DNA of 39,304 nt from an uncultured Gammaproteobacteria bacterium. GTDB lineage: Bacteria; Patescibacteriota; Microgenomatia; UBA10105. Below the pieces are notes generated by a model, which saw nothing but the letters and a program-made list of their open reading frames with translations, searched no databases and had not been told where the DNA came from. The position numbers were made by a program, and so were the translations under genes. The DNA is taken from the NCBI GenBank assembly GCA_964387625.1, contig CAYLWN010000002.1, positions 39,120 through 78,423 on the forward strand. The letters run 5' to 3'. Positions within the stretch are counted from its first letter, which is position 1; the number at the start of each line of letters is the position of its first letter. This document shows, one piece after another, positions 1 to 39,304 of this stretch.

Positions 1-21
1 TATAATGAGCTCCATAAATTT

Positions 22-801
22 ATGTTACCGGATATTTTCAATCTACAATTAATCAAAATTTCCTTATACGGTTTATTTATTGTTACGGGTTTTGTAATTT
101 GGTCTTTTATTTTTTGGCGGAATTTACGTGATCAAGGTATAGATGACGAAAAAATTTTTGATAATTTATTGACAGTTACCATATCTTCAATAATTATTGC
201 CAGATTAGTTTATGTTTTTATAAATTGGCATAATTTTGCCCCAAACATATTGAGAGTTTTAGTGATTTGGAAATTTCCCGGGTTTTCATTTTGGGGAGCA
301 TTTTTTGGAGGAATTTTAGGCAGCTTATTAATTACGTTAAAGCAAAAGTTTCCGGTAGCTCAGGTTTTTGACAGTTATGGTGTTTCTTTTCCTTATGCCA
401 TGTTTTGGACATCAATGGTGTCAGTTTTTAACGGAACAGTAATAGGAACGACTACATCACTTTTTTGGGGGACCCAATCATTGGGACTGGTTGGTAAAAG
501 ACACCCAGTAGCTATTTATAGTGCTTTTATAGCTTTATTTATAATTATTTTCATCTTTATTATTAAGAAAAAATGGAGCCTAAAACATAAACCTGGCATA
601 ATTAGTTCCTTGGTTTTTTTCATTTTTGGGTTTGGTGAATTCATGCTTGCATTTTTTAGGGCTGATCTTCTATACTGGGATAGTGTTTCTATAGAGCATA
701 TATTGGCATTTTTGGTTTTGATTGTATCGGCAGTAATTTTAATAATCAATTTAAGCAGGATAAAAAGTACCAATACTGATATAAAAATAAATAATTTATG
801 A
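22..801 (+). CDS. lgt: Prolipoprotein diacylglyceryl transferase (Lgt) family membrane protein
   Basis: Multi-TM 259 aa ORF with Lgt-like motifs (YG near N-terminus, ARLVYV, GFSFWGAFFGG, KRHPVAIY, FFRAD). Divergent: the canonical R-x-G-N-F motif is not evident. Confidence 0.75.
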   Translation: MLPDIFNLQLIKISLYGLFIVTGFVIWSFIFWRNLRDQGIDDEKIFDNLLTVTISSIIIARLVYVFINWHNFAPNILRVLVIWKFPGFSFWGAFFGGILGSLLITLKQKFPVAQVFDSYGVSFPYAMFWTSMVSVFNGTVIGTTTSLFWGTQSLGLVGKRHPVAIYSAFIALFIIIFIFIIKKKWSLKHKPGIISSLVFFIFGFGEFMLAFFRADLLYWDSVSIEHILAFLVLIVSAVILIINLSRIKSTNTDIKINNL

Positions 802-1160
802 TTAAATTTCCTAAAGCAATTTTAAAAAACATCGAAGATGCCTTGCAGGTTGAAAAAAAACAGGTATTAATTCAAATATCCGATTTATCTGCACAAGATC
901 CTTTTTCTGATATTGACAGACTCAATGATAATGCTGCTTCAGATACTGAAGCTAAAGAAGAGACAGATCACGAAAGATATCAAGCATTACTCACTGAATT
1001 AAAAAGTAAACAAGATGCCATTGATGCGGCTTTAAAGCGGATTGATAAAGGAAATTACGGTTCCTGCGATAATTGCGGTTATTTGATAGATACAGATAGA
1101 TTAGCAGCATTGCCTACAGCTACCTTGTGTGTTAATTGTGAAAACAACAAAAAACACTGA
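798..1160 (+). CDS. TraR/DksA C4-type zinc finger protein
   Basis: Coiled coil followed by AALKRIDKGNYGSCDNC...RLAALPTATLCVNC. ATGA overlap with the lgt stop. Confidence 0.9.
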   Translation: MIKFPKAILKNIEDALQVEKKQVLIQISDLSAQDPFSDIDRLNDNAASDTEAKEETDHERYQALLTELKSKQDAIDAALKRIDKGNYGSCDNCGYLIDTDRLAALPTATLCVNCENNKKH

Positions 1161-1196
1161 TTTTCTAAAAAATTACAACATAACATCTCCTGACTT

Positions 1197-1964
1197 ATGC
1201 AAATAAAAATTCTTTACCAAGATCCTCATTTACTAGTTATTGATAAACCTTTTGGAATTGTAGTTAATCGGGCTGATACAGTAAAAGAAGACACTGTACA
1301 GGATTGGGTGGAAGCTGAATTAAAGATTAACCCGCCTGCTAACGCTTTGCGTAAGCAAATGCGGGCAGGAGATTTAAGATTAAAGAATAAAGATAATGAA
1401 GATTTTTATAATCGAAGTGGAATTGTGCACAGATTAGATAAAGAAACTTCAGGATGCTTGATAATTGCAAAAGATTTTGACAGTTTTATAAAACTACAAC
1501 AAGCTTTTAAAAATCATGCAGTTAAAAAAGAATATATTGCTTTAGTTCACGGGCAACTCAAAATAACTAGCGGTGATATCAATGTACCAATTGGTCGGCT
1601 TCCTTGGAATCGGGAAAGGTTTGGCGTTGTTCCTGGAGGTAAAGCATCACACACCAAATTTTTGGTAACTAATTTCTACCAAAAGGATAAAGAAAATTTC
1701 AGTTTGTTGAAATTGATGCCGACTACAGGTAGAACTCATCAAATACGCGTACATCTTAAATATTTAGGTTATCCTATTGTTGGCGATTATTTATATGCCG
1801 GTAGAAAATTACAGGCACATGACAGAAAATGGTGTCCCAGAGTTTTTTTACATGCTACAAAAATTTCTTTTCCACACCCTCAAACAGAAAAAGAAGTTAC
1901 TATCGAAGCCAAATTACCACTAGATTTACTGCAAATTCTTGAAAGTCTTACGAAAATTAACTGA
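1197..1964 (+). CDS. RluA/RluD-family pseudouridine synthase (no S4 domain), carrying a 13-codon palindromic insertion
   Basis: Motifs VIDKPFG, GIVHRLDKETSG (catalytic Asp), TGRTHQIRVH, PIVGDYLY and LHA. Confidence 0.95.
   Translation: MQIKILYQDPHLLVIDKPFGIVVNRADTVKEDTVQDWVEAELKINPPANALRKQMRAGDLRLKNKDNEDFYNRSGIVHRLDKETSGCLIIAKDFDSFIKLQQAFKNHAVKKEYIALVHGQLKITSGDINVPIGRLPWNRERFGVVPGGKASHTKFLVTNFYQKDKENFSLLKLMPTTGRTHQIRVHLKYLGYPIVGDYLYAGRKLQAHDRKWCPRVFLHATKISFPHPQTEKEVTIEAKLPLDLLQILESLTKIN
1331..1369. repeat. 39-bp GC-rich palindromic element, in frame in the RluA-family gene
   Basis: CCCGCCTGC-taacgctttgcgtaagcaaat-GCGGGCAGG. Same ends and length as 38559-38597. Confidence 0.9.
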
Positions 1965-1977
1965 TATCAGTATTATT

Positions 1978-1996
1978 TACTGAGCTTGTCGAAGGG
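1978..1996. repeat. REP-like unit, CTGAGC-n-GTCGAAG family
   Basis: tactgagcttgtcgaaggg. Related copies at 36267-36290 (reverse), 39100-39131 (reverse, degenerate) and 39142-39161. Confidence 0.65.
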
Positions 1997-2017
1997 TATT
2001 AATTCTTTTTATTTGCT

Positions 2018-2184
2018 GTTACTTTCTCTGCATGCTCCAGAGAAAGTAACCAAAGAGAAGGCAAACCCGTGAAGGTTTTGCAATTTTTCTAAATTCAGAT
2101 AATCAGGTGGAACCTCGGACTATTCAGCCGTATCCACACTTTTATCTTTCATTAAGAAAAATTATGCAAAACACTTCAAGGGTT
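2018..2184. other. Structured intergenic element: 13-bp hairpin plus ~120-nt irregular stem-loop (ncRNA or MITE-like repeat)
   Basis: gttactttctctg (2018-2030) pairs perfectly with cagagaaagtaac (2038-2050). 2064-2090 pairs with 2155-2184 with bulges. Inner agataa/ttatct, gtgga/tccac and cgg/ccg helices. Confidence 0.6.
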
Positions 2185-2268
2185 ATTTATTAAAAAATAA
2201 TTTAACAATACAATAATCGGTATACAATTCTTGCTTAATTTAGCCATTTAATTTACCATAAAATTAAT

Positions 2269-3996
2269 ATGCCCTCAGATATTTTGTTATATTTGCTGAT
2301 TTTATTAATTGCAGCTTTTGTTGGCGGTACTATTTCAAAATCCATTAAACAACCACCGGTGGTGGGCTATTTAATGTCGGGTTTGATTTTGGGATTGATA
2401 TTCGGTAACAATTTCAAAATTTTAACCATAGATTTTTTAGCAGAGTTGGGAATTGTCCTGCTTTTGTTTACATTAGGTTTGGAGTTTCCTTTAGACAGAT
2501 TTAAAAAATCCGGTCAGACAACCGTTATTGCCGCCATTGCTCAAGTATTATTAACTATCATTATTTTATCTATATTGATTACCGGCTTTGGTTTTAGTTT
2601 TTATGCCGCACTTTTTATGGCAACTGCTTTTTCCATGTCATCAACAGCCTTGATTGTTAAAATATTAGGAGATAAAGACGAGATGGAAACCCACCCTTCA
2701 CAAGTATTGATTACCTGGACTGTAACTCAGGACTTAATCGTGCTGCCTTTATTGATAATATTGCCAACTTTAGGTAAAGAATTATTTCAAGGCAGTTTTC
2801 ATTTTTTGGTAATTTTTAGTATATTTAAAAATTTGCTTGTCGCAGGTGTTTTATTATTTATAGTTTTGTTATTGGGTAGAAAATGGGTGCCTTATGCTAT
2901 TGGTAAAATATCTTCCCTAAATAACCGGGAACTGTTATTGGTTGCCATTTTGCTTATCACAATAGCATTTGGATGGTTTACGCAAATTTTAGGTTTTTCT
3001 GTAGAAATTGGTGCTTTCTTAATGGGAATTATGATTGCCAGATCAGCTCAAAATCATGCTGTTTTTTCTGAAATAAGACCTTTACGTGATATATTTGCCA
3101 TGTTGTTTTTTGTAACTTTGGGACTTTTGATTCCCTCAGGATTTATTTTTGCCAATTTCGCAATTATTTTTGAAATGACACTTTTGGTGATCATCATTAA
3201 ATTCATCTTATGTCTGATTTTACTATTTTATCTTGGATTTCATGCCCGCACCTCATTTTTTGTATCCCTAGGACTTATAAATGTAGGTGAATTTGCTTTT
3301 GTTTTGTCCCGTATGGGATTGGCACAAAATTTAATATCTACACATGTTTTTGGTCTGATTGTTTCGGTAACATTATTTTCTATCATATTTTTTCCACCGG
3401 TATTTTTTTCATCAGCTATAATTTTTCAATTTGTTAGGGATTTATTCAAAAAAAGATGGAACGGTATGTATGTTAAAATATTTTCCGGAGTTAATCATGT
3501 TGAAACTTTACCGCAATTGCTTTTAAAAGATCATGTGGTTTTATGCGGATACGGTAGAGTAGGTAAATATGTGGGTAGAGCACTCGAAATGATGCAAATT
3601 CCATATATTGTTGTCGAATATAATCATCAAAAATCCGAAGAACTCAAAGAAAAAGGTATTCCTGTCATTTATGGGGATCCATCAGACCGGGATATATTGG
3701 ATTATGCCCAAGTTGATTATGCAAAGGCTGTCGTGATTGCCATTCCTGATCTTCACACTCAAAGCCAAATTATTGTTAATAGTTTAAATTTGAATTCAGA
3801 AATTCAAATATATTGCCGGACACACAGAGAAGGGGATCAGAAGCTACTTAAAGCCTTAGGAGCCACGTATATTATCCAACCAGAGTTTGAGGCCTCTTTG
3901 TCAATTACTGATAAATTGTTGAAATTATTTGGAATTTCCGGAGAAGATATCAATGGTAAACTGATCCGCTTAAAAATAGAACATGGATTGGGGTAA
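2269..3996 (+). CDS. CPA2/Kef-type cation:proton antiporter with C-terminal TrkA-N (RCK) domain
   Basis: Many TM segments with LAELGIVLLLFTLGLEF, SSTA, QDL and GEFAFVL, then HVVLCGYGRVG and YGD Rossmann-like motifs. Confidence 0.93.
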   Translation: MPSDILLYLLILLIAAFVGGTISKSIKQPPVVGYLMSGLILGLIFGNNFKILTIDFLAELGIVLLLFTLGLEFPLDRFKKSGQTTVIAAIAQVLLTIIILSILITGFGFSFYAALFMATAFSMSSTALIVKILGDKDEMETHPSQVLITWTVTQDLIVLPLLIILPTLGKELFQGSFHFLVIFSIFKNLLVAGVLLFIVLLLGRKWVPYAIGKISSLNNRELLLVAILLITIAFGWFTQILGFSVEIGAFLMGIMIARSAQNHAVFSEIRPLRDIFAMLFFVTLGLLIPSGFIFANFAIIFEMTLLVIIIKFILCLILLFYLGFHARTSFFVSLGLINVGEFAFVLSRMGLAQNLISTHVFGLIVSVTLFSIIFFPPVFFSSAIIFQFVRDLFKKRWNGMYVKIFSGVNHVETLPQLLLKDHVVLCGYGRVGKYVGRALEMMQIPYIVVEYNHQKSEELKEKGIPVIYGDPSDRDILDYAQVDYAKAVVIAIPDLHTQSQIIVNSLNLNSEIQIYCRTHREGDQKLLKALGATYIIQPEFEASLSITDKLLKLFGISGEDINGKLIRLKIEHGLG

Positions 3997-4016
3997 TGAT
4001 AAAATATTAAACTATT

Positions 4017-4334
4017 TTATTCCATTGTAATTATTTGATCAGTACAATAGTGCCACACACTTTCTTTTATATCAAACCACGCATTCATACAATCTCTTAT
4101 AATAGTGCCTGGAGGACATTCCTCACCCGGTTTAAGAATTACATAAACAGGATTACTAAGGTGTCCTTGCATGCAGGCAGTTGGAATAGTAAAAAGTATT
4201 GTTTCATTTGTATCATTTCTAATTTGGGAAAATACTGGTTTACCATCAGGTCCTGAAAGAATATGTTTTGAAGAATCTATTCCTCTTTGTCCTAATTGAA
4301 CTGTTCCTCTCGCTTCAGCGTTATTATATGCCAT
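4017..4334 (-). CDS. Hypothetical protein (105 aa)
   Basis: ATG-started ORF filling the kef-tgt gap, with TATAAT 11 nt upstream on the minus strand. No recognisable family. Confidence 0.6.
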   Translation of the reverse strand: MAYNNAEARGTVQLGQRGIDSSKHILSGPDGKPVFSQIRNDTNETILFTIPTACMQGHLSNPVYVILKPGEECPPGTIIRDCMNAWFDIKESVWHYCTDQIITME

Positions 4335-4397
4335 AATGGTTTAGTATTATACTAATCACTCTAAATCATGTCAATATTAGTGGTAAAATAGGGGATT

Positions 4398-5690
4398 ATG
4401 AAGGATTTTAGGTTTAAAATAAAATATCAGGATAAAACCACTCAGGCGAGGGTAGGCGAGATTACTACTTCTCATGGAATTATTCATACGCCCGCATTTG
4501 TGCCATGTGGAACTCAAGCAACTGTCAAATCATTGACTCCTGATGAATTAAAACAATTAAAAGTAGATTTATTTTTTGTCAACACTTATCATATGATGTT
4601 GCGTCCCGGAATTGAAGTGATTAAAAAAGCCGGTGGTTTACACAAGTTTATGAATTGGCGCTTTCCGATTATTACGGATTCCGGTGGATTTCAGTTATTT
4701 TCATTAGGTAGAAAGAAGTTTAGTAAAGATGGAAAGACGGGAAGACAGGAAGACGGGAAGACAGTAGAACCGATTATTATTAAAATTTCTGATGACGGGG
4801 TTAAATTTCAATCTCATTGGGATGGTTCGAAGCATGAGTTAACTCCTGAAAAATCCATGGAACTGCAATGGCAATTAGGCAGCGATATTCATATTGCTTT
4901 TGACGACTGTACTCCTTATCCTGTGACTTATAAACAGGCAAAACAATCAATGGAAAGGACACATAGATGGGCTATCAGAAGTTTGGATAAACATAATAAA
5001 ATAAATAACCTTTATTCTTCGAATCCCGACGAAGTCGTGGATGAGAAGTTAGCCATGATTAGTTCTCGCTCCGCAAAGCGGACCTCGAACAATAATTATC
5101 AAGCACTATATGGCGTTGTTCATGGAAGTATTTTTAAAGATTTACGTGAAAAATCCTCAGATTTTATATCCCAATTGGACTTTGATGGCATTGCAATTGG
5201 TGGAGTATCTGTAGGAGAAAGCAAGATAGAAATGAAAAATGTTTGTAGCTGGGTAACTTCCAGGTTACCGGTCAACAAACCTCGTCATTTATTGGGAGTA
5301 GGAGAAATTGATGATATTTTTGAAATTATCGAGCAAGGGATAGATACTTTTGATTGCGTACAACCTACAAGGTTGGGACGGATGGGAAAACTATTTATAA
5401 ATCCAACAAATTTGACTAATTTATCTAATTTGACAAATCGTTTTCAAATCGACATCACCAAAAAAATATATGCTGATGATTTTAACCCTGTGAATTTAAA
5501 TTGTACCTGTTACACTTGCCGAAATTTTACCAGAGCGTATTTGCATCATTTATTTAAAGTCAGAGAATTATTGGCATATCGGTTAGCCTCAATTCATAAT
5601 CTGCATTTTGTTATTGATTTAGTTTGTCAAATCCGAGAAAATATCTTCACAGGTAATTTTTTACAATTTAAAAATAATTATTTAAAATAA
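4398..5690 (+). CDS. tgt: tRNA-guanine transglycosylase with repeat-derived insertions
   Basis: TPAFVPCGT, NTYH, TDSGGFQ, DDC, GIAIGGVSVGE, KPRHLLGVG, DTFDCVQPTR and Zn ligands CTCYTC...HN. Confidence 0.96.
   Translation: MKDFRFKIKYQDKTTQARVGEITTSHGIIHTPAFVPCGTQATVKSLTPDELKQLKVDLFFVNTYHMMLRPGIEVIKKAGGLHKFMNWRFPIITDSGGFQLFSLGRKKFSKDGKTGRQEDGKTVEPIIIKISDDGVKFQSHWDGSKHELTPEKSMELQWQLGSDIHIAFDDCTPYPVTYKQAKQSMERTHRWAIRSLDKHNKINNLYSSNPDEVVDEKLAMISSRSAKRTSNNNYQALYGVVHGSIFKDLREKSSDFISQLDFDGIAIGGVSVGESKIEMKNVCSWVTSRLPVNKPRHLLGVGEIDDIFEIIEQGIDTFDCVQPTRLGRMGKLFINPTNLTNLSNLTNRFQIDITKKIYADDFNPVNLNCTCYTCRNFTRAYLHHLFKVRELLAYRLASIHNLHFVIDLVCQIRENIFTGNFLQFKNNYLK
4728..4767 (+). repeat. Five imperfect 8-bp tandem repeats inside tgt
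   Basis: gatggaaa gacgggaa gacaggaa gacgggaa gacagtag, encoding DGKTGRQEDGKTV. Confidence 0.85.
5012..5095. repeat. REPIN-like inverted doublet translated inside tgt
   Basis: Outer IR ttattcttcga/tcgaacaataa (1 mismatch), inner gagaa/ttctc, and a small hairpin in each half (cgac-gaa-gtcg; tccgc-aaa-gcgga). Confidence 0.75.
5400..5438 (+). repeat. 9-bp tandem repeats inside tgt (NPT-NLT-NLS-NLT-N)
   Basis: aatccaaca aatttgact aatttatct aatttgaca aat. Confidence 0.75.
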
Positions 5691-5698
5691 ACTTATAT

Positions 5699-5782
5699 TG
5701 TCATTCTGACTCCCGAAGGGATGAAGAATCTTCTCATAATGATAAAAAAATAGAAGATCCTTTGTTGTCACTCAGGACGACA
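5699..5782. repeat. Intergenic REPIN-like doublet (GTCAT family)
   Basis: tgtcattctga-ctcccgaaggga-tgaagaatct ... agatcctttg...ctcaggacgaca: inverted halves around an AT-rich spacer. Confidence 0.8.
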
Positions 5783-5804
5783 TGTATGAAAGGGGTGATT
5801 CTAT

Positions 5805-5945
5805 ATGGGTTTTGGAGGATTTTATAAAGGAGAAAAAAAGAAAGTTAAAAAATCAATCATGGAAAAAAAAGCCTTAAAAAACAGCAATGCAAATTTTGTT
5901 TTACCTCAAGTGGAAATAATTAAAAAAGGCAAGAAAGAGTGGTAA
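5805..5945 (+). CDS. Small lysine-rich protein, 46 aa (absent from the ORF track)
   Basis: AAAGGGGTGA RBS 6 nt before the ATG. Translates as MGFGGFYKGEKKKVKKSIMEKKALKNSNANFVLPQVEIIKKGKKEW*. The stop lies 7 nt before the next ATG. Confidence 0.75.
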   Translation: MGFGGFYKGEKKKVKKSIMEKKALKNSNANFVLPQVEIIKKGKKEW

Positions 5946-5952
5946 GAATATA

Positions 5953-6927
5953 ATGAGCCGTAAAACTGCCTATAATTTACGAAAAAATCACCAGATGAAA
6001 ATAACCAAATGGTTATGCGTTGTCGGTGTGACTTTAATTTTGGGAATAGTAGCCATCCAGCAGGTAAATAACTCAAAATTTTTAAATAATAATTGGCGGA
6101 CAAATATTGTGTTTCACACGGAACCTACAACTGTTATTTCATTTTCAAAACAGGCAAGTGACAGGACAATTATTTTTACCTTACCCTCAAATGTGATTGT
6201 AAATGTACCCTTTGGTTATCAGCAATATCAATTACAAGCTGTATGGAAATTGGCTCAAATGGAAAAAAAGTATGATATCTACTCACAAACAATTGAAGAT
6301 CTTTTTGCTACATATGTATCTGGATGGGTAGGTCAGGAAGACTTACCAGATATAAATTCACAATCGGAAGACATTTTCAAACAATTATCCGCACATTTTA
6401 GCTTAATAAAATTACTCACATCACCAAATATTTCCAACTTATCATTATTGGATAGATTTTTAATGTGGTGGGAACTGATTCAAGTTCAAAATAAATCTGA
6501 CTTGGTAGATTTAACACAACCCACAAATTTGATTGAAACTCAAACATTACCGGACACCTCAATTGCAAAATCTGTCAACCATATTAATTGGTTTAAACTT
6601 TTGACTGAAAAATTAGTAGATACACAAATTCGTCAGGAAGGATTATCTATTGAAGTGAGAAACAGTACTTTAGTAAGGAATGTAGGCCAGAAATTTGCCC
6701 AAATATTGACTAATTCAGGAGCAAAAGTCATTTCTTTAAATAATATTTCTAAAAATATAGAAAAGTGTGAAATTATTTATAATCCTAAATTATCAAAATC
6801 AAAAATAATTAAATGGCTAACTTCTGAGTTTGGGTGCGCAGTAAATTTAAATAATGAAACCAATGGTATGGATATATTGATAATCTTAGGTAAATATTAT
6901 GGGGATCGTTGGGTGGGTTCAGAGTGA
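5953..6927 (+). CDS. Membrane-anchored LCP-like protein with C-terminal LytR_C domain
   Basis: N-terminal TM. C-terminal SIEVRNST...GQKFAQILTNSGAKVI...DILIILGKYY matches the LytR_C pattern. Confidence 0.7.
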   Translation: MSRKTAYNLRKNHQMKITKWLCVVGVTLILGIVAIQQVNNSKFLNNNWRTNIVFHTEPTTVISFSKQASDRTIIFTLPSNVIVNVPFGYQQYQLQAVWKLAQMEKKYDIYSQTIEDLFATYVSGWVGQEDLPDINSQSEDIFKQLSAHFSLIKLLTSPNISNLSLLDRFLMWWELIQVQNKSDLVDLTQPTNLIETQTLPDTSIAKSVNHINWFKLLTEKLVDTQIRQEGLSIEVRNSTLVRNVGQKFAQILTNSGAKVISLNNISKNIEKCEIIYNPKLSKSKIIKWLTSEFGCAVNLNNETNGMDILIILGKYYGDRWVGSE

Positions 6928-6948
6928 CAATGTAAGAATTAATTATTT

Positions 6949-7653
6949 TCAATATTCTCCAGCAGTTTCAACTTTTTTTATTTGGGCAGACGGCGAAATA
7001 TCTTCATCATCAGCCTGATATGAATAGAAACTGGAAACCGAAAAAGAGGGAAAATTTATATATTTAGCGGATTTTTTTATTTCTCTGATAAATACACTGA
7101 CACAATTTTTTGAACAATTTTTAATATAGGCATCATAAAGATTTCCGGCATTGATGAATTTTAATAACCTATGCGATAAATCGTCAGGCAAAGCACCAAT
7201 ATATAAATTTTTACCATTTCTAATTTCTATTTTATGTTTTTTTATCACTAAATATACTTTTTGAGTAGTAATGATATTGCATAAAATTTTTGCCGGTGCA
7301 GGATCAACCAGGATAACTATTTTAGTTTTTCCCGGTTCTTCCAAAAAAATAGTTGGTGTGGAAGAAATTGTCGGGTCGCATACAATATCATCCTGGTTTA
7401 CATTTTCCAGCCACTTTAAATTTTTCAAAGCAATAGGATTATATTTATCAATTTTTAAAACCTTTTTGTATGTTGATTTAGAACATGTCAGATTACCGGA
7501 TTTAAGATATGCATAAGCCAGGCGGTTTAAAGTTTCGGTATTTTGAGGTTCAATTTTTAGAAGGTCGCAATTTATACGGATAGCTTCTTTCCAATTCTGA
7601 GTCAGGGCATTTTTTATAGCTAAATTAACAGAAATTTTATCAGCATTATCCAT
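6949..7653 (-). CDS. TPR-repeat protein
   Basis: N-terminal TPR pattern (WKEAIRIN...EPQNTETLNRLAYAYLKSG...YKKVLKIDKYNPIALKNL) followed by an FLEEPGKTK-containing beta domain. Confidence 0.8.
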   Translation of the reverse strand: MDNADKISVNLAIKNALTQNWKEAIRINCDLLKIEPQNTETLNRLAYAYLKSGNLTCSKSTYKKVLKIDKYNPIALKNLKWLENVNQDDIVCDPTISSTPTIFLEEPGKTKIVILVDPAPAKILCNIITTQKVYLVIKKHKIEIRNGKNLYIGALPDDLSHRLLKFINAGNLYDAYIKNCSKNCVSVFIREIKKSAKYINFPSFSVSSFYSYQADDEDISPSAQIKKVETAGEY

Positions 7654-7737
7654 ATTTTAAGGTATAGTGATAACTGTAACAATATAAACGATTGGAAAAA
7701 TTTGTCAACTAGGTAAAAAGGTCAAATTTCATGCAGA

Positions 7738-7746
7738 TGGTATAAT
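7738..7746 (+). promoter_or_regulatory. Extended -10 promoter (TGgTATAAT) for a near-leaderless yebC transcript
   Basis: TGGTATAAT ends 8 nt before the ATG at 7755, with no SD sequence. Confidence 0.65.
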
Positions 7747-7754
7747 AAAACCAT

Positions 7755-8483
7755 ATGTCAGGTCACAGTAAATGGTCTACGATTAAGCATCAAAAAGCTG
7801 TAACAGATAATAAACGCGGACAAATTTTTACGAAAATTGCTAATCAAATAATTATTGCTGTCAAAGAAGGTGGTAAAATTGCTGATCCGGCAGCCAATTT
7901 CCGTTTACGGCTGGTTATAGAAAAAGCCAAATCTGTAAATATGCCCAAAGATAATATTGACCGGGCAATAGAAAGAGGGATGGGAGTAAATGATGGGGGT
8001 TTGCAACTTTCGGAGATAAATTATGAAGGCTTCGGTCCAAACGTCAGTGCGTTATTAGTTAGTTGTGTAACGGATAACAGACAACGGACTGCATCATTGT
8101 TAAAAAATATTTTTTCAACTCATGGCGGTAATTTGTCGGGCGCGGGGAGTGTGGCTTATTTATTTAAAAAAGTAGGTCAACTGATGACTCCGAGAAATTA
8201 TACTCAAGATCAAATGTTGGAAATTGCAATTGACTGTAATGCTCAGGATTTGGCAGTTGAGGAAGATAATTTTCTCATATATACAGAACCAAATTTATTG
8301 CATCAGGTAAAAAATGCTTTGGAAAATAAACAGGTTCAAGTTACACTGGCAGAACTTATTTTTAAACCGGAAATACTAATAGAAGTAACAGACGCACAAA
8401 AAAATCAATTGATAAAATTATTGGAAGCTTTATATGATTCTGACGATGTACACGCAGTTTTTACTAACGTAAAATTAGTATGA
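7755..8483 (+). CDS. yebC: YebC/PmpR (TACO1) family protein
   Basis: MSGHSKWSTIKHQK, NMPKDNIDRAI, YEGFGP, TDNRQRT and DDVHAVFTN. Confidence 0.96.
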   Translation: MSGHSKWSTIKHQKAVTDNKRGQIFTKIANQIIIAVKEGGKIADPAANFRLRLVIEKAKSVNMPKDNIDRAIERGMGVNDGGLQLSEINYEGFGPNVSALLVSCVTDNRQRTASLLKNIFSTHGGNLSGAGSVAYLFKKVGQLMTPRNYTQDQMLEIAIDCNAQDLAVEEDNFLIYTEPNLLHQVKNALENKQVQVTLAELIFKPEILIEVTDAQKNQLIKLLEALYDSDDVHAVFTNVKLV

Positions 8484-9304
8484 CAAAAATAGGTAAGTTT
8501 TTTTTAAACATAAAAGATAAATTTTCTTTTTCAAAAAGACAGCAATTTGTGGGTGTTACGCTGATTTTGACTTTGGGTCTCATGTTTACGCAAATTTTTT
8601 CCGGAAATTTGAGATTTGATTTGATGCTCGTATTTGCAGTAATTACTTATTTTTTTTCAGCACTGGTGTTACGACAGGATTTATCCCGTTGGGAATGGTT
8701 GACATTACTTATTTTGCCGGCATTTTATAGTGCGGCAATTTTTCTCTTTTATTTTTTATTACCCACCCGTTGGTTAACCAGAATTCCCATTGCGATTCTT
8801 TATTCAATTGGTATGTATGCGATTTTATTAACAGAAAACATATATAATGTAGCAGCCCAAAGAAATATTCAACTGCTTAGAGCAGCCCACAGCGTGGGAT
8901 TTTTATTGTCTTTGGTAACGGTTTTTTTGCTTTCCGAAATCCTGATTTCACTACATTTACCTTATTATTTAAATAGTTTATTTACTTTATGCATTATTTT
9001 TCCATTAACTTTACAAGCTTTATGGTCGATAGAATTAACTGAAAATATTTCAGCTCTTTCATGGTGGGGAAGTGTGGTAGTTTCAGTTATTTGTGTGGGA
9101 TTGGTAGGTGTGTTTTCGTTTTGGCCGATTCCGGTAACTATTGAAGCCTTATTTGTAACAACTGTATTTTATTCATTGATTGGTATGATACAACAGCACC
9201 TAGTAGGTAGGTTATTTGAAAACACTTTACGGGAGTATTTGTTGATTTTAATTTTAGGTTTAATATTAATTATTTTTACAACACACTGGGGTTCCCGGAT
9301 ATAG
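8480..9304 (+). CDS. Conserved-looking polytopic membrane protein of unknown function
   Basis: About 8-9 hydrophobic segments and the motif LLTENIYNVAAQRNIQLLRAA. ATGA overlap with yebC. Confidence 0.8.
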   Translation: MTKIGKFFLNIKDKFSFSKRQQFVGVTLILTLGLMFTQIFSGNLRFDLMLVFAVITYFFSALVLRQDLSRWEWLTLLILPAFYSAAIFLFYFLLPTRWLTRIPIAILYSIGMYAILLTENIYNVAAQRNIQLLRAAHSVGFLLSLVTVFLLSEILISLHLPYYLNSLFTLCIIFPLTLQALWSIELTENISALSWWGSVVVSVICVGLVGVFSFWPIPVTIEALFVTTVFYSLIGMIQQHLVGRLFENTLREYLLILILGLILIIFTTHWGSRI

Positions 9305-10215
9305 ATTTTATTTATATAAATCAAGGGATAGGGAAGTGATAAAGGATTATATTGGGAATAACGCGATATGGTTTGATATAGTTAAGCCTATAGTATTGTT
9401 GATAGTTTTCACGATATTTTGCAAATTATTTCACGATTTTACTTCAATTAAACTCGCTTAATCGCTACTCTTATAAATTGAACACAAAATGTATGCGTAA
9501 TTTAAGTACTTTAGGGCCTTATTATGCTCCAAATAAAGATCATATCAATATATTTCATAAATATTTAGCTATAAATTTGTATAGTTAGAGCATTAGGAAG
9601 CCATAAATACGCCGAAACATAAACTGCTTTTGCTTAGAATGCAGCTTCAATTTTATTGCTTTAGATTGTATTGAAGCCCTAAATATGAGTATCTATCAAA
9701 TCTGTTTTGTTGACTTAACTTGATATTTAATGCCTAAATAAAGCATCATGCGGGAAATAATTAACACATAGCTTCAAAAATGAGTGTTTGGATTGTAACA
9801 AAGCTCTATTTCTCATTATTGCTAGTGTATTTATAAAATATCTTTATTTATATAACAGCCTCAAAATCTACAATTTAGAGCATAATAGAGCGCTAAATTG
9901 AGATATATTTTCATCCGAATAAAACCGAAAGCCTCTTTTTCTATACGTATATATAATTTAATCAGCGTTTACAGGTATAAAGATTCTCATCCTTAGATAA
10001 TGAAAGAGAGAGGTGTTTTATGTCTACCATGCTCTTTTGAACAATGTTAGGTAGATTGTCTAGCTACTTACTTAATATTTAAAAAAATAAATTTATTAAA
10101 TATAGCTTCAAAAATGCACACAAAAGCTATAAAAACATCAGCGTGGTAATCAATGAAGCAAGTATTATCAACTTATGAAATTGCAGTCTAATCAAAAGGA
10201 GAAGCTGATTCTATG

Positions 10216-10247
10216 CAACGTCGCACAATGATACTTTTGCGACGTTG
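10216..10247. other. Candidate dif-like Xer recombination site
   Basis: CAACGTCGCACAA-TGATAC-TTTTGCGACGTTG: 13-bp arms (12/13 inverted match) around a 6-bp asymmetric spacer, 1.36 kb from a xer gene. Confidence 0.7.
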
Positions 10248-10548
10248 ATTATGGCTAATTGAAGGAGAAGTGCTTTTAAATGCTAAACCTGTTTAATATA
10301 AATTTCTATACATTTAATAATGATAATTAATTTTATATGATTAAGCATCATGCTTTCCGCTTTACATAGTAACCCTAATTATGATGACTTTTTTTAGGGC
10401 TTATTATAGTGCAGGTCTTAATATATTTAGCAATTATCACCATTGCTATAGTTGCCACCCTAATTAAGCCGACTAATATATCGGTTTAAGAAATTTAAGC
10501 CGTCCAAGAGGCGTACAGAGGCTTACAAATTGAGGCTAAATAGCCGAT

Positions 10549-11460
10549 TTAAGATAGCAGAGATTTAAGCATTTGAAAATTTCCTACATGATCTGAAACA
10601 GGTTCAACTAAAGCATAAATATCGTTTTTTTTATAAAGAGACAACAGTTTAATCATTTCGCTTTTGTTAGGAATTGCGAGGTCTGATGTAAATTCATCAA
10701 ACAATAAAGATCCATGATAATCGGTCCCGTTATATGGTGGAATAATATAACTTACATGTAAAAGTTTTGTTTTTGTGAGCAATTTTTTTGACACAGACCA
10801 TAAATTTTCTAACAATTGAGATCGGGCTAGATTTTCTTGATTTGCCAGTGTATGTCCAAAATCATTCGCAAAATATACATTATCTATATTTAACACAGTT
10901 TTAATTATATCTATTGGTAGATCGCCAAAATCTACATAGACATTTCTATCCAGCTGACCCAGACTGTTTACCGAATAAGAATATTTAGGCACACTTTCAA
11001 TTATCAATTTTATGCCTAAATTATCTGCATAATTTGCAAGTTTATGTACTGAATTATAAAAAGTTTCTTGCAAAAGTTGTAGAGATATTTGCTTGCCAAA
11101 GGGTTTAAAATCAATGACATCGCGTTCAAAATTCACATTAGACAATACGCTGCTGCCGGGATGCATATTTACATATAGACAATTATGTTTTGAGGCCACA
11201 TTAATGGTTTGTTTAACTAATTCAATAGATTCACTTAAATTTTGCTTGTTGGGATAAGCTAAATTAACTAATGTATTATTTGAAGTATTACCCCAGAAAT
11301 GCAATCCCGCACCAATTTTCAGTTGTTTAATTTGAGAAAATAGATTGTTGTAATCAGCTATTTTGTTTACATGAAACCAGACTTCACAAAAGTCAGGAGC
11401 AGCTGAAATTAAATCCTGGTAAGAATTGTTTTTTAGTCCGACTTTGATACCTAATTTCAT
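10549..11460 (-). CDS. TIM-barrel protein, xylose isomerase-like/AP endonuclease 2 family
   Basis: Metal-ligand pattern GLH, NMHPG, LIIES, DFGH, LHV, DYH and VEP. Confidence 0.75.
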   Translation of the reverse strand: MKLGIKVGLKNNSYQDLISAAPDFCEVWFHVNKIADYNNLFSQIKQLKIGAGLHFWGNTSNNTLVNLAYPNKQNLSESIELVKQTINVASKHNCLYVNMHPGSSVLSNVNFERDVIDFKPFGKQISLQLLQETFYNSVHKLANYADNLGIKLIIESVPKYSYSVNSLGQLDRNVYVDFGDLPIDIIKTVLNIDNVYFANDFGHTLANQENLARSQLLENLWSVSKKLLTKTKLLHVSYIIPPYNGTDYHGSLLFDEFTSDLAIPNKSEMIKLLSLYKKNDIYALVEPVSDHVGNFQMLKSLLS

Positions 11461-11486
11461 ATGCTAATTATAGCAGGATTAGCAGC

Positions 11487-11598
11487 TTGACAAAAAATTA
11501 TAGACGTCGCAAAATATATTTATTACAACGTTAAAAACGTCGTAATAAATAATTTTCATTTTACAACGCTCAAAGATCATCGCAAAATGAAAATTATT
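11487..11598 (+). promoter_or_regulatory. xer promoter overlapped by an array of dif-arm-like boxes
   Basis: TTGACA (11487-11492), 17 bp, then CAAAAT. Boxes of consensus ACGTYGYAAWA at 11504, 11521(rc), 11537, 11559(rc) and 11577. Perfect 15-bp IR 11548-11562/11584-11598. Confidence 0.65.
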
Positions 11599-11605
11599 AC
11601 ATATT

Positions 11606-12613
11606 ATGACAAATTTATTTACTTATATTGATGATTTTTTGGAATTTTTAGAAGTTGAAAAAAATGTATCTCCATTAACCATCCGAAACTACAAACATTA
11701 TTTGATGAGATTTGCCAACTGGTATAAAGAATCCTCTCCCCTGCCTGCGCCTGACTGCCTGCCTACGCAGTCAGGCGTAGGCAGGCAGTCAGGCCTTTCA
11801 GGTGTCTCTCAAATAAATTCTGACACGATCAGACATTACAGATTATATTTAACCAGGTTAACAGATACACATAATTTGACTCTTAAAAGAGTGACCCAGA
11901 ATTATCATTTGATTGCACTGCGGGCTTTTTTACGGTTTTTAGTCAAGAAAGATATTAAAACTTTGGCTCCCGAAAAAATTGATCTAGGCAAGACAGAATC
12001 GCATAGTTTGAAATTTTTAAATAAAGATCAATTAACACGTTTGGTTAATCAACCGGATATAGCTACTGTTTTCGGCTTGAGGGATAAAGCGATACTGGAA
12101 TTATTATTTTCTACAGGTTTACGGGTATCAGAACTGGTGAAACTAAACCGTGATCAAATAGATTTTACGACACGGGAAATCGGTATTATCGGTAAAGGTG
12201 GTAGAGCCAGGGTGGTATTTATTTCAGACGCCGCATCAAAGTGGTTGCAACGATATTTAAGTTATAGAGAAGATAAATACAAACCTTTATTTGTCCGTTA
12301 TTCAGGAAAAAAAGTTACCAAAGATCAAGGCGAAGAAGGAATCAGGTTATCAGCCAGAAGTATTCAAAGATCTGTTGAAAAATATGTAAAAAAAGCTAAA
12401 TTGCCTATCAAAATTACTCCTCATGGGTTACGGCATACATTTGCCACGGATTTGTTGACAGCAGGAGCTGATATCAGGGCCATACAAGAAATGTTGGGAC
12501 ATAAAAATATTTCCACTACTCAAATATATACACACGTTACCAATCCGCAACTTAAACAAATCCATAAAAAATTCCATGGAAAAACTGAAATAGTTGAAGA
12601 TGCAATTAAATAG
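11606..12613 (+). CDS. XerC/XerD-like tyrosine recombinase with an 18-codon palindromic insertion
   Basis: SAM-like N-domain. Catalytic motifs TGLRVSEL, GKGGRAR, TPHGLRHTFAT and LGHKNISTTQIYTH. Confidence 0.95.
   Translation: MTNLFTYIDDFLEFLEVEKNVSPLTIRNYKHYLMRFANWYKESSPLPAPDCLPTQSGVGRQSGLSGVSQINSDTIRHYRLYLTRLTDTHNLTLKRVTQNYHLIALRAFLRFLVKKDIKTLAPEKIDLGKTESHSLKFLNKDQLTRLVNQPDIATVFGLRDKAILELLFSTGLRVSELVKLNRDQIDFTTREIGIIGKGGRARVVFISDAASKWLQRYLSYREDKYKPLFVRYSGKKVTKDQGEEGIRLSARSIQRSVEKYVKKAKLPIKITPHGLRHTFATDLLTAGADIRAIQEMLGHKNISTTQIYTHVTNPQLKQIHKKFHGKTEIVEDAIK
11740..11793. repeat. 54-bp compound CCTG...CAGG palindrome in frame in xer
   Basis: Perfect 20-bp IR 11749-11768/11775-11794, with an alternative 19-bp IR 11740-11758/11767-11785 (1 mismatch). 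Confidence 0.9.
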
Positions 12614-12617
12614 ATAG

Positions 12618-13367
12618 ACAGGTCGGACCTGTTATGGAGATGGATGTGATGATATAAATTAAATTTTTATCGTATATGCCGGCAAAAAATTCTATAAAAC
12701 AATACGTTGAAAATAGCTTCTATCATATTTACAATCGGGGCGTTGATAAACGAATAATTTTTATTCAGGATTTAGATTATCAAATGTTTCTTTCATATTT
12801 AAAAAATTACTTGTCAACATTGTCTTTACAACAGGTCCGGCCTGTAAGAAAATCCACTCTTTTTTTAGAAATTGATTTAATCGCTTATTGTCTGATGCCA
12901 AATCATTTTCATTTATTGATTAAACAAAAATCAGCCAAATCAATAATTAAATTTATGCGTTGTTTAACAAATGCATACACGCGATATTTTAATACCAGAC
13001 ATAAAAGAATTGGTCATTTATTTCAAGGAAAATATAAAGCAAGTTTAATAACAGAAGATTTATATTTACTACAACTATCTCGTTATATACATAGAAATCC
13101 ATTAGAGTTATTCAGGTCAGACCTGCATAAAATATTGTCAGAATACCCTTATTCAAGTTATAAAGATTTTTTAGGATTAAGAAACACTGTTTGGGTGAAG
13201 CCAAATGAAGTATTAAATTTTTTTGCATTAGATAAGCAAAAAAATAATTTAGATTTAAATTATCAAGGTTTTGTTGAACAATTTAATAAAGACGAAAATG
13301 ATATAAACGAATTTATCTTAGAAGACAATGTCGAATGATAACAATCTAAACAACAGGTCCGATCTGT
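12618..13367 (+). mobile_element. RAYT module: Y1 transposase bracketed by inverted 15-bp palindromes, with two more copies inside the gene
   Basis: ACAGGTCGGACCTGT (12618-12632), ACAGGTCCGGCCTGT (12831-12845), CAGGTCAGACCTG (13113-13125) and ACAGGTCCGATCTGT (13353-13367). Confidence 0.8.
12676..13338 (+). CDS. REP-associated tyrosine (Y1/HUH) transposase, IS200/IS605 TnpA superfamily
   Basis: YHIYNRG, AYCLMPNHFHLL (HUH), YFN...GHLFQGKY, YIHRNP (catalytic Tyr) and YPYSSY. Confidence 0.92.
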   Translation: MPAKNSIKQYVENSFYHIYNRGVDKRIIFIQDLDYQMFLSYLKNYLSTLSLQQVRPVRKSTLFLEIDLIAYCLMPNHFHLLIKQKSAKSIIKFMRCLTNAYTRYFNTRHKRIGHLFQGKYKASLITEDLYLLQLSRYIHRNPLELFRSDLHKILSEYPYSSYKDFLGLRNTVWVKPNEVLNFFALDKQKNNLDLNYQGFVEQFNKDENDINEFILEDNVE

Positions 13368-13407
13368 TTAGTTTTGTTTAGACAATTTATGATAAAATGT
13401 TGATCTT

Positions 13408-13700
13408 ATGCCAAATCAAGAACGAATCCATAGTCATCTTTCAAAAGGAGAAACTGCTACAACTGTTGTATTGGGATTTATATTGGTGCCGGAATTTATG
13501 GATTGACTCAGTTAGAGTCTAATCCAAATACTGACGTATATGCATTATTTCTTGGAGTGATATGGGGCACTATTCTTACTAATGTAGGCATTCATATTAA
13601 TTACGGAACGAAAATAAGGCGGATAAAAACACAATATGACATAAAACATAATATCATTGATGGTAAATGGCATGACTCTATAAAACTGCAGAAAAAATGA
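13408..13700 (+). pseudogene. Small membrane protein, apparently frameshifted near 13477-13484
   Basis: An ATG at 13408, 9 nt after TGaTAAAAT, reads MPNQ...TTVVLGFI and stops at 13506. Removing one AT from TTTATATTGG joins it to GAGIYGLTQL... of the 13503-13700 ORF. Confidence 0.55.
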
Positions 13701-13781
13701 TAAGCATGCTGTAAAAATTTTTTAGATTATCAATTAATCTCTAAAATTTAATGTATAGCTGGTTGGATAGGTACACGAACT

Positions 13782-13807
13782 AAAAAGGTCTTCACTTTTA
13801 AGTGAAG
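13782..13807 (-). terminator. Possible intrinsic terminator downstream of folD
   Basis: cttcactt/aagtgaag hairpin (13790-13807) followed on the minus strand by acc-TTTTT. Confidence 0.4.
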
Positions 13808-13862
13808 CTTGAATTCCGAGTAACCACTAAGTTTACAATTATATTGACAATTAACTTGACAA

Positions 13863-14729
13863 TTATTTGAGTTGAAGCTTACATGCAGATACCAAATTTT
13901 GCATCAGACATGCTACATTTACTGGTCCTACGCCTCCAGGTGTTGGAGTGTAAAATAAGACCTGGTCTTTAAATTCATTTTCATCAAAATCTCCTGTCAG
14001 CTTGCCTTTTTCTTTATGAATGCCTACGCCGATCAAAATACAATTTGGTTTCACCTGATCAGGAGTAATTATTTGTGATTTTCCAACCGCAGAAATTACA
14101 ATATCTGCCTGATTTAAATATTCATCCCGATTTTGAGACTGGCTATTTAAAATAATGAAATTTAATTTCATGGTATTGAGTATCTGGGCTATCGGTTTGC
14201 CGGCTGTTTCTCCCCTGCCGATTTGGACAATTTTTTTATTCTTAAGATATGATATTAAGCTTTTAGGATAATCGTCGATGGGTTTTTGAATATGCGTCAA
14301 ATGTCTGTAGTAAACTTCTGATAAAATTTTAAATACCGCCATACCAACAGGAGGATCAAAAGCTGATTTTGGTAGAAAGCCATCGACATCTTTGAATATG
14401 GGAATTCTCACATTTAAAGTATCTGCTGACAGGGTTGGAGGAAAAGGTCTTTGGATAATCATCCCATGAATGCTTTTGTCTGTAGCAATTTGCAGTAAAA
14501 TCCGGGCAATTTTGGTATATTCAGGAGTTTTTCTGAAATGGATGAGTGAAATTTTGGCCCCAATTTGTTTAGCTGCTAATTGCTTTTGTCTGATAAATGA
14601 TAATGAACTTGAGTCACTGCCTACCCAAATAACTGCCAAATGAGGAGGAACGGAAAATTTTAAAGATTTAATTTCTTTTTTTAACTTTCCCAATATTTCT
14701 GCTGATAATAACCTGCCGTCAATTTTCAT
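13863..14729 (-). CDS. folD: Bifunctional methylenetetrahydrofolate dehydrogenase/cyclohydrolase
   Basis: MKIDG, HGMIIQRP, KDVDG, IGRGETAGKP, ADIVISAVG, GDFD and TPTPGGVGPVNVACL. Confidence 0.93.
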   Translation of the reverse strand: MKIDGRLLSAEILGKLKKEIKSLKFSVPPHLAVIWVGSDSSSLSFIRQKQLAAKQIGAKISLIHFRKTPEYTKIARILLQIATDKSIHGMIIQRPFPPTLSADTLNVRIPIFKDVDGFLPKSAFDPPVGMAVFKILSEVYYRHLTHIQKPIDDYPKSLISYLKNKKIVQIGRGETAGKPIAQILNTMKLNFIILNSQSQNRDEYLNQADIVISAVGKSQIITPDQVKPNCILIGVGIHKEKGKLTGDFDENEFKDQVLFYTPTPGGVGPVNVACLMQNLVSACKLQLK

Positions 14730-14804
14730 AATAAATTATCGAAAATTTATTTAAATTATTTCTTCTGTTTTATCGTCTTACATCTTTTATCTCTTATATC
14801 GTCT

Positions 14805-17285
14805 TTACACATATGCGGCAGCGGCAACTGTATCAGATTTATCTGTAAAACGCATAAGTATCACTCCCTGTGTAGCCCTGCCCAATAATGGAATTGAAGT
14901 TATGGGTAATTTTACCACTTGTCCTTTATTTGAAGTCAAAATCAAAGCTTCAGTATCTTTGGGAATAAATTGAGACACAATTACATTACCGGTTCTTCCC
15001 GTTACTTCTGCTACTTTTACTCCCTGACCAGCACGTTTTTGTTTTGGGAAAGCTTTAATATTGGTTTTTTTACCCAACCCTTTGGTCATAATTGTAATAA
15101 ATTCCATTCCCAGATTTTCTTCACTGATAATATCCATACTGACTAAGAAATCATCTTTTTTCAAAGCAATGCCTCTTACGCCCATTGTGTCTCGGCCGGT
15201 TGATCTGACTTCTCTTTCGTGAAATCTGATGGATTTACCAAAATGTGAAACTAATAAAATTTCTTCACTACCTGAAGTAAGAGATGCCCAGGCTAATTGG
15301 TCTTGTTTTTCCAATTTTACTGCTACCAATCCGCTTTTTCTGATTTTTTCATATTCTTCAATTTTAGTTTTTTTAACTGTACCATTTACTGTTGCCATGG
15401 TAATATATTTCATATTGGCAAGTTCCTCTTTACCATATGTAAGAAGAGAAGTGACTTTTTCTTGTTGTTCAATATTTATTAAGTTGATTATTGCTTGACC
15501 TTTGGCTTGTCGAGTAGTTTCAGGTAAATCCCAAGCTTTTACTTGATAAACTTTACCCTTATCGGTAAAAAATAATACATTATCATGAGTCATGGCTGTG
15601 GTCATTTTTTCCACCGTATCTTCTTCTTTGGTAGCCATACCAATTACACCTTTACCGCCTCTGCTTTGTGTCTTGAACGAAGTTTTTGATAATCTCTTTA
15701 TATATCCACCTTTTGTTATAGTGATGATAGTTTCTTCATTTGGTATCAAATCTTCTTCTGCAAATTCTCCAACTTTTGATTTGAACACGCGTGTGCGTCG
15801 TTCATCACCGTATTTTTCTTTGATTTTAACTAACTCGTCTTTGATTACTTTGAGCATTTTTAAAGGATGTGCCAATAAATCTTCCAAGTATGCGATAGTT
15901 TCTTTGATCATGGCATATTCCTCTTCAATCTTGATTCTTTCCAAAGCTGCTAGTCTTCTAAGTTGCATATCCAAAATTGCAATTGACTGAAGTTCGCTTA
16001 ATTTGAATTTTTTCATCAAATTTTGTTTTGCAATGTCTGCATCTTTTGATTTTTTAATTGTTTCAATAACTGCATCAATGTTAGAAACTGCAATTAACAA
16101 TCCTTCCAAAATGTGACCGCGTTCACGAGCACGGGTCAATTCAAATTCACTTCTCCGTCTTACAACTTTGAGCCGATGCTTAATATATTCTTCCAAAATT
16201 TGTTTTAAAGATAATGTTCTTGGCGTTCCATCAACTAACGCAACTACATTTACCGGAAAAGTTGTTTGCAATGACGTATGTTCGTATAAATTATTTAAGA
16301 CTGATTTGGGTCTGGCATCACGTTTTAATTCAACAACCACCCTGATGCCATGTCTGTCTGATTCATCACGTAGATCAGTAATGCCGTCAAGTTTTTTATC
16401 TTTGACTAAATCAGCAATTCTTGCAACCAATAAAGCTTTATTTACTTGATAAGGAAGTTCGGTGATAATGATAGCGCTTTTACCGTTACCGATTTCTTCA
16501 ATTTCTGCTTTGCCCCTTATAACAATTTTTCCTTTACCAGTAGTATAAGCTGCTAAAATTTCTTTAATATCATAAATTGCTCCATAGGTGGGAAAATCAG
16601 GGCCTTTGATAATATGCATCAAATCTTCAATAGTTACTTCAGAAATGAAATCTTGTTTATTGTTTTCAGTATTTTTATGAAAATGTCCACGACCAATGAT
16701 CATAAATACTGCATCAATTACTTCAGTTAAATTGTGTGGAGGAATTTTGGTAGCCATACCTACAGCAATACCCTCTGCTCCCATTAATAATAAATTTGGT
16801 AGTTTTGCAGGTAGATACGTTGGTTCTTTCATTGTTTCGTCAAAATTGTCAATAAAATCGACAGTATTTTTGTCAATATCAAAAAGCATTTCTGAGGCTA
16901 TGGGAGCCAAGCGGCATTCAGTGTAACGCATAGCTGCTGGAGGGTCACCATCAATAGAACCAAAATTACCCTGACCATCAACCAGCGGGTATCTCATGGA
17001 AAAATCTTGCGCTAAACGGACTAATGAATCATAAATTGCTACATCACCATGCGGATGAAATTTGCCCAAAACTTCTCCTACAACTTTAGCTGTTTTCGTA
17101 TATCGTGAAGGATGCATCAGTCCCATTTGTTGCATGGCATATAAAACCCGTCTATGAACTGGTTTTAAACCATCTTTGACGTCCGGAAGTGCACGGGACA
17201 CGATCACGCTCATTGCATAATCAAGATATGCGCGTTTCATTTCCACGCTTATTTCCGATAGAATAATTTTTCCGACATTATTCAT
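14805..17285 (-). CDS. gyrA: DNA gyrase subunit A
   Basis: [27 protein letters not shown] (catalytic Tyr), GyrA-box QSRGGKG and a beta-pinwheel CTD. Start placed at ATG 17285 rather than TTG 17300. Confidence 0.97.
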
Positions 17286-17316
17286 AAATTTTTTAAGCAA
17301 ATTAAATAATCAATTT

Positions 17317-19326
17317 TTATCCGGTTAAAAATTTAGCAATTAATAAAGCCACTATATTGGCTACTTTTATCATTGGATTGATAGCAGGTCCTGCAGTATC
17401 CTTATAAGGATCTCCCACAGTGTCACCTGTTACCGCTGCTTGATGTGCCGGTGAACCTTTACCTCCATAATTTCCTTCTTCGATATATTTTTTGGCATTA
17501 TCCCATGCTGCTCCTCCGGTGGTCATTGAAATTGCTACAAATAAACCTGTCACAATTATTCCAACCAAAAATCCACCCAATGCTTGAGCTCCCAATAATT
17601 TACCTACCAATATTGGGGCCAGCACAGGGATAATCGCTGGTACAATCATTTGTTTTAATGCAGCTTGAGTTACGATATCAACTGCTTTACCGTATTCAGG
17701 TTTGGCAGTTCCCTGCATAATGCCTTTTATTTCTTTAAATTGTCTTCTCACTTCTACTACTATTGCTTTTGCAGCATTACCAACAGCTTCCATAGCTAAT
17801 GCACCAAATATATAAGGAACCGAGGCGCCTAAAAGTAATCCGATTAAAACTTTTGGATTTGTCAGAGAAAAAGCTGCTAATTGATTATTAGCGGTTAATT
17901 CTTGTGCATAACTGGCAAATAATACCAGAGCTGCAAGTCCTGCTGATGCTATGGCGTAGGCTTTAGTAACAGATTTAGTAGTATTGCCTACTGCATCTAA
18001 ATTGTCAGTCACTTCTCGTACCTTTTGCGGTTGATTGGTCATTTCTGCAATTCCTCCTGCATTATCAGTAATTGGTCCAAAGGCATCAATGGCGACCACT
18101 ATTCCAGTCAATGACAACATAGACATTGCCGCTACAGCCACTCCGTAAAGACCGGACAGAGCATGGGTGACCAATGTAGCTGCTGAAATTAATAAGATGG
18201 GTAAAAGCGTAGATTTCATTGATATAGCAAGTCCGGCAATCATTACTGTTCCGTGACCTGTTTGAGCAGCAGCTGCAATGGTTTTTACAGCATTATATTT
18301 TTTGGATGTAAAATATTCAGTAATAATCACCATGCCTATAGTAACCACAATTCCTATAAGTGATGAGAAATAAATATTTGTAACTGCCATTTGACCCAAA
18401 TCAACTAATAATATTTTAGTTATAAAATAAAATGATCCGGCACTGAAAATTGACGCAGCTACCAAACCTTTATAAAGTGCTGTCATCACTTGATTGTCTT
18501 TACCCAATTTAACAAAGAATGTACCAATTATTGAGCTAATGATAGAAATAGCACCGATTGCTAATGGGAAAATTAAAGCCAATTGATTATTTGGCATGAG
18601 TAATTGACCTAACAGCATAGCTGCAACTGCTGTAACAACATAAGTTTCAAATAAGTCAGCAGCCATACCTGCATCATCTCCAACATTGTCACCAACCAAA
18701 TCAGCAATAACTCCTGGGTTTCTGGGATCGTCTTCCGGAATTCCCTTTTCAATTTTACCCACCATATCTGTTCCTACATCTGCCCCTTTAGTATAAATAC
18801 CACCGCCGAGCCTCGCAAAAACAGAAATTAAAGATGCACCAAATCCTAAAGCGATAAGAGGCGTAAAGCTGCTTGTTTTTGTTAAAATTAATAACCAATA
18901 AATTCCCACCACTGACAAAAGAGCTAGTCCTGCAACCATCATTCCAGTGACTGAGCCTCCGCCAAAAGCAACTTGTAAAGCTGGTGCGAGTCCCTTTTTT
19001 GAAGCTTCACTGACTCTAACATTAGTGTTCACTGCAACGCTCATACCTACAAATCCTGCCAGTGCAGAAAATAACGCACCAATTATAAAGGCTACGCTTG
19101 ATAAAAAGCCTAATGTTATCCATAAAATAATGAAAATAAGTATGGCAATTATGGATATTACTTGATACTGGCGTTTAAGATATGCGTAAGCTCCTTCAGA
19201 AATAGCATCTGCTATTGCGATCATATCGGGAGTTCCTTTGGGTAATTTTAAAATTTTCATTGTTTGCCAAACGCTATATACAACAGCAAATAAGCCTGTA
19301 AATAATGAAAAATATAAAAAATTCAT
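17317..19326 (-). CDS. hppA: Membrane-integral ion-pumping pyrophosphatase, predicted K+-independent H+-PPase
   Basis: [49 protein letters not shown] and [14 protein letters not shown]. Start placed at ATG 19326 after AAGGAG. Confidence 0.95.
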
Positions 19327-19376
19327 AAACTTTCTCCTTTGCAGTTTATTATCCTGCTTTGATAATTTTAACAAAT

Positions 19377-21393
<2,017 letters not shown>

Positions 21394-21406
21394 TATAAAT
21401 TATTAA

Positions 21407-22078
21407 TTAAATATTTAAAAACAATTGATCAATTGCTAATTTGGTAGTTATATTTCCTTTTAAATATTCATAAGTTTTTTGCATCTGTCGTAAAACATAA
21501 TATGAGGAGAATGAAGGGAAAATTGTTGCTCTAGGAGTTAAATAAGCATTTATTAATTCATTTCTGAAAAAACTCATTTGTTGGGTAATCCAGGATAAAG
21601 CATTTTCCCGGTCTGTTGTGATAACGTTAGTTTGAACCAATCTGGTACTTTTTTTGGTGGTAAAAATTTTTTGCCAAAATTGTTTGCACAAATCGAAATC
21701 ATAACTGCAAATTGCATTTTTTTCGTCAAAAAGTTTTTTTACGGTACAACGGGATATTATGGTAGGTAATAAAGAATTTTCATTATTTACTGATAAAATA
21801 ACTAAAGAGTTGGCAGGCGGTTCTTCCAAGGTTTTTAATAATGCCTGTTGAGCTTCACGAGTTATAGCATCAGCTTGAATAATTACTCCTTTATAGGGAG
21901 ACGACAACGGTTTACGGCTTAAAAATTGTATTACTATCCTTATTTGGGCTATTGTTACGGGACCTACAGTTAGTCTTGTTAAATCATATGTGGAAATTTT
22001 TAATTGTTTGATAAATTGTTCAATATATTTTTGACGATTTTCGTGAGTATTGCCAGCAATAATGTATGAATGAAACAT
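21407..22078 (-). CDS. holB: DNA polymerase III delta-prime-like clamp-loader subunit (short form)
   Basis: IAQIR, EAQQALLKTLEEPP and LLPTIISRC. Lacks Walker A and the Zn module. Confidence 0.85.
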   Translation of the reverse strand: MFHSYIIAGNTHENRQKYIEQFIKQLKISTYDLTRLTVGPVTIAQIRIVIQFLSRKPLSSPYKGVIIQADAITREAQQALLKTLEEPPANSLVILSVNNENSLLPTIISRCTVKKLFDEKNAICSYDFDLCKQFWQKIFTTKKSTRLVQTNVITTDRENALSWITQQMSFFRNELINAYLTPRATIFPSFSSYYVLRQMQKTYEYLKGNITTKLAIDQLFLNI

Positions 22079-22081
22079 ACT

Positions 22082-22118
22082 TTTTGAATTTAAAATTTAA
22101 AATTTAAAATTTGAAATT
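22082..22118. repeat. 7-bp tandem array (TTAAAAT)n upstream of holB
   Basis: ttttgaat ttaaaat ttaaaat ttaaaat ttgaaat. Confidence 0.8.
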
Positions 22119-22178
22119 GTTAGATGTATTGTATCATGTAAGAATTTATTTTATACTTATTTTACAAACACTATTTTT

Positions 22179-22281
22179 AGAGCCTGTTTAAAAAGTTCTT
22201 TTTTCACCTTTGAAAGAACTTTTTAATTACAGTCTCTTATGAAGCTGTTTTACCTTTTATTTCCTGTTATCAAACAGCTTC
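22179..22281. repeat. Two adjacent inverted-repeat elements (MITE-like) between holB and pilB
   Basis: agagcctgt..ttaaaaagttcttt / aaagaactttttaa..acagtctct (22179-22237), and gaagctgttt / aaacagcttc (22241-22281). Confidence 0.6.
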
Positions 22282-22300
22282 TAAGTAGTGATATTAATAT

Positions 22301-24004
22301 ATGGTACCTGCCCAAAAATTAATTCAAGCACTTATAGATTTAAAAGCCATTGATGCACCTGTTGGTCAGCAAATACTTACTGATATTATTACTTCTAATA
22401 CTTCAATTGAAGATTATTTAATCCGTAAAAAAACTGTCAGTCAACTTCAATTAGCTCAAGCTAAAGCCAAAGCCATGGATGTGCCATTTGTAACATTGGC
22501 TGGACGTGGTATTTCTCCGGAGGTAGTAAATTTTATTCCTGAACCTGTAGCCCGAAGATATATAATTGTTCCCTTTGATTATGATGCAGGTAATAATGTC
22601 TTATATATTGCTACCACTGATCCGTTTGACATAACTATCATAGAATTTTTAGAGCAAAAAACCGGTAAAAGAATCAAACCGTTTTTGGCATTGCAGGATG
22701 ATATTGTTTCCACAATTGACGAACGGTATGCTCAAACACTGGGTCAGGAAGTAACCGCTGCTTTGAAAGAAACATCAATGCCGGAAATCAGAACTGTTGA
22801 AGCAGGTCGGTTAGGAGATATTATCAAAGAAGCTCCGATTGCAAAAATTGTATCTACATTGCTGGAATTTGCAGTGAAAAACCGGGTATCTGATATTCAT
22901 ATAGAGCCACAGGAAACGAAAACCCGGGTGAGATATAGAATTGATGGAATTTTACATGAAAAATTAGCTTTACCCAAAAGCGTCCATCCGGCAGTGATTT
23001 CCAGAATCAAAATATTGTCAGACATGAAAATAGATGAAAGAAGAATTCCTCAAGACGGCCGTTTTAATTTCCGCATGGGAACAGAAGAGGTGGATTTGCG
23101 TGTTTCTTCTCTGCCAACTGTAAACGGAGAAAAAATTGTCATGAGGTTACTCAAAAAAACCGGTGGAATTCCAACACTTTCTGAATTGGGAATCAGAAGT
23201 TTAGCCTTAAAAAGATTAGAGGAAAATATTGCCCGGCCTCATGGTATTATTTTGGTTACCGGTCCTACAGGTTCCGGTAAAACCACTACTCTTTATTCAG
23301 TTTTATCTAGACTAAATACTACTAAAGTTAATATTGTCACTTTAGAAGATCCTATCGAATATCAAATTGCAGGTATTAATCAAGTACAAATAAATCCTGC
23401 TGCCGGACTTAATTTTGCTACAGGTTTAAGGTCATTCTTAAGACAAGATCCAAATATTATATTGGTTGGAGAAATCCGTGATTCAGAAACGACCAGTTTG
23501 GCGATTCAAGCTGCTTTGACAGGGCATTTAGTTTTCTCTACCCTGCACACCAATAATGCATCAGGTGCCATCCCCCGTCTTTTGGATATGGGAGCAGAAC
23601 CATTTTTGGTAGCATCAGCTCTTAATTGTGTTATAGGACAAAGAATTGCCAGAAAAATATGCAGTTTTTGTAAAAGCGATTATGAACCGCTACCCCAAGT
23701 AATTGAGGATATAAAAACAGCATTAGGTAAATATTATCCCGAAAAAAACGAAAAAATAAAACTATATATGGGTAAAGGTTGTACTGAATGTAACTCAACA
23801 GGGTATCGGGGGCGGGTGGGAATTTTTGAAGTCTTGCCTATCTCTGAAAAAATGAGTAAGCTGATATTAGAGCATACATCTTCAGCCGACATGGAAAGAC
23901 AGGCAATTGATGAGGGTATGTTTACCATGAAACAGGATGGTTTTTTCAAAGTTTTAGAAGGCATTACAACAATTGAAGAAGTATTAAGAGTAGCACAAGA
24001 TTAA
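22301..24004 (+). CDS. pilB: Type IV pilus assembly ATPase PilB/GspE
   Basis: N-terminal domain, SDIHIEP, PQDGRF, GPTGSGKTT, EDPIE, LRQDPNIILVGEIRD, TGHLVFSTLH and CxxC/CxxC. Confidence 0.96.
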   Translation: MVPAQKLIQALIDLKAIDAPVGQQILTDIITSNTSIEDYLIRKKTVSQLQLAQAKAKAMDVPFVTLAGRGISPEVVNFIPEPVARRYIIVPFDYDAGNNVLYIATTDPFDITIIEFLEQKTGKRIKPFLALQDDIVSTIDERYAQTLGQEVTAALKETSMPEIRTVEAGRLGDIIKEAPIAKIVSTLLEFAVKNRVSDIHIEPQETKTRVRYRIDGILHEKLALPKSVHPAVISRIKILSDMKIDERRIPQDGRFNFRMGTEEVDLRVSSLPTVNGEKIVMRLLKKTGGIPTLSELGIRSLALKRLEENIARPHGIILVTGPTGSGKTTTLYSVLSRLNTTKVNIVTLEDPIEYQIAGINQVQINPAAGLNFATGLRSFLRQDPNIILVGEIRDSETTSLAIQAALTGHLVFSTLHTNNASGAIPRLLDMGAEPFLVASALNCVIGQRIARKICSFCKSDYEPLPQVIEDIKTALGKYYPEKNEKIKLYMGKGCTECNSTGYRGRVGIFEVLPISEKMSKLILEHTSSADMERQAIDEGMFTMKQDGFFKVLEGITTIEEVLRVAQD

Positions 24005-24009
24005 TATTA

Positions 24010-24131
24010 ATTTAAAATTTAAAAATCCCTGCTTGCGCAGGCAAGAAAATGTAAAATTGCAGTTTAAAATTCAAAATTAACAATTTTTATTTTTGCATTG
24101 AAATTTTGACTTTTGCATTTTGCGTTTTTAA
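24010..24131. repeat. Inverted 7-bp arrays containing an 18-bp CCTG-family palindrome
   Basis: (tttaaaa)-type units, then complementary (ttttgca)-type units. cctgcttgc-gcaggcaag lies at 24028-24045. Confidence 0.75.
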
Positions 24132-24140
24132 TTAACTATT

Positions 24141-25196
24141 ATGGATATCAAGCAACTACTAGATTTAACAGCTACTAGGTTAGCGTCAGATTTACATTTA
24201 TTAGGCGGATATCCGCCAATCATAAGAATTGATGGAGTCTTACAAAGAGTACCCGGTGAAGAGGTTTTAACCAGTGACCAAATAACTACCTTTATATATG
24301 ATTTGTTTAATTCCGAACAAAAGGATTTATTTTTGGCCAATAAAGAAATTGATTTTTCTTATGCTTTGGGAAATGCAAGATTTAGAGTCAATGCATATTT
24401 TGAAAAAAATAATATTGCTGCTGCATTTCGTTGTTTACCGCAAAAAATCCGCACTATAGAAGAACTTGCCCTGCCGGAAATTTATCATGATTTTGTCAAT
24501 TTAAAACAGGGATTTATTTTAGTAACTGGACCAACAGGTCATGGGAAATCAACCACATTAGCAGCAATTCTTAATGAAATTAATCAAAATCGTGATGCAC
24601 ATATAGTGACGATTGAAGATCCGATAGAATATATTTATCCTAAAGGGAGATCAATTATATCGCAAAGAGAAATGCATACTGACACGCATTCATGGAACGT
24701 AGCGCTTCGTTCTGTCTTACGTGAAGATCCGGACGTAGTGCTAATAGGAGAAATGCGTGATTATGAAACTATCGCTGCTACCTTAACCATTGCCGAAACA
24801 GGACATTTAGTATTTGCCACGCTTCACACAAATTCAGCGTCCCAAACCATTGACAGAATTGTTGACGTTTTTCCCGAGAGACAACAAGCGCAAATAAAAC
24901 TACAACTAGCAGGAACCTTGGAAGCGGTTTTATCTCAAAGATTATTACCCGGTATTGGGGGTGGAAGAAAACCTGCTACAGAAATTCTTATTTCCACTCC
25001 AGCTGTGCAAAATTCTATCCGTGAGGGAAAAACTCATTTAATTGACAATATTATTCAAACATCTGCTGATATGGGAATGGAACTTTTGGAAACTTCTTTG
25101 GCCAGAATGGTCAAAAATGGTGCTATAACACTTGAAACAGCTAAAGAGTATTCAACCAGACCTGAAGAATTAATCAGATTATTTTCAACAAGTTAA
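24141..25196 (+). CDS. pilT: Type IV pilus retraction ATPase PilT
   Basis: ASDLHL, RFRVNAY, GPTGHGKSTT, SQRE, LREDPDVVLIGEMRD, AETGHLVFATLH and AVQNSIRE. Confidence 0.96.
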   Translation: MDIKQLLDLTATRLASDLHLLGGYPPIIRIDGVLQRVPGEEVLTSDQITTFIYDLFNSEQKDLFLANKEIDFSYALGNARFRVNAYFEKNNIAAAFRCLPQKIRTIEELALPEIYHDFVNLKQGFILVTGPTGHGKSTTLAAILNEINQNRDAHIVTIEDPIEYIYPKGRSIISQREMHTDTHSWNVALRSVLREDPDVVLIGEMRDYETIAATLTIAETGHLVFATLHTNSASQTIDRIVDVFPERQQAQIKLQLAGTLEAVLSQRLLPGIGGGRKPATEILISTPAVQNSIREGKTHLIDNIIQTSADMGMELLETSLARMVKNGAITLETAKEYSTRPEELIRLFSTS

Positions 25197-25200
25197 AATA

Positions 25201-25278
25201 CCAGATTCTAGATTATAGATTCTTGATTCTAGAAAAAATAAATATTATAAAATCTATAATCCAGAATCCAGAATCTAA
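25201..25278. repeat. Inverted 7-bp arrays (nnAGATT)n ... (AGAATCC)n
   Basis: ccagatt ctagatt atagatt cttgatt ctag ... aaaatct ataatcc agaatcc agaatct. Confidence 0.8.
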
Positions 25279-25284
25279 AAAGTT

Positions 25285-26493
25285 ATGCCCATATATAATT
25301 ACTCAGCCCGGGATGATAGAGGTAATAAAATTAAGGGAATGGTTGAAGCTGATAATGAAAAAGAAGCAGTTACGCTTATCCGTGACCGTTCACTGTTTTT
25401 AATCGGTCTGTCAAAAAAAGAAAATAAATTATCATTTTTATCCCCTGCCAAACTTAGTAAAATTTCTTTTAACGATATTGTAAATTTTACCCGCCAATTA
25501 TCAACCATGATGACTGCAGGACTTCAAATTCAGGAAGCATTGGATTTACTGCGTGTTCAATCAACCAATCCGGCTTTTACCGAAATGCTTGTCAAAATTT
25601 CCAGAGATATTCAAAGCGGAGGCAATCTGACCACTACTTTGGAAAAATATCCTCAGCATTTTTCTACAACTTATATTGCATTAATCAGGGCCGGTGAATC
25701 GTCAGGCACTTTGGATATGGTTTTAAACCGACTGGCAGACAATCTGGAAAAAGATCAGGAATTTTCTGCAACTGTAAAAGGAGCAATGGTTTATCCGGCA
25801 ATTATTTTTATCGTTATGATAATAGTTTTTATAATACTTATGACAGCTGTAGTTCCAAAATTAACTGAATTATTTTCTCAATTTGGATCAGATTTACCAT
25901 TGCAAACCAGAATATTGCAATGGGTATCTGATTTTTTTGTTAAATTCTGGTGGTTAGTCGTAATTATCGGGGTTGGAGGATGGACATTATTTCTTAAATG
26001 GAAAAAAACAATATCTGGCAGACATATTTGGGATGCGATTGTTTTGAAACTGCCAATTTTTGGGCCTTTATCCAAACAAATTATTTTAGTTGAATTTACA
26101 CGGACTTTAGGTATGCTGGTAGGATCCGGCGTACATATTTTGGATTCGCTAAATATTATGGTTAAGTCAGTTGATAATATTCATTATCAGGAAGCTATAC
26201 AAGATATTGCAAAAAAAGTTGAAAAGGGTTTACCATTAGGACAGTTATTTGCCCAATATCCGATGTTTCCTCCAATTTTAGCTCAAATGGTAAGAGTTGG
26301 TGAAGAAACCGGTAAAATGGATGAATCTCTTATTAAAATTTCTACTTATTTTGAACGTGAATCAGATCATACAGTCAAGACATTAACAACTGCTTTAGAA
26401 CCGGTGATTATGATTATTTTAGCCGTAGGAGTAGGATTTATTGTTTTTTCAATAATTACACCAATTTATAATTTGACAAGTCAGTTTAAATAA
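25285..26493 (+). CDS. pilC: Type IV pilus platform protein PilC/GspF
   Basis: FTRQLSTMMTAG, AGESSGTL, AMVYP, VGEETGKM and LEP. Confidence 0.96.
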   Translation: MPIYNYSARDDRGNKIKGMVEADNEKEAVTLIRDRSLFLIGLSKKENKLSFLSPAKLSKISFNDIVNFTRQLSTMMTAGLQIQEALDLLRVQSTNPAFTEMLVKISRDIQSGGNLTTTLEKYPQHFSTTYIALIRAGESSGTLDMVLNRLADNLEKDQEFSATVKGAMVYPAIIFIVMIIVFIILMTAVVPKLTELFSQFGSDLPLQTRILQWVSDFFVKFWWLVVIIGVGGWTLFLKWKKTISGRHIWDAIVLKLPIFGPLSKQIILVEFTRTLGMLVGSGVHILDSLNIMVKSVDNIHYQEAIQDIAKKVEKGLPLGQLFAQYPMFPPILAQMVRVGEETGKMDESLIKISTYFERESDHTVKTLTTALEPVIMIILAVGVGFIVFSIITPIYNLTSQFK

Positions 26494-26553
26494 TATACAA
26501 AATATATAGTATTAATTTTTAAAAATTTATACTTAATTGAAAGGGGGTGAAAT

Positions 26554-27075
26554 GTGATTTTAAGAACATTTCACGAGAAAAATATGAAAAAAGGTTTTAC
26601 ATTAATCGAACTTTTGATCGTTATCGGTATTTTGGGTATTTTAGCAGCAGGACTTCTTGCCGCGATTGATCCTTTGGAACAGCTCAAAAGAGGACGTGAT
26701 ACGCAAAGAAGAAATATCGCTGTTGAACTTAATAATGCATTATTAAGGTTTTATGCAGTTCAAGGTTCAATGCCTTGGGGAACTGGAGCTCAAGCAGCAA
26801 CCAACGTTGCAAGTGCAACAGGCATTATTAACTTATTAACAGGAGCGGGAGAACTAAAAACTACTTTTCAACAAGGAATGGCAAATTTAGGGAATTCCCG
26901 GCCAATTTATATCATTGCAGAAACTAATAGTGCATCGGTATATACTTGTTTTGATCCTGAGTCAAGATCAATTAGTAGCGATCCGTCAACCATTTATACG
27001 GATCAGGCTACACCTCCGGGAACCGGAGCAGCTTGTCCCAATGCAACAGGTGTGTGTTACTTTTGTGTAAGATAA
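26554..27075 (+). CDS. Type IV pilin, probable major pilin
   Basis: KKG|FTLIELLIVIGILGIL class III signal and C-terminal cysteines. Strong AAAGGGGGTGA RBS before GTG 26554; alternative ATG at 26584. Confidence 0.9.
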   Translation: MILRTFHEKNMKKGFTLIELLIVIGILGILAAGLLAAIDPLEQLKRGRDTQRRNIAVELNNALLRFYAVQGSMPWGTGAQAATNVASATGIINLLTGAGELKTTFQQGMANLGNSRPIYIIAETNSASVYTCFDPESRSISSDPSTIYTDQATPPGTGAACPNATGVCYFCVR

Positions 27076-29084
27076 TGAGTAAAATATTAAGAGGAGAAAA
27101 ATATACTGCCCTAATAATCAGTATATTATTTCTCCTCTTTTATATCTATTTTCAATCCTCAAGCGTGTTTGGCGGAGATGCAGGAGATTTAGTATCTGCA
27201 GCTCTAATGAAGGGCGTAGCACATCCTCCGGGTTATCCTTTATATACTTTTTTGGGCTGGTTATTGACCAAAATTCCTATTTCAACTGTTGCTTGGCGTG
27301 TGGGATTATTATCTAGTATTCCTTCAGCAATAAGCCTGGGTTTGATATTTCTTACGTTAACAAAACTTACAAAACATTTTATTGCATCAATTATAGGTGT
27401 TTTTATTTTAGGTTTTTCCTATCTGTTTTGGTTATATGCAATAGTTCCTGAAGTGTTTGGTTTAAATACTTTGTTTGTTGCCTTGCTTTTTTATTTATTA
27501 TTATTATACAGAGATACTGGTCATAGAAACATTCTTCATATTTCAAGTTTTATTTTTGGTTTATCCCTCACGCATCATCATGTAATTTTATTTATTATTC
27601 CGGCATATATTTTATTGATAGTAAATCAGCTCAAAAAAATAAAAAATACCGAAAAAACATTATTGATAAATTGTGGATATATTTTATTAGGTTTGACACC
27701 ATATGTTTATGTATACCTATCAGCTAAAGGCAATCCTCCAGTTAATTGGGAGAATCCTCAAACGGTTCAAAGTTTTTTGAATTTAATAAGCAGGTCGTTA
27801 TATGGTTCTTTTCAATCTCATAAAATATTTAATGTTTCTATTTACGAAAGAATTTTTCAATTAAAAATAATGTTTGATACTTATCTGATTGATTTTACTA
27901 AACTGGGAATTGCTCTTGCTTTGATTGGTATGTGGAAAAACTTCAGAGAAAATAAAAACATATTTTTATGTATAGTTGCGTTTTTCTTATTGTCAGGACC
28001 AATATTTATTTTTTATGCGGGTTTTCCTTCATCTAGTAATTTTTTCTTAGGAACATCTGAACGTTTTCTTCTTACATCATATATTTTTATTACAATTTGG
28101 ATAGTGTATGGCATCAAATCTATTACAACAACAATTGACAATCTTCTGCAAAAAATAACATCCAAAAAAGTATTTATAAGTTCGATTATGATATTTCCCC
28201 TTTTTGCATTATTAATTTTATATGGAAACTGGATAAAACTTTCTCCAATAAAAAATGATTTTACAGCTGAAAAATTAGGAAAAGACATATTTAACACAGT
28301 ACCTGATAATTCAGTAATATTTTTTTCCGATGATACGTCTACTTTTGATTCACTTTATGTATATTATGTAGGTGGTGGAAAAAAAGGATGGCGGGGAATA
28401 AAGCATGTTCAGACAGGCATCATTTCTAGCAAATTTTATAACGATATTCTCAAAAGAGAATTTCCTGAAATGTTAATAGAGCTGGATAAAGGAAACCTTA
28501 ATTTTACGAAATTTGTAGATGATTATATTGACGTATACCCTATTTATTCATTCAATATTATGGCTGTTAGTAAAAAATATACATGGGTTCCTGATGGCTT
28601 GATGTTTAGATTATATAAAACTAGCGATGTGCCTTTGCAAGATGAATTTAAAAAAAGAAGTATTTTTTTATTTTCCCAGTATCAAAACCCGCTAAAAGGT
28701 GCTTTAGGTGTTTATAAACACGTAATGTTGGCCGACGTATTGAGAGTATATGCAACAGCCCATATAAGAACTGGACAAATATTTTATAACTTTACTGATT
28801 ATGAGCAGGCAGAAAAGCATTTTTTGGAAAGCATAAATTTACAGGGCGACGACTATAATAATTATTTATTTTTAGCAGATACTTATATTGTACAAAAAAA
28901 ATGTGCCGATGCCGAGAATATTTTATTTCAACAAGTAGCGTTATATTCCAATATTCCGGAAATTGATAAAAATATAGTCAAGGTATATAAAGAATGTTTT
29001 CATGATCAAGCGAAAACAGATAAATACCAAAAAATTTATGATGAAAAAGTGAAAAAAAGCAACATCCAACTTAATCAATTTTAA
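27075..29084 (+). CDS. DUF2723/TMEM260-like GT-C glycosyltransferase with C-terminal TPR
   Basis: GGDAGDL...GVAHPPGYPLY, PEVF, THH and NWENP motifs, multiple TMs and a TPR-like tail. ATG 27075 overlaps the pilin stop (TAATG). Confidence 0.85.
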   Translation: MSKILRGEKYTALIISILFLLFYIYFQSSSVFGGDAGDLVSAALMKGVAHPPGYPLYTFLGWLLTKIPISTVAWRVGLLSSIPSAISLGLIFLTLTKLTKHFIASIIGVFILGFSYLFWLYAIVPEVFGLNTLFVALLFYLLLLYRDTGHRNILHISSFIFGLSLTHHHVILFIIPAYILLIVNQLKKIKNTEKTLLINCGYILLGLTPYVYVYLSAKGNPPVNWENPQTVQSFLNLISRSLYGSFQSHKIFNVSIYERIFQLKIMFDTYLIDFTKLGIALALIGMWKNFRENKNIFLCIVAFFLLSGPIFIFYAGFPSSSNFFLGTSERFLLTSYIFITIWIVYGIKSITTTIDNLLQKITSKKVFISSIMIFPLFALLILYGNWIKLSPIKNDFTAEKLGKDIFNTVPDNSVIFFSDDTSTFDSLYVYYVGGGKKGWRGIKHVQTGIISSKFYNDILKREFPEMLIELDKGNLNFTKFVDDYIDVYPIYSFNIMAVSKKYTWVPDGLMFRLYKTSDVPLQDEFKKRSIFLFSQYQNPLKGALGVYKHVMLADVLRVYATAHIRTGQIFYNFTDYEQAEKHFLESINLQGDDYNNYLFLADTYIVQKKCADAENILFQQVALYSNIPEIDKNIVKVYKECFHDQAKTDKYQKIYDEKVKKSNIQLNQF

Positions 29085-30693
29085 AAGACTTCTTTTTATA
29101 GATAAATATATTAGATTCTTTCGGATAATTTGTGATTGGTTTAAAGGAATGAAGAAACAATTCAGGTCGAGACATGTCATAAGCATATGTAGGTATAATA
29201 ATTTCTTCATAATTATCCAGATTTGCGTTTATTGGTAAAGGGCGCCAGTCATAGTGTTGAATTTTTCCAAACATAATTATCCAATCAGGAGGCTCAGGAT
29301 CATTATATACATAAGCAGGTAACCAAGCTTTATTCTTAGAAAGAATTTTGTTATTAGAAGGTGAAATACGATTAATAAACCTGATTTTATCATCTAAATA
29401 AAATTGTAAAGGTTCAGTATTGTAATCAGGAGTAACAAATACAGTTTCGTTTCTTTGAATATTTTTGTTTAAATAATTTACTGTAACTTCTGTTGATGTT
29501 TTATATGATGAATTGGTAATCTCATGAAAATATGCAAACAACCAAGACTGGGAAGGAAATTTAAGAGATAAAACAGTAGTAAATAAATATAATCCGATAA
29601 CCATGAAACCTAAAATTTTACTTGACGAGTAAATTTTTTCTAAAACAAAACCAATAAGTAACAATAGCAACGGATAAATATTCATTGCATATCTGATATC
29701 AGAATGTGTAGTGAAATCAAGATTCTGTGTAGAAATAAAGGAAAAAAATAAAATATATAGTAAACATGTGGTTGATATAAATAAAATTTGTTTTTTAACT
29801 TTTTTATTTTTCAAACTCTGGACATATAGAATAAAAAACATTACCAATATTATTGGAATTCCTCCATTTCCATTGAAATCAGACAAATACCGTAAAAATA
29901 AATCTAATGCATTTGAAAAATTGAAATTTACTAACGCATAACCACTATTTCCTTCCCAGGGGCGTAAAATTATAAACCAAGGAAGAGTAAATATAATAAT
30001 TATTATACTCGGCAAAAGCAGCTTTTTTACCAAATAAATAATATTGATTTTTAAAATCAAAGAGGAAATAACCAGTGCTAAAAAAAAAGCAAAAAAGGAA
30101 GAGTAATTACTATAAAAAAAAGCAATACAGGCAATGATTAAATATTTCATATTAAATTTTTCTTTATTAAGGATAGATATGAAAAAATTAATCAATAGAA
30201 TTGATGTTAATGAAGTTAATGCATAATATCTGGTTTGATATGCATATAAAATAAACGGAACAGAAATACTGATAGCAATTACGGTTAACATTGTAGCTTT
30301 AGAACTTTGTGTTATTCTGAGCGCAAGTTTAAACAAAAATATAACAGTTAAAAGAGATAAAATGACAAATGGCAACCGGGCTGTAAAAGTAGAAATTCCA
30401 AAAATTGCGAAAGAAACTGCAGTCATATAATATTGTACCCATGGTGATGTATGATTAACTAAATTTTCGTTAAGTGTAATTCCGTTATAGATGCCCATGA
30501 TATTTGTTCCATCCCATCCATAAGGAATACCATATTTTAAAATGTTTTTTGCAAATAGAGCAGTTTCTGCTTCATCTCCCCACAAGGGATGTTTGACCAT
30601 TCCCACATACACAAAGAGAATAAAGATTAAATAAAATAATATAATTACAGGTTTATGTTTTATAAAACAATATAAGCCATTAATAATTTTCAT
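29071..30693 (-). CDS. ArnT/PMT-like GT-C membrane glycosyltransferase
   Basis: TM1 followed by LWGDEAE, FGISTFTARLP, QTRYY and RY motifs, then a periplasmic C-domain. Confidence 0.8.
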   Translation of the reverse strand: MKIINGLYCFIKHKPVIILFYLIFILFVYVGMVKHPLWGDEAETALFAKNILKYGIPYGWDGTNIMGIYNGITLNENLVNHTSPWVQYYMTAVSFAIFGISTFTARLPFVILSLLTVIFLFKLALRITQSSKATMLTVIAISISVPFILYAYQTRYYALTSLTSILLINFFISILNKEKFNMKYLIIACIAFFYSNYSSFFAFFLALVISSLILKINIIYLVKKLLLPSIIIIIFTLPWFIILRPWEGNSGYALVNFNFSNALDLFLRYLSDFNGNGGIPIILVMFFILYVQSLKNKKVKKQILFISTTCLLYILFFSFISTQNLDFTTHSDIRYAMNIYPLLLLLIGFVLEKIYSSSKILGFMVIGLYLFTTVLSLKFPSQSWLFAYFHEITNSSYKTSTEVTVNYLNKNIQRNETVFVTPDYNTEPLQFYLDDKIRFINRISPSNNKILSKNKAWLPAYVYNDPEPPDWIIMFGKIQHYDWRPLPINANLDNYEEIIIPTYAYDMSRPELFLHSFKPITNYPKESNIFIYKKKSFKID

Positions 30694-30742
30694 TATCTTA
30701 TAAACTATTGCTTTTTACCAATAAAGTCAATAAACTACAAAT

Positions 30743-32932
30743 GTGAAAAAATGGTTTTCTGACAATAAAATTGATATTCTATTTATAGTTACATTAATTG
30801 GATTAGTTTTTTTGTTTTTATATAGATTATTTTTACCCCACCCTCGTTTAATAGTTACTCCTGATTTTATTAAAAGCGATGCTTGGCATATTTTCATAGC
30901 AGGAAAATATTTATTACAACAATCTTTGATAAATCACACTTTTCCGATATGGACAAATCTGCTAGATTCAGGATTTCCATTACTTGGAGAAGGACAAGTG
31001 GGAATGTTTTTTCTTCCAAATATATTATTATTTGGATTTTTTGATTTTATAACAGCATTTAATCTTAGTCTTTTATTGTCTTTTTGTTTGATTGGAATAG
31101 GTATGTACGTTTGGTTAAGATCAATGAAGTATTCTTATTTACCTTCCTTTTTTGGAGCAGTTACATTAGAGTTTTCCGGAATTATGATCGCACATCTTAC
31201 TCATCAAGCTTTGATTCAGGGATTAAGCTTATTGCCTTGGGTGATGTGGGCAAGCTTGATGATATATAAAAAACAGAGTGCATTTTGGTTAGGGGTATTT
31301 GCTCTTTTTGCTTCACAACAATTATGTTCCGGTTTTCCACAAACATCAGTAGTTACATTATTATTTACTGGTAGTTATTATTTGTGGCTTGTATGGTTAT
31401 CACCACAAAAATTGAATAAAATATGGAGGTTCATTTGCGCAGTTTTGTTAACTATTGGATTATCAGCTGTTCAAATACTGCCTTCTCAGGAATATATTAA
31501 ACATACATCAGCTGAATATGGATTAGCGTTGCAGGATGCAACCAGATATTCTTTTTCTTTACCCCATTTAATGACATTTTTAAATCCATTTATTTTGGGA
31601 AATCCTCAAAATGGTACATATCCTGAGTTATTAAAAAATGGAGAAAATATTTTTTGGGAAAACTCGGGGTATATCGGTTTGATTCCTTTTATATTTATAG
31701 TTATTTTGTTTCTTTTTAGGAAAAAAACTCAATTTAGGGGAAAAAGTCTCAGTTTATTTTTATTATTTTCACTTATTATTTCATTTTTATTAATGTGGGG
31801 AAAATATTCACCATTTTATCTGCTTTATTCCTGGTGGCCACTAAACCAGTTTCGTGTACCAGCCAGATTCATTTGGATCTTTGACGTGTCTTTAATATTA
31901 TTAGCTGTTCAAGGATTTGAATTTACAATAATTTCCATCAAAAAAAATCATATACTAAAATATGTTCTAATTCTGTTGATAATCATTAATACTGGAGATA
32001 TATTCATAAATTGGTGGAATTATCACCTTTTGGGATCAAAAGATGAATGGTTAAATAAGCCGTCACTATCAAAATTGATAAACAATCAAGACAGAATAAC
32101 ATCATTATTCTTCGAGTATGATTATGAAAATCAATATAATAAAGGTTGGCAAGATAGTGAACCATTTGAATTTTTGCAAAACACGCTTTCACCTAATTCA
32201 AATTTACTATGGGATATACCCAGTAATGGCATAACAGGCGGAAGATTTTTAAGAAGATCTACCTATGTTGATAATTTATTTATGGATTCAATTTTAATAT
32301 CTACAAATAGTGCCTCTATGAGCTCAATTTCGATTAACTTATTAAAACTTCAGTCAGTTGATAAAATTATTTCTACAATACCTCTTAAAAGCAATGAGTT
32401 AAAACAAGAAATTTTGTTAACAAAAAACGATATTAATATATATTTATACTCAATAAATGATAGTATACCACGCGCATATTTGACAACGAATTTTGAAGTT
32501 GCCACAACTTTAGAAGAGGCGCAGGTAAAACTAATAAACAAGAATTTCATTGCAGGAAAAAGCGTCTTATTGGAAGAAAATATAAACATAGAAAATGGTC
32601 AAAAACAAGGTAAAGTAGAAATTGTTGAGAATAAAGATTTAATTATAAAACTAAAAGTTACTGACAATCAGGCAGCATCGGTTCTAGTGTTAGCAGATAC
32701 TTATTATCCAGGATGGGAAGCTAAAATAGACAATATGTCAACAAAAATATATCCGGCAAATATTAGGCAAAGAGCTGTTATCGTACCTCAGGGAAATCAT
32801 GAAATTGTATTTGAATATAAACCAAAAAGTTTTTTAGCTGGGGTATGGATTAGCGGAATAAGTTATTTAGTAATTATTTTTTATGGAATTTATAAAGCTA
32901 TTTTGTATCAAAAAAAATATTCAACAAAATAA
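30743..32932 (+). CDS. YfhO-family GT-C membrane protein
   Basis: PIW...SGFPLLGEGQ, YIG, FRVPARF, PRAY and LVLADTYYPGWEAKID...VPQGNHEIVFEYKP. GTG start. Confidence 0.88.
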   Translation: MKKWFSDNKIDILFIVTLIGLVFLFLYRLFLPHPRLIVTPDFIKSDAWHIFIAGKYLLQQSLINHTFPIWTNLLDSGFPLLGEGQVGMFFLPNILLFGFFDFITAFNLSLLLSFCLIGIGMYVWLRSMKYSYLPSFFGAVTLEFSGIMIAHLTHQALIQGLSLLPWVMWASLMIYKKQSAFWLGVFALFASQQLCSGFPQTSVVTLLFTGSYYLWLVWLSPQKLNKIWRFICAVLLTIGLSAVQILPSQEYIKHTSAEYGLALQDATRYSFSLPHLMTFLNPFILGNPQNGTYPELLKNGENIFWENSGYIGLIPFIFIVILFLFRKKTQFRGKSLSLFLLFSLIISFLLMWGKYSPFYLLYSWWPLNQFRVPARFIWIFDVSLILLAVQGFEFTIISIKKNHILKYVLILLIIINTGDIFINWWNYHLLGSKDEWLNKPSLSKLINNQDRITSLFFEYDYENQYNKGWQDSEPFEFLQNTLSPNSNLLWDIPSNGITGGRFLRRSTYVDNLFMDSILISTNSASMSSISINLLKLQSVDKIISTIPLKSNELKQEILLTKNDINIYLYSINDSIPRAYLTTNFEVATTLEEAQVKLINKNFIAGKSVLLEENINIENGQKQGKVEIVENKDLIIKLKVTDNQAASVLVLADTYYPGWEAKIDNMSTKIYPANIRQRAVIVPQGNHEIVFEYKPKSFLAGVWISGISYLVIIFYGIYKAILYQKKYSTK

Positions 32933-32933
32933 T

Positions 32934-34559
32934 TTATAATTCTTTTTTTTGTGCAACTATCATTTGAATTGGTGAGCCATTAAATAAATAGAAAATATAT
33001 GTGATTGGGAACAATATTACACTTAGTGTTAATAACACTATTGATAATATAGCCGTTTTAAACCACGATTTATATTTAGCAAATAAGTTTAAATTAGGTG
33101 ATATCAGATACAGAATACTCTGGGCAAATCCTAACGGTATATATTCAGGAGCATAGATAGATTTATTATCAATAATTCTAAAACCTTGTTTTTTAATAAG
33201 GTCAATCAACCCGGAGGGTGTGTAATGAAACATATGTCTAGGTGGATCTAAATGAAACCAGCGGTCACCAAAAAGATATTTTTCCCACGAGTTAAAATTG
33301 GGACATTCTATTATGAGATATCCTTTATTTTTCAGTAACCGATATGACTTTTTTAATGCTTTTAGCGGATATTTTAAATGTTCAAAACTTTCCCAAAAAG
33401 TTACAAAATCGAATGAATTATTTTTTTCTTTTATGCCTTCTATTCCGACAGTTTTGATTTTAAGATTTTTAATCTTAGCAAAAGGTGTTTCTATACCTAA
33501 ATAATTATATTTATCAGCATCAAGTTGATCGCCAATACTCCCATCTCCACATCCAATATCTATTATATTACCGTTATTTTTTAAAGATTGAATAATTTTT
33601 GGACGACGTATTTGAAGAATTTTATAAATTACAGTTTTTATTCTTGAATAATAAGTTGACGTGTAAAACTTGGATAAGTTTTCAGGTTGCGGATACGCAC
33701 ATCCTATTTTACACGGAGTACAAAAATTAATAGAAAAGTTTTTATGACTGACAGCATCTGTGACTTTATATTGTTTACGTACGATATTGCTTGTACAGAG
33801 AGGACAAATAGCAGTTTTAACTTTTAAAAAGGGACCGTTTGGACTGTGCATAAATTTAGCTTTAATATATTGATATAAAGTCAAAAATGTACCCAGTGCA
33901 TAAACTGAGCTTCGACGCATATTTGCAGTATGCATTTTGGAATGATAATCACATTGAACTTGTACTTCAGCCACCCTAAATTTGTAATAAACTGCCTGAA
34001 CTATTATTTCAAAACTGAATAAATAATCATCTGAATTTTGTTTATAAGGAATATTTTCCAGTAACTTTCGGGTATACATCCGGAAGCCGGAATGAAATTC
34101 AGTTAATTCTATACCCAAAACAAATTGATCTATAAACGACAAAGATCTGTTGGCAATAAATTTAATAAGTGGCATTTTGTGATCAAGAGCTTCTTTAGGG
34201 TGAATAAAGCGTGATCCGATAGCCAAATCAAAACCAGATTTTGCTTTCTCAATATATAAAGGTAAATTGATAGGATCGTATTGATTGTCTGGGTGATATT
34301 CGATAATAATGTCAGCACCTGCTGCCAAGGCTTTTTTAAAACAAACTTTTAAATTTCCTCCATAACCTAAATTAATGCTGTTTTTAAATACCTGTATATT
34401 CAGTTTTTTGGCAATTGCATAAGTATTATCAGAAGATGCATCATCAACTAAAATAACTCGGTTTATATATTTATGAGGCAGTCGTTGGTAAGCTTTTTTT
34501 AAAGTTTTTGCAGCATTATGAGCAGGCATAACTACAATTACCTTTGGGTGTTTTTTCAT
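32934..34559 (-). CDS. GT2 (polyprenyl-phosphate glycosyltransferase-like) fused to a Zn-ribbon class I SAM methyltransferase
   Basis: N-half: VVMPAHN, LVDDASSD, NLGYGG, GSRF, SGFRMY. C-half: CPLC..CTPC, IDIGCGDG, FEH, HLDPPRH. Confidence 0.88.
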   Translation of the reverse strand: MKKHPKVIVVMPAHNAAKTLKKAYQRLPHKYINRVILVDDASSDNTYAIAKKLNIQVFKNSINLGYGGNLKVCFKKALAAGADIIIEYHPDNQYDPINLPLYIEKAKSGFDLAIGSRFIHPKEALDHKMPLIKFIANRSLSFIDQFVLGIELTEFHSGFRMYTRKLLENIPYKQNSDDYLFSFEIIVQAVYYKFRVAEVQVQCDYHSKMHTANMRRSSVYALGTFLTLYQYIKAKFMHSPNGPFLKVKTAICPLCTSNIVRKQYKVTDAVSHKNFSINFCTPCKIGCAYPQPENLSKFYTSTYYSRIKTVIYKILQIRRPKIIQSLKNNGNIIDIGCGDGSIGDQLDADKYNYLGIETPFAKIKNLKIKTVGIEGIKEKNNSFDFVTFWESFEHLKYPLKALKKSYRLLKNKGYLIIECPNFNSWEKYLFGDRWFHLDPPRHMFHYTPSGLIDLIKKQGFRIIDNKSIYAPEYIPLGFAQSILYLISPNLNLFAKYKSWFKTAILSIVLLTLSVILFPITYIFYLFNGSPIQMIVAQKKEL

Positions 34560-35795
34560 TTAGTTAATTGTTACTTTGGGGACAGGAATGATAAATTTAC
34601 CACCTTGGACTTTGTATTTTTTTTCTTTATCCATAATTTCAAATGCAAAATTCCATGCAAGTATCAGTATATAATCAGGCTTAGTTTTCATTATTTCTGC
34701 TTCCGGAAATATGGGGATATGAGTTCCGGGAGTAAATAATCCCTGCTTATATGGTGTGGAATCGACAATATAATCTATTAATTTATCATTTATATGACAA
34801 TAATTTAATAATATATTTCCTTTAGCTGCTGCTCCATAACCTGCTATTGTTTTTCCTTGTTTTTTTATTTTTTTTAATGTTTTCTGCAGATTATCAGAAA
34901 CATGTTTAACTCTTTTGGCAAATTTTTGATACGTGGAAAAATTGTATAAACCATAATTATTTTCATTATCCAATAATTTTTTAATTTTTGCATTAATTTC
35001 TAATTTGATATTTTTTTTCTTAAAAACAACCCGCAATGATCCTCCGTCAATATTTGATCTAAAAACATCAAACAATTCAAGATTTACCCGCGAAGTCAAT
35101 TTTATTAAAGGTTTAATGGAAAAATATGATAAATGTTCATGATAAATCGTATCAAACTGATTATTTTTAATTAAATCCAATAAATATGGAAATTCACAAA
35201 TAAATACCCCATTAACTCCTAATAGAATTTCTACAGATTTAAACAAATCATATAAATTATCTATGTGAGCAACTACATTTGTGGCTGTTATAACATTTGC
35301 CTGTCCGTATTTTTTGTAAATTTTTTTAGCCAGCACGGGAGTAATATAATTATTGATAGTTGTTATACCTTTAAGTTCTGCAATTTTCGCTAAATTTACA
35401 GCAGGATCAATGCCCAAAGTTTTTATACCATATCCTTTAAAATAGGATAATAAACTACCGTCATTGCTTCCGATATCAATAACTAAAGAATTGTGGTTAA
35501 GTTTAAAATTTTTATTAGCGTATTCTGCAATTTCTGAAAAATTATTCATTCTGGTTTTGGAAGTTGAAGGAATGTATACATAGTTTTTAAACATTTCATT
35601 CGGATTAACAATTTCTTGAAGTTGTACTAGTCCGCATTTTTCACAAAGGCATGCATTTAGTGGAAAATATTTTTCAGGTTTACTTAACTGATTTTTAGTC
35701 AAAAAACCATTTGGTAAAGGAATGTTTCCAAGAGTTAAAAATAATTTTAGATTTGGATTACCGCAGATTCGGCAAGCTTTAACTTTTTTATACAT
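34560..35795 (-). CDS. NDP-hexose C-methyltransferase family (Zn-binding, SAM-dependent)
   Basis: CRIC...CEKCGLVQL, IDIGSNDG, ATNVVAH, FDTIYHEHLSYF, GYGAAAKG, KQGLFTPGTHIPI and LAWNF. Confidence 0.9.
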   Translation of the reverse strand: MYKKVKACRICGNPNLKLFLTLGNIPLPNGFLTKNQLSKPEKYFPLNACLCEKCGLVQLQEIVNPNEMFKNYVYIPSTSKTRMNNFSEIAEYANKNFKLNHNSLVIDIGSNDGSLLSYFKGYGIKTLGIDPAVNLAKIAELKGITTINNYITPVLAKKIYKKYGQANVITATNVVAHIDNLYDLFKSVEILLGVNGVFICEFPYLLDLIKNNQFDTIYHEHLSYFSIKPLIKLTSRVNLELFDVFRSNIDGGSLRVVFKKKNIKLEINAKIKKLLDNENNYGLYNFSTYQKFAKRVKHVSDNLQKTLKKIKKQGKTIAGYGAAAKGNILLNYCHINDKLIDYIVDSTPYKQGLFTPGTHIPIFPEAEIMKTKPDYILILAWNFAFEIMDKEKKYKVQGGKFIIPVPKVTIN

Positions 35796-35960
35796 AAGAA
35801 ATTGAAAATATTTTTACATTATAAGTCTTTATTTGTTATATCACAATAAGATTTAAATAATGTTCACGTCCATCTGTTCATCCCCCGGGTGTGCTAACTT
35901 GACACTTCCCGATTTGGATTATTTACGGTTTTTTTATGTAATTTATGATAATCTAAAATT

Positions 35961-36857
35961 ATGATCATTTTTATTATCGGATTTATTTTTATAATTGGAC
36001 TGTTTATCGGTTCATTTTTAAATGTGTTGATTGATAGACTGCCTCTTGAAAAAAATCCCTGGAAAGGCAGAAGTAAATGCGATTTTTGCAATCATTCGCT
36101 ATCTCCTCTTGATTTGATACCAATATTTTCATTTATAATACTTGGCGGTAAATGCAAGTATTGTCATAAAAAGTTATCATTCCAATACCCATTAATTGAA
36201 ATATTAACAGGGATTATGTATGTGAGTATTTTTGTTAATATTTCAAAATTATCAAACGTTCTAAATCCCTTCGACTTTGCTCAGGGAATAAAACTAACTG
36301 TCTTAAGTCTTCCTGTTTTATTGTCATATTTGTCTTTATTAGTCATTTTCTCTTCCTTTCTCGTTATCTTTGTTGCAGATGTCAAATATCAAATCATTCC
36401 TGATGAAATGCTGGTGAGTTTGGGAGTTGGAGTATTGTTGATGCTGGTAAGCAAGATTCCCGCTTTCGCGGGAATGACAATTAGGGGGGAAGATTCTTCG
36501 TTGGCATTCAGAATGACAACGGGGATGTTTAGAATAGCGATCCCCTATTTATTATCAGGTTTAACAACCGGTTTATTTTTCCTAACTATTTATTTAGTCA
36601 CAAAACGTAAAGGTATGGGGTTTGGAGACGTAAAATTAGCTCCACTTTTAGGATTATTTTTAGGATTTCCAAAAATAATTGTTAGTCTTTATATAGCTTT
36701 CTTGACAGGTGCAATTTTTTCAATCATACTGATTATATTAGGCAAAAAAGAGTGGAAAAGTAAAATTGCCTTTGGACCATTTTTGATAATCGGAGCGAGT
36801 TTAAGTTATTTTATCGGCGATTTAATCACAAAATGGTATATGAATTTTTTTCTATGA
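35961..36857 (+). CDS. pilD: Prepilin peptidase with REP-derived in-frame insertions
   Basis: GSFLNVLIDRLP, RSKCDFC, GKCKYC, YPLIE, D..YQIIPD, GMGFGDVKL and IAFGPF. Confidence 0.95.
   Translation: MIIFIIGFIFIIGLFIGSFLNVLIDRLPLEKNPWKGRSKCDFCNHSLSPLDLIPIFSFIILGGKCKYCHKKLSFQYPLIEILTGIMYVSIFVNISKLSNVLNPFDFAQGIKLTVLSLPVLLSYLSLLVIFSSFLVIFVADVKYQIIPDEMLVSLGVGVLLMLVSKIPAFAGMTIRGEDSSLAFRMTTGMFRIAIPYLLSGLTTGLFFLTIYLVTKRKGMGFGDVKLAPLLGLFLGFPKIIVSLYIAFLTGAIFSIILIILGKKEWKSKIAFGPFLIIGASLSYFIGDLITKWYMNFFL
36267..36290. repeat. CTGAGC/GTCGAAG-family REP (reverse) inside pilD
   Basis: cccttcgactttgctcagggaata, encoding PFDFAQGI. Confidence 0.7.
36454..36518. repeat. Two tandem GTCAT-family REP halves inside pilD
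   Basis: agattcccgctttcgcgggaatgaca (36454-36479) and agattcttcgttggcattcagaatgaca (36491-36518). Confidence 0.85.
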
Positions 36858-37402
36858 AAAAATACAAATTCGCAATGCCTTTCGTCAGGCAGGGGTTTAC
36901 CATGATTGAGTTGCTTATAGTTGTCGCATTACTGGGTATTTTAGGTACGGTTGGTGTTACTTCATATACAAATAGCTTGAAAGTTGGCCGGGATGCCAAA
37001 CGTAAAACCGATTTAGAAACTATCAGACAAGCTATGGAAATGTATAAAAGCGATTTTTCAACCGTTGGTTATCCTGATGCAATTTCAGGATCAGCTAAAA
37101 CCAGTAATTGTAGTTTATATAGAAGACTTGAGTGTTGTTTAACCTTATCTGGAACCGGTGCATGTTCTGTGCTTCCTTACAAAAGCAATGTTTATATTTC
37201 TCCAGCGAATTTTCCTAATGATCCGAAAAACAATCTAAATAAAAATGACTACTATTATCAGCGTTTGACTGCAAACACATATGTGTTAGGAACAATATTG
37301 GAAAATCCTCCAGCTACTGTTGATCCTACATGTGCAACTTATGACTGTAATACTATTAATTTTGGTGTTCAACCATGTAATTATTGTTTATCTCAGCCTT
37401 AA
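36854..37402 (+). CDS. Type IV pilin / GspG-like pseudopilin
   Basis: QG|FTMIELLIVVALLGIL, RDAKRKTDL, YP and PNDP; Cys-rich. ATG 36854 overlaps the pilD stop (ATGA). Confidence 0.9.
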   Translation: MKKYKFAMPFVRQGFTMIELLIVVALLGILGTVGVTSYTNSLKVGRDAKRKTDLETIRQAMEMYKSDFSTVGYPDAISGSAKTSNCSLYRRLECCLTLSGTGACSVLPYKSNVYISPANFPNDPKNNLNKNDYYYQRLTANTYVLGTILENPPATVDPTCATYDCNTINFGVQPCNYCLSQP

Positions 37403-37408
37403 ATCAAT

Positions 37409-37897
37409 ATGATAACTGCCTCTTCTGAATATAAAAATATTCTCAAAACAGGTTTTACTTTATTGGAAATCATGATCTCAATAACTATTATTGGGCTGCT
37501 ATTTACCGCAGGGCTTGCCAGATACATGGATTTTAATAAGACTCAGACTCTTAAGTCTTCGGTTTTGGATTTAAAAAATAATTTACGTGATATTCAAGCC
37601 AAAGCTAATTCTGGGGTCAAGCCTACTGGTTGTACCGGAACTTTTATAGGCTATGTAGTGCACTATATATCGACTACACAATATAATGTTTATGCAGATT
37701 GTATTACTACTAATGGTGCAATTAAAACCTATACTTTAATTGCGGGTACAAAATTTAATGCTTCATTTGCCGATATTACTTTTCTCGCATTAAATAAAGG
37801 TGTTAGTCCTGCTCCTACCACAATAACTATAAAACATACAGTGAATAATAAAACTGTAAATTTAAATATCACTGCTAGCGGAGAAATTTATGATTAA
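37409..37897 (+). CDS. Minor pilin (FimT/GspH-like)
   Basis: TG|FTLLEIMISITIIGLL and C-terminal ITASGEI. Confidence 0.88.
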   Translation: MITASSEYKNILKTGFTLLEIMISITIIGLLFTAGLARYMDFNKTQTLKSSVLDLKNNLRDIQAKANSGVKPTGCTGTFIGYVVHYISTTQYNVYADCITTNGAIKTYTLIAGTKFNASFADITFLALNKGVSPAPTTITIKHTVNNKTVNLNITASGEIYD

Positions 37898-37929
37898 ATT
37901 GTGAAGAAATACATTAAAACTTATTTGTT

Positions 37930-38385
37930 ATGCAAGTAATCAAATTTGGTAAAAATAACCAAGGTCAAGCCTTGCTAGAAGCAATTGTGGCTTTTGGAGT
38001 AGTTGCATTGGTTTTGGTGGCTTTGATTTCCGCAATTACTGTATCACTGGCAAATGCCCAATATGCCCGTAATAAAGCTCAAGCTACAAAATATGCTCAG
38101 GAAGCCATTGAATGGTTGCATCAACAAAGAGATACACAAACTACCGGTTGGTCAGGTTTTTACACAAAAGCAGGCGCAACATATTGTGTCAATAATTTAA
38201 GCAATTATTCCAGTATGACTGCTTCTTCATGCAGTACAAATATGACTGGTACAATTTTTGAAAGAGAAATGACTTTAACAGGAAACGTAGCAAGTGATAA
38301 AGTTACAGCTTTAATTAATGTTACATGGACTCAAGGAGCAAGAACTGCAAAAGTAGATTTAGAAACGGTTTTAACAAAATGGTAA
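37930..38385 (+). CDS. Minor pilin (PilV-like)
   Basis: QG|QALLEAIVAFGVV, ATKYAQEAIE and VTW. Confidence 0.85.
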   Translation: MQVIKFGKNNQGQALLEAIVAFGVVALVLVALISAITVSLANAQYARNKAQATKYAQEAIEWLHQQRDTQTTGWSGFYTKAGATYCVNNLSNYSSMTASSCSTNMTGTIFEREMTLTGNVASDKVTALINVTWTQGARTAKVDLETVLTKW

Positions 38386-38395
38386 TTTTTAACAC

Positions 38396-38458
38396 GTCAT
38401 TCCCGACCTGATCGGGAATCTTATTAATTTTTAAGATCCCCGCATTCGCGAGGATGAC
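38396..38458. repeat. Intergenic REPIN-like doublet (GTCAT family)
   Basis: gtcattcccgacctgatcgggaatct (38396-38421), a 12-nt AT spacer, then agatccccgcattcgcgaggatgac (38434-38458). Confidence 0.88.
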
Positions 38459-38485
38459 AATTATTAGTTTAGTTTTGTAATTGAT

Positions 38486-39097
38486 ATGAAGATGCTAAGA
38501 TTTATGAGAAATTCAATAATCCAGAATCCCTGCCTCGCCGGCAGGCAGGCAGAATCCACCCGCCTGCCATCGCTATGCTCAAGCATTAGCGGGCAGGGAA
38601 TCACTAGAGTTGGTTTTACCTTGGTTGAGACTTTGGTTACACTTGTTTTAATAGGAACAATTGGTTTAATTGCTTCAATTTCTTTGTTTAATTTGTTATC
38701 AGGAAGTGCAAAAACCGAAATTGTTAAAGAAATCAAACAAAATGGAGACTACGCCTTATCAACAATGGAGCAAAATATTAGAAATGCAACTGATGTGTAT
38801 TATTTAGTAGGAGGTGTAAAAACATGTGCAGGTACATCTATCGACCTTTACATTATTCAACCTTCACAACCTGCAACACCGATTCATTATTCCTGTTCTT
38901 CTGGAAGTTTATATGTTGATGGAAATAGTTTGACTAGTGATAAAGTTGTCGTTAATCCCTGCACAGGAGTTTTTACCTGCAATAAGGATGTTAATGGTTT
39001 ATATAAAAATGTAATTATTAATTTTGTTTTGGAAGACGCACAAAACTCATCTGTCAGTCAGACATATAAAACAGAAATCAGGTTGCGAAATAAGTAA
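38486..39097 (+). CDS. Minor pilin (PilW/PulJ-like) with a leader lengthened by two palindromic insertions
   Basis: VG|FTLVETLVTLVLIG, IRNA and C-terminal LRN. The start could be ATG 38504. Confidence 0.88.
   Translation: MKMLRFMRNSIIQNPCLAGRQAESTRLPSLCSSISGQGITRVGFTLVETLVTLVLIGTIGLIASISLFNLLSGSAKTEIVKEIKQNGDYALSTMEQNIRNATDVYYLVGGVKTCAGTSIDLYIIQPSQPATPIHYSCSSGSLYVDGNSLTSDKVVVNPCTGVFTCNKDVNGLYKNVIINFVLEDAQNSSVSQTYKTEIRLRNK
38529..38597. repeat. Two CC(T/C)G...CAGG elements (21 bp and 39 bp) within a (CCAGAAT)3 array
   Basis: cctgcct-cgccggc-aggcagg (38529-38549) and cccgcctgc-N21-gcgggcagg (38559-38597). Confidence 0.92.
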
Positions 39098-39099
39098 AA

Positions 39100-39161
39100 C
39101 CCTTCCATACGCTACTCTTACTTAGGGAATAAGATACTATTGTCTGAGCGTAGTCGAAGAC
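39100..39161. repeat. Pair of CTGAGC/GTCGAAG-family REP units
   Basis: Degenerate cccttccatacg...cttagggaata, then gtctgagcgtagtcgaagac (39142-39161). Confidence 0.6.
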
Positions 39162-39304
39162 TTATCATAAAAAATTTCACTTATTATTAATTTAAAAGCT
39201 AATAATATCGCATTAATGAATACCTGTAAATCATACTTAAAAGATTTTTTAGAAATATATTTTAAATCACTTTTCATCCAATTATCAAATGAATTTTGAT
39301 GATA

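What the first reader, a model, noticed from the sequence alone, without database searches (positions are those of the whole stretch)
1316..1395. 39-bp element in the RluA-family gene has a twin 37 kb away, and excision restores an (ATTAAAG)n array
Seen: CCCGCCTGC-taacgctttgcgtaagcaaat-GCGGGCAGG and CCCGCCTGC-catcgctatgctcaagcatta-GCGGGCAGG (38559) have identical 9-bp ends and equal-length 21-bp cores, each with an inner hairpin (tttgc/gcaaa vs atgc/gcat). Removal gives attaaag attaaag atttaag attaaag aataaag and the protein ELKIKDLRLKNKD instead of ELKINPPANALRKQMRAGDLRLKNKD, shortly before the catalytic HRLD motif. The two copies are read in different frames. Inference: the conservation is at the level of DNA/RNA structure, not peptide.
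Basis: partly seen in the sequence, partly recalled or inferred. Interest (0 to 1): 0.75.

Follow-up and report, generated by a model that had tools for sequence, protein, structure and literature searches.

The report
Tiny GC-rich hairpin repeat inside genes
The 39-base insert in the pseudouridine synthase gene is one copy of a family of very small GC-rich hairpin repeats scattered through this ultra-small groundwater bacterium, its relatives and some phage contigs, and it survives inside genes only where an in-frame 12-14 residue insert falls in a loose loop.

Summary
Window 1331-1369 and 38559-38597 are both CCCGCCTGC-N21-GCGGGCAGG, 31 of 39 bases identical, with 0 such pairs in shuffles.

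They are not a special pair. This 1.24 Mb Microgenomates-like genome holds 26 such loci. The same arms occur in 20 of 41 relatives and 46 of 401 genomes of the phylum, with a reversed-pattern control of 0. They also occur in MAGs of other phyla and in IMG/VR viral contigs.

None of 149 RluA orthologues or homologues carries the 13 residues. The closest shown, P0002, differs by exactly +13 aa. The insert lies in a low-confidence loop.

Copies inside long ORFs are almost always multiples of three (14 of 15 against 18 of 35). They are read in different frames and on both strands.

A three-stem hairpin shows one compensating pair.

Best reading: a REP/RPE-like selfish hairpin element that inserts precisely and is translated through. 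The enzyme that moves it is unknown. The ATTAAAG array belongs to a recurrent period-7 flank pattern.

Copies are enriched beside tRNA genes, inside tRNA fragments.

The parts
1331..1369 (+). Element copy 1 (39 nt). The left arm CCCGCCTGC is 1331-1339, the core is 1340-1360 and the right arm GCGGGCAGG is 1361-1369. It is translated in frame as residues 45-58 of the RluA-family protein.
   Evidence: Sequence, pattern match, fold, and the covariance-model hit at E 6e-8.
1197..1964 (+). Host gene: an RluA-family pseudouridine synthase of 255 aa. The element sits in the variable loop between helix 34-42 and helix 65-72, about 20 residues before HRLD.
   Evidence: ORF. Pfam PF00849 at E 2.8e-28. 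AlphaFold2 model with mean pLDDT 89.7, and 66/57/67 for residues 41-70. Orthologue alignments.
1316..1330 (+). Left flank of copy 1: two units of the imperfect 7-base repeat (ATTAAAG-like).
   Evidence: Period-7 score across the junction is 15.
1370..1395 (+). Right flank of copy 1: three more units of the same 7-base repeat, in phase with the left flank once the element is removed.
38559..38597 (+). Element copy 2 (39 nt). It has the same arms and a core that is 13 of 21 identical to copy 1. It is read in another frame as TRLPSLCSSISGQ, upstream of the G|FTLVE motif of a pilin-like ORF.
   Evidence: and (E 3e-6).
38486..39097 (+). Host ORF of copy 2: a 203-aa protein with a type IV pilin-like N-terminus (GFTLVETLV). 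Both GC-rich inserts lie in the presumed leader. Naming the leader motif rests on recalled knowledge, because Pfam gave no hit.
   Evidence: for the ORF. for no Pfam family at E <= 0.001.
38528..38549 (+). A second, different GC-rich palindrome (CCCTGCCTCGCCGGCAGGCAGG) lies 9 nt upstream of copy 2. It is flanked by the direct repeat CAGAATCC at 38522-38529 and 38550-38557. It belongs to the more abundant CCTGCCTGC/GCAGGCAGG family.
   Evidence: The 9-mer census counts 76 occurrences of CCTGCCTGC/GCAGGCAGG.
12676..13338 (+). A Y1 (HUH) IS200-like/RAYT-like transposase gene, one of three in the genome. It is listed only as a candidate trans-acting enzyme. It is flanked by ACAGGTCSGAYCTGT hairpins at 12618-12632 and 13353-13367, not by the element.

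Best explanation
The 39-bp stretch is a copy of a family of very short (mostly 36-42 nt) GC-rich hairpin repeats. They behave as selfish, REP/RPE-like mobile DNA.

Every copy has the same 9-nt arms, CCCGCCTGC and GCGGGCAGG. Between them is a variable core that keeps a three-stem hairpin: CCCGC/GCGGG, then TGC(N)/(N)GCA, then NNGC/GCNN. A 4-nt unpaired tail, CAGG, follows.

New copies are inserted precisely, adding exactly the element's own length. Most land between genes. A copy inside a gene survives only if three things hold: its length is a multiple of three, it carries no stop in the frame it lands in, and it falls in a permissive loop, linker or leader. It is then transcribed and translated as 12-14 extra residues.

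That is the state of the RluA gene (a loop before the catalytic HRLD) and of the pilin-like leader.

Shown here: the family, its spread, its absence from orthologues, the 3n rule, the loop location and the hairpin.

Inferred: that it moves as DNA, probably as a folded single strand handled in trans by an enzyme not yet identified. The Y1/RAYT-like transposases are the only candidate I found, and the link is weak.
For: Family and spread:
- 19 exact-arm copies in this genome, with a reversed-pattern control of 0.
- 23 copies when one mismatch per arm is allowed.
- 26 loci by covariance model.
- Each arm 9-mer occurs only 25-26 times in the genome, so nearly every occurrence is paired in an element.
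- The same arms occur in 20 of 41 relatives (13 of 22 genera) and 46 of 401 genomes of the phylum (41 of 320 genera; control 0).
- The genomic context differs from genome to genome.

Insertion, not ancestry:
- 0 of 29 orthologues and 0 of 120 homologues carry the peptide.
- The closest homologue shown (P0002) differs by exactly 13 aa in the loop.
- 2 of 120 homologues carry independent insert signatures in the same loop: P0018 with PAR..AGG and P0064 with PPA..RAG.
- Two nested copies exist, element within element, at C3:7294-7377 and C25:1873-1951.
- A filled site at C15:2281 matches an empty paralogous palindrome at C4:65486 (CCTCGGGCT|TGACCCGGGG), with no duplication.
- A filled and an intact tRNA-Pro D-loop lie side by side with no duplication.

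Translated, not spliced:
- 14 of 15 copies in long open frames are 3n, against 18 of 35 elsewhere (Fisher p 0.0046).
- No convincing gene is broken by a non-3n copy.

Permissive sites: the RluA loop, the GlmS N-terminal insert region, the Fpg inter-domain region, the transketolase N/Pyr linker, the L7/L12 hinge and the pilin-like leader.

Structure: the three-stem fold pairs 94.6% of cells. Pair 11-21 appears as UA 9, AU 7, GC 2 and GU 1. The covariation score is 0.110 against 0.058 in shuffles (0 of 500 shuffles as high). The rival full-arm fold does no better than its shuffles.
Against: - No mobility was seen directly. In 4 metagenome runs from different samples, every contig that bridges 1331-1369 keeps the element, and there is no joint without it. 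Contigs hide rare variants.
- No enzyme is tied to the element. The three Y1 genes of this genome, and several of those in relatives, are flanked by other hairpins. Ten of 46 element-bearing genomes of the phylum sample have no Y1 match (hand cross-tabulation). G039 has 6 copies and no Y1 match. Zero of 5 element-rich viral contigs have one. No IS110-type or reverse-transcriptase gene was found.
- Arms that are invariant across a whole phylum, and apparently beyond it, could instead mean a conserved host function.
- Only one base pair truly covaries.
- Flanking direct repeats of 5 nt or more are enriched (22 of 181 against 4 of 362). Precise insertion without duplication does not explain this.
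Confidence: 0.72

Rival explanations
1. The element is a conventional cut-and-paste or copy-and-paste MITE. It would be moved by a DDE transposase that makes a staggered cut and leaves a 7-bp (sometimes 9-bp) target-site duplication. On this reading the ATTAAAG-like array is one or more such duplications.
For: The arms are imperfect inverted repeats, 7 of 9. Junction-adjacent direct repeats of 5 nt or more occur in 22 of 181 copies against 4 of 362 control junctions (p 5e-8). Period-7 or period-9 repetition across the junction occurs in 8 of 178 copies against 1 of 356 controls (p 9e-4). There are perfect 7-mers such as CGAACTA|CGAACTA and GTTAACA|GTTAACA.
Against: All three filled-versus-empty comparisons show no duplication: C15 against C4, the tRNA-Pro D-loop, and RluA at +39 nt exactly against P0002. 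A 7-bp duplication added to 39 or 42 nt would break the reading frame of RluA and of the transketolase ORF. Only about 12% of copies show any flanking repeat, and its length varies from 5 to 9 nt. No longer element with the same ends exists in this genome, since nearly every arm occurrence is paired at short range. Nine-base arms are very short for a DDE transposase; this last point is recalled, not tested.
Confidence: 0.1
2. The copies are functional cis-elements kept by the host, or by phages. They would be a protein-binding site or an RNA hairpin acting in termination, processing or mRNA stability, for instance around tRNA operons. The copies inside genes would be by-products.
For: The arms are identical across 46 of 401 genomes of the phylum, across MAGs named as other phyla, and across viral contigs. 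Copies are enriched within 150 nt of tRNA genes: 7 of 24 copies against 1.2% of the genome (p 9e-9), and 6 of 29 copies in relatives' loci. In viral contig G041, five of six copies lie between the longest ORFs, inside a larger repeated unit; two of these overlap only short ORFs on the opposite strand. The hairpin is conserved.
Against: Positions are not conserved between genomes. The distribution is patchy, and 355 of 401 genomes have no exact copy. Copies occur in both orientations and in protein loops, where a regulatory role is unlikely. The copies next to tRNA genes lie inside broken tRNA fragments, not in spacers of intact operons. No Rfam family matches.
Confidence: 0.12
3. The element is removed at the RNA level, as a mini-intron or intervening sequence. 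Proteins and tRNAs would then be made without it.
For: It is a stable hairpin with fixed ends. It is found inside tRNA-like sequence at D-loop and T-loop positions. CPR bacteria are known for insertions in rRNA genes; this point is recalled, not checked here.
Against: Removing the element in silico from all 23 loci restores no additional tRNA gene in ARAGORN. The hosts are fragments next to intact genes. Copies inside ORFs obey the 3n, no-stop rule (14 of 15), which splicing would make unnecessary. No non-3n copy sits inside a clear gene.
Confidence: 0.03

Closest known systems
REP elements and REPINs moved by RAYT (Y1/HUH) transposases: the GTAG-tagged palindromic repeats
   Same: Both are short (20-40 nt) imperfect GC-rich palindromes with an unpaired 4-nt tag beside the stem. 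Both are dispersed in tens of copies, fall into sub-families with different stems and loops, and occasionally lie inside coding regions. For REPs those regions include pseudouridine synthase genes (PMC3733652, passages read). Insertion here appears to leave no target duplication. RAYT-like genes are present in this genome. Their presence is associated with the element across the phylum sample: 36 of 46 genomes against 145 of 355 (hand cross-tabulation; Fisher test).
   Different: The tag is CAGG/CCCG, not GTAG. The Y1 genes here are flanked by other hairpins. The copy number is low (26 loci, against the >100 per genome stated in the abstract of PMC2817692, seen in the listing). Most copies are single, not inverted doublets. 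The same arms occur across a phylum and in viral contigs, whereas REPIN-RAYT systems are described as mostly vertically inherited (abstract of the RAREFAN preprint, seen only in the listing).
CGTC-tagged palindromic repeats, which include Rickettsia RPE-4 and RPE-6 and Neisseria dRS3
   Same: These form a superfamily found in five phyla, with no dedicated transposase identified, and they also occur inside coding regions (PMC3733652). That is the situation here: a wide spread and no enzyme flanked by the repeat.
   Different: Those repeats have 8-9 bp stems that start with A-T pairs, 4-5 nt loops, a CGTC tag and a CCA tail (PMC3733652). The element here has invariant CCCGCCTGC/GCGGGCAGG arms, three stems and a core of 12-30 nt or more.
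Rickettsia palindromic elements (RPE-1 type), the 'selfish DNA in protein-coding genes'
   Same: Both are in-frame insertions of a palindromic repeat into many unrelated proteins at tolerated surface positions, in an AT-rich reduced genome. A pseudouridine synthase gene (truB of R. conorii) is among the RPE-1 hosts (PMC3733652).
   Different: RPEs are about 100-150 bp by my recollection (not checked here) and are confined to Rickettsia. This element is 36-42 bp and adds only 12-14 residues.
Bacterial MITEs
   Same: Both are non-autonomous, have inverted-repeat ends and are dispersed. Some copies here have flanking direct repeats.
   Different: No parent IS with the same ends was found. The size is below the usual MITE range. 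No target duplication is seen in three filled-versus-empty comparisons.
Mobile GC clusters of yeast mitochondria and double-hairpin elements of fungal mitochondria.
   Same: Both are very short GC-rich palindromes that spread through an AT-rich genome and are found in intergenic DNA, in variable parts of RNA genes and occasionally in frame in a protein gene.
   Different: Those elements are organellar and have unrelated sequences. Nothing here was tested against them.

Membership tests
REP/REPIN-RAYT system | A short imperfect palindrome of 20-40 nt, present in many dispersed copies | tested here: met
   Copies are 30-45 nt with hairpin folds. There are 26 loci in this genome.
REP/REPIN-RAYT system | A conserved GTAG (or CGTC) tetranucleotide at one end | tested here: not met
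   The ends are CCCG... and ...CAGG in every copy. Tag definitions are from PMC3733652.
REP/REPIN-RAYT system | Repeats flank the cognate RAYT gene | tested here: not met
   Two of the three Y1 genes of G000 are flanked by GGTCSGACC-type hairpins and the third by other inverted repeats. Several relatives' Y1 genes are flanked by CAAGG..CCTTG hairpins. Only C38 has an element nearby, 217 nt upstream of a Y1 gene.
REP/REPIN-RAYT system | Mostly extragenic, arranged as inverted doublets (REPINs) | tested here: inconclusive
   Most copies are intergenic singletons. Six of 21 copies in G000 lie in long ORFs. One inverted pair, C3:9125 and C3:9276, lies 113 nt apart.
MITE | Terminal inverted repeats | tested here: met
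   The arms are inverted repeats at 7 of 9 positions. The two mismatches are themselves invariant.
MITE | A target-site duplication of fixed length | tested here: not met
   Three filled-versus-empty comparisons show no duplication. Flank repeats are enriched, but only in 22 of 181 copies, and they are 5-9 nt long.
MITE | A parent IS with the same ends | tested here: not met
   The arms occur 25-26 times in the genome, nearly all paired within 64 nt. The genome is 89.9% complete, so a parent could be unassembled.
Rickettsia palindromic elements | In-frame insertion into unrelated protein genes at tolerated positions | tested here: met
Rickettsia palindromic elements | Sequence family and size (about 100-150 bp, Rickettsia) | tested here: not met
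   Copies here are 36-42 nt in a Patescibacteria genome. The RPE size is recalled.
Any Rfam RNA family | A match at the gathering score | tested here: not met
   There are 0 matches in the whole window at gathering thresholds. Around copy 1 there are only chance-level hits with E >= 0.57.
tRNA intron (group I or bulge-helix-bulge) | Removal restores a complete tRNA | tested here: not met
   ARAGORN finds the same tRNAs with and without the element at all 23 loci. No new tRNA appears.

The most novel reading that the evidence does not exclude
The element is the substrate of an unrecognised single-strand hairpin insertion system. That system spreads horizontally, with phage contigs among its carriers, through Patescibacteria and other groundwater phyla. 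It inserts without target duplication and has a preference for the D- and T-loops of tRNA genes. Each such hit would force replacement of the tRNA gene and leave the broken fragment beside the new copy. That would make it a third 'tag' class of REP-like repeats, with a measurable effect on tRNA gene turnover and on loop evolution of essential proteins in ultra-small bacteria.
Probability: 0.25. Interest if true: 0.75.

Novelty: new variant of a known kind. Interest (0 to 1): 0.55.

Why it matters
Candidate-phyla-radiation bacteria have tiny, gene-dense genomes, so any repeat that can sit inside essential genes is a visible force on their evolution. Here those genes include RluA, GlmS, Fpg, transketolase and perhaps L7/L12.

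The family gives a clean natural experiment on which protein loops tolerate 12-14 extra residues. The same RluA loop carries insert signatures in three different lineages.

It is also a sequence tag, 18 invariant bases, that is shared by distant lineages and phage contigs. It may therefore trace horizontal DNA flow in aquifers.

For annotation, knowing the family prevents two errors: mistaking these inserts for lineage-specific protein motifs, and miscalling the adjacent tRNA fragments.

If the enzyme is found, it would extend the REP/RAYT picture to a new tag class and to a phylum where none has been described. My searches found no paper describing such a repeat in these bacteria.

Tried and rejected
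- Expression: no RNA holder was listed among 20 runs.
- Presence/absence polymorphism: I laid the contigs of 4 DNA runs on window 900-2100. All bridging contigs keep the element and there is no joint. Contigs cannot show rare variants, so this leaves mobility open.
- tRNA-intron idea: in-silico excision restores no tRNA at any of 23 loci.
- Preference for hairpin loops as a general rule: flank stems of 5 bp or more occur in 16 of 179 copies against 20 of 358 controls (p 0.15), which is not significant. It holds only for individual cases: tRNA arms, C12, C15, L053.
- Rfam: nothing.
- Other enzymes in this genome: IS110-type DEDD transposase 0 matches and reverse transcriptase 0 matches. The genome is 89.9% complete.
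- Y1 transposase on element-rich viral contigs: 0 of 5, all fragments estimated 27-74% complete.
- Y1 against element among the 41 relatives: 18 of 20 against 14 of 21, p 0.13, not significant (my cross-tabulation; test).
- DNA-uptake-sequence idea (single arms scattered through the genome): rejected, because the arm 9-mers occur almost only in pairs.
- Literature by sequence words returned only unrelated papers such as primers and human loci.
- The full-arm 'register 0' fold is not supported by covariation.
- The first Pfam call failed on wrong coordinates. It was repeated with exact ORFs.
- Complex prediction, fold search and the protein atlas were not used, because no claim here needs them.
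Full report
**1. The observation**

Window 1331-1369 reads CCCGCCTGC-TAACGCTTTGCGTAAGCAAAT-GCGGGCAGG. Window 38559-38597 reads CCCGCCTGC-CATCGCTATGCTCAAGCATTA-GCGGGCAGG. Both are on the + strand.

With up to three mismatches these are the only two matches in the 39.3 kb window. One hundred dinucleotide-preserving shuffles gave none. The copies share 31 of 39 bases.

Copy 1 lies in a 255-aa ORF (1197-1964). Pfam calls it an RNA pseudouridylate synthase (PF00849, E 2.8e-28). Copy 2 lies near the start of a 203-aa ORF with a pilin-like GFTLVETLV N-terminus. That ORF has no Pfam hit, and the motif name is recalled.

The window averages about 33% G+C, so the 39-mers are conspicuous GC islands.

**2. 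A family, not a pair**

The window is C2:39120-78423 of a 1.24 Mb, 86-contig, 89.9%-complete assembly. The closest RluA homologues are named Microgenomates, Gottesmanbacteria or Patescibacteria by their sources. The DNA is held by groundwater and soil metagenome runs.

- The exact arms with a 12-30 nt core occur 19 times in this genome. The same pattern read backwards occurs 0 times.
- One mismatch per arm gives 23 copies.
- A covariance model built from 23 distinct 36-nt copies finds 29 matches at 26 loci. These include two long-core variants of 63-64 nt and a second nested copy.
- Each arm 9-mer occurs only 25-26 times in the genome, so the arms hardly exist outside elements.
- Lengths are 30, 36, 38, 39, 40 and 42 nt, plus the longer forms.
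- Some cores are the reverse complement of others between unchanged arms. The C8:27612 core matches copy 2 at 16 of 21 positions when reversed and at 8 of 21 as written.

**3. Spread**

- Exact-arm copies occur in 20 of 41 related genomes, in 13 of 22 genera.
- They occur in 46 of 401 genomes sampled evenly from the phylum, in 41 of 320 genera. The control is 0 throughout. This genome has the most copies of those sampled.
- Sub-families with identical cores recur in different families of bacteria, but the flanks differ.
Those with flanks above about 60% G+C look like chance matches. Eighty-two distinct junctions with flanks at or below 60% G+C were kept from this scan, many with family-type cores. 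They come from several CPR groups and from MAGs named Desulfobacteraceae, Gammaproteobacteria, Bacteroidota, Kiritimatiellia and others. I cannot exclude mis-binned contigs.
There are up to six copies on one 25.7 kb contig.
- On that contig, five of six copies lie between the longest ORFs, inside a larger repeated unit. Two of those five overlap only short ORFs on the opposite strand. The sixth, 33 nt long, lies inside a 2065-aa ORF.

**4. It is an insertion in RluA**

- None of 29 orthologues from related genomes has the 13 residues. The segment between QDW.E and RSGIVHR varies from about 17 to over 30 residues.
- The 50 aligned database homologues show the same picture. The closest one shown (P0002, 63-67% identity) has a loop exactly 13 residues shorter.
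- Of the 120 best homologues, two carry the peptide signature expected from translating the arms, in the same loop. They have different cores, and one is in the opposite orientation: P0018 PARLAESERAGG and P0064 PPASEFAHRRSRAG. Their DNA could not be fetched. If these are element copies, the loop has been hit at least three times independently.
- An AlphaFold2 model made from the 51-sequence alignment is confident overall (mean pLDDT 89.7, pTM 0.87). It drops to 66, 57 and 67 for residues 41-50, 51-60 and 61-70, which is the insert and its surroundings.

**5. Copies inside genes are read through**

In this genome the element also lies in these hosts (sequences, families):

- GlmS
- Fpg/MutM, between the N-terminal and H2TH domains
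- the linker between the Transketolase_N and Transket_pyr domains
- a multi-pass membrane ORF on C62, three times
- possibly the L7/L12 hinge, as a 30-nt copy with one mismatch that may be a chance match in an Ala-rich hinge

The translated peptides come from several frames and both strands.

I pooled 21 copies of this genome with 29 from relatives' loci. Of the copies with at least 40 open codons on both sides, 14 of 15 are multiples of three, against 18 of 35 of the rest (p 0.0046). This test partly selects for 3n by construction, so I also asked whether excision creates long ORFs. Only two marginal cases appeared, at 42-46 codons. The simplest reading is that frameshifting copies in genes are lost and in-frame ones are translated.

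**6. Structure**

Single copies fold at -18 to -19 kcal/mol, with z between -2.5 and -3.2. Three registers are possible because the arms are CCCG-CCTG-C and G-CGGG-CAGG.

On 23 distinct 36-nt copies, the three-stem fold (1-5/28-32, 7-9/23-25, 11-14/18-21) pairs 94.6% of cells. Pair 11-21 occurs as UA 9, AU 7, GC 2, GU 1 and other 4. The covariation score is 0.110 against 0.058 ± 0.009, with 0 of 500 shuffles as high.

The full-arm fold does no better than its shuffles. This is one covarying pair, so the support is modest. The rows were chosen by Hamming distance of 6 or less from the commonest core, which limits the variation that can be seen.

**7. How it inserts**

Three filled-versus-empty comparisons show precise insertion with no duplicated target:

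- The palindrome CCTCGGGCT|TGACCCGGGG is intact at C4:65486 and split by the element at C15:2281.
- The tRNA-Pro D-loop CAGTTGG|TAGAAT is intact in the gene and split in the adjacent fragment.
- RluA gains exactly 39 nt.

Yet flanking direct repeats of 5 nt or more next to the junction occur in 22 of 181 distinct copies with flanks at or below 60% G+C, against 4 of 362 control junctions. Period-7 or period-9 repetition across the junction occurs in 8 of 178 copies against 1 of 356 controls. The RluA copy is the fifth strongest case.

I read it as a property of favoured sites, namely short tandem repeats. I do not read it as a duplication made at insertion, because 39+7 or 42+7 nt would break the frames of RluA and of the transketolase ORF. 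This point stays open.

Flank hairpins are not enriched overall (16 of 179 against 20 of 358).

**8.

Seven of 24 copies lie within 150 nt of a tRNA gene, where 1.2% of the genome lies (p 9e-9). The figure is 6 of 29 copies in relatives' loci.

These copies sit in the D-loop (..GG|TAGA.. or ..CTCA|GTTGG..) or the T-loop (..GTTC|GA..) of partial tRNA copies beside an intact tRNA. The partial copy matches the isoacceptor of its neighbour:

- Val(cac) on C6
- Pro(tgg) on C80
- Leu(cag) and Val(tac) on C3
- Ala on C25

. Excision restores no tRNA.

I infer that hits in tRNA genes are survived only when an intact copy replaces the gene, leaving the broken piece behind. The route is not shown.

**9. 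What moves it**

This genome has three Y1 (IS200-like/RAYT-like) genes. One is in the window (12676-13338) and one lies 217 nt from an element on C38. They are flanked by GGTCSGACC-type or other repeats, not by the element. Several of the relatives' Y1 genes that I fetched are flanked by CAAGG..CCTTG hairpins.

I cross-tabulated the phylum sample by hand. Y1 is present in 36 of 46 element-bearing genomes and in 145 of 355 others (odds ratio 5.2, p 2e-6). Related genomes are not independent, and genomes rich in mobile DNA may carry both.

Ten element-bearing genomes lack Y1. G039 has six copies and none. Five element-bearing viral contigs have none.

The enzyme is therefore unknown. Y1 is a lead only.

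**10. Comparison with what is known**

Short tagged palindromes are described in PMC3733652 (passages read): GTAG REPs with RAYTs, and CGTC repeats without a known transposase, including Rickettsia RPE-4 and RPE-6. That paper reports them inside coding regions, including pseudouridine synthase genes.

The present family works like these, but it fails the tag and RAYT-flank tests and has its own architecture.

- Rfam has no matching family.
- A full-text search for the arm sequences returned only unrelated papers.
- Searches combining CPR/Patescibacteria terms with REP, RAYT and MITE terms listed no paper describing such repeats in these bacteria. I saw listings only.
- The RPE and MITE papers were also seen only as listings.

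**11. Verdict**

The thing is a new variant of a known kind: a REP/RPE-like hairpin repeat.

Its unusual features are:

- its very small size
- invariant arms across a phylum and on phage contigs
- cores that can flip between fixed arms
- repeated hits in one RluA loop
- a strong association with broken tRNA copies

Noticed in passing
G000 C3:7280-7400, C3:9100-9330, C6:330-400, C80:1340-1440, C25:9250-9330 (loci L367-L371): Element copies sit in the D-loop or T-loop of partial tRNA copies, directly beside an intact tRNA of the same isoacceptor. On C3 an intact tRNA-Val(tac) lies between the 5' and 3' pieces of an older tRNA-Val, and each piece carries an element. The same arrangement appears in relatives (L051, L073, L076).
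   Followed up: partly
window 38522-38557: A different 22-nt palindrome, CCCTGCCTCGCCGGCAGGCAGG, lies in the same pilin-like leader and is flanked by a perfect 8-nt direct repeat, CAGAATCC. Its family (CCTGCCTGC/GCAGGCAGG) is the most over-represented 9-mer in the genome, with 76 occurrences.
   Followed up: partly
window 11606-13367: An ORF that looks like a XerC/D-type recombinase (11606-12613; named from its sequence only, not checked with Pfam) carries a 65-nt cluster of CCTGCC-type palindromes in frame (about 11731-11795). A Y1 transposase-like gene (12676-13338) follows it, bracketed by ACAGGTCSGAYCTGT hairpins (12618-12632 and 13353-13367). The GGTCCGACC/GGTCGGACC 9-mer occurs 26 times in the genome.
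   Followed up: partly
window about 2007-2100: The intergenic stretch after the RluA gene has 5-10 times the contig depth of its surroundings in all four runs laid, with many loose ends. It is therefore another multi-copy repeat.
   Followed up: no
G000 C3:7294-7377 and C25:1873-1951: A second element type has arms like CCCGCCAG...GCGGGCTGG, with the T/A of the arms exchanged in a compensating way. It is found twice, each time inserted inside a copy of the main element.
   Followed up: no
G000 C21:6338-6379 (L365): In the transketolase ORF the element lies just before the Transket_pyr domain, and the last three bases of its core form an in-frame ATG (..PMAGRRTNVSTRKAFGEAL..). The element may therefore supply a start codon, or fuse two formerly separate subunit genes. 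It is flanked by a perfect 7-nt repeat, CGAACTA.
   Followed up: no
G000 C8:13966-14970 (L364) and C62:241-1758 (L363): The Fpg/MutM gene carries both a CCTGCC-type palindrome and the element in one inter-domain stretch. A membrane-protein ORF on C62 carries three copies of the element, plus other GC-rich stretches read through in frame.
   Followed up: no
L023 (G040:C31) and proteins P0018, P0022, P0032, P0036, P0065: RluA orthologues in other lineages carry other, unrelated-looking inserts in the same loop, for example SRPPSRDPVKEKHGFRVKPGMT. The loop appears to be a general sink for insertions.
   Followed up: no
G000 C41:2705-2768 and C15:2281-2343: Long-core variants (63-64 nt) have the same arms and an AT-rich centre. 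The C15 copy splits another palindromic repeat exactly at its loop.
   Followed up: partly

Follow-up and report, generated by a model that had tools for sequence, protein, structure and literature searches.

Very small dispersed hairpin repeats in a groundwater bacterium: genome-wide copies, heptamer arrays and in-frame residence

Five GC-rich palindromes in a 39,304-nucleotide stretch of DNA (the window) from a small groundwater bacterium belong to one family of dispersed, very small hairpin repeats that are probably nearly neutral and non-autonomous. A whole-genome scan of the host (1.24 Mb, 33% GC) revealed about 90 copies of 18-54 bases, distributed over the entire genome in genes as well as in spacers. 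A subset of them resides in 7-bp tandem arrays, orthologous genes lack the inserts, and one 21-bp variant recurs letter for letter in many phyla.

Palindromes in the window and in the genome

All forms of the family have the foot CCTGCC(T)...(A)GGCAGG in common. A 20-mer forms a perfect palindrome; the 21-mer has one C more, and in the 18-mer the central CG is missing. The long form (30-42 bp) has a variable but compensated upper hairpin, and forms above 42 bp are nested composites. Predicted folds of 22 long copies agree with this layout, with a common foot and compensated upper stems. Stop codons are absent from the elements in all frames, and the sole flank consensus is a pyrimidine at position +1 (70 of 76 copies). 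The family is one among several palindrome families in the genome, which contains 208 perfect GC-rich hairpins versus 9 after block-shuffling, and its copies cluster near tRNA genes. Four copies share near-identical flanks, which suggests that the copied unit may be the whole composite. In tsaD, a 21-mer together with two units is tandemly duplicated, resulting in a perfect 35-bp repeat.

The coordinates and lengths given for the five palindromes in the initial annotation proved exact in a regular-expression search combined with direct reading. The first one, a 39-bp long-form copy at 1331-1369 (plus strand), lies in frame in rluA and consists of CCCG, a CCTGC stem, a variable upper hairpin and GGCAGG, also supported by folding and orthologue alignment. 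It adds about 13 predicted residues (PPANALRKQMRAG) to a variable loop of RluA and is bordered by a heptamer array at 1370-1394 (TRF; unit AGATTAA, 3.6 copies), which runs leftwards across the insert. A nested composite palindrome of 54 bp (11740-11793; also examined in orthologues) is located in frame in a xer-type tyrosine recombinase gene, where about 18 extra residues are predicted; it includes a perfect hairpin with a 20-bp stem (11749-11794) and is devoid of heptamer context. The idea that the inserts add peptide to proteins is retained at the level of prediction. The copy at 24028-24045 is an 18-mer with two substitutions compared to the canonical form, placed within a period-7 A-tract array in a spacer, 3' of the stop codon at 24004.

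A type IV pilin-like gene (ORF 38486-39097) has two further copies in its long leader. Here, direct reading identified heptamer units of the CAGAATC type (38515-38528), followed by an exact 21-mer in frame (38529-38549, plus strand) and by one and a fraction CAGAATC units (38550-38558) that separate it from the second copy. The latter, a 39-bp long form (38559-38597, plus strand; confirmed by folding), splits a CAGAATC unit and sits upstream of the G/FTLVE processing motif. A decayed copy had additionally been proposed near 36874-36893. Of this copy, the right-arm 8-mer CAGGCAGG is present at 36886-36893, in the leader of a neighbouring pilin-like gene, and the left arm is missing, which leaves a weak candidate remnant; by an arithmetic estimate, chance alone would place about 0.2 of these 8-mers in the window.

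Heptamer context, reading frames and orthologous sites

The association with 7-bp arrays was quantified as the self-similarity of the flanks at lag 7 after in-silico deletion of the element, with the 99th percentile of random sites at 0.486. Deletion resulted in scores of 0.71 (1331), 0.63 (24028) and 0.63 (38529), and in 0.57 for the pilin leader with both copies removed, while the xer copy reached 0.34 and hence shows no periodicity. This agrees with the earlier statement that a heptamer array is restored in four of five cases. Genome-wide, the flanks of 25 of the 90 copies exceeded the 99th percentile (1% expected) and 65 lay outside a heptamer context. The description of the sites as mostly heptamers therefore needs to be restricted to certain forms: it applies to the 21-mer (10 of 15) and to the long form (10 of 25), whereas the 18-mer (4 of 39) and the 20-mer (1 of 11) do not conform to it. 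Only lag 7 shows this effect, most strongly in the 21-mer and the long form; lags 5, 6, 8 and 9 gave 0-3 passes per subfamily. Independently of this score, 12 of 179 palindrome loci touched heptamer arrays detected by TRF, whereas 500 randomisations gave 1.5 on average and never more than 6. Both counts support a micro-element family in heptamer arrays beyond chance, as had been suspected from the window. Arrays and palindromes may nevertheless co-occur simply because variable loops and spacers tolerate both.

Copies in other genomes behaved similarly: 19 of 79 foreign 21-mers passed the lag-7 threshold (1.4% of controls), and their flanks could form a stem of at least 6 bp in 9 of 79 cases (2.7% of controls). 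Identical heptamers on both sides were present at 6 of 13 copies in the host and at 14 of 78 foreign ones. Within a 7-bp array, the absence of a target-site duplication is unreadable, as every cut there has identical flanking heptamers.

With regard to reading frames, all 15 21-mers but only 2 of 11 20-mers lie in open frames of 150 codons or more, relative to 75% of random 21-bp segments and 69 of all 179 palindromes. This difference between the two forms fits selection for the frame. Among long-form copies, a length divisible by three is found for 8 of the 9 that lie in frames and for 10 of the 16 others. The assumption that all lengths are multiples of three does not hold for the genome, where 18, 20, 21, 30, 36, 38, 39, 40 and 42 bp occur; divisibility by three is a survivorship effect and not a property of the element. 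Frames read through the palindromes for hundreds of codons, and the inserts are presumably translated. All 15 21-mers reside within housekeeping genes at non-orthologous places. In other genomes, 27 of 44 copies in long frames use two of the six possible frames (PASPAGR, xLPAGEAG), a preference that may be a sign of selection on the peptide.

Orthologues without the insert were found for rluA, xer, gatB and tsaD. The rluA insert is absent from four same-family relatives in the alignment, and in five relatives the loop contains heptamer arrays and no palindrome. A spacer of one genus (g7) harbours arrays of differing length in four genomes and the 21-mer in one of these, with unlike flanks and no flanking duplication. 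Judging from these two loci, the array would precede the palindrome. At gatB, 11 order-level relatives also lack the heptamers on either side of the 21-mer, and the hot-spot loops of gatB and tsaD carry different repeats in each relative. Because the orthologues are 50-78% identical, junctions are not readable to the base, save loosely in the g7 spacer. The proposed lack of target duplication stands for this one blunt insertion and is not readable within the periodic arrays. Among the matches listed, contigs of four runs over 19400-39304 revealed no indel, that is no presence/absence allele, at any copy; contigs drop rare variants, which limits this check on polymorphism. We infer that the family is mobile.

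Spread across phyla and known repeat systems

The family pattern is present in 24 of 40 relatives, with 0-29 copies each. At least 119 stretches, isolates among them, contain the exact 21-mer; they represent many phyla, and there, too, it often lies within heptamer arrays. This cross-phylum identity is the surprising part of the data set. Junk DNA is seldom conserved so exactly, and a function may lie behind it. At 80 foreign loci, the 21-mer had no recurrent neighbouring gene. The genome-wide family, the existence of several palindrome families and the cross-phylum 21-mer had escaped the initial annotation.

By analogy, the closest precedent would be the small dispersed repeats (SDR) of cyanobacteria, for which we know of no enzyme. 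Elhai et al. 2008 reportedly described such very small dispersed repeats as embedded in tandem heptamers, about 20 nt long, hairpin-forming, nested in each other and occasionally genic. The likeness to the present family covers all these points (dispersed hairpins of about 20 nt, heptamer embedding, nesting, genic copies, no known enzyme), so heptamer targeting, previously thought to be undescribed, appears to have a precursor. The differences are the other phylum, the apparently different sequences, the large-scale in-frame residence in housekeeping genes and the one variant that is identical across phyla. A brief description of SDR, known from Nostoc punctiforme and other cyanobacteria, is given in PMC2884548.

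Rickettsia palindromic elements (about 150 bp, Rickettsia only) are inserted in frame in unrelated metabolic genes and translated, according to the accessible sections of PMC10969869. They share with our family the in-frame palindromic repeats in unrelated genes and the extra peptide, here predicted, whereas the present elements are 18-54 bp long, occur in many phyla and are heptamer-associated. REP/REPIN sequences, in the available text of PMC3116915 and PMC3733652, are GC-rich multi-copy palindromes of 20-40 bp linked to RAYT transposases, and RAYT-like Y1 genes exist in the present genome as well. In these accounts REPs are extragenic, tagged by GTAG/CGTC and flank their own RAYT gene; our family has none of the three features.

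IS200/IS605 elements and their hairpin-bearing non-autonomous derivatives rely on hairpin recognition and cause no target duplication; the derivatives possess two distinct ends of at least roughly 100 bp and insert beside a fixed 4-5-nt target. Hairpins and, in the g7 spacer, the missing duplication are shared with our family, in which, in contrast, the whole unit is a single 18-21-bp hairpin and the flank signal is only the pyrimidine at +1. Mitochondrial GC clusters are partly located in genes or beside tRNA genes, and their mechanism is unresolved; we know of no heptamer association for them. Like the present family, they are short, GC-rich and palindromic, lie dispersed against an AT-rich background and are partly genic and near tRNA genes, but they are organellar with lineage-specific sequences. 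Such mobile clusters and hairpin elements are reported for AT-rich mitochondria of yeasts, other fungi and sponges (available parts of PMC8811140, PMC2800124). Bacterial heptanucleotide repeats are comparable in having about 4-5 heptamers, genic and intergenic positions and a length that varies between relatives, as with the genic and intergenic four-heptamer elements of Geobacter metallireducens (PMC2700814); palindromes inside arrays are not described in the accessible text of PMC4692102 and PMC2700814.

Possible modes of propagation

The distribution of copies suggests a structure-directed targeting, in which family DNA would be copied to new sites and end up preferentially in DNA prone to unpairing or slippage. 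Such sites would be short 7-bp tandem arrays, other palindromes (at the centre or in the loop) and tRNA-gene fragments (at loop positions). In genes, copies would survive only with the frame kept, in tolerant surface loops or cleaved leaders, and would then be translated into short peptides rich in Pro, Ala, Gly, Arg and Cys.

That the palindromes are assembly or sequencing artefacts is extremely improbable: 24028-24045 is spanned gap-free by contigs of three other runs, which come from other samples and studies, and 36874-36893 by two; identical elements are found in isolates and in the assemblies of many laboratories, and long open frames span the palindromes. The artefact reading is refuted for copies covered by contigs of other runs; 1331 and 11740 are outside this coverage, and no contig among the matches listed bridges the 38529 and 38559 copies. 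A stem that is a selected signal rather than selfish DNA, such as a site recognised by a conserved DNA- or RNA-binding protein or a hairpin for RNA processing or termination, would explain the 21-mer conserved across phyla, the 24028 copy just past a stop codon and the clustering by tRNA genes. We consider this improbable, given the non-orthologous positions of all 21-mers in housekeeping genes, the inserts missing from orthologues, the variable copy number among relatives and a window without any match to Rfam families. Somewhat less doubtful, although still unlikely, is a spread without a dedicated enzyme, by slippage, template switching at hairpins and gene conversion, with hairpins and arrays accumulating wherever length changes are tolerated. 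The genome contains 91 heptamer arrays of at least four copies versus 1 after codon-shuffling, and the available text of PMC4692102 ascribes the over-representation of heptamer repeats in many bacteria to polymerase slippage. The differing array lengths in the orthologous spacer, the tandem duplication in tsaD and the relative-specific repeats in the hot-spot loops point in the same direction. Yet the recurrence of identical 18-21-mers in many phyla and at dozens of unrelated sites cannot be due to a de novo origin each time, gene conversion requires homologous flanks, which most copies lack, and the contexts of the subfamilies differ sharply.

If an enzyme is involved in the propagation of these small hairpin repeats, the leading, albeit tentative, candidate is a Y1/HUH transposase of the RAYT/IS200 type that would nick and rejoin single-stranded hairpins at the replication fork, into heptamer arrays and without target duplication. 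Y1 genes do exist in the genome, as previously noted, with three PF01797 matches: one adjoins glmS, which itself carries a long-form copy, and one, of the RAYT type, is located in the window (12676-13338, plus strand; 47.8 bits, cut-off 23). For the latter, the best NCBIfam hit is the REP-associated tyrosine transposase with 46 bits, below the cut-off of 80. It is bordered by a 15-nt hairpin upstream (12618-12632) and a matching one downstream (13353-13367), both of a different family by sequence check. Since all three Y1 genes are flanked by hairpins other than CCTGCC...GGCAGG, the link to the enzyme is unproven. A canonical IS200-type gene was not found in the genome, and the family lacks a GTAG/CGTC end tag, a flank consensus beyond the +1 pyrimidine and an orientation bias relative to genes in other genomes (21:23). 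The RAYT connection suggested by the initial annotation is further weakened by one relative with 8 copies and no Y1 match at 98% completeness (G019), by another with 9 Y1 matches and zero copies (G023) and by a third with a strong IS200-type gene and zero copies (G020). On the other hand, Y1 matches are present in 22 of 24 relatives with the family versus 9 of 16 without it, a comparison among kin that are not independent, and the g7 insertion is free of duplication. Moreover, two relatives (G013 and G031) contain a multi-copy IS200-like element whose left-end hairpin has the identical 7-bp CCTGCCT/AGGCAGG stem.

The palindromes of the window and their family

Five GC-rich palindromes lie in the window: at 1331-1369 in rluA (39 bp), at 11740-11793 in xer (54 bp, a nested composite whose perfect stem spans 20 bp), at 24028-24045 (18 bp), and at 38529-38549 (21 bp, the 21-mer form) and 38559-38597 (39 bp) in the leader of a pilin gene. 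A pattern check and direct reading confirmed the positions and lengths assigned to them in the initial annotation, whose observation is sound and stronger than could be known from the sequence alone. The additional decayed copy proposed near 36874-36893 fared less well: its right-arm 8-mer is present at 36886-36893, but nothing more, and with about 0.2 such matches expected by chance across the window (our own arithmetic) it is a weak candidate.

The window (contig C2, 39120-78423) belongs to an assembly of 1.24 Mb in 86 contigs (33% GC, 90% completeness), and its DNA was detected in groundwater and soil metagenome runs. Genome size, habitat and gene content suggest a Patescibacteria-like organism. 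Contigs of three runs bridge 24028-24045 without a gap and contigs of two runs bridge the 36.9-kb site; all derive from other samples and studies and thus argue against an assembly artefact at both positions. This comparison with the contigs of four runs covered 19400-39304, the copies at 1331 and 11740 lying outside it. Among the matches listed for this interval there was no piece bridging 38529 or 38559 and no indel at any copy, the latter observation being compatible with empty alleles existing in the population.

Both pilin-gene palindromes are located upstream of a G/FTLVE motif, within a long leader that we expect to be cleaved off. Four type IV pilin-like genes stand in tandem at 36833-39097, and the unusually long leader of the last one (about 42 residues) consists mostly of the two inserted palindromes. 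No Rfam family was found in the window at gathering score.

Genome-wide, perfect GC-rich hairpins (stem of at least 7 bp, loop of at most 10) number 208, compared with 9 in a genome shuffled in 60-bp blocks. They form several palindrome families, one of which is the family described here. A tolerant census recovered 90 copies of it, consisting of 39 of an 18-mer type (counted with up to two mismatches), 11 of a 20-mer, 15 of the 21-mer and 25 of a long form of 30-42 bp. Of the short forms, the 20-mer is perfectly palindromic, the 18-mer is the same without the central CG and the 21-mer has one C more. The long form begins with CCCG, and its CCTGC(C)...GGCAGG foot, shared with the short forms, encloses an upper hairpin that varies in sequence between copies but keeps its pairing. 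Copies start with CCTG or CCCG and finish with CAGG, and the short forms, as read from their sequence, contain no stop codon in any frame. Other GC-rich palindrome families are represented in the window at 24204-24217, 38401-38417 and 38436-38455; the commonest other family genome-wide is a 16-mer, present in 38 exact copies and frequently nested inside larger palindromes.

Heptamer arrays and reading frames

For an analysis of the insertion context, each copy was deleted in silico and the joined 21+21-nt flanks were scored for 7-base self-similarity (lag-7) against the 99th percentile of random sites. Across the genome, 25 of the 90 copies exceeded this threshold, compared with 1% expected, and the signal was specific to lag 7, with 0-3 passes per subfamily at lags 5, 6, 8 and 9. 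Heptamer arrays of at least three copies called by TRF were touched by 12 of 179 palindrome loci (500 randomisations: mean 1.5, maximum 6). The association with heptamers is real and specific. The heptamer context noted earlier for four of the five window palindromes is correct; the wider statement that the elements sit mostly in heptamers stands for the 21-mer (10/15 copies) and the long form (10/25), but not for the 18-mer type (4/39) and the 20-mer (1/11).

Heptamer arrays of at least four copies occur 91 times in the genome and once in a codon-shuffled version; period 7 is the most frequent period at that depth, and 84 of the 91 arrays have 4-5 copies. Units such as AAATTCG and AAATTCT recur genome-wide, many arrays are intragenic and encode 7-residue periodic peptides, and the window itself contains arrays at 22087-22118 and 25203-25233. 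Heptamer repeats have been described as over-represented in bacteria, variable between close relatives and explained by slippage (PMC4692102), and an account of Geobacter describes dispersed four-heptamer elements both within and between genes (PMC2700814).

Open frames of at least 150 codons cover 85.5% of the genome and 75% of random 21-bp segments fall well within them, compared with 69 of the 179 palindrome loci, indicating that the palindromes are overall depleted from genes. The forms differ in this respect: all 15 copies of the 21-mer lie within such frames, together with 15/39 of the 18-mer type, 9/25 of the long form and 2/11 of the 20-mer. The host genes, named from their translations, are ordinary housekeeping genes: gatB, recG, tsaD, rho, argS, fpg, trpS, glmS, trxB, rluA and xer, together with genes for a transketolase, an ATP-dependent ligase, a copper ATPase and a pilin. 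The length of the long form is a multiple of three in 8 of 9 copies in frames, the exception being a poorly delimited composite, and in 10 of 16 outside, where the other six measure 38 or 40 bp. This indicates that the multiple-of-three rule is a residue of purifying selection and not a property of the element, and it justifies the earlier caution that five lengths divisible by three do not prove frame selection.

Alignment with orthologues revealed sites lacking the inserts. None of the four aligned same-family relatives has the 13 extra residues found in rluA, where the loop varies across all 25 sequences. Xer has about 18 residues more than three same-family relatives recovered by pattern, and the inserts of gatB and tsaD occupy loops which other relatives keep short or fill with different repeats. 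Since orthologue identity is 50-78%, the junctions of these empty sites are not fixed to the base. The proposal in the initial annotation of a micro-element that resides in heptamer arrays and adds peptide to proteins is supported.

Two comparisons favour arrays that probably existed before the palindromes arrived. In the rluA loop, heptamer arrays without a palindrome are found in five relatives from several genera, and in a spacer between two genes in one genus of relatives (g7), four genomes have arrays of differing copy number, only one of which contains the 21-mer; the immediate flanks there are dissimilar. Other data point in the opposite direction. In gatB, 11 order-level relatives lack not only the 21-mer but also the heptamers on both sides of it, about 25 residues in total; the copy in gatB, the one in the ligase gene and two others have a near-identical right flank, and in tsaD the 21-mer together with two units is perfectly duplicated in tandem. 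These observations indicate that composites are also copied, or that arrays grow after insertion.

A flanking 7-bp direct repeat with at most one mismatch was found at 6 of 13 of the genome's own 21-mers and, among the matches listed, at 14 of 78 foreign copies (exact 21-mers in other, species-representative genomes), compared with 0.5% of random junctions; repeats of 6 or 8 bp gave nothing comparable. We dropped the interpretation as a target-site duplication: any cut in a periodic array leaves identical heptamers on both sides, so the 7-bp repeat is uninformative in this respect, and the g7 spacer, which is the single site with usable orthologues, has no target duplication.

Distribution across phyla and other sites of insertion

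The exact 18-mer is present in 10 of 40 relatives and the family pattern in 24 of 40, with 0-29 copies each, while a reversed control pattern had a match in 1 of the 41 genomes searched. The exact 21-mer occurs in at least 119 stretches of species-representative genomes, for which about 0.3 would be expected at equal base frequencies (our own arithmetic). The 80 loci among the matches listed belong to many Patescibacteria lineages, Bacteroidota (including cultured isolates), Elusimicrobia, Omnitrophota, Ignavibacteria, Planctomycetota, Acidobacteriota and uncultured Gammaproteobacteria. Among these matches, 19 of 79 foreign copies pass the lag-7 threshold, compared with 1.4% of controls, and the surrounding heptamer sequences are mutually unrelated. 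It is new and surprising that one 21-base hairpin with the same heptamer-array habit is letter-identical in distant phyla. Long frames contain 44 of 82 foreign copies among the matches listed, and 27 of these 44 use two of the six frames (PASPAGR or xLPAGEAG), a preference suggestive of selection on a translated peptide. Viruses were considered as vectors and rejected, as the viral collection contained the 21-mer in 3 stretches only.

Heptamer arrays are not the only context. Among the matches listed, 9 of 79 foreign 21-mers have flanks that pair in a stem of 6 bp or more, compared with 2.7% of controls, and in several Flavobacteriia the 21-mer lies inside the loop of one identical other palindrome. 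Elsewhere in the genome studied, partial tRNA-gene copies stand no more than about 300 bp from intact tRNA genes (for Val, Ala, Pro and Asn), and long-form or composite palindromes occupy their D-loop or T-loop positions; these palindromes are at C3 9125-9314, C6 341-396, C22 12051-12091, C25 9262-9299 and C80 1373-1412 (contig and position). We treat the interrupted pieces as fragments because ARAGORN and Infernal recognise no tRNAs there other than the intact neighbours, and for the same reason the idea that long-form copies interrupt functional tRNAs was rejected. Arrays, hairpin loops and tRNA loop positions have in common that their DNA is easily unpaired, which may be the basis of targeting.

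Several observations were made around these loci. Two tRNA-fragment loci, each around a different tRNA-Val gene, have their outer tRNA-like 5' piece in common. On contig C22, a GIY-YIG-type ORF of about 80 residues (12120-12350) has the intact tRNA-Asn on one side and, on the other, a 28-nt copy of the tRNA-Asn 5' end that is split by a palindrome; the locus looks like a small mobile insertion which duplicated the tRNA 5' end. A tRNA-Lys(ttt) whose intron of 1228 nt follows position 38 is further predicted by ARAGORN at C35 3151-4473. In two relatives (loci L240 and L241 in G006 and G013), the 20-mer lies within a conserved GC-rich, apparently non-coding segment common to both genomes, which could be an RNA gene.

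Known repeat systems and the candidate enzyme

The initial annotation knew of no precedent for heptamer targeting, which was wrong. In cyanobacteria, Elhai reportedly described very small mobile repeats in 2008, 21-27-nt hairpins that often lie in tandem heptamers and are nested in themselves. These small dispersed repeats (SDR) are hairpins of about 20-27 nt with compensatory changes, embedded in tandem heptamers and nested in their own or other small repeats. The present family has 18-, 20- and 21-mers and variable but paired tops, the heptamer setting (25/90 copies, 12/179 loci), and nesting in the form of the xer composite, stem-forming flanks and foreign copies in palindrome loops. The closest precedent, in structure and setting, is this SDR paper. 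In the limited literature collection searched, neither an account of such elements from Patescibacteria nor one of a micro-palindrome shared across phyla turned up.

Other systems fit less well. Rickettsia palindromic elements, described as about 150 bp long and in frame in ORFs with a conserved peptide (PMC10969869), share the in-frame residence, but the units here are much smaller and use all frames. MITEs measure 50-500 bp, end in the terminal inverted repeats of their parent IS and are flanked by a target-site duplication, whereas we found units of 18-42 bp, no duplication at the g7 spacer and no parent IS in the genome. Derivatives of IS200/IS605 depend on an autonomous element that has their hairpin and resides in their own genome, and none was found in the genome studied. 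They insert without target duplication beside a fixed short target; here, one site is free of duplication (arrays would mask 7-bp duplications) and the only flank signal is a pyrimidine at +1 (70 of 76 copies).

The REP/RAYT and REPIN systems are well described (PMC3116915), and a RAYT-type driver had been suggested for the palindromes of the window. In its favour, the genome encodes three Y1 (HUH) transposase-like proteins of 219-238 residues with PF01797 matches above the Pfam cut-off, although all three fall short of the cut-off that NCBIfam sets for REP-associated tyrosine transposase. One of them, RAYT-like, is encoded at 12676-13338, directly downstream of xer. However, this gene is bracketed (span 12618-13367) by two 15-nt hairpins of a different family, and the genes on C38 and C64 have similar brackets of small non-family hairpins, so that the cognate repeats of these enzymes, if any, are not this family, whereas RAYT genes are flanked by their own dispersed palindromes. 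REP elements are described as tagged at one end with the tetranucleotide GTAG or CGTC (PMC3733652), which is lacking from the CCTG/CCCG and CAGG ends, and REP palindromes are extragenic, in contrast to the 69 of 179 loci and all 21-mers inside frames. Because of the intragenic copies, the missing tag and the non-matching flanks, the defining features of REP/RAYT fail. A Y1 match was found in 22 of 24 relatives with the family and in 9 of 16 without it, in a tally of kin that are not independent, and G019, G020, G021 and G023 are clear exceptions to this co-occurrence. An IS200-type gene was not found in the genome studied. Two relatives (G013, G031) contain a multi-copy IS200-like element (L233, L236, L242, L245), at which several contigs break. 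The 7-bp stem of its left-end hairpin matches that of the family; other stems, with compensating changes, are found in sister copies of the element. This shared stem is the best single hint at a Y1 link, yet one coincidence, and the RAYT mechanism is a candidate that we consider rather unlikely.

A broader reading would join these findings. A single 18-21-bp hairpin with a CCTGCC/GGCAGG foot, common to Patescibacteria, Bacteroidota, Elusimicrobia, Omnitrophota, Planctomycetota, Ignavibacteria and others, would be actively and horizontally mobile, and a widespread candidate enzyme would insert it, specifically for structure, into looped-out DNA such as slipped 7-bp arrays, hairpin loops and D/T-loop positions of tRNA genes. 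The heptamer arrays would be landing pads or partly a by-product, and the element a general writer of new loop peptides. We regard this reading as improbable. If mobile, the hairpins would be close to the smallest size possible for a transposable unit and would cause recurrent length variation in essential proteins (GatB, TsaD, RecG, ArgRS, Rho, DNA ligase and others) of organisms with very small genomes. Both heptamer arrays and small dispersed repeats are long known but, to our knowledge, still lack a mechanism, and an abundant, sharply defined, cross-phylum family offers a way into it. In practical terms, the elements break contigs, raise the counts of 'hypothetical' peptides and distort marker-protein alignments of metagenome-assembled genomes.

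Two further aspects concern orientation and neighbourhood. Orientation was dropped as a sign of strand-specific insertion, as the bias of 13:2 in the genome studied compares with 21:23 in other genomes (matches listed). At the 80 foreign loci among the matches listed, no common neighbour gene recurs beside the 21-mer across phyla. The largest shared neighbour protein cluster is glycosyltransferase-like (5 loci), small GIY-YIG genes are near the 21-mer at 4 of the 80, and two small clusters (4 and 3 loci) presumably represent four-helix-bundle proteins.

Follow-up and report, generated by a model that had tools for sequence, protein, structure and literature searches.

What is the function of a near-perfect 32-nt palindrome that lies in a long ORF-poor gap, close to a gene for a Xer-family recombinase, in an uncultured bacterium? 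We addressed this question in the window G000:C2:39120-78423, i.e. the whole 39,304-nt stretch of DNA analysed here, to which the positions given below refer. The host is a Candidatus Gottesmanbacteria MAG (Microgenomates, Patescibacteria), whose draft assembly of 1.24 Mb comprises 86 contigs, with 33% G+C and a completeness of 89.9%. An earlier note on the sequence had proposed that the palindrome is the chromosome dimer resolution site, dif, of a one-Xer system, with arms unlike the XerD arm of E. coli. Our literature search, in which papers were judged mostly by title and abstract, found no published description of dif or Xer for CPR/Patescibacteria.

The palindrome and its neighbourhood

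The features on which the argument rests are as follows.

7755-8483, + strand: yebC-like gene, a conserved upstream neighbour of the site
8480-9304, + strand: DUF5656 gene, also a conserved upstream neighbour, which forms the left border of the gap
10216..10247, + strand: main site, a 13-6-13 imperfect palindrome with the conserved core GTCGCACAA-TGATAC-TTTTGCGAC at 10220-10243
10264..10270, + strand: GGAGAAG motif, ~20 nt 3' of the site, with a similar copy before the site at 10198-10204
10499..10541, + strand: 'block 2', a non-coding element with a hairpin-like GCC..GGY, TACAGRGGCT and repeated GAGGCT
10549..11460, - strand: AP_endonuc_2 / xylose-isomerase-like TIM-barrel gene between block 2 and xer, found in some relatives only
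11487..11515, + strand: predicted xer promoter, made of TTGACA (11487-11492), 17 nt and the -10-like CAAAAT (11510-11515), the latter within the left arm of the degenerate site
11506..11529, + strand: degenerate second site GTCGCAAAA-TATATT-TATTACAAC, over the xer promoter
11606..12613, + strand: gene of a Xer-family tyrosine recombinase of 335 aa with intact catalytic motifs, the candidate enzyme for the site
12676-13338, + strand: Y1_Tnp / REP-associated (RAYT-like) transposase-like gene, next to xer

The palindrome, CAACGTCGCACAATGATACTTTTGCGACGTTG, occupies positions 10216-10247, exactly as quoted in the earlier note, and the 11-6-11 symmetry claimed for it is present there, in the ORF-poor gap. 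It reads CAACGTCGCACAA-TGATAC-TTTTGCGACGTTG, with two 13-nt arms that differ by a single mismatch (C/T, arm position 11) on either side of the spacer TGATAC. Nested in it are an 11-6-11 core (10218-10245) and a 9-6-9 core (10220-10243). The two inverted arms of ~11 bp around a 6-8 bp centre that characterise dif-type sites are thus found here, in a 13-6-13 palindrome with one mismatch and a conserved 9-6-9 core. The arms differ at 1/11 positions, their outer parts being identical, and the polarity of the site is set by CACAA on the left versus CAAAA in the reverse complement of the right arm, together with the asymmetric spacer.

No second copy occurs in the window at up to 3 mismatches, a stringency at which 0/100 shuffles gave matches, nor in the 86-contig genome at up to 6 mismatches. 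The site is thus present once in the genome, and it is not the multi-copy repeat that the earlier note had named as an outcome contrary to its reading. As for the structure itself, a custom count found only two 13-6-13 palindromes with at most one mismatch in the window, and first-order Markov shuffles yielded 0.16 on average, with at least one in 13/100; a listing of inverted repeats ranked by length was dominated by AT-rich palindromes and uninformative. The palindrome structure by itself is only mildly improbable, and the weight of the case therefore rests on conservation.

The site sits in a 1244-nt gap (9305-10548) without ORFs of at least 50 aa. Rightward of it follow the AP-endonuclease-like gene (-), xer (+), the Y1 transposase gene (+), folD/gyrA/hppA/gyrB/holB (-) and pilus genes (+), such that the gene picture of the earlier note, with + genes on the left, the folD-holB block on the - strand and the pilus genes on the + strand, was roughly correct. 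The order yebC, DUF5656, site, optional AP-endonuclease-like gene, xer is common to both families of the taxonomic order, and the same neighbourhood was found in another order of the class (L232). The Y1 gene is absent from the conserved neighbourhood of relatives. FtsK is encoded in the genome, and the window contains no tRNA or tmRNA gene. A GC-rich palindrome, TGCCTGCCTACGCAGTCAGGCGTAGGCAGGCA, is a multi-copy repeat of this genome, with 21 matches at up to 3 mismatches on 14 contigs; one copy is in frame within xer (11756-11787), in the variable linker of the N-terminal domain. The genome also carries three Y1_Tnp genes, including the one at 12676-13338 beside xer.

Other elements accompany the site. 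The downstream GGAGAAG was found by regex in 18/36 loci, and both GGAGAAG motifs of the window precede tiny, unconserved ORFs of 11 and 16 codons. Block 2 is kept 150-350 nt 3' of the site in 56/71 loci and persists where a different module, described below, replaces the site; a cassette boundary and a small RNA are both conceivable. Upstream of the site, the ~900 nt from 9305 to 10215 contain no ORF of at least 50 aa and no Rfam match, and the stretches ~9767-9804 and ~9857-9914 resemble relatives at 78-84% identity. The flanking motifs GGAGAAGT..., GAGATGA... and ACAGAGGCTTAC resemble what we take to be the CR-I, CR-IV and CR-V regions of RNase P RNA. RNase P RNA was nevertheless rejected as an identity for the locus, where there is no Rfam match to it; a full-length RF00010 lies elsewhere in the genome, on G000:C11, and was found in 26/31 genomes searched. 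Between the promoter copy and the xer start, a 16-pair AT-rich hairpin followed by a T-run is present on the minus strand (11517-11551); it scored as terminator-like on that strand and could end the AP-endonuclease-like gene.

Conservation of the site and its linkage to xer

When the 1244-nt gap was compared by blastn with 31 genomes, nearly all matches fell at query positions 906-974, i.e. on the palindrome; the only other shared segments were three short matches of 78-84% identity farther upstream. The site is hence conserved among relatives while its flanks diverge. The core pattern GTCGCACAA-N6-TTTTGCGAC, searched with up to 2 mismatches and with the reversed pattern as a control, gave one match each in 6/6 genomes of the family (control 0). 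It occurs about once per genome in 74/87 genomes of the order, with 10 control matches over all 87, and about once per genome in 190/301 sampled genomes of the class, a count that takes in G152, flagged as unpublished. Matches in surplus of one per genome appear at the rate of the control pattern. The conservation in relatives that the earlier note had made a test of its reading thus extends to the whole class.

The consensus in relatives is GTCGCACAA-TAATAC-TTTTGCGAC. The CACAA/CAAAA difference between the arms is maintained throughout, which indicates that the polarity of the site is conserved. Spacers include TAATAC, TGATAC, TATAAC, TATATC, TAATTC and others, mostly with the first T and the last C retained. 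A hand count of arm position 5 (left, right) over 73 credible sites of the order gave 41 (C,G), 11 (T,G), 13 (C,A), 7 (T,A) and 1 (G,G). Sites changed in one arm only are common for either arm, and with an odds ratio of ~2 there is no clear coupling between the arms. Such uncoupled variation suggests that each half-site is read by a protein that tolerates a pyrimidine at this position, rather than maintained as a base pair on one transcribed strand; the pattern fits protein recognition better than base pairing.

Many contigs of relatives have one of their ends at the site or no more than 1 kb away, as in G038:C4:84-107, G041:C18:5-28 and G037:C2 (4 nt from the end), and further in G042, G067, G080, G090, G160 and G241. 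This hints at branching of the assembly graph, through strain variation or integrated elements, or at an effect of the palindrome. Some genomes have, 12-20 nt after the site, a further palindrome that shares the arm but has an 11-nt spacer (e.g. GTCGCAAAAG-N11-TTTTACGAC); it takes the place that GGAGAAG has in other genomes (loci L027/L084 in G007, L028, L045, L044, L043, L014 and L048).

The gene that travels with the site is xer. It starts 1.36 kb downstream in the window, and an orthologue (62-68% identical) lies 0.6-2.6 kb from the site in 5/5 long genomes. Among 80 loci gathered by similarity to the window Xer, 56 carry the site at up to 2 mismatches, always upstream of xer, at 321-2624 nt; in all 56, the strand on which the site has fewer mismatches is that of xer. 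The 24 loci without the site comprise 5 with less than 750 nt of upstream DNA, 6 with the type-B palindrome described below, 8 distant relatives (44-49% identity) and 5 that are unexplained (L139, L147, L159, L199 and L201). A unique, conserved site of dif architecture, linked to a Xer-family recombinase, is therefore borne out by its single copy and by these 56/80 loci, and the arms are of their own type, as the earlier note had it.

The protein is a Xer-family recombinase with its catalytic residues. Six aligned orthologues show no variation in the Arg, His-x-x-Arg, His and Tyr motifs, except for one His-to-Tyr change in L184. It scores below all equivalog cut-offs, with 247.5 versus 335 for XerC, 231 versus 330 for XerD, 213.6 versus 220 for XerA and 146 versus 267 for XerS. 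In a search of solved structures, it ties between the XerA-like 4A8E of P. abyssi and XerD of E. coli (1A0P), at 124 bits each. A second Xer-like gene (~290 aa, 30-34% identical) is found in every genome examined, 25-65 kb from dnaA. Its product also remains below the equivalog cut-offs (XerC 180, XerD 174), a conserved extended -10 promoter lies upstream of it, and no shared palindrome that might be a site of its own was found in 6/6 loci. With this conserved paralogue, the idea of a one-Xer system is not supported. As the arms of the site differ at only 1/11 positions, one protein on both arms is favoured, and we lean towards a single recombinase serving both of them. It is possible that the second Xer-like recombinase acts as a partner at the site.

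A link between arm sequence and recombinase also comes from the xer promoter. The left arm of the degenerate copy that overlaps the promoter is the same as that of the main site, and its right arm is degraded. In relatives, TTGACA followed after 14-15 nt by GTCGYACAW-N6-TTGTRnRGAC was recognised by eye upstream of xer in ~25/33 loci. The shared left arm ties the arm sequence to xer, and it suggests that Xer probably represses its own gene via the promoter copy.

Some genomes without the site harbour a different module. Thirteen genomes of the order have no site of the kind described so far (type A) at up to 2 mismatches, and the sole match in G084 is dubious. Seven of these 14 genomes (G052, G054, G010, G020, G063, G024 and G084) have CGAGTATAA-TAWCCC-TTATACTCG instead (type B); the remaining seven, 76-93% complete, show neither pattern at the same stringency. 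G001 matches both patterns, its type-A variant being odd, and one type-B match in G030 looks like chance. The type-B palindrome has a 9-6-9 layout and lies between a near-consensus promoter and the ATG of a Xer-like recombinase of ~338 aa (Pfam PF00589, 1e-33; ~189 bits for both the XerC and XerD models), which is followed by a 178-aa ORF without known family. Type-B loci are L184:357-1932, L172, L178, L182, L188 and L200, and the type occurs even in a genus with type A in its other species. A comparison inside one genus shows a common upstream context and a common block 2, between which stands either the type-A site with ~300 nt or the type-B module. This replacement in one slot is good evidence that such palindromes go with recombinases. 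No remnants of the type-A site were found flanking the type-B module. The type-A xer and its promoter copy remain at type-B loci, and this Xer is apparently intact in 4/6 of them, such that decay of the type-A Xer upon loss of its site was not seen there. The exceptions are L184, with H to Y in the LGHKN motif, L188, with a divergent C-terminal end, and one alignment with a stop. Where it is intact without a full type-A site, the protein must have another role or target.

Another variant was found in G040. Locus L231 (G040:C6:1-12500) has two variant sites in direct orientation, at 43-66 and 11616-11639, which enclose 11.6 kb. They have the same left arm, the spacer CTTYGT, the right arm TTTTATGAC and homologous right flanks. 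The enclosed stretch encodes a tyrosine recombinase (integrase), a PIF1-like helicase, a DUF2726 protein and peptidases, and it is possibly an integrated element that uses a dif-like site. G040:C6 is not a small circular element, as the contig is 63.6 kb long.

Position on the chromosome

The earlier note expected a switch of GC skew near 10.2 kb. On the scaffold of the window itself, cumulative GC skew dips over the minus-strand folD-holB block and then rises again, without a visible global switch, and the position was therefore tested in relatives. Four genomes of the order are closed, i.e. single-contig, with dnaA at 634, 479, 917 and 823 kb and the site at 128, 129, 145 and 134 degrees from it. 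In the closed genomes G299 and G171, the angle is 116 and 128 degrees by arithmetic.

In G007, one of these four, the maximum of the cumulative GC skew falls into the 5-kb bin ending at the site, and the sign of the skew flips there. In the other three (G021, G034 and G085), the absolute skew is ~0.09-0.11 on the dnaA-proximal side up to the site, then falls to 0.01-0.04 with the same sign, and the cumulative maximum is reached ~80-150 kb (8-13% of the genome) beyond the site, near the antipode of dnaA. Over 90 kb on either side, the best single change point of skew in these four genomes is displaced by +4.7, 0, +9 and -7 kb relative to the site. Net coding strand goes broadly from + to - around the site in all four, with the maximum contrast of orientation at -1.3, -26, +27 and -31 kb and the cumulative coding-strand maximum at +28.6, -26.1, +2.6 and -3.1 kb. 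We also sampled six further long contigs from five families of the class, at six offsets each. G060, G299, G171 and G112 have a step at the site, between a strongly skewed side and one with a skew of about zero, and G172 and G195 have no change of skew. Altogether, the skew changes abruptly at the site in 8/10 long or closed genomes, and gene orientation makes a clear turn there from net + to net - in 7/10, with convergence mostly within ~30 kb.

The picture of the skew is thus mixed. Most relatives have an abrupt change of magnitude and a convergence of gene orientation at the site, but the scaffold of the window has no switch, and the sign flips exactly at the site in 1/4 closed genomes. A switch lying far away, which the earlier note had regarded as contrary to its reading, is in part what G021, G034 and G085 show. 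When the 5% yardstick from Kono et al. (PMC3025954) is applied, G007 alone has the site 'near' the skew shift point. The position of the site fits a boundary of chromosomal polarity in most testable relatives (8/10). An off-centre dif has a precedent in archaea, as the account of XerA in PMC5357621 typically puts dif sites at 122-144 degrees from oriC.

On the far side of the site, a zone of at least ~100 kb combines near-zero GC skew with genes that point towards the site (G021, G007, G034, G085, G171 and G299). Possibly, this zone is replicated by a fork that passes through the site while its genes face the site, in which case the contributions to skew would cancel out. In 3/4 genomes mapped in detail, the replichores look unequal by gene orientation and about equal by skew sign.

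Competing readings and relation to known Xer systems

Could the palindrome be no more than an operator, bound by Xer as a repressor or by another factor controlling xer or its neighbours, without recombination? A related site overlaps the -10 of xer, the type-B palindrome follows a near-consensus promoter and precedes the start of its recombinase gene, and the type-A Xer persists without a full type-A site in type-B genomes, all of which would suit such a role. However, the main site is 0.3-2.6 kb away from xer, often with an opposite-strand gene in between, and no convincing promoter adjoins it: the 19 promoter-like matches compare with 15.5 +/- 3.7 in shuffles, and none is strong at the site. 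It is also far better conserved than the promoter copy, in both arms and in the T..C frame of the spacer, and it tracks the chromosomal skew boundary. We therefore consider a purely regulatory function unlikely. We are just as reserved, and hold it to be quite unlikely, that the palindrome is a recombination site with another use, i.e. attachment or cassette exchange for mobile modules, or excision together with the promoter copy in direct orientation. That the segment from the site to block 2 is variable and replaced by a recombinase module in some genomes would agree with it, as would the 11.6 kb with integrase and PIF1-like helicase genes between two direct variant sites in G040 and the contigs of relatives that end at the site or within 100 nt of it (G038:C4, G041:C18 and G037:C2). 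Nevertheless, a single copy kept across the class, beside a housekeeping-type Xer and at a skew boundary, is the behaviour of dif, and the elements that exploit Xer use dif itself, as stated in the sections of PMC5357621 drawn upon here. No credible excision joint was found in the contigs of four public runs (short Logan contigs, 3-9x depth), which speak neither for nor against recombination products. In X3 and X8, contigs run across the site, and in X5 and X10 they break off there; the two 'joints' of X8 extend on one side over no more than 24 letters, namely the conserved site common to relatives.

An RNA element, either a non-coding RNA hairpin or an attenuator with the 11-codon ORF at 10213-10248 and its Shine-Dalgarno-like AAGGAG upstream, is very improbable. 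Each strand is predicted to form a stable hairpin (-11.2 and -11.9 kcal/mol, z ~ -5), with GGAGAAG motifs at its flanks and a conserved block ~300 nt downstream, but the prediction is equally good for both strands, and no terminator-like T-run follows the hairpin. Neither the window nor the loci of 11 relatives gave an Rfam match in default or permissive mode. In 24/73 sites, a change in a single arm creates a C-A mismatch on one of the two strands, without strand preference. Frame, start and length of the mini-ORF all vary among relatives, and a leader peptide or attenuator was rejected because frame and start are not kept. As for a REP or IS200-type hairpin serviced by the Y1 (RAYT-like) transposase, the transposase-like gene at 12676-13338 brings it to mind, yet many dispersed copies would be typical of such elements, and the single copy of the site contradicts this reading; in addition, the true multi-copy GC-rich palindrome of the genome differs in sequence, and the Y1 gene is outside the conserved neighbourhood. 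We find this last proposal hardly credible.

We thus favour as probable that the adjacent Xer uses the palindrome as its recombination site, most probably for chromosome dimer resolution. What the data demonstrate is that the site is unique, conserved throughout the class, fixed in its linkage and orientation to xer, placed at a boundary of skew and gene orientation in most relatives and replaced by another recombinase-palindrome module in some genomes. The site and the Xer gene downstream would form a linked xer/dif module of dif type. Recombinase protomers would bind the two nearly identical arms, two sites of a chromosome dimer would come together in a synapse, and an exchange of strands over the 6-bp centre, TGATAC here and mostly TAATAC in relatives, would resolve the dimer at division, possibly with the assistance of the encoded FtsK. 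On the degenerate copy over the -10 of its promoter, Xer would repress its own gene. GGAGAAG and block 2 beside the site are not explained by a bare dif site.

How does this module compare with described ones? The archaeal XerA/dif system, as portrayed in the parts of PMC5357621 used here, has near-symmetric inverted arms of ~11 bp and a 6-bp centre, with xerA and dif forming one module in some genomes. Our system resembles it in its symmetric 11-6-11 site, its position off 180 degrees (116-145 from dnaA) and its xer/dif module, and the score of the window Xer on the XerA model, 213.6 bits, is just below the cut-off of 220, i.e. short of the equivalog level. In contrast, the host is a bacterium with FtsK and a second Xer-like paralogue, and the arm sequence is different. 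The XerS/difSL system of streptococci and lactococci is described in the same source as a linked module, with a 31-bp site that has an 11-bp centre and unequal arms, immediately beside xerS. The genetic linkage of recombinase gene and site is a common feature; unlike difSL, the site has a 6-bp centre and near-identical arms and is found 0.3-2.6 kb from xer, sometimes with an intervening gene, so that it does not qualify as a difSL-type site, and the Xer scores 146 on the XerS model, versus a cut-off of 267.

With XerCD/dif of E. coli and most bacteria, as outlined in the portions of PMC5357621 and PMC3025954 cited here, the system shares the 11-6-11 layout, the single copy, two Xer paralogues and FtsK. 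Unlike in XerCD, neither paralogue reaches the XerC or XerD equivalog cut-off, only one of them is linked to the site, and in most closed relatives the sign switch of the skew does not coincide with the site. Two different arms are not found either, as the difference at only 1/11 positions leaves no distinct XerC and XerD arms. In XerH/difH of Helicobacter and Campylobacter, according to the passages of PMC5357621 on this system, a single recombinase acts on unequal arms of 11 and 10 bp that differ in sequence. One recombinase on a dif-like site is thus a XerH feature that our system would share under the one-recombinase reading, which we hold to be somewhat likelier than its opposite; its near-identical arms are unlike those of difH. 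No XerH-named chain was among the eight solved-structure matches at E <= 1e-10. The closest systems are archaeal XerA/dif for the symmetry of the site, its position and the score, and XerS/difSL for the linkage of gene and site, and no equivalog cut-off is reached. We assign the site to the Xer/dif kind, with block 2, GGAGAAG, the promoter copy and the weak-skew zone as unexplained extras.

It is tempting to go further, albeit into a proposal that we regard as doubtful. The terminus-side slot might hold self-contained, exchangeable xer-plus-site modules, namely type A, with the site, xer downstream and an operator copy on the -10 of xer, and type B, with the palindrome on its own promoter, the recombinase and a 178-aa partner. 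By cassette exchange between the site and block 2, one type might take the place of the other. The site might also mark an architectural terminus that is conserved and deliberately placed off-centre, at 116-145 degrees from dnaA, and that borders a zone of at least 100 kb where genes are turned towards the replication fork and GC skew cancels out.

Patescibacteria (CPR) represent a large, almost entirely uncultured share of bacterial diversity, and the maintenance of their chromosomes has been little studied. If the dif reading is true, a marker of 24-32 nt would be available for the chromosome dimer resolution site of a whole class, and it would help to orient and check MAG assemblies and to find elements that integrate at dif. 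The compact xer/dif pair would be amenable to tests in vitro without culturing the organism. Finally, the off-centre site and its zone of near-zero skew pose a testable question about replication termination and chromosome polarity in small genomes.

Follow-up and report, generated by a model that had tools for sequence, protein, structure and literature searches.

How a 15-nt palindrome comes to stand on both sides of a transposase-like gene, and to be translated twice within that same gene, is the question raised by this locus. In a pattern search of the window (the whole stretch of DNA that was analysed, 39,304 bases), the ACAGGTCNGACCTGT pattern is found exactly four times when up to two mismatches are allowed, against a mean of 0.03 matches in shuffled sequence, with four matches reached in none of 100 shuffles. 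Two copies lie outside a gene of the Y1/HUH type and two inside it (Table 1). To our knowledge, it is still unresolved how RAYT enzymes, which the product of this gene resembles, copy REP-type hairpins around genomes.

Table 1. Positions of the gene, the palindrome copies and related features in the window, and of the exact palindrome copies found elsewhere in the genome.
Feature	Position	Strand	Details
xer-like tyrosine recombinase gene	11606-12613		
Upstream palindrome copy, ACAGGTCgGACCTGT	12618-12632	.	0 mismatches, centre G; 4 nt past the xer-like stop, 43 nt short of the ATG
Y1/HUH gene (RAYT-like, TnpA-Y1 class 2), 220 aa	12676-13338	+	NHFH (H77, H79), FQ, YIHRNP (catalytic Y137), then YPYSSY tail
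Internal copy 1 (site 1), ACAGGTCCGGCCTGT	12831-12845	+	1 mismatch, centre C; translated QQVRPV; low-confidence loop between helix 32-46 and strand 66-73
Internal copy 2 (site 2), TCAGGTCAGACCTGC	13112-13126	+	2 mismatches; 6-bp stem kept, outer pair gone; translated FRSDL; 4 residues past the NP of the Y motif
Downstream palindrome copy, ACAGGTCCGATCTGT	13353-13367	.	1 mismatch, giving a G-T pair; centre C; 14 nt past the transposase stop
Tail direct repeat, TGTTTAG twice, period 10	13365-13381	+	begins within the 3' arm of the downstream palindrome
Inverted repeat of the C38 paralogue, one copy	~35877-35911		40-nt repeat
Exact 15-mer copies elsewhere in the genome	C3:1789 and C3:1809 (tandem), C12:8329, C37:7767, C39:2529		genome search

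The first-pass annotation had reported four copies of the palindrome, the distances of the outer two from the neighbouring stop codons, their opposite orientation as judged by the centre base, the translation of the other two within the transposase and the lack of any further copy in the window. All of these observations are reproduced here, with five additional copies present elsewhere in the genome. The outer palindromes sit in a weak inverted repeat (36 nt, 75% complementary). The 15-mer ACAGGTCCGACCTGT, which is the hairpin of the 12676-13338 enzyme, is free of stop codons in all six frames, and sites 1 and 2 read the same palindrome in two different frames. The predicted folding of the four local copies as single-stranded DNA is modest (-4.6, -4.0, -4.2 and -2.7 kcal/mol). 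The direct repeat at the tail is found in 2 of 32 downstream flanks of other loci and so is not a family-wide feature. A promoter scan returned 6 sites (7.5 expected), none of them between the upstream hairpin and the ATG. The locus is seen with few base differences in contigs from four sequencing runs (X3, X5, X7 and X11), one of these differences (13119 A>G, run X11) being placed at the centre of internal copy 2. The same contigs give no evidence of excision between the hairpins, and the apparent joints in them (sides of 27-34 nt, 90% likeness) most likely derive from other paralogues.

The 220-aa product matches a single Pfam family, Y1_Tnp (E 1.9e-12), and scores 46.2 bits with the NCBIfam RAYT equivalog NF047646, below its cut-off of 80. 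It carries the motifs NHFH, LFQG, YIHRNP and YPYSSY, and none of 48 aligned homologues departs from it at the HUH histidines, Y137 or N141. A Foldseek search with an AlphaFold model built from the alignment of these homologues (pLDDT 87.7) places 4er8_A, the REP-hairpin-bound RAYT of E. coli, first (E 9.9e-8) and the transposases of IS608 and ISDra2 next; a sequence search against solved structures returned nothing significant (best E 0.26). The initial assignment of the open reading frame to a RAYT-like Y1/HUH enzyme is supported. In the model, site 1 corresponds to residues 52-57, and site 2 (residues 146-151) follows directly after the tyrosine helix. Residues 162-201 form a small helical tail, in which Pfam detects no HTH.

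The genome assembly (1.24 Mb, 33% G+C, 86 contigs, 89.9% complete) holds nine copies of the palindrome at the same tolerance of two mismatches, namely the four local ones and five exact 15-mers elsewhere, and four of the nine are translated. It also holds three Y1 genes, which are only 35-44% identical to one another; these are the two counts, of motif copies and of paralogues, that the first-pass annotation had proposed to make. On contig C64, the paralogue (44% identical) has AGGGTCgGACCCT on its upstream side and AGGGTCcGACCCT on its downstream side, again with the G/C centre flipped, and its hairpin, AGGGTCCGACCCT, has 16 exact copies genome-wide as against 7 for CAGGTCnGACCTG. The core GGTCnGACC, common to both of these hairpin-type families, occurs 29 times where 2.8 occurrences are expected, while the outer bases of the two families differ (CA..TG and AG..CT). 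The paralogue on contig C38 (35% identical) has instead a flanking 40-nt inverted repeat, present in 6 copies, including one in the window. The strongest local evidence that each enzyme is paired with its own repeat is this coexistence of three enzymes and three repeat families in a single genome. No internal palindrome copies are present in the C64 paralogue, despite its larger repeat family, so internal copies are not necessary for spread. The half-site GACCTGT is not in excess in the genome (62 occurrences, 67.8 expected), which indicates that a half-site alone does not trigger a copy.

Of 87 genomes of the order, 65 have homologues of the enzyme, the largest number of matches being 17 (in G049); in a phylum-wide sample of 401 genomes, 123 have them. 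None of the homologues in the order is more than 56% identical to the 12676-13338 product. From 79 loci examined, three were dropped (L023 for an early stop, L056 for a contig end, L084 for its 342-aa reading frame), leaving 76 intact. A perfect GC-rich hairpin lies within 160 nt of the reading frame in 55 of these 76 loci and at least one hairpin lies inside the frame in 43, no perfect internal hairpin being found in the other 33. The internal hairpin equals the flank hairpin (at most two mismatches) in 24 loci, and in 10 loci two internal hairpins are alike. The internal hairpins are not scattered along the gene: 48 of 61 centres fall at nt 150-209 or nt 420-539, which by protein alignment are the same two loops as those occupied in the 12676-13338 gene. 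The density of GC-rich hairpins is 1.17 per kb in the reading frames and 0.71 per kb in the rest of the same loci; as hairpins also occur outside the frames, the case is built on position and matching rather than on density. Among the first 31 loci, 22 have a flank hairpin, and its core is found inside the reading frame of the same locus in 12; a cross-locus control gave 25 matches in 660, all of them between related palindromes and at the same offsets.

The hairpins are specific to lineages, TGACAGGGCCTGGCCCTGTCA, CGAGGAGAGTCCTCG, AGCTTCGCAAGGCCAGGCCTTGCGAAGCT and CCTGCAGGGCCAGGCCCTGCAGG being examples. The closest homologue met in the searches, L089 (56% identical, from another family of the phylum), carries ACAGGTTCGACCTGT at nt 155 and again after the stop. 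It shares its site-1 and downstream palindromes with the 12676-13338 locus, the offset of nt 155 is the same in both genes, and the peptide QVRPVRKS is conserved between the two products. Partial matches starting at residues 52-65 had raised the possibility that N-terminal modules are swapped at site 1. This idea was abandoned, as 12 of the 13 loci fetched have a complete N-terminus and the remaining one, L056, is cut by the contig end, so that the partial matches are artefacts of local alignment across a long loop. The layout is common to relatives across the order and the phylum, each with a hairpin of its own. Together with the paralogues, the 76 loci uphold the view that the palindromes are the cognate repeat of the enzyme, inverted at the two ends, and give good support to the pairing of the enzyme with its hairpin.

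The copies within one locus also change together. In 22 close pairs of loci, which are not independent of one another, identity amounts to 91% in the internal stems (538/594) and to 72% in the remainder of the reading frame (10552/14598). The loci L044 and L045 are 78% identical in DNA, and their three hairpins of 29-31 nt are identical but for the centre base, which is flipped at all three. In the related loci L021, L022, L027 and L030 the inner stems differ between genes and are the same at all positions within any one gene. Concerted change of this kind is unlikely to result from point mutations arising in parallel at three or four sites, and requires copying. No global correlation is seen between protein distance and hairpin-stem distance (Mantel-type rho 0.03; 616 of 2000 permutations at least as high), which speaks against a simple co-evolution of protein and hairpin, the similarity of stems being limited to the 13 pairs below a protein distance of 0.3.

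The locus is probably a REPtron-like unit, that is, a gene for a Y1 single-stranded DNA endonuclease/transferase together with the 15-nt hairpin that it recognises, with internal copies that have been written into two loops and are kept there by copying. The fold and catalytic motifs, the inverted flanks, the association of one repeat family with each paralogue, the recurrent layout, the two in-frame slots and the conserved stems are results of the analysis. By analogy with known enzymes of this type, the protein would bind the hairpin when it is extruded on single-stranded DNA, cut near the hairpin foot by means of Tyr137, and rejoin the ends; cleavage and binding are here taken from homology. 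These steps would then spread the copies and make them uniform. The internal copies would be this element too, placed in two surface loops that tolerate it, and copying of a gene-conversion kind, rather than any need of the protein, would maintain them as it does the outer ones. Several observations fit this reading less well: the genome copy number (nine) is far below that of classical REP families, no GT[AG]G foot is conserved beside the hairpin on either strand in the flanks of the nine copies, the NCBIfam RAYT score is below its threshold, the C64 paralogue and 33 of the 76 loci lack perfect internal copies, and protein and stem distances are uncorrelated overall.

Conservation of the peptide QVRPVRKS in L089 might suggest that the palindromes inside the gene arose by chance or as a side effect of constraint on the protein. 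This is hardly credible, given the 0.03 matches expected by chance per window, the genome-wide search in which the pattern yields just the four local and five exact copies, the presence in homologues of other palindromes at the same two sites that match untranslated flanks, and the use of two different reading frames for one palindrome. The gene could also belong to an ordinary autonomous element of the IS200/IS605 type, the palindromes being the subterminal hairpins of its left and right ends. The Pfam family is indeed that of IS200-like transposases, and many genomes of the order contain several members of the family (the 17 matches of G049 being the maximum), but several features make this an improbable account. 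The TnpA of IS200/IS605 (subclass 1.1) has a Y-x3-Q motif, as listed in Table 1 of PMC6006769, whereas the motif here is Y-x3-NP (class 2). In contrast to TnpA proteins of about 150 aa with near-identical copies and subterminal hairpins in the same orientation, the enzyme here has 220 aa, its outer hairpins are mutually inverted and its paralogues are divergent; at 35-44% identity, none of the three copies in the genome is a recent product of transposition. Solo hairpins are, moreover, dispersed without a gene, and the RAYT structure ranks above IS608 and ISDra2 among the structural matches.

An alternative to the REPtron-like reading is that selection maintains the internal hairpins as sites of cis-regulation or self-processing, at which the enzyme or a host factor binds or cuts its own gene or transcript and so limits expression, the sites co-varying with the outer ones because the same protein reads both. 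The fixation of the slots across the phylum and the better conservation of the stems than of the coding sequence are in keeping with it, as is the patterned loop orientation of several loci (the 12676-13338 locus, L002, L044, L045 and L048), in which the upstream copy is opposite to site 2 and the downstream copy. Yet the C64 paralogue and 33 of the 76 loci do without perfect internal hairpins, the palindrome is present in GATase_3 and Wzy_C genes, where autoregulation would make no sense, and the promoter scan shows nothing conspicuous in the stretch from the upstream hairpin to the ATG. A hairpin of the sense-strand RNA was also considered, since the two imperfect local copies have G-T pairs on that strand; across loci the non-Watson-Crick pairs of the internal sites comprise 7 G-T and 17 A-C, which lends no support to an RNA hairpin. 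We regard regulation of this kind as unlikely, if conceivable.

A further suggestion of the first-pass annotation was that the enzyme may be shared with the CCTG...CAGG elements, and that ACAGGTCnGACCTGT is the form that their joined ends would take in a circle junction. The main family of these elements is CCTGCCTGC(N0-4)GCAGGCAGG with its variants (oligo form CCTGCCTGCCGGCAGGCAGG); 51 CCTG...CAGG hairpins are present in the hairpin census of the genome, about 30 of them of the CCTGCCTGC type, and a pattern search gives 14 exact matches. Apart from the four-base likeness of CAGG and CCTG, the distribution of the pattern, which is found in 36 of 65 genomes with a homologue and in 3 of 22 without, speaks for the suggestion, as does a weak correlation between CCTG and Y1 counts (Spearman 0.33, 87 genomes). 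The details do not bear it out. Joining the ends of CCTG...CAGG elements would give CAGGCCTG instead of CAGGTCnGACCTG, and as the Y1-linked families share the core GGTCnGACC and differ in their outer bases, the resemblance concerns bases that vary. The three Y1 genes of the genome have no CCTGCCTGC...GCAGGCAGG element in their flanks. The CCTGCCTGC(N0-4)GCAGGCAGG sequence is present in identical form in 39 of the 87 genomes of the order, while the Y1 hairpins are not the same in different genomes. The co-occurrence also fails in both directions: the element is present in three of the 22 genomes that lack a homologue, namely G084 (98% complete, 6 elements), G025 and G041, and absent from 29 of the 65 genomes that have one, among them G049, G034, G044 and G058 with 10-17 homologues (17 Y1 matches in G049).

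The count correlation may, in our reading, reflect a general richness in repeats, as CCTG counts correlate no less with those of small GIY-YIG genes (0.37), and Y1 with GIY-YIG counts at 0.56. Other GC-rich hairpins flank the 14 small GIY-YIG genes of the genome, and these (Ssn-type) genes were themselves considered as owners of the CCTGCCTGC elements; no clear assignment emerged, as a related sequence lies just upstream of 2 of the 14 and the correlation is weak. G084, with its 6 elements, has a single GIY-YIG match. The CCTG...CAGG elements are a separate repeat family, and a common enzyme for the two is very improbable.

How the palindrome reaches new sites can be approached through the two copies that lie within unrelated genes. 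The copy at C12:8329 is part of a GATase_3 gene, where it is translated as NRSDL, and that at C39:2529 belongs to a Wzy_C-type gene, with the peptide QVRPV. The 11 GATase orthologues align without a gap across the palindrome, the right arm of which falls on conserved (S/C)DL codons and the left arm of which takes the place of variable ones. In the Wzy_C gene the loop has the same length in 3 of 11 orthologues, which are three of the four from the family to which the window belongs, the other eight being 2-3 residues shorter at this loop. In the enzyme family itself, site-2 loops measure 17.6 aa with a hairpin and 15.6 aa without, as compared with a mean hairpin length of 21 nt, or 7 aa, and site-1 loops are shorter with a hairpin than without. 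The two intragenic copies, with protein length unchanged, suggest overwriting rather than insertion, as far as can be judged from the alignments. Overwriting is favoured by the replacement of codons at constant length, by the stop-free nature of the element and by the small differences in loop length, in a small sample that comprises two intragenic copies and loop averages over related, non-independent loci. Insertion followed by adjustment of the loop length may also account for these data.

As a tentative proposal, with the balance of probability somewhat against it, the enzyme, or replication acting on enzyme-bound hairpins, might write the hairpin over existing DNA by a short copying patch that leaves the length unchanged. 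The slots in its own gene would be renewed by this mechanism too, so that each gene would be a running record of the substrate of its enzyme and may limit itself there. We know of no system in which the spread of REP-type repeats has been directly shown; if the proposal is true, minimal systems of 15 nt would reveal how it occurs.

Among known systems, REPtrons are RAYT/TnpA-REP genes flanked by REP/BIME sequences, as exemplified by E. coli YafM (PDB 4ER8) and described in Nunvar 2010 (PMC2817692) and Quentin 2018 (PMC6006769), and REP families as a rule exceed 100 copies per genome, according to the account in PMC2817692. The present locus shares with them the Y1/HUH fold, the Y-x3-NP motif, the inverted flanking hairpins, one repeat family per paralogue and dispersed solo copies that are mostly intergenic. 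It differs in that the GT[AG]G foot is missing, the hairpin is a minimal 15-nt one in 9 copies, the NCBIfam RAYT score is under the cut-off, three paralogues are present per genome, the family is multi-copy in relatives, and 4 of the 9 copies are translated. REPs placed in frame inside the tnpAREP gene itself are described for TnpA-Y1 subclass 2.4 in section 12 and Table 1 of PMC6006769, where this subclass has the motifs WQ and YIxNNP and its inserts fall between HuH and Y. A cognate repeat inside the transposase gene, with the frame intact and in a region predicted to be peripheral, is found here as well. The motifs are, in contrast, NHFH, FQ and YIHRNP, the two sites are fixed, one ahead of the HUH strand and the other beyond the Y helix, and the copies change in concert with the flanks across the phylum.

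By its motifs the enzyme fits subclass 2.1 (TIRYT), whose second motif set in Table 1 of PMC6006769 is NH[YF]H, FQ, Y[IV]HLNP and an SS tail; the enzyme has NHFH, LFQG, YIHRNP (R for L) and YPYSSY. The treatment of subclass 2.1 in PMC6006769 and PMC3733652 includes a C-terminal HTH (Bac_DnaA_C, HTH_23 or HTH_28) and GGGGWSAS terminal inverted repeats, with no REP-like hairpins. The 40-nt inverted repeats of the C38 paralogue recall such TIRtrons, whereas short hairpins flank the gene here and Pfam finds no HTH; the helical tail predicted at residues 162-201 could be a divergent form of it. Intragenic REPs and Rickettsia palindromic elements, like the present palindromes, are translated in frame within unrelated genes, and are described in De Nocera 2013 (PMC3733652) as insertions that add residues, unlike the two intragenic copies here, which replace codons at unchanged protein length. 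In the literature search, which returned PMC6006769 as the sole precedent, the layout was not found described for CPR bacteria or for 2.1-like enzymes. The locus stands out for the pair of conserved in-gene slots that change with the flanks, and for the hint at overwriting in place of insertion.

In general, the family offers a set of natural experiments on REP copying, with tiny stop-free hairpins, several pairs of enzyme and hairpin per genome, two slots that change together and two copies that replace codons. It supplies, in its pairs of enzyme and hairpin, candidates for sequence-specific tools acting on single-stranded DNA. It is, besides, an example of how selfish repeats can survive in the compact genomes of CPR bacteria, which have little intergenic space.

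Copies of the AGGGTCnGACCCT family in this genome carry a conserved, one-sided extension of ~75 nt (AAAAA..TTTGCGGGAAAA..TTAG..TTGTGACAATCCGTTCAAAACAG). At the Y1 paralogue on contig C64, this extension corresponds to the stretch from the upstream hairpin to the ATG, and because of this correspondence the AGGGTCnGACCCT copies dispersed over the genome look like solo left ends of the C64 unit. The inverted-repeat family of 40 nt (..CATCCCCCGGGTGTGCTAACTTGACACTTCCCGA), which flanks the third Y1 paralogue (contig C38), is present in six copies in the genome, and a solo member of it is found in the window.

Positions of the repeats, genes and variant in the window and on other contigs (C-numbers) of the same genome
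Feature	Window	Other contigs
AGGGTCnGACCCT-family copies with extension		C17:8957, C20:6670, C20:10002, C21:12339, C48:846, C33:8767, C5:34595, C24:6149, C7:9491, C7:10389, C64:2540
Solo member of the 40-nt inverted-repeat family	35877-35911	
GATTCCCGCTTTCGCGGGAATGAC-type repeats	36453-36483, 38433-38463	
Small GIY-YIG genes adjoined by hairpins similar to GATTCCCGCTTTCGCGGGAATGAC-type repeats		C2:9323, C12:325
Small GIY-YIG gene with tRNA-like sequences		C22:12000-12450
CCTGCCTGC(N0-4)GCAGGCAGG palindrome	38527-38600, 1330-1372, 24027-24042	
GATase_3 gene (L093)		C12:8172-9017
Hairpin in the xer-like gene	11749-11794 (within 11733-11795)	
Variant base of internal copy 2	13119	
Tail repeat at the main locus	13365-13381	

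The GATTCCCGCTTTCGCGGGAATGAC-type repeats of the window are similar to the hairpins adjoining two small GIY-YIG genes. Fourteen such genes are present in the genome (E <= 1e-8), with GC-rich flank hairpins that differ from gene to gene. On contig C22, a tRNA-like sequence is complete on one side of a small GIY-YIG gene, and its 5' part is present as a duplicate (CCCCTGTAGCTCAACGGTA) on the other, which looks like the outcome of an insertion of this GIY-YIG gene into a tRNA gene.

Within the order, 39 of 87 genomes contain the palindrome CCTGCCTGC(N0-4)GCAGGCAGG, of the CCTG...CAGG type, in identical form, and copy numbers reach 24. The GATase_3 gene L093, which also bears the palindrome of the main locus, contains an extra segment at approximately residues 145-180 (..PAQAGGNLKDPRVKPACAGKPED..); most orthologues lack this segment, which appears to represent a CCTG...CAGG-type element in frame with the gene. 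In the xer-like gene directly upstream of the main locus, a GC-rich in-frame hairpin with a 20-bp stem (GCCTGACTGCCTGCCTACGC...GCGTAGGCAGGCAGTCAGGC) falls inside the SAM-like domain at the N-terminus (translation within ...LPAPDCLPTQSGVGRQSGLSG...), and the Pfam match to the N-terminal domain is broken at this hairpin.

At the main locus, the central base of internal copy 2 is G instead of A in the soil-metagenome run X11 (one contig, depth ~5), a change that moves this copy nearer to the consensus palindrome.

A polar tail repeat is present at the main locus, and genome-wide such a repeat accompanies 12 of the 26 GGTC(C/G)GACC copies. Its unit, consisting of the last bases of the hairpin 3' arm and 6-10 flanking bases, is directly repeated with a period of 9-14 nt in ten of the twelve cases, the remaining two being tandems of the whole hairpin. 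The repeat is placed 3' of the C-centred strand (the opposite side has one in only 2/26 copies), and it is also observed at L089 and L039, two loci of Y1 homologues. Among the downstream flanks of other loci, only 2 of 32 have a tail repeat. The tail repeat may mark the position at which the enzyme cuts.

Follow-up and report, generated by a model that had tools for sequence, protein, structure and literature searches.

A heptamer array in a minor pilin leader, probably interrupted by two palindromic insertions, one of them a 21-nt hairpin found in many bacterial phyla

The leader of a type IV pilin-like gene in a 1.24-Mb bacterial genome (G000) raises the question of how a seven-base repeat came to be interrupted twice within an open reading frame. 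We analysed the window, i.e., the whole 39,304-nt stretch of DNA that holds this gene. Inspection of the sequence at 38521–38604 showed a (CCAGAAT)3 array with two hairpins set into it, E1 of 21 nt and E2 of 39 nt. On the plus strand, the first piece of the array (CCAGAATC; ccagaatc; 38521–38528) is followed by the GC-rich E1 (CCTGCCTCGCCGGCAGGCAGG, translated PCLAGRQ; 38529–38549; assigned from sequence, genome copies and fold), the second piece (CAGAATCCA; cagaatcca; 38550–38558), E2 (CCCGCCTGCCATCGCTATGCTCAAGCATTAGCGGGCAGG; 38559–38597; assigned from sequence, family ends and fold) and the third piece, GAAT and then CAC (gaatcac; 38598–38604). Excision of both elements in silico leaves three CCAGAAT units followed by CAC, and the pilin leader would then read MRNSIIQNPESRITRVG|FTLVE. 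This matches the element-free leader of the original prediction, and the doubly interrupted array that it described is confirmed by the sequence, as are the distance of 9 nt between the two insertions and their different heptamer phases. An identical 9-nt spacer separates E1 from another hairpin, not E2, on contig C33. Each element has a length divisible by three and is translated in frame within the pilin ORF; in addition, E1 is stop-free in all six frames, so that the ORF stays open.

The host gene is a 203-residue type IV pilin-like (minor pilin) ORF (38486–39097, plus strand), identified from its translation with the motif GFTLVETLVTLVLIGTIGLIA, with candidate starts at 38486, 38492 and 38506. 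The G|FTLVE motif begins at 38612, with predicted prepilin cleavage between G43 (38612–38614) and F44. The ORF matches no Pfam family, N_methyl at an E-value of 0.001 or better included, and neighbouring ORFs do match N_methyl. Its assignment as a type IV pilin or pseudopilin follows from the GFTLVETLVTLVLIGTIGLIA motif, from homologues in relatives that align from this motif on (query residue ~41 onward, 40%–43% identity), and from a prepilin peptidase gene, pilD, in the same cluster (35961–36857, plus strand; A24_N_bact 2.9e-30, Peptidase_A24 8.2e-13). PilD is predicted to cleave off this whole leader, E1 and E2 included, so that the 20 extra residues would be harmless. The nearest genomes belong to other genera, with approximately 40% protein identity, and offer no empty site at the DNA level for this locus; the ancestral state of the leader is therefore inferred.

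Further repeats of both kinds surround the gene. The spacer upstream of the pilin gene contains two more GC hairpin repeats, GTCATTCCCG..CGGGAATC and an inverted relative, GATCCCCGC..GAGGATGAC (38396–38461, no strand assigned; fold −13.3 kcal/mol, z −3.7), relatives of which are found at other sites, where the loop often holds a nested 16-nt TCCGCC..GGCGGA hairpin. The spacer between pilT and pilC, whose ORFs were identified by profile, holds an inverted pair of heptamer arrays (25190–25277, no strand assigned), GATTCTA-type and then CCAGAAT twice as the 3′ arm. An uninterrupted CCAGAAT array had been claimed near 25261, and this stood only in part: there are just two perfect units (25261–25274) within a degenerate run, and a perfect array of four CCAGAAT units lies on contig C23. 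A 63-nt GC-rich palindromic insert of the CCTGCC/GGCAGG kind (11733–11795, plus strand) was found inside a XerC/D-like recombinase ORF (11606–12613; Phage_integrase 1.5e-45). No Rfam family was matched anywhere in the window at gathering thresholds.

To what extent are E1 and E2 discrete entities? The termini of E1 are set by 13 identical copies in G000 with unrelated flanks and by a comparison of filled and empty sites in the relative G004, whereas those of E2 agree with the conserved ends of its family. As both boundaries are fixed independently of the array, the chance that each excision rejoins the heptamers in phase is approximately 1 in 7, and that each length is in frame 1 in 3. E1 starts with CCTG, ends with CAGG and folds as DNA at −5.9 kcal/mol (z −1.5); E2 starts with CCCG, ends with CAGG and folds at −11.6 kcal/mol (z −3.35), with none of 200 shuffles equally good. 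The E2 family has conserved ends, CCCGCCTGCC...CGGGCAGG, around a variable inner stem, with four copies in G000, and its pattern occurs in 22 of the 87 genomes of the order (reversed control 0). E1 itself is also present in 22 of 87, with 0–14 copies per genome and again none for the reversed control. Both elements thus belong to multi-copy families with a patchy distribution among relatives, and they are real miniature mobile palindromes.

All 13 copies of E1 in G000 lie within open frames of at least 209 residues in unrelated housekeeping genes, which include those for TsaD, RecG, GatB, ArgRS, Fpg, DNA ligase and WecG. When species-representative genomes were scanned for exact matches, E1 turned up in at least 119 contig stretches, which represent many phyla; among the matches listed are Patescibacteria, Bacteroidota (including cultured isolates), Gammaproteobacteria, Elusimicrobia, Omnitrophota, Planctomycetota and others. 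Outside G000, E1 favours neither coding DNA nor one strand: of 124 copies, 34 are sense, 29 antisense, 55 non-coding and six both. Just three viral contigs carry E1, so that phages are no obvious main carrier.

The precision of E1 insertion could be assessed in G004, where most copies ride inside a single host repeat. This repeat has 49 copies, of which 37 are empty (..GTTC|CGGCC..) and 12 filled (..GTTC|E1|CGGCC..). Filled and empty sites differ by exactly 21 nt at one point with zero duplication; E1 therefore enters DNA as exactly 21 bp without duplicating its target. The proposal that insertion is precise and free of target-site duplication (TSD) is supported by these sites, and the in-frame lengths and open ORFs at the 13 E1 sites of G000 agree with it. 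The sequence context is asymmetric: among 130 distinct copies, the base 3′ of E1 is a pyrimidine in 113 (73 C, 40 T) and a purine in the rest (15 A, two G), and the base 5′ is C in 64.

We then considered whether the target is the periodic array, as the original prediction held. Heptamer arrays are abundant in G000 far beyond chance; at a TRF score of at least 40, the counts for periods 7, 14 and 21 are 86, 61 and 16, compared with 0, 12 and 0 in a Markov simulation, and 195 heptamer arrays comprise 68 canonical units. Eight of the 13 E1 copies in G000 adjoin a period-7 array, compared with a background rate of 1.86% (binomial 1.7e-11). Across the 130 copies, E1 is flanked by a 7-nt repeat that is exact in 11 and has at most one mismatch in 28, compared with 0.18 and 0.80 expected from shuffled pairing, whereas flanking repeats of 5, 6, 8 or 9 nt were seen in only 0–4 of 130. 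On these statistics the proposal holds for E1, which is strongly enriched in period-7 arrays and has a pyrimidine on its 3′ side. It goes too far, however, in four respects: approximately 100 of the 130 copies have no adjoining heptamers, the 3′ preference for C or T is a feature of the junction, all five E1 copies in CAGAATC arrays sit at one single phase, and the E2 family shows no array preference (one of 24 copies). Neither are other families in G000 enriched at arrays, namely the TCCGCC 16-mer (two of 36), an 18-mer (none of nine) and a 20-mer with a CCTGCCTGCCGGCAGG core (one of 10). When 206 GC hairpins that were delimited only loosely, with ends that are not element ends, were tested twice for periodicity, there was little or no signal. 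Taken together, we consider it probable that a heptamer array in the minor pilin leader received two non-autonomous palindromic insertions, E1 and E2, which share 6-bp CCTGCC/GGCAGG terminal inverted repeats (TIRs).

A rather unlikely alternative, although one with several observations in its favour, is that no array preceded E1 and that heptamers and E1 entered the leader as one module (NANAATC-E1-CAGAATC-CAGAATC). Within a genome this would require no transposase, as gene conversion, template switching or slippage in heptamer register could copy the module from another array with the same unit. CAGAATC flanks E1 in four unrelated genes (pilin, RecG, TsaD and WecG), always with two units on the 3′ side, which is why the arrival of an array with its hairpin keeps some probability. 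A second context, AAATATC/AAAAACACAAAT, is common to Fpg, DNA ligase, GatB and a fourth gene. These shared contexts fit co-transfer of array and hairpin as well as they fit targeting. In TsaD, a 35-nt segment consisting of E1 and two units is duplicated in tandem, giving two E1 copies, and a 43-nt composite that contains E1 is common to ArgRS and an unrelated ORF of 1538 residues. The concentration of E1 within one host repeat in G004 and a strain variant of the pilin leader with two concerted changes 7 nt apart point the same way. On the other hand, the filled and empty sites of G004 differ by E1 alone, and most copies of E1 have no heptamers beside them. Most arrays in G000 are free of E1, including arrays of the NAGAATC kind, and the TsaD site in relatives holds other heptamer arrays and no E1. 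Moreover, the orthologous pilin leaders of two relatives already hold arrays of other units, (CYTACAA)4 without a hairpin in G004 and heptamers with a 20-nt CCTGCC hairpin in G005. Insertion of the elements into a resident array thus remains our preferred reading.

It is also conceivable, but improbable, that the hairpins are not neutral passengers but persist because they serve the pilin locus, either by structuring the mRNA so as to tune translation of the minor pilin or by acting as a lock against frame-shifting slippage of phase-variable heptamers. Period-7 arrays occur at the 5′ end of five of 36 distant pilin loci compared with two of 253 control windows, the 84-nt leader segment folds at −23 kcal/mol (z −4.35), and phase variation in Haemophilus is driven by heptanucleotide repeats. 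However, the same 21-mer occurs across many phyla, both within genes for housekeeping enzymes and outside coding DNA, so that nothing about it is specific to pilins, and no Rfam family matches the window at gathering thresholds. A contingency locus would present uninterrupted units that vary in length, whereas here the array is broken twice and no length variant was seen in four low-depth runs.

Alternatively, the heptamers could be 7-bp TSDs and the arrays footprints of repeated insertion and excision of E1-like elements, in line with the identity of the 7 nt to the left and right of E1 at this and no other length. We regard this as very improbable, since it is contradicted by the duplication-free sites of G004; 24 of the 28 heptamer-flanked copies have further units; a gain of 28 nt would be frame-shifting, whereas every one of the 13 copies in G000 is within an open frame; a pilin leader with one ancestral heptamer would run into a stop; and local duplication cannot account for identical heptamers in unrelated genes.

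That the structure is an artefact of assembly or sequencing is extremely improbable: although the genome comes from a metagenome and is fragmented into 86 contigs and the contigs of four other runs end at 38557–38559, a close match from a separate metagenome record (L132) has an identical leader with both elements, E1 and its left flank are spanned by contigs from other runs, one of them the strain variant with two substitutions, and E1 is present in cultured isolates of other phyla. The four runs were compared by aligning their contigs to 37900–39300; depth was low and none bridged 38558–38720, and no joint, insertion or deletion variant was found among them. L132 was the one close match, besides 37 distant ones, in a metagenome scan with the mature pilin. 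Alleles with no or one element were not seen at the pilin leader in these shallow contigs or in the scan with its one close match.

In order to identify candidate enzymes for the mobility of E1 and E2, we searched G000 for transposases. Three RAYT-like Y1 genes (PF01797, Y1_Tnp) are present, one of which, a predicted HUH transposase of 220 residues and a candidate hairpin mobiliser, lies in the window (12676–13338, plus strand; PF01797 47.8–48.8 bits, over the cut-off; NF047646 46 bits, under its cut-off of 80). It is flanked by ACAGGTCGGACCTGT-type hairpins at 12618–12632 and 13352–13368, and all three genes are flanked by ACAGGTCGGACCTGT or AGGGTCGGACCCT hairpins rather than by E1 or E2. Y1_Tnp occurs in 21 of 22 E1-positive and 45 of 65 E1-negative genomes (Fisher p 0.019, the relatives not being independent). 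A search of G000, ~90% complete, gave no TnpB (PF07282). The genes between pairs of CCTGCC-type hairpins, whose translations were read by eye, encode ComEC/ComEA-like proteins, LeuRS and surface proteins, and none is transposase-like. We infer that E1 and E2 move as single-stranded hairpins with the help of a strand-specific enzyme acting in trans, for which RAYT or IS200-like Y1 HUH enzymes would be the best candidates. The preference for arrays may come from single strands exposed where array DNA slips or loops out, or from array-to-array copying that spreads a resident E1. Interruption of the array should in turn halt the slippage of units that would otherwise shift the frame of the pilin.

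More broadly, we tentatively suggest that E1 could be an undescribed pan-bacterial ‘nano-element’: an exact 21-nt hairpin (3 × 7) with precise, strand-specific and duplication-free integration, with heptamer arrays as its preferred landing pad or carrier; together with these arrays it would reshape the signal peptides and loops of essential proteins in bacteria with small genomes. If so, the identity of E1 across phyla would imply conserved trans-acting machinery, possibly the abundant RAYT-like Y1 enzymes, and hairpin elements would be linked mechanistically to heptamer arrays of the short tandemly repeated repetitive (STRR) type. A mobile DNA of 21 bases would mark a lower limit of recognisable, movable sequence, and its identical occurrence in Patescibacteria, Bacteroidota, Proteobacteria, Planctomycetota and others suggests a shared mechanism or frequent transfer. 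E1 is a defined substrate for finding the mobilising enzyme, and its link to arrays makes heptamer repeats accessible to testing; these have had no explained origin or function since their description in cyanobacteria. For annotation, elements of the E1/E2 type matter because they lengthen housekeeping proteins and signal peptides of streamlined bacteria by in-frame residues and cause assemblies to break at repeats; recognising them improves gene models and protein alignments.

The strings of E1, the 20-mer and the 16-mer occur in no paper of the literature searched, and no description of E1 or E2 was found in the literature on small dispersed repeats, heptamers and Patescibacteria repeats; both searches covered main texts, so that an earlier description elsewhere may exist. 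Compared with known systems, classical MITEs have TIRs with flanking direct repeats and a length of ~50–500 bp (PMC10969869). E1 and E2 have a 6-bp TIR but no TSD, and lengths of 21 and 39 nt, which places them outside this description. Rickettsia palindromic elements lie in frame in unrelated housekeeping ORFs, are ~150 bp long and are confined to Rickettsia (PMC10969869). E1 likewise sits in frame within housekeeping genes and keeps the ORF, but on that description the much shorter E1 and E2, which are spread over phyla, are not members of this group. REP elements are described as 20- to 40-nt GC-rich imperfect palindromes with a GTAG or CGTC tetranucleotide at one end and an extragenic location (PMC3733652). 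E1 (21 nt, 13 copies) and E2 (39 nt, four copies) resemble them as short multi-copy hairpins in a genome with RAYT-like Y1 genes; in contrast, they have no GTAG/CGTC tag, all E1 copies in G000 are in ORFs (elsewhere 55 of 124 are non-coding), and neither element flanks the RAYT-like genes. IS200/IS605 insertion is free of TSDs and strand-asymmetric. The duplication-free insertion of E1 in G004 and its one-sided 3′ base preference recall this, although E1 has no fixed tetra- or pentanucleotide target, only a one-base preference, and G000 yielded no TnpB.

Outside bacteria, the Byp elements of Magnusiomyces mitochondria and the GC clusters of yeast mitochondria are short, GC-rich and dispersed through an AT-rich genome, also in coding regions, and Byps are skipped by the ribosome. 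Elements of similar composition are strewn through the AT-rich genome studied here, genes included, but E1 and E2 reside in a bacterial chromosome rather than an organelle and, being in frame and stop-free, need no bypass. Closer in size are the small dispersed repeats (SDR) of Nostoc and related cyanobacteria, reportedly described by Elhai et al. in 2008 (Genome Res 18:1484) as ~21–27 nt long, nested in other repeats and argued to be mobile; their host genomes are rich in heptamer arrays. E1 is alike in size, argued mobility, nesting and heptamer-rich surroundings, whereas SDR, as described, belong to one cyanobacterial clade and E1 is an exact 21-mer across many phyla. The STRRs of cyanobacteria are also said to occur inside the RNase P RNA gene (Vioque, 1997). 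In heterocystous cyanobacteria they are dispersed arrays of 7-bp units, mostly intergenic, often hairpin-capable and of unknown function (PMC2670836). G000 likewise has dispersed tandem 7-bp arrays in excess over chance, mostly outside long ORFs (157 of 220 period-7 arrays), but it is a small-genome groundwater bacterium of another phylum, with many different units and with ~29% of its arrays inside genes. A further difference from the STRRs is the association of heptamer arrays with a 21-nt hairpin shown here.

Excision of two GC-rich hairpin repeats from the pilin leader sequence at 38521-38604, the 21-nt E1 (38529-38549) and the 39-nt E2 (38559-38597), joins ccagaatc, cagaatcca and gaatcac into a perfect (CCAGAAT)3, as claimed in the original prediction of a double insertion. 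The open reading frame at 38486-39097 remains in frame across both elements and runs onward to the cleavage motif G/FTLVE and a hydrophobic helix; as the stretch from E2 to this motif contains no start codon, E1 and E2 must be translated within the leader. The gene is located at the end of a type IV pilus cluster comprising PilB, PilT, PilC, pilins and a prepilin peptidase (35961-36857), and the sequence directly 3' of its stop codon (39098-39165, aacccttccatacgctactcttacttagggaataag..gagcgtagtcgaagac) resembles another short repeat of a kind found elsewhere in the source genome (1.24 Mb assembly, 86 contigs, 33% GC). The window corresponds to positions 39120-78423 of contig C2 in this assembly, and its sequence is present in metagenome runs from groundwater and soil. 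E2-like sequences matching 38559-38598 (3-5 differences over 37-39 nt) occur in 2.4-8 kb contigs of four runs (X5, X7, X8 and X10); the flanks of these contigs are unlike the window, those shown being less AT-rich, and they are probably from other organisms.

Both elements belong to families with defined ends. The source genome contains 16 copies of E1 within four mismatches (13 exact, two with one mismatch and one with four) and four copies of E2, whose family is constant at its ends (CCCGCCTGCC...CGGGCAGG) but varies in the inner hairpin, where pairing is kept. Hairpin ends are common to E1, E2 and related 18- and 20-mers, and the folds have energies of -5.9 kcal/mol for E1 and -11.6 kcal/mol for E2, the latter equalled by 0/200 shuffles. 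The family-based ends fall exactly at the cut points of the original prediction; freedom in choosing the cuts therefore does not account for the array rejoining in phase. At two loci, E1 and another hairpin are 9 nt apart, with the identical spacer CAGAATCCA (window 38550-38558 and C33:3776-3784 of the source genome); the other hairpin is E2 in the pilin gene and the 16-nt TCCGCCAACTGGCGGA in a WecG gene. These two cases may mean that cutting occurs a set number of nucleotides away from the E1 hairpin. A 63-nt GC-rich palindrome of CCTGCC/GGCAGG and CCTGACTGC modules (11733-11795) sits in frame within the N-terminal domain of a XerC/D-like recombinase.

Scanning one genome per species gave exact E1 matches in at least 119 contig stretches, compared with a chance expectation for a 21-mer of approximately 0.3 (hand arithmetic). 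The matches listed include many Patescibacteria lineages, Bacteroidota (with the cultured Arenibacter, Zunongwangia and Aequorivita), Gammaproteobacteria, Elusimicrobia, Omnitrophota, Planctomycetota, Ignavibacteria and Acidobacteriota; only three viral contigs carry E1. Within the order its occurrence is patchy (22/87 genomes, 0-14 copies each; control pattern 0/87), with bursts of 13 copies in the source genome and 14 in G004, a 1.4 Mb genome of a different genus in the same family. The E2 pattern was found in 22/87 genomes and its reversed control in 0/87. E1 is in the sense orientation in 12/13 copies of the source genome, whereas no such skew is seen elsewhere (34 sense, 29 antisense, 55 non-coding, 6 both), so the coding bias is local to the source genome.

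Filled and empty insertion sites could be compared in G004, where a host repeat (..TATAGCCTACATACTTGAATTTGTTC CGGCCATATACCCCTCTAAGCTGC..) that is absent from the source genome has 49 matches in apparently non-coding DNA. The 37 empty copies read ..GTTC/CGGCC.., whereas the 12 filled copies carry exactly 21 nt between GTTC and CGGCC, at one fixed point and without target duplication; ten of the inserts are exact E1, and the other two differ from it at one or two positions. In Flavobacteriaceae, E1 splits a common palindrome, GCTTTCGCGAAAGC, in two alternative positions, likewise without duplication, and ten unsplit copies are present in six of the loci examined. Altogether, E1 inserts as exactly 21 nt with zero duplication and a strand-asymmetric junction, which supports the predicted precise insertion without target-site duplication (TSD).

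Period-7 tandem arrays are a feature of the whole source genome. At a TRF score of at least 40, we counted 86, 61 and 16 arrays of periods 7, 14 and 21, compared with 0, 12 and 0 in a third-order Markov simulation, and 3 and 18 arrays of the neighbouring periods 6 and 8. The units are diverse (68 canonical units over 195 arrays), and 157/220 arrays lie outside long ORFs, in contrast to random segments, of which 84% are inside. Loci from other phyla likewise hold many arrays of period 7, 14 or 21 away from E1 (120 of 149, in 45 loci). The original proposal that the periodic array is the target holds for E1 only in part: E1 adjoins a period-7 array in 8/13 copies of the source genome against a background of 1.86% (binomial 1.7e-11). 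When 130 distinct copies from all sources were pooled, 11 had identical 7-nt flanks on the left and right, and 28 had flanks that differed at no more than one position (0.18 and 0.80 after shuffled pairing), with flank repeats of 5, 6, 8 or 9 nt at 0 to 4 of the 130, nothing comparable to 7. However, about 100 of the 130 copies are without adjoining heptamers, E1 shows a base preference at its 3' side (C in 73/130, T in 40/130), and all five copies in CAGAATC arrays are in one phase. The proposal does not extend to the E2 family, which shows no array preference (1/24 copies) and is mostly found with short inverted flanks on its two sides (GTTC/E2/GAATC type). Copying of a ready-made array-plus-E1 module between arrays is possible, if rather doubtful; it would fit CAGAATC flanks that are identical in four genes with two units always 3' of E1, a second flank type common to four other genes, a 43-nt composite in two unrelated genes, and the majority of G004 copies being carried inside one host repeat. 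Further heptamer units at 24 of the 28 flank-repeat copies mark these flanks as arrays rather than simple duplications and, together with the duplication-free G004 sites, make it highly improbable that the heptamers are a 7-bp TSD of E1. One contig of run X10 (depth 5.4) retains E1 and carries two T>C substitutions at a distance of 7 nt (38520 and 38527), which suggests that neighbouring heptamer units of another strain changed in concert.

The closest genomes are of other genera (40-43% identity), and their pilin matches begin at the G/F motif. The G004 ortholog shares the upstream gene end, and its leader, MTKLTTYNLQPTTNS, comes from (CYTACAA)4 and contains no hairpin; the G005 leader has (AATCAGT)2, a 20-nt CCTGCC hairpin and then GTCAGAA ACCAGAA; G020 has a long heptamer array; and the leaders of G001 and G002 are short and without arrays. 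Strict period-7 arrays within 150 nt of the motif were found at 5/36 distant metagenome pilin loci versus 2/253 control windows, and no other period scores; as L148 and L149 are near-identical, the five represent four independent cases. Because arrays recur at the leader position without hairpins, this sequence comparison favours a heptamer array older than E1 and E2 in the pilin leader of the source genome. In the distant genes (L137, L147, L148/L149, L135) the arrays lie within or just 5' of the leader, as in MKHNFQFSIFNFQTEERG/FTLVE from (AATTTTC)4, or (TTCATCA)4 with a small GC hairpin after it, immediately 5' of the cleavage site.

Each of the 13 E1 copies in the source genome falls within an open frame of 209 aa or more; between them, the copies use three forward frames and one reverse frame. 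The host genes are unrelated to one another: WecG/TagA, TsaD (two copies), a RecG-like helicase, a PMT_2 glycosyltransferase, ArgRS (two copies), GatB, Fpg and an ATP-dependent DNA ligase, plus two ORFs without family assignment, one of which (C8:10146-11207, presumably Nnr-like) has a stretch of N (X in translation) and was excluded from the Pfam scan. The E1 pair of TsaD lies in a loop that is variable across every relative, where some have other heptamer arrays (AACTTTA; NNGTTCA x5; CTCACNA), some other GC elements and two nothing. TsaD of the source genome (C20:7801-9153, L229) has 451 aa versus 322-397 aa in 11 relatives, the extra length being spread over several inserts at different places, among them GTCAT..GGGAATC-type repeats that encode SCHFRENGNLKDPRVHA...

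We infer that the elements would move as single strands guided by their hairpins, through a trans-acting enzyme. Three genes of the source genome score above the PF01797 cut-off; in NCBIfam, the window copy scores highest against the REP-associated tyrosine transposase, at 46 bits, under the cut-off of 80. A Y1 gene is present in 21/22 E1-positive versus 45/65 E1-negative genomes of the order (p 0.019, relatives not being independent). Small hairpins other than E1 and E2, namely ACAGGTCGGACCTGT and AGGGTCGGACCCT, flank the RAYT-like genes on both sides (window 12618-12632 and 13352-13368; C64), an arrangement known from REP/RAYT systems, and similar hairpins also lie inside the RAYT-like gene of the window. 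Given these other hairpins, the Y1-E1 link is only a lead, and Y1 genes are candidate movers of E1. Y1_Tnp-like genes (~200-280 aa) are very common in the order (66/87 genomes), with the highest count, 14 matches, in the ~0.8 Mb genome G070.

E1 and the related 20-mer and 16-mer were not found in print in the main texts of the open-access literature searched. E1 and E2 lack at least one defining feature of each of REP, MITE, RPE and IS200/IS605-derivative elements. Small dispersed repeats of cyanobacteria are similar to them in size and nesting. The palindromic elements of Rickettsia insert in frame (PMC10969869) and resemble E1 and E2 in this behaviour, and STRR heptamers (PMC2670836) resemble the period-7 arrays of the source genome.
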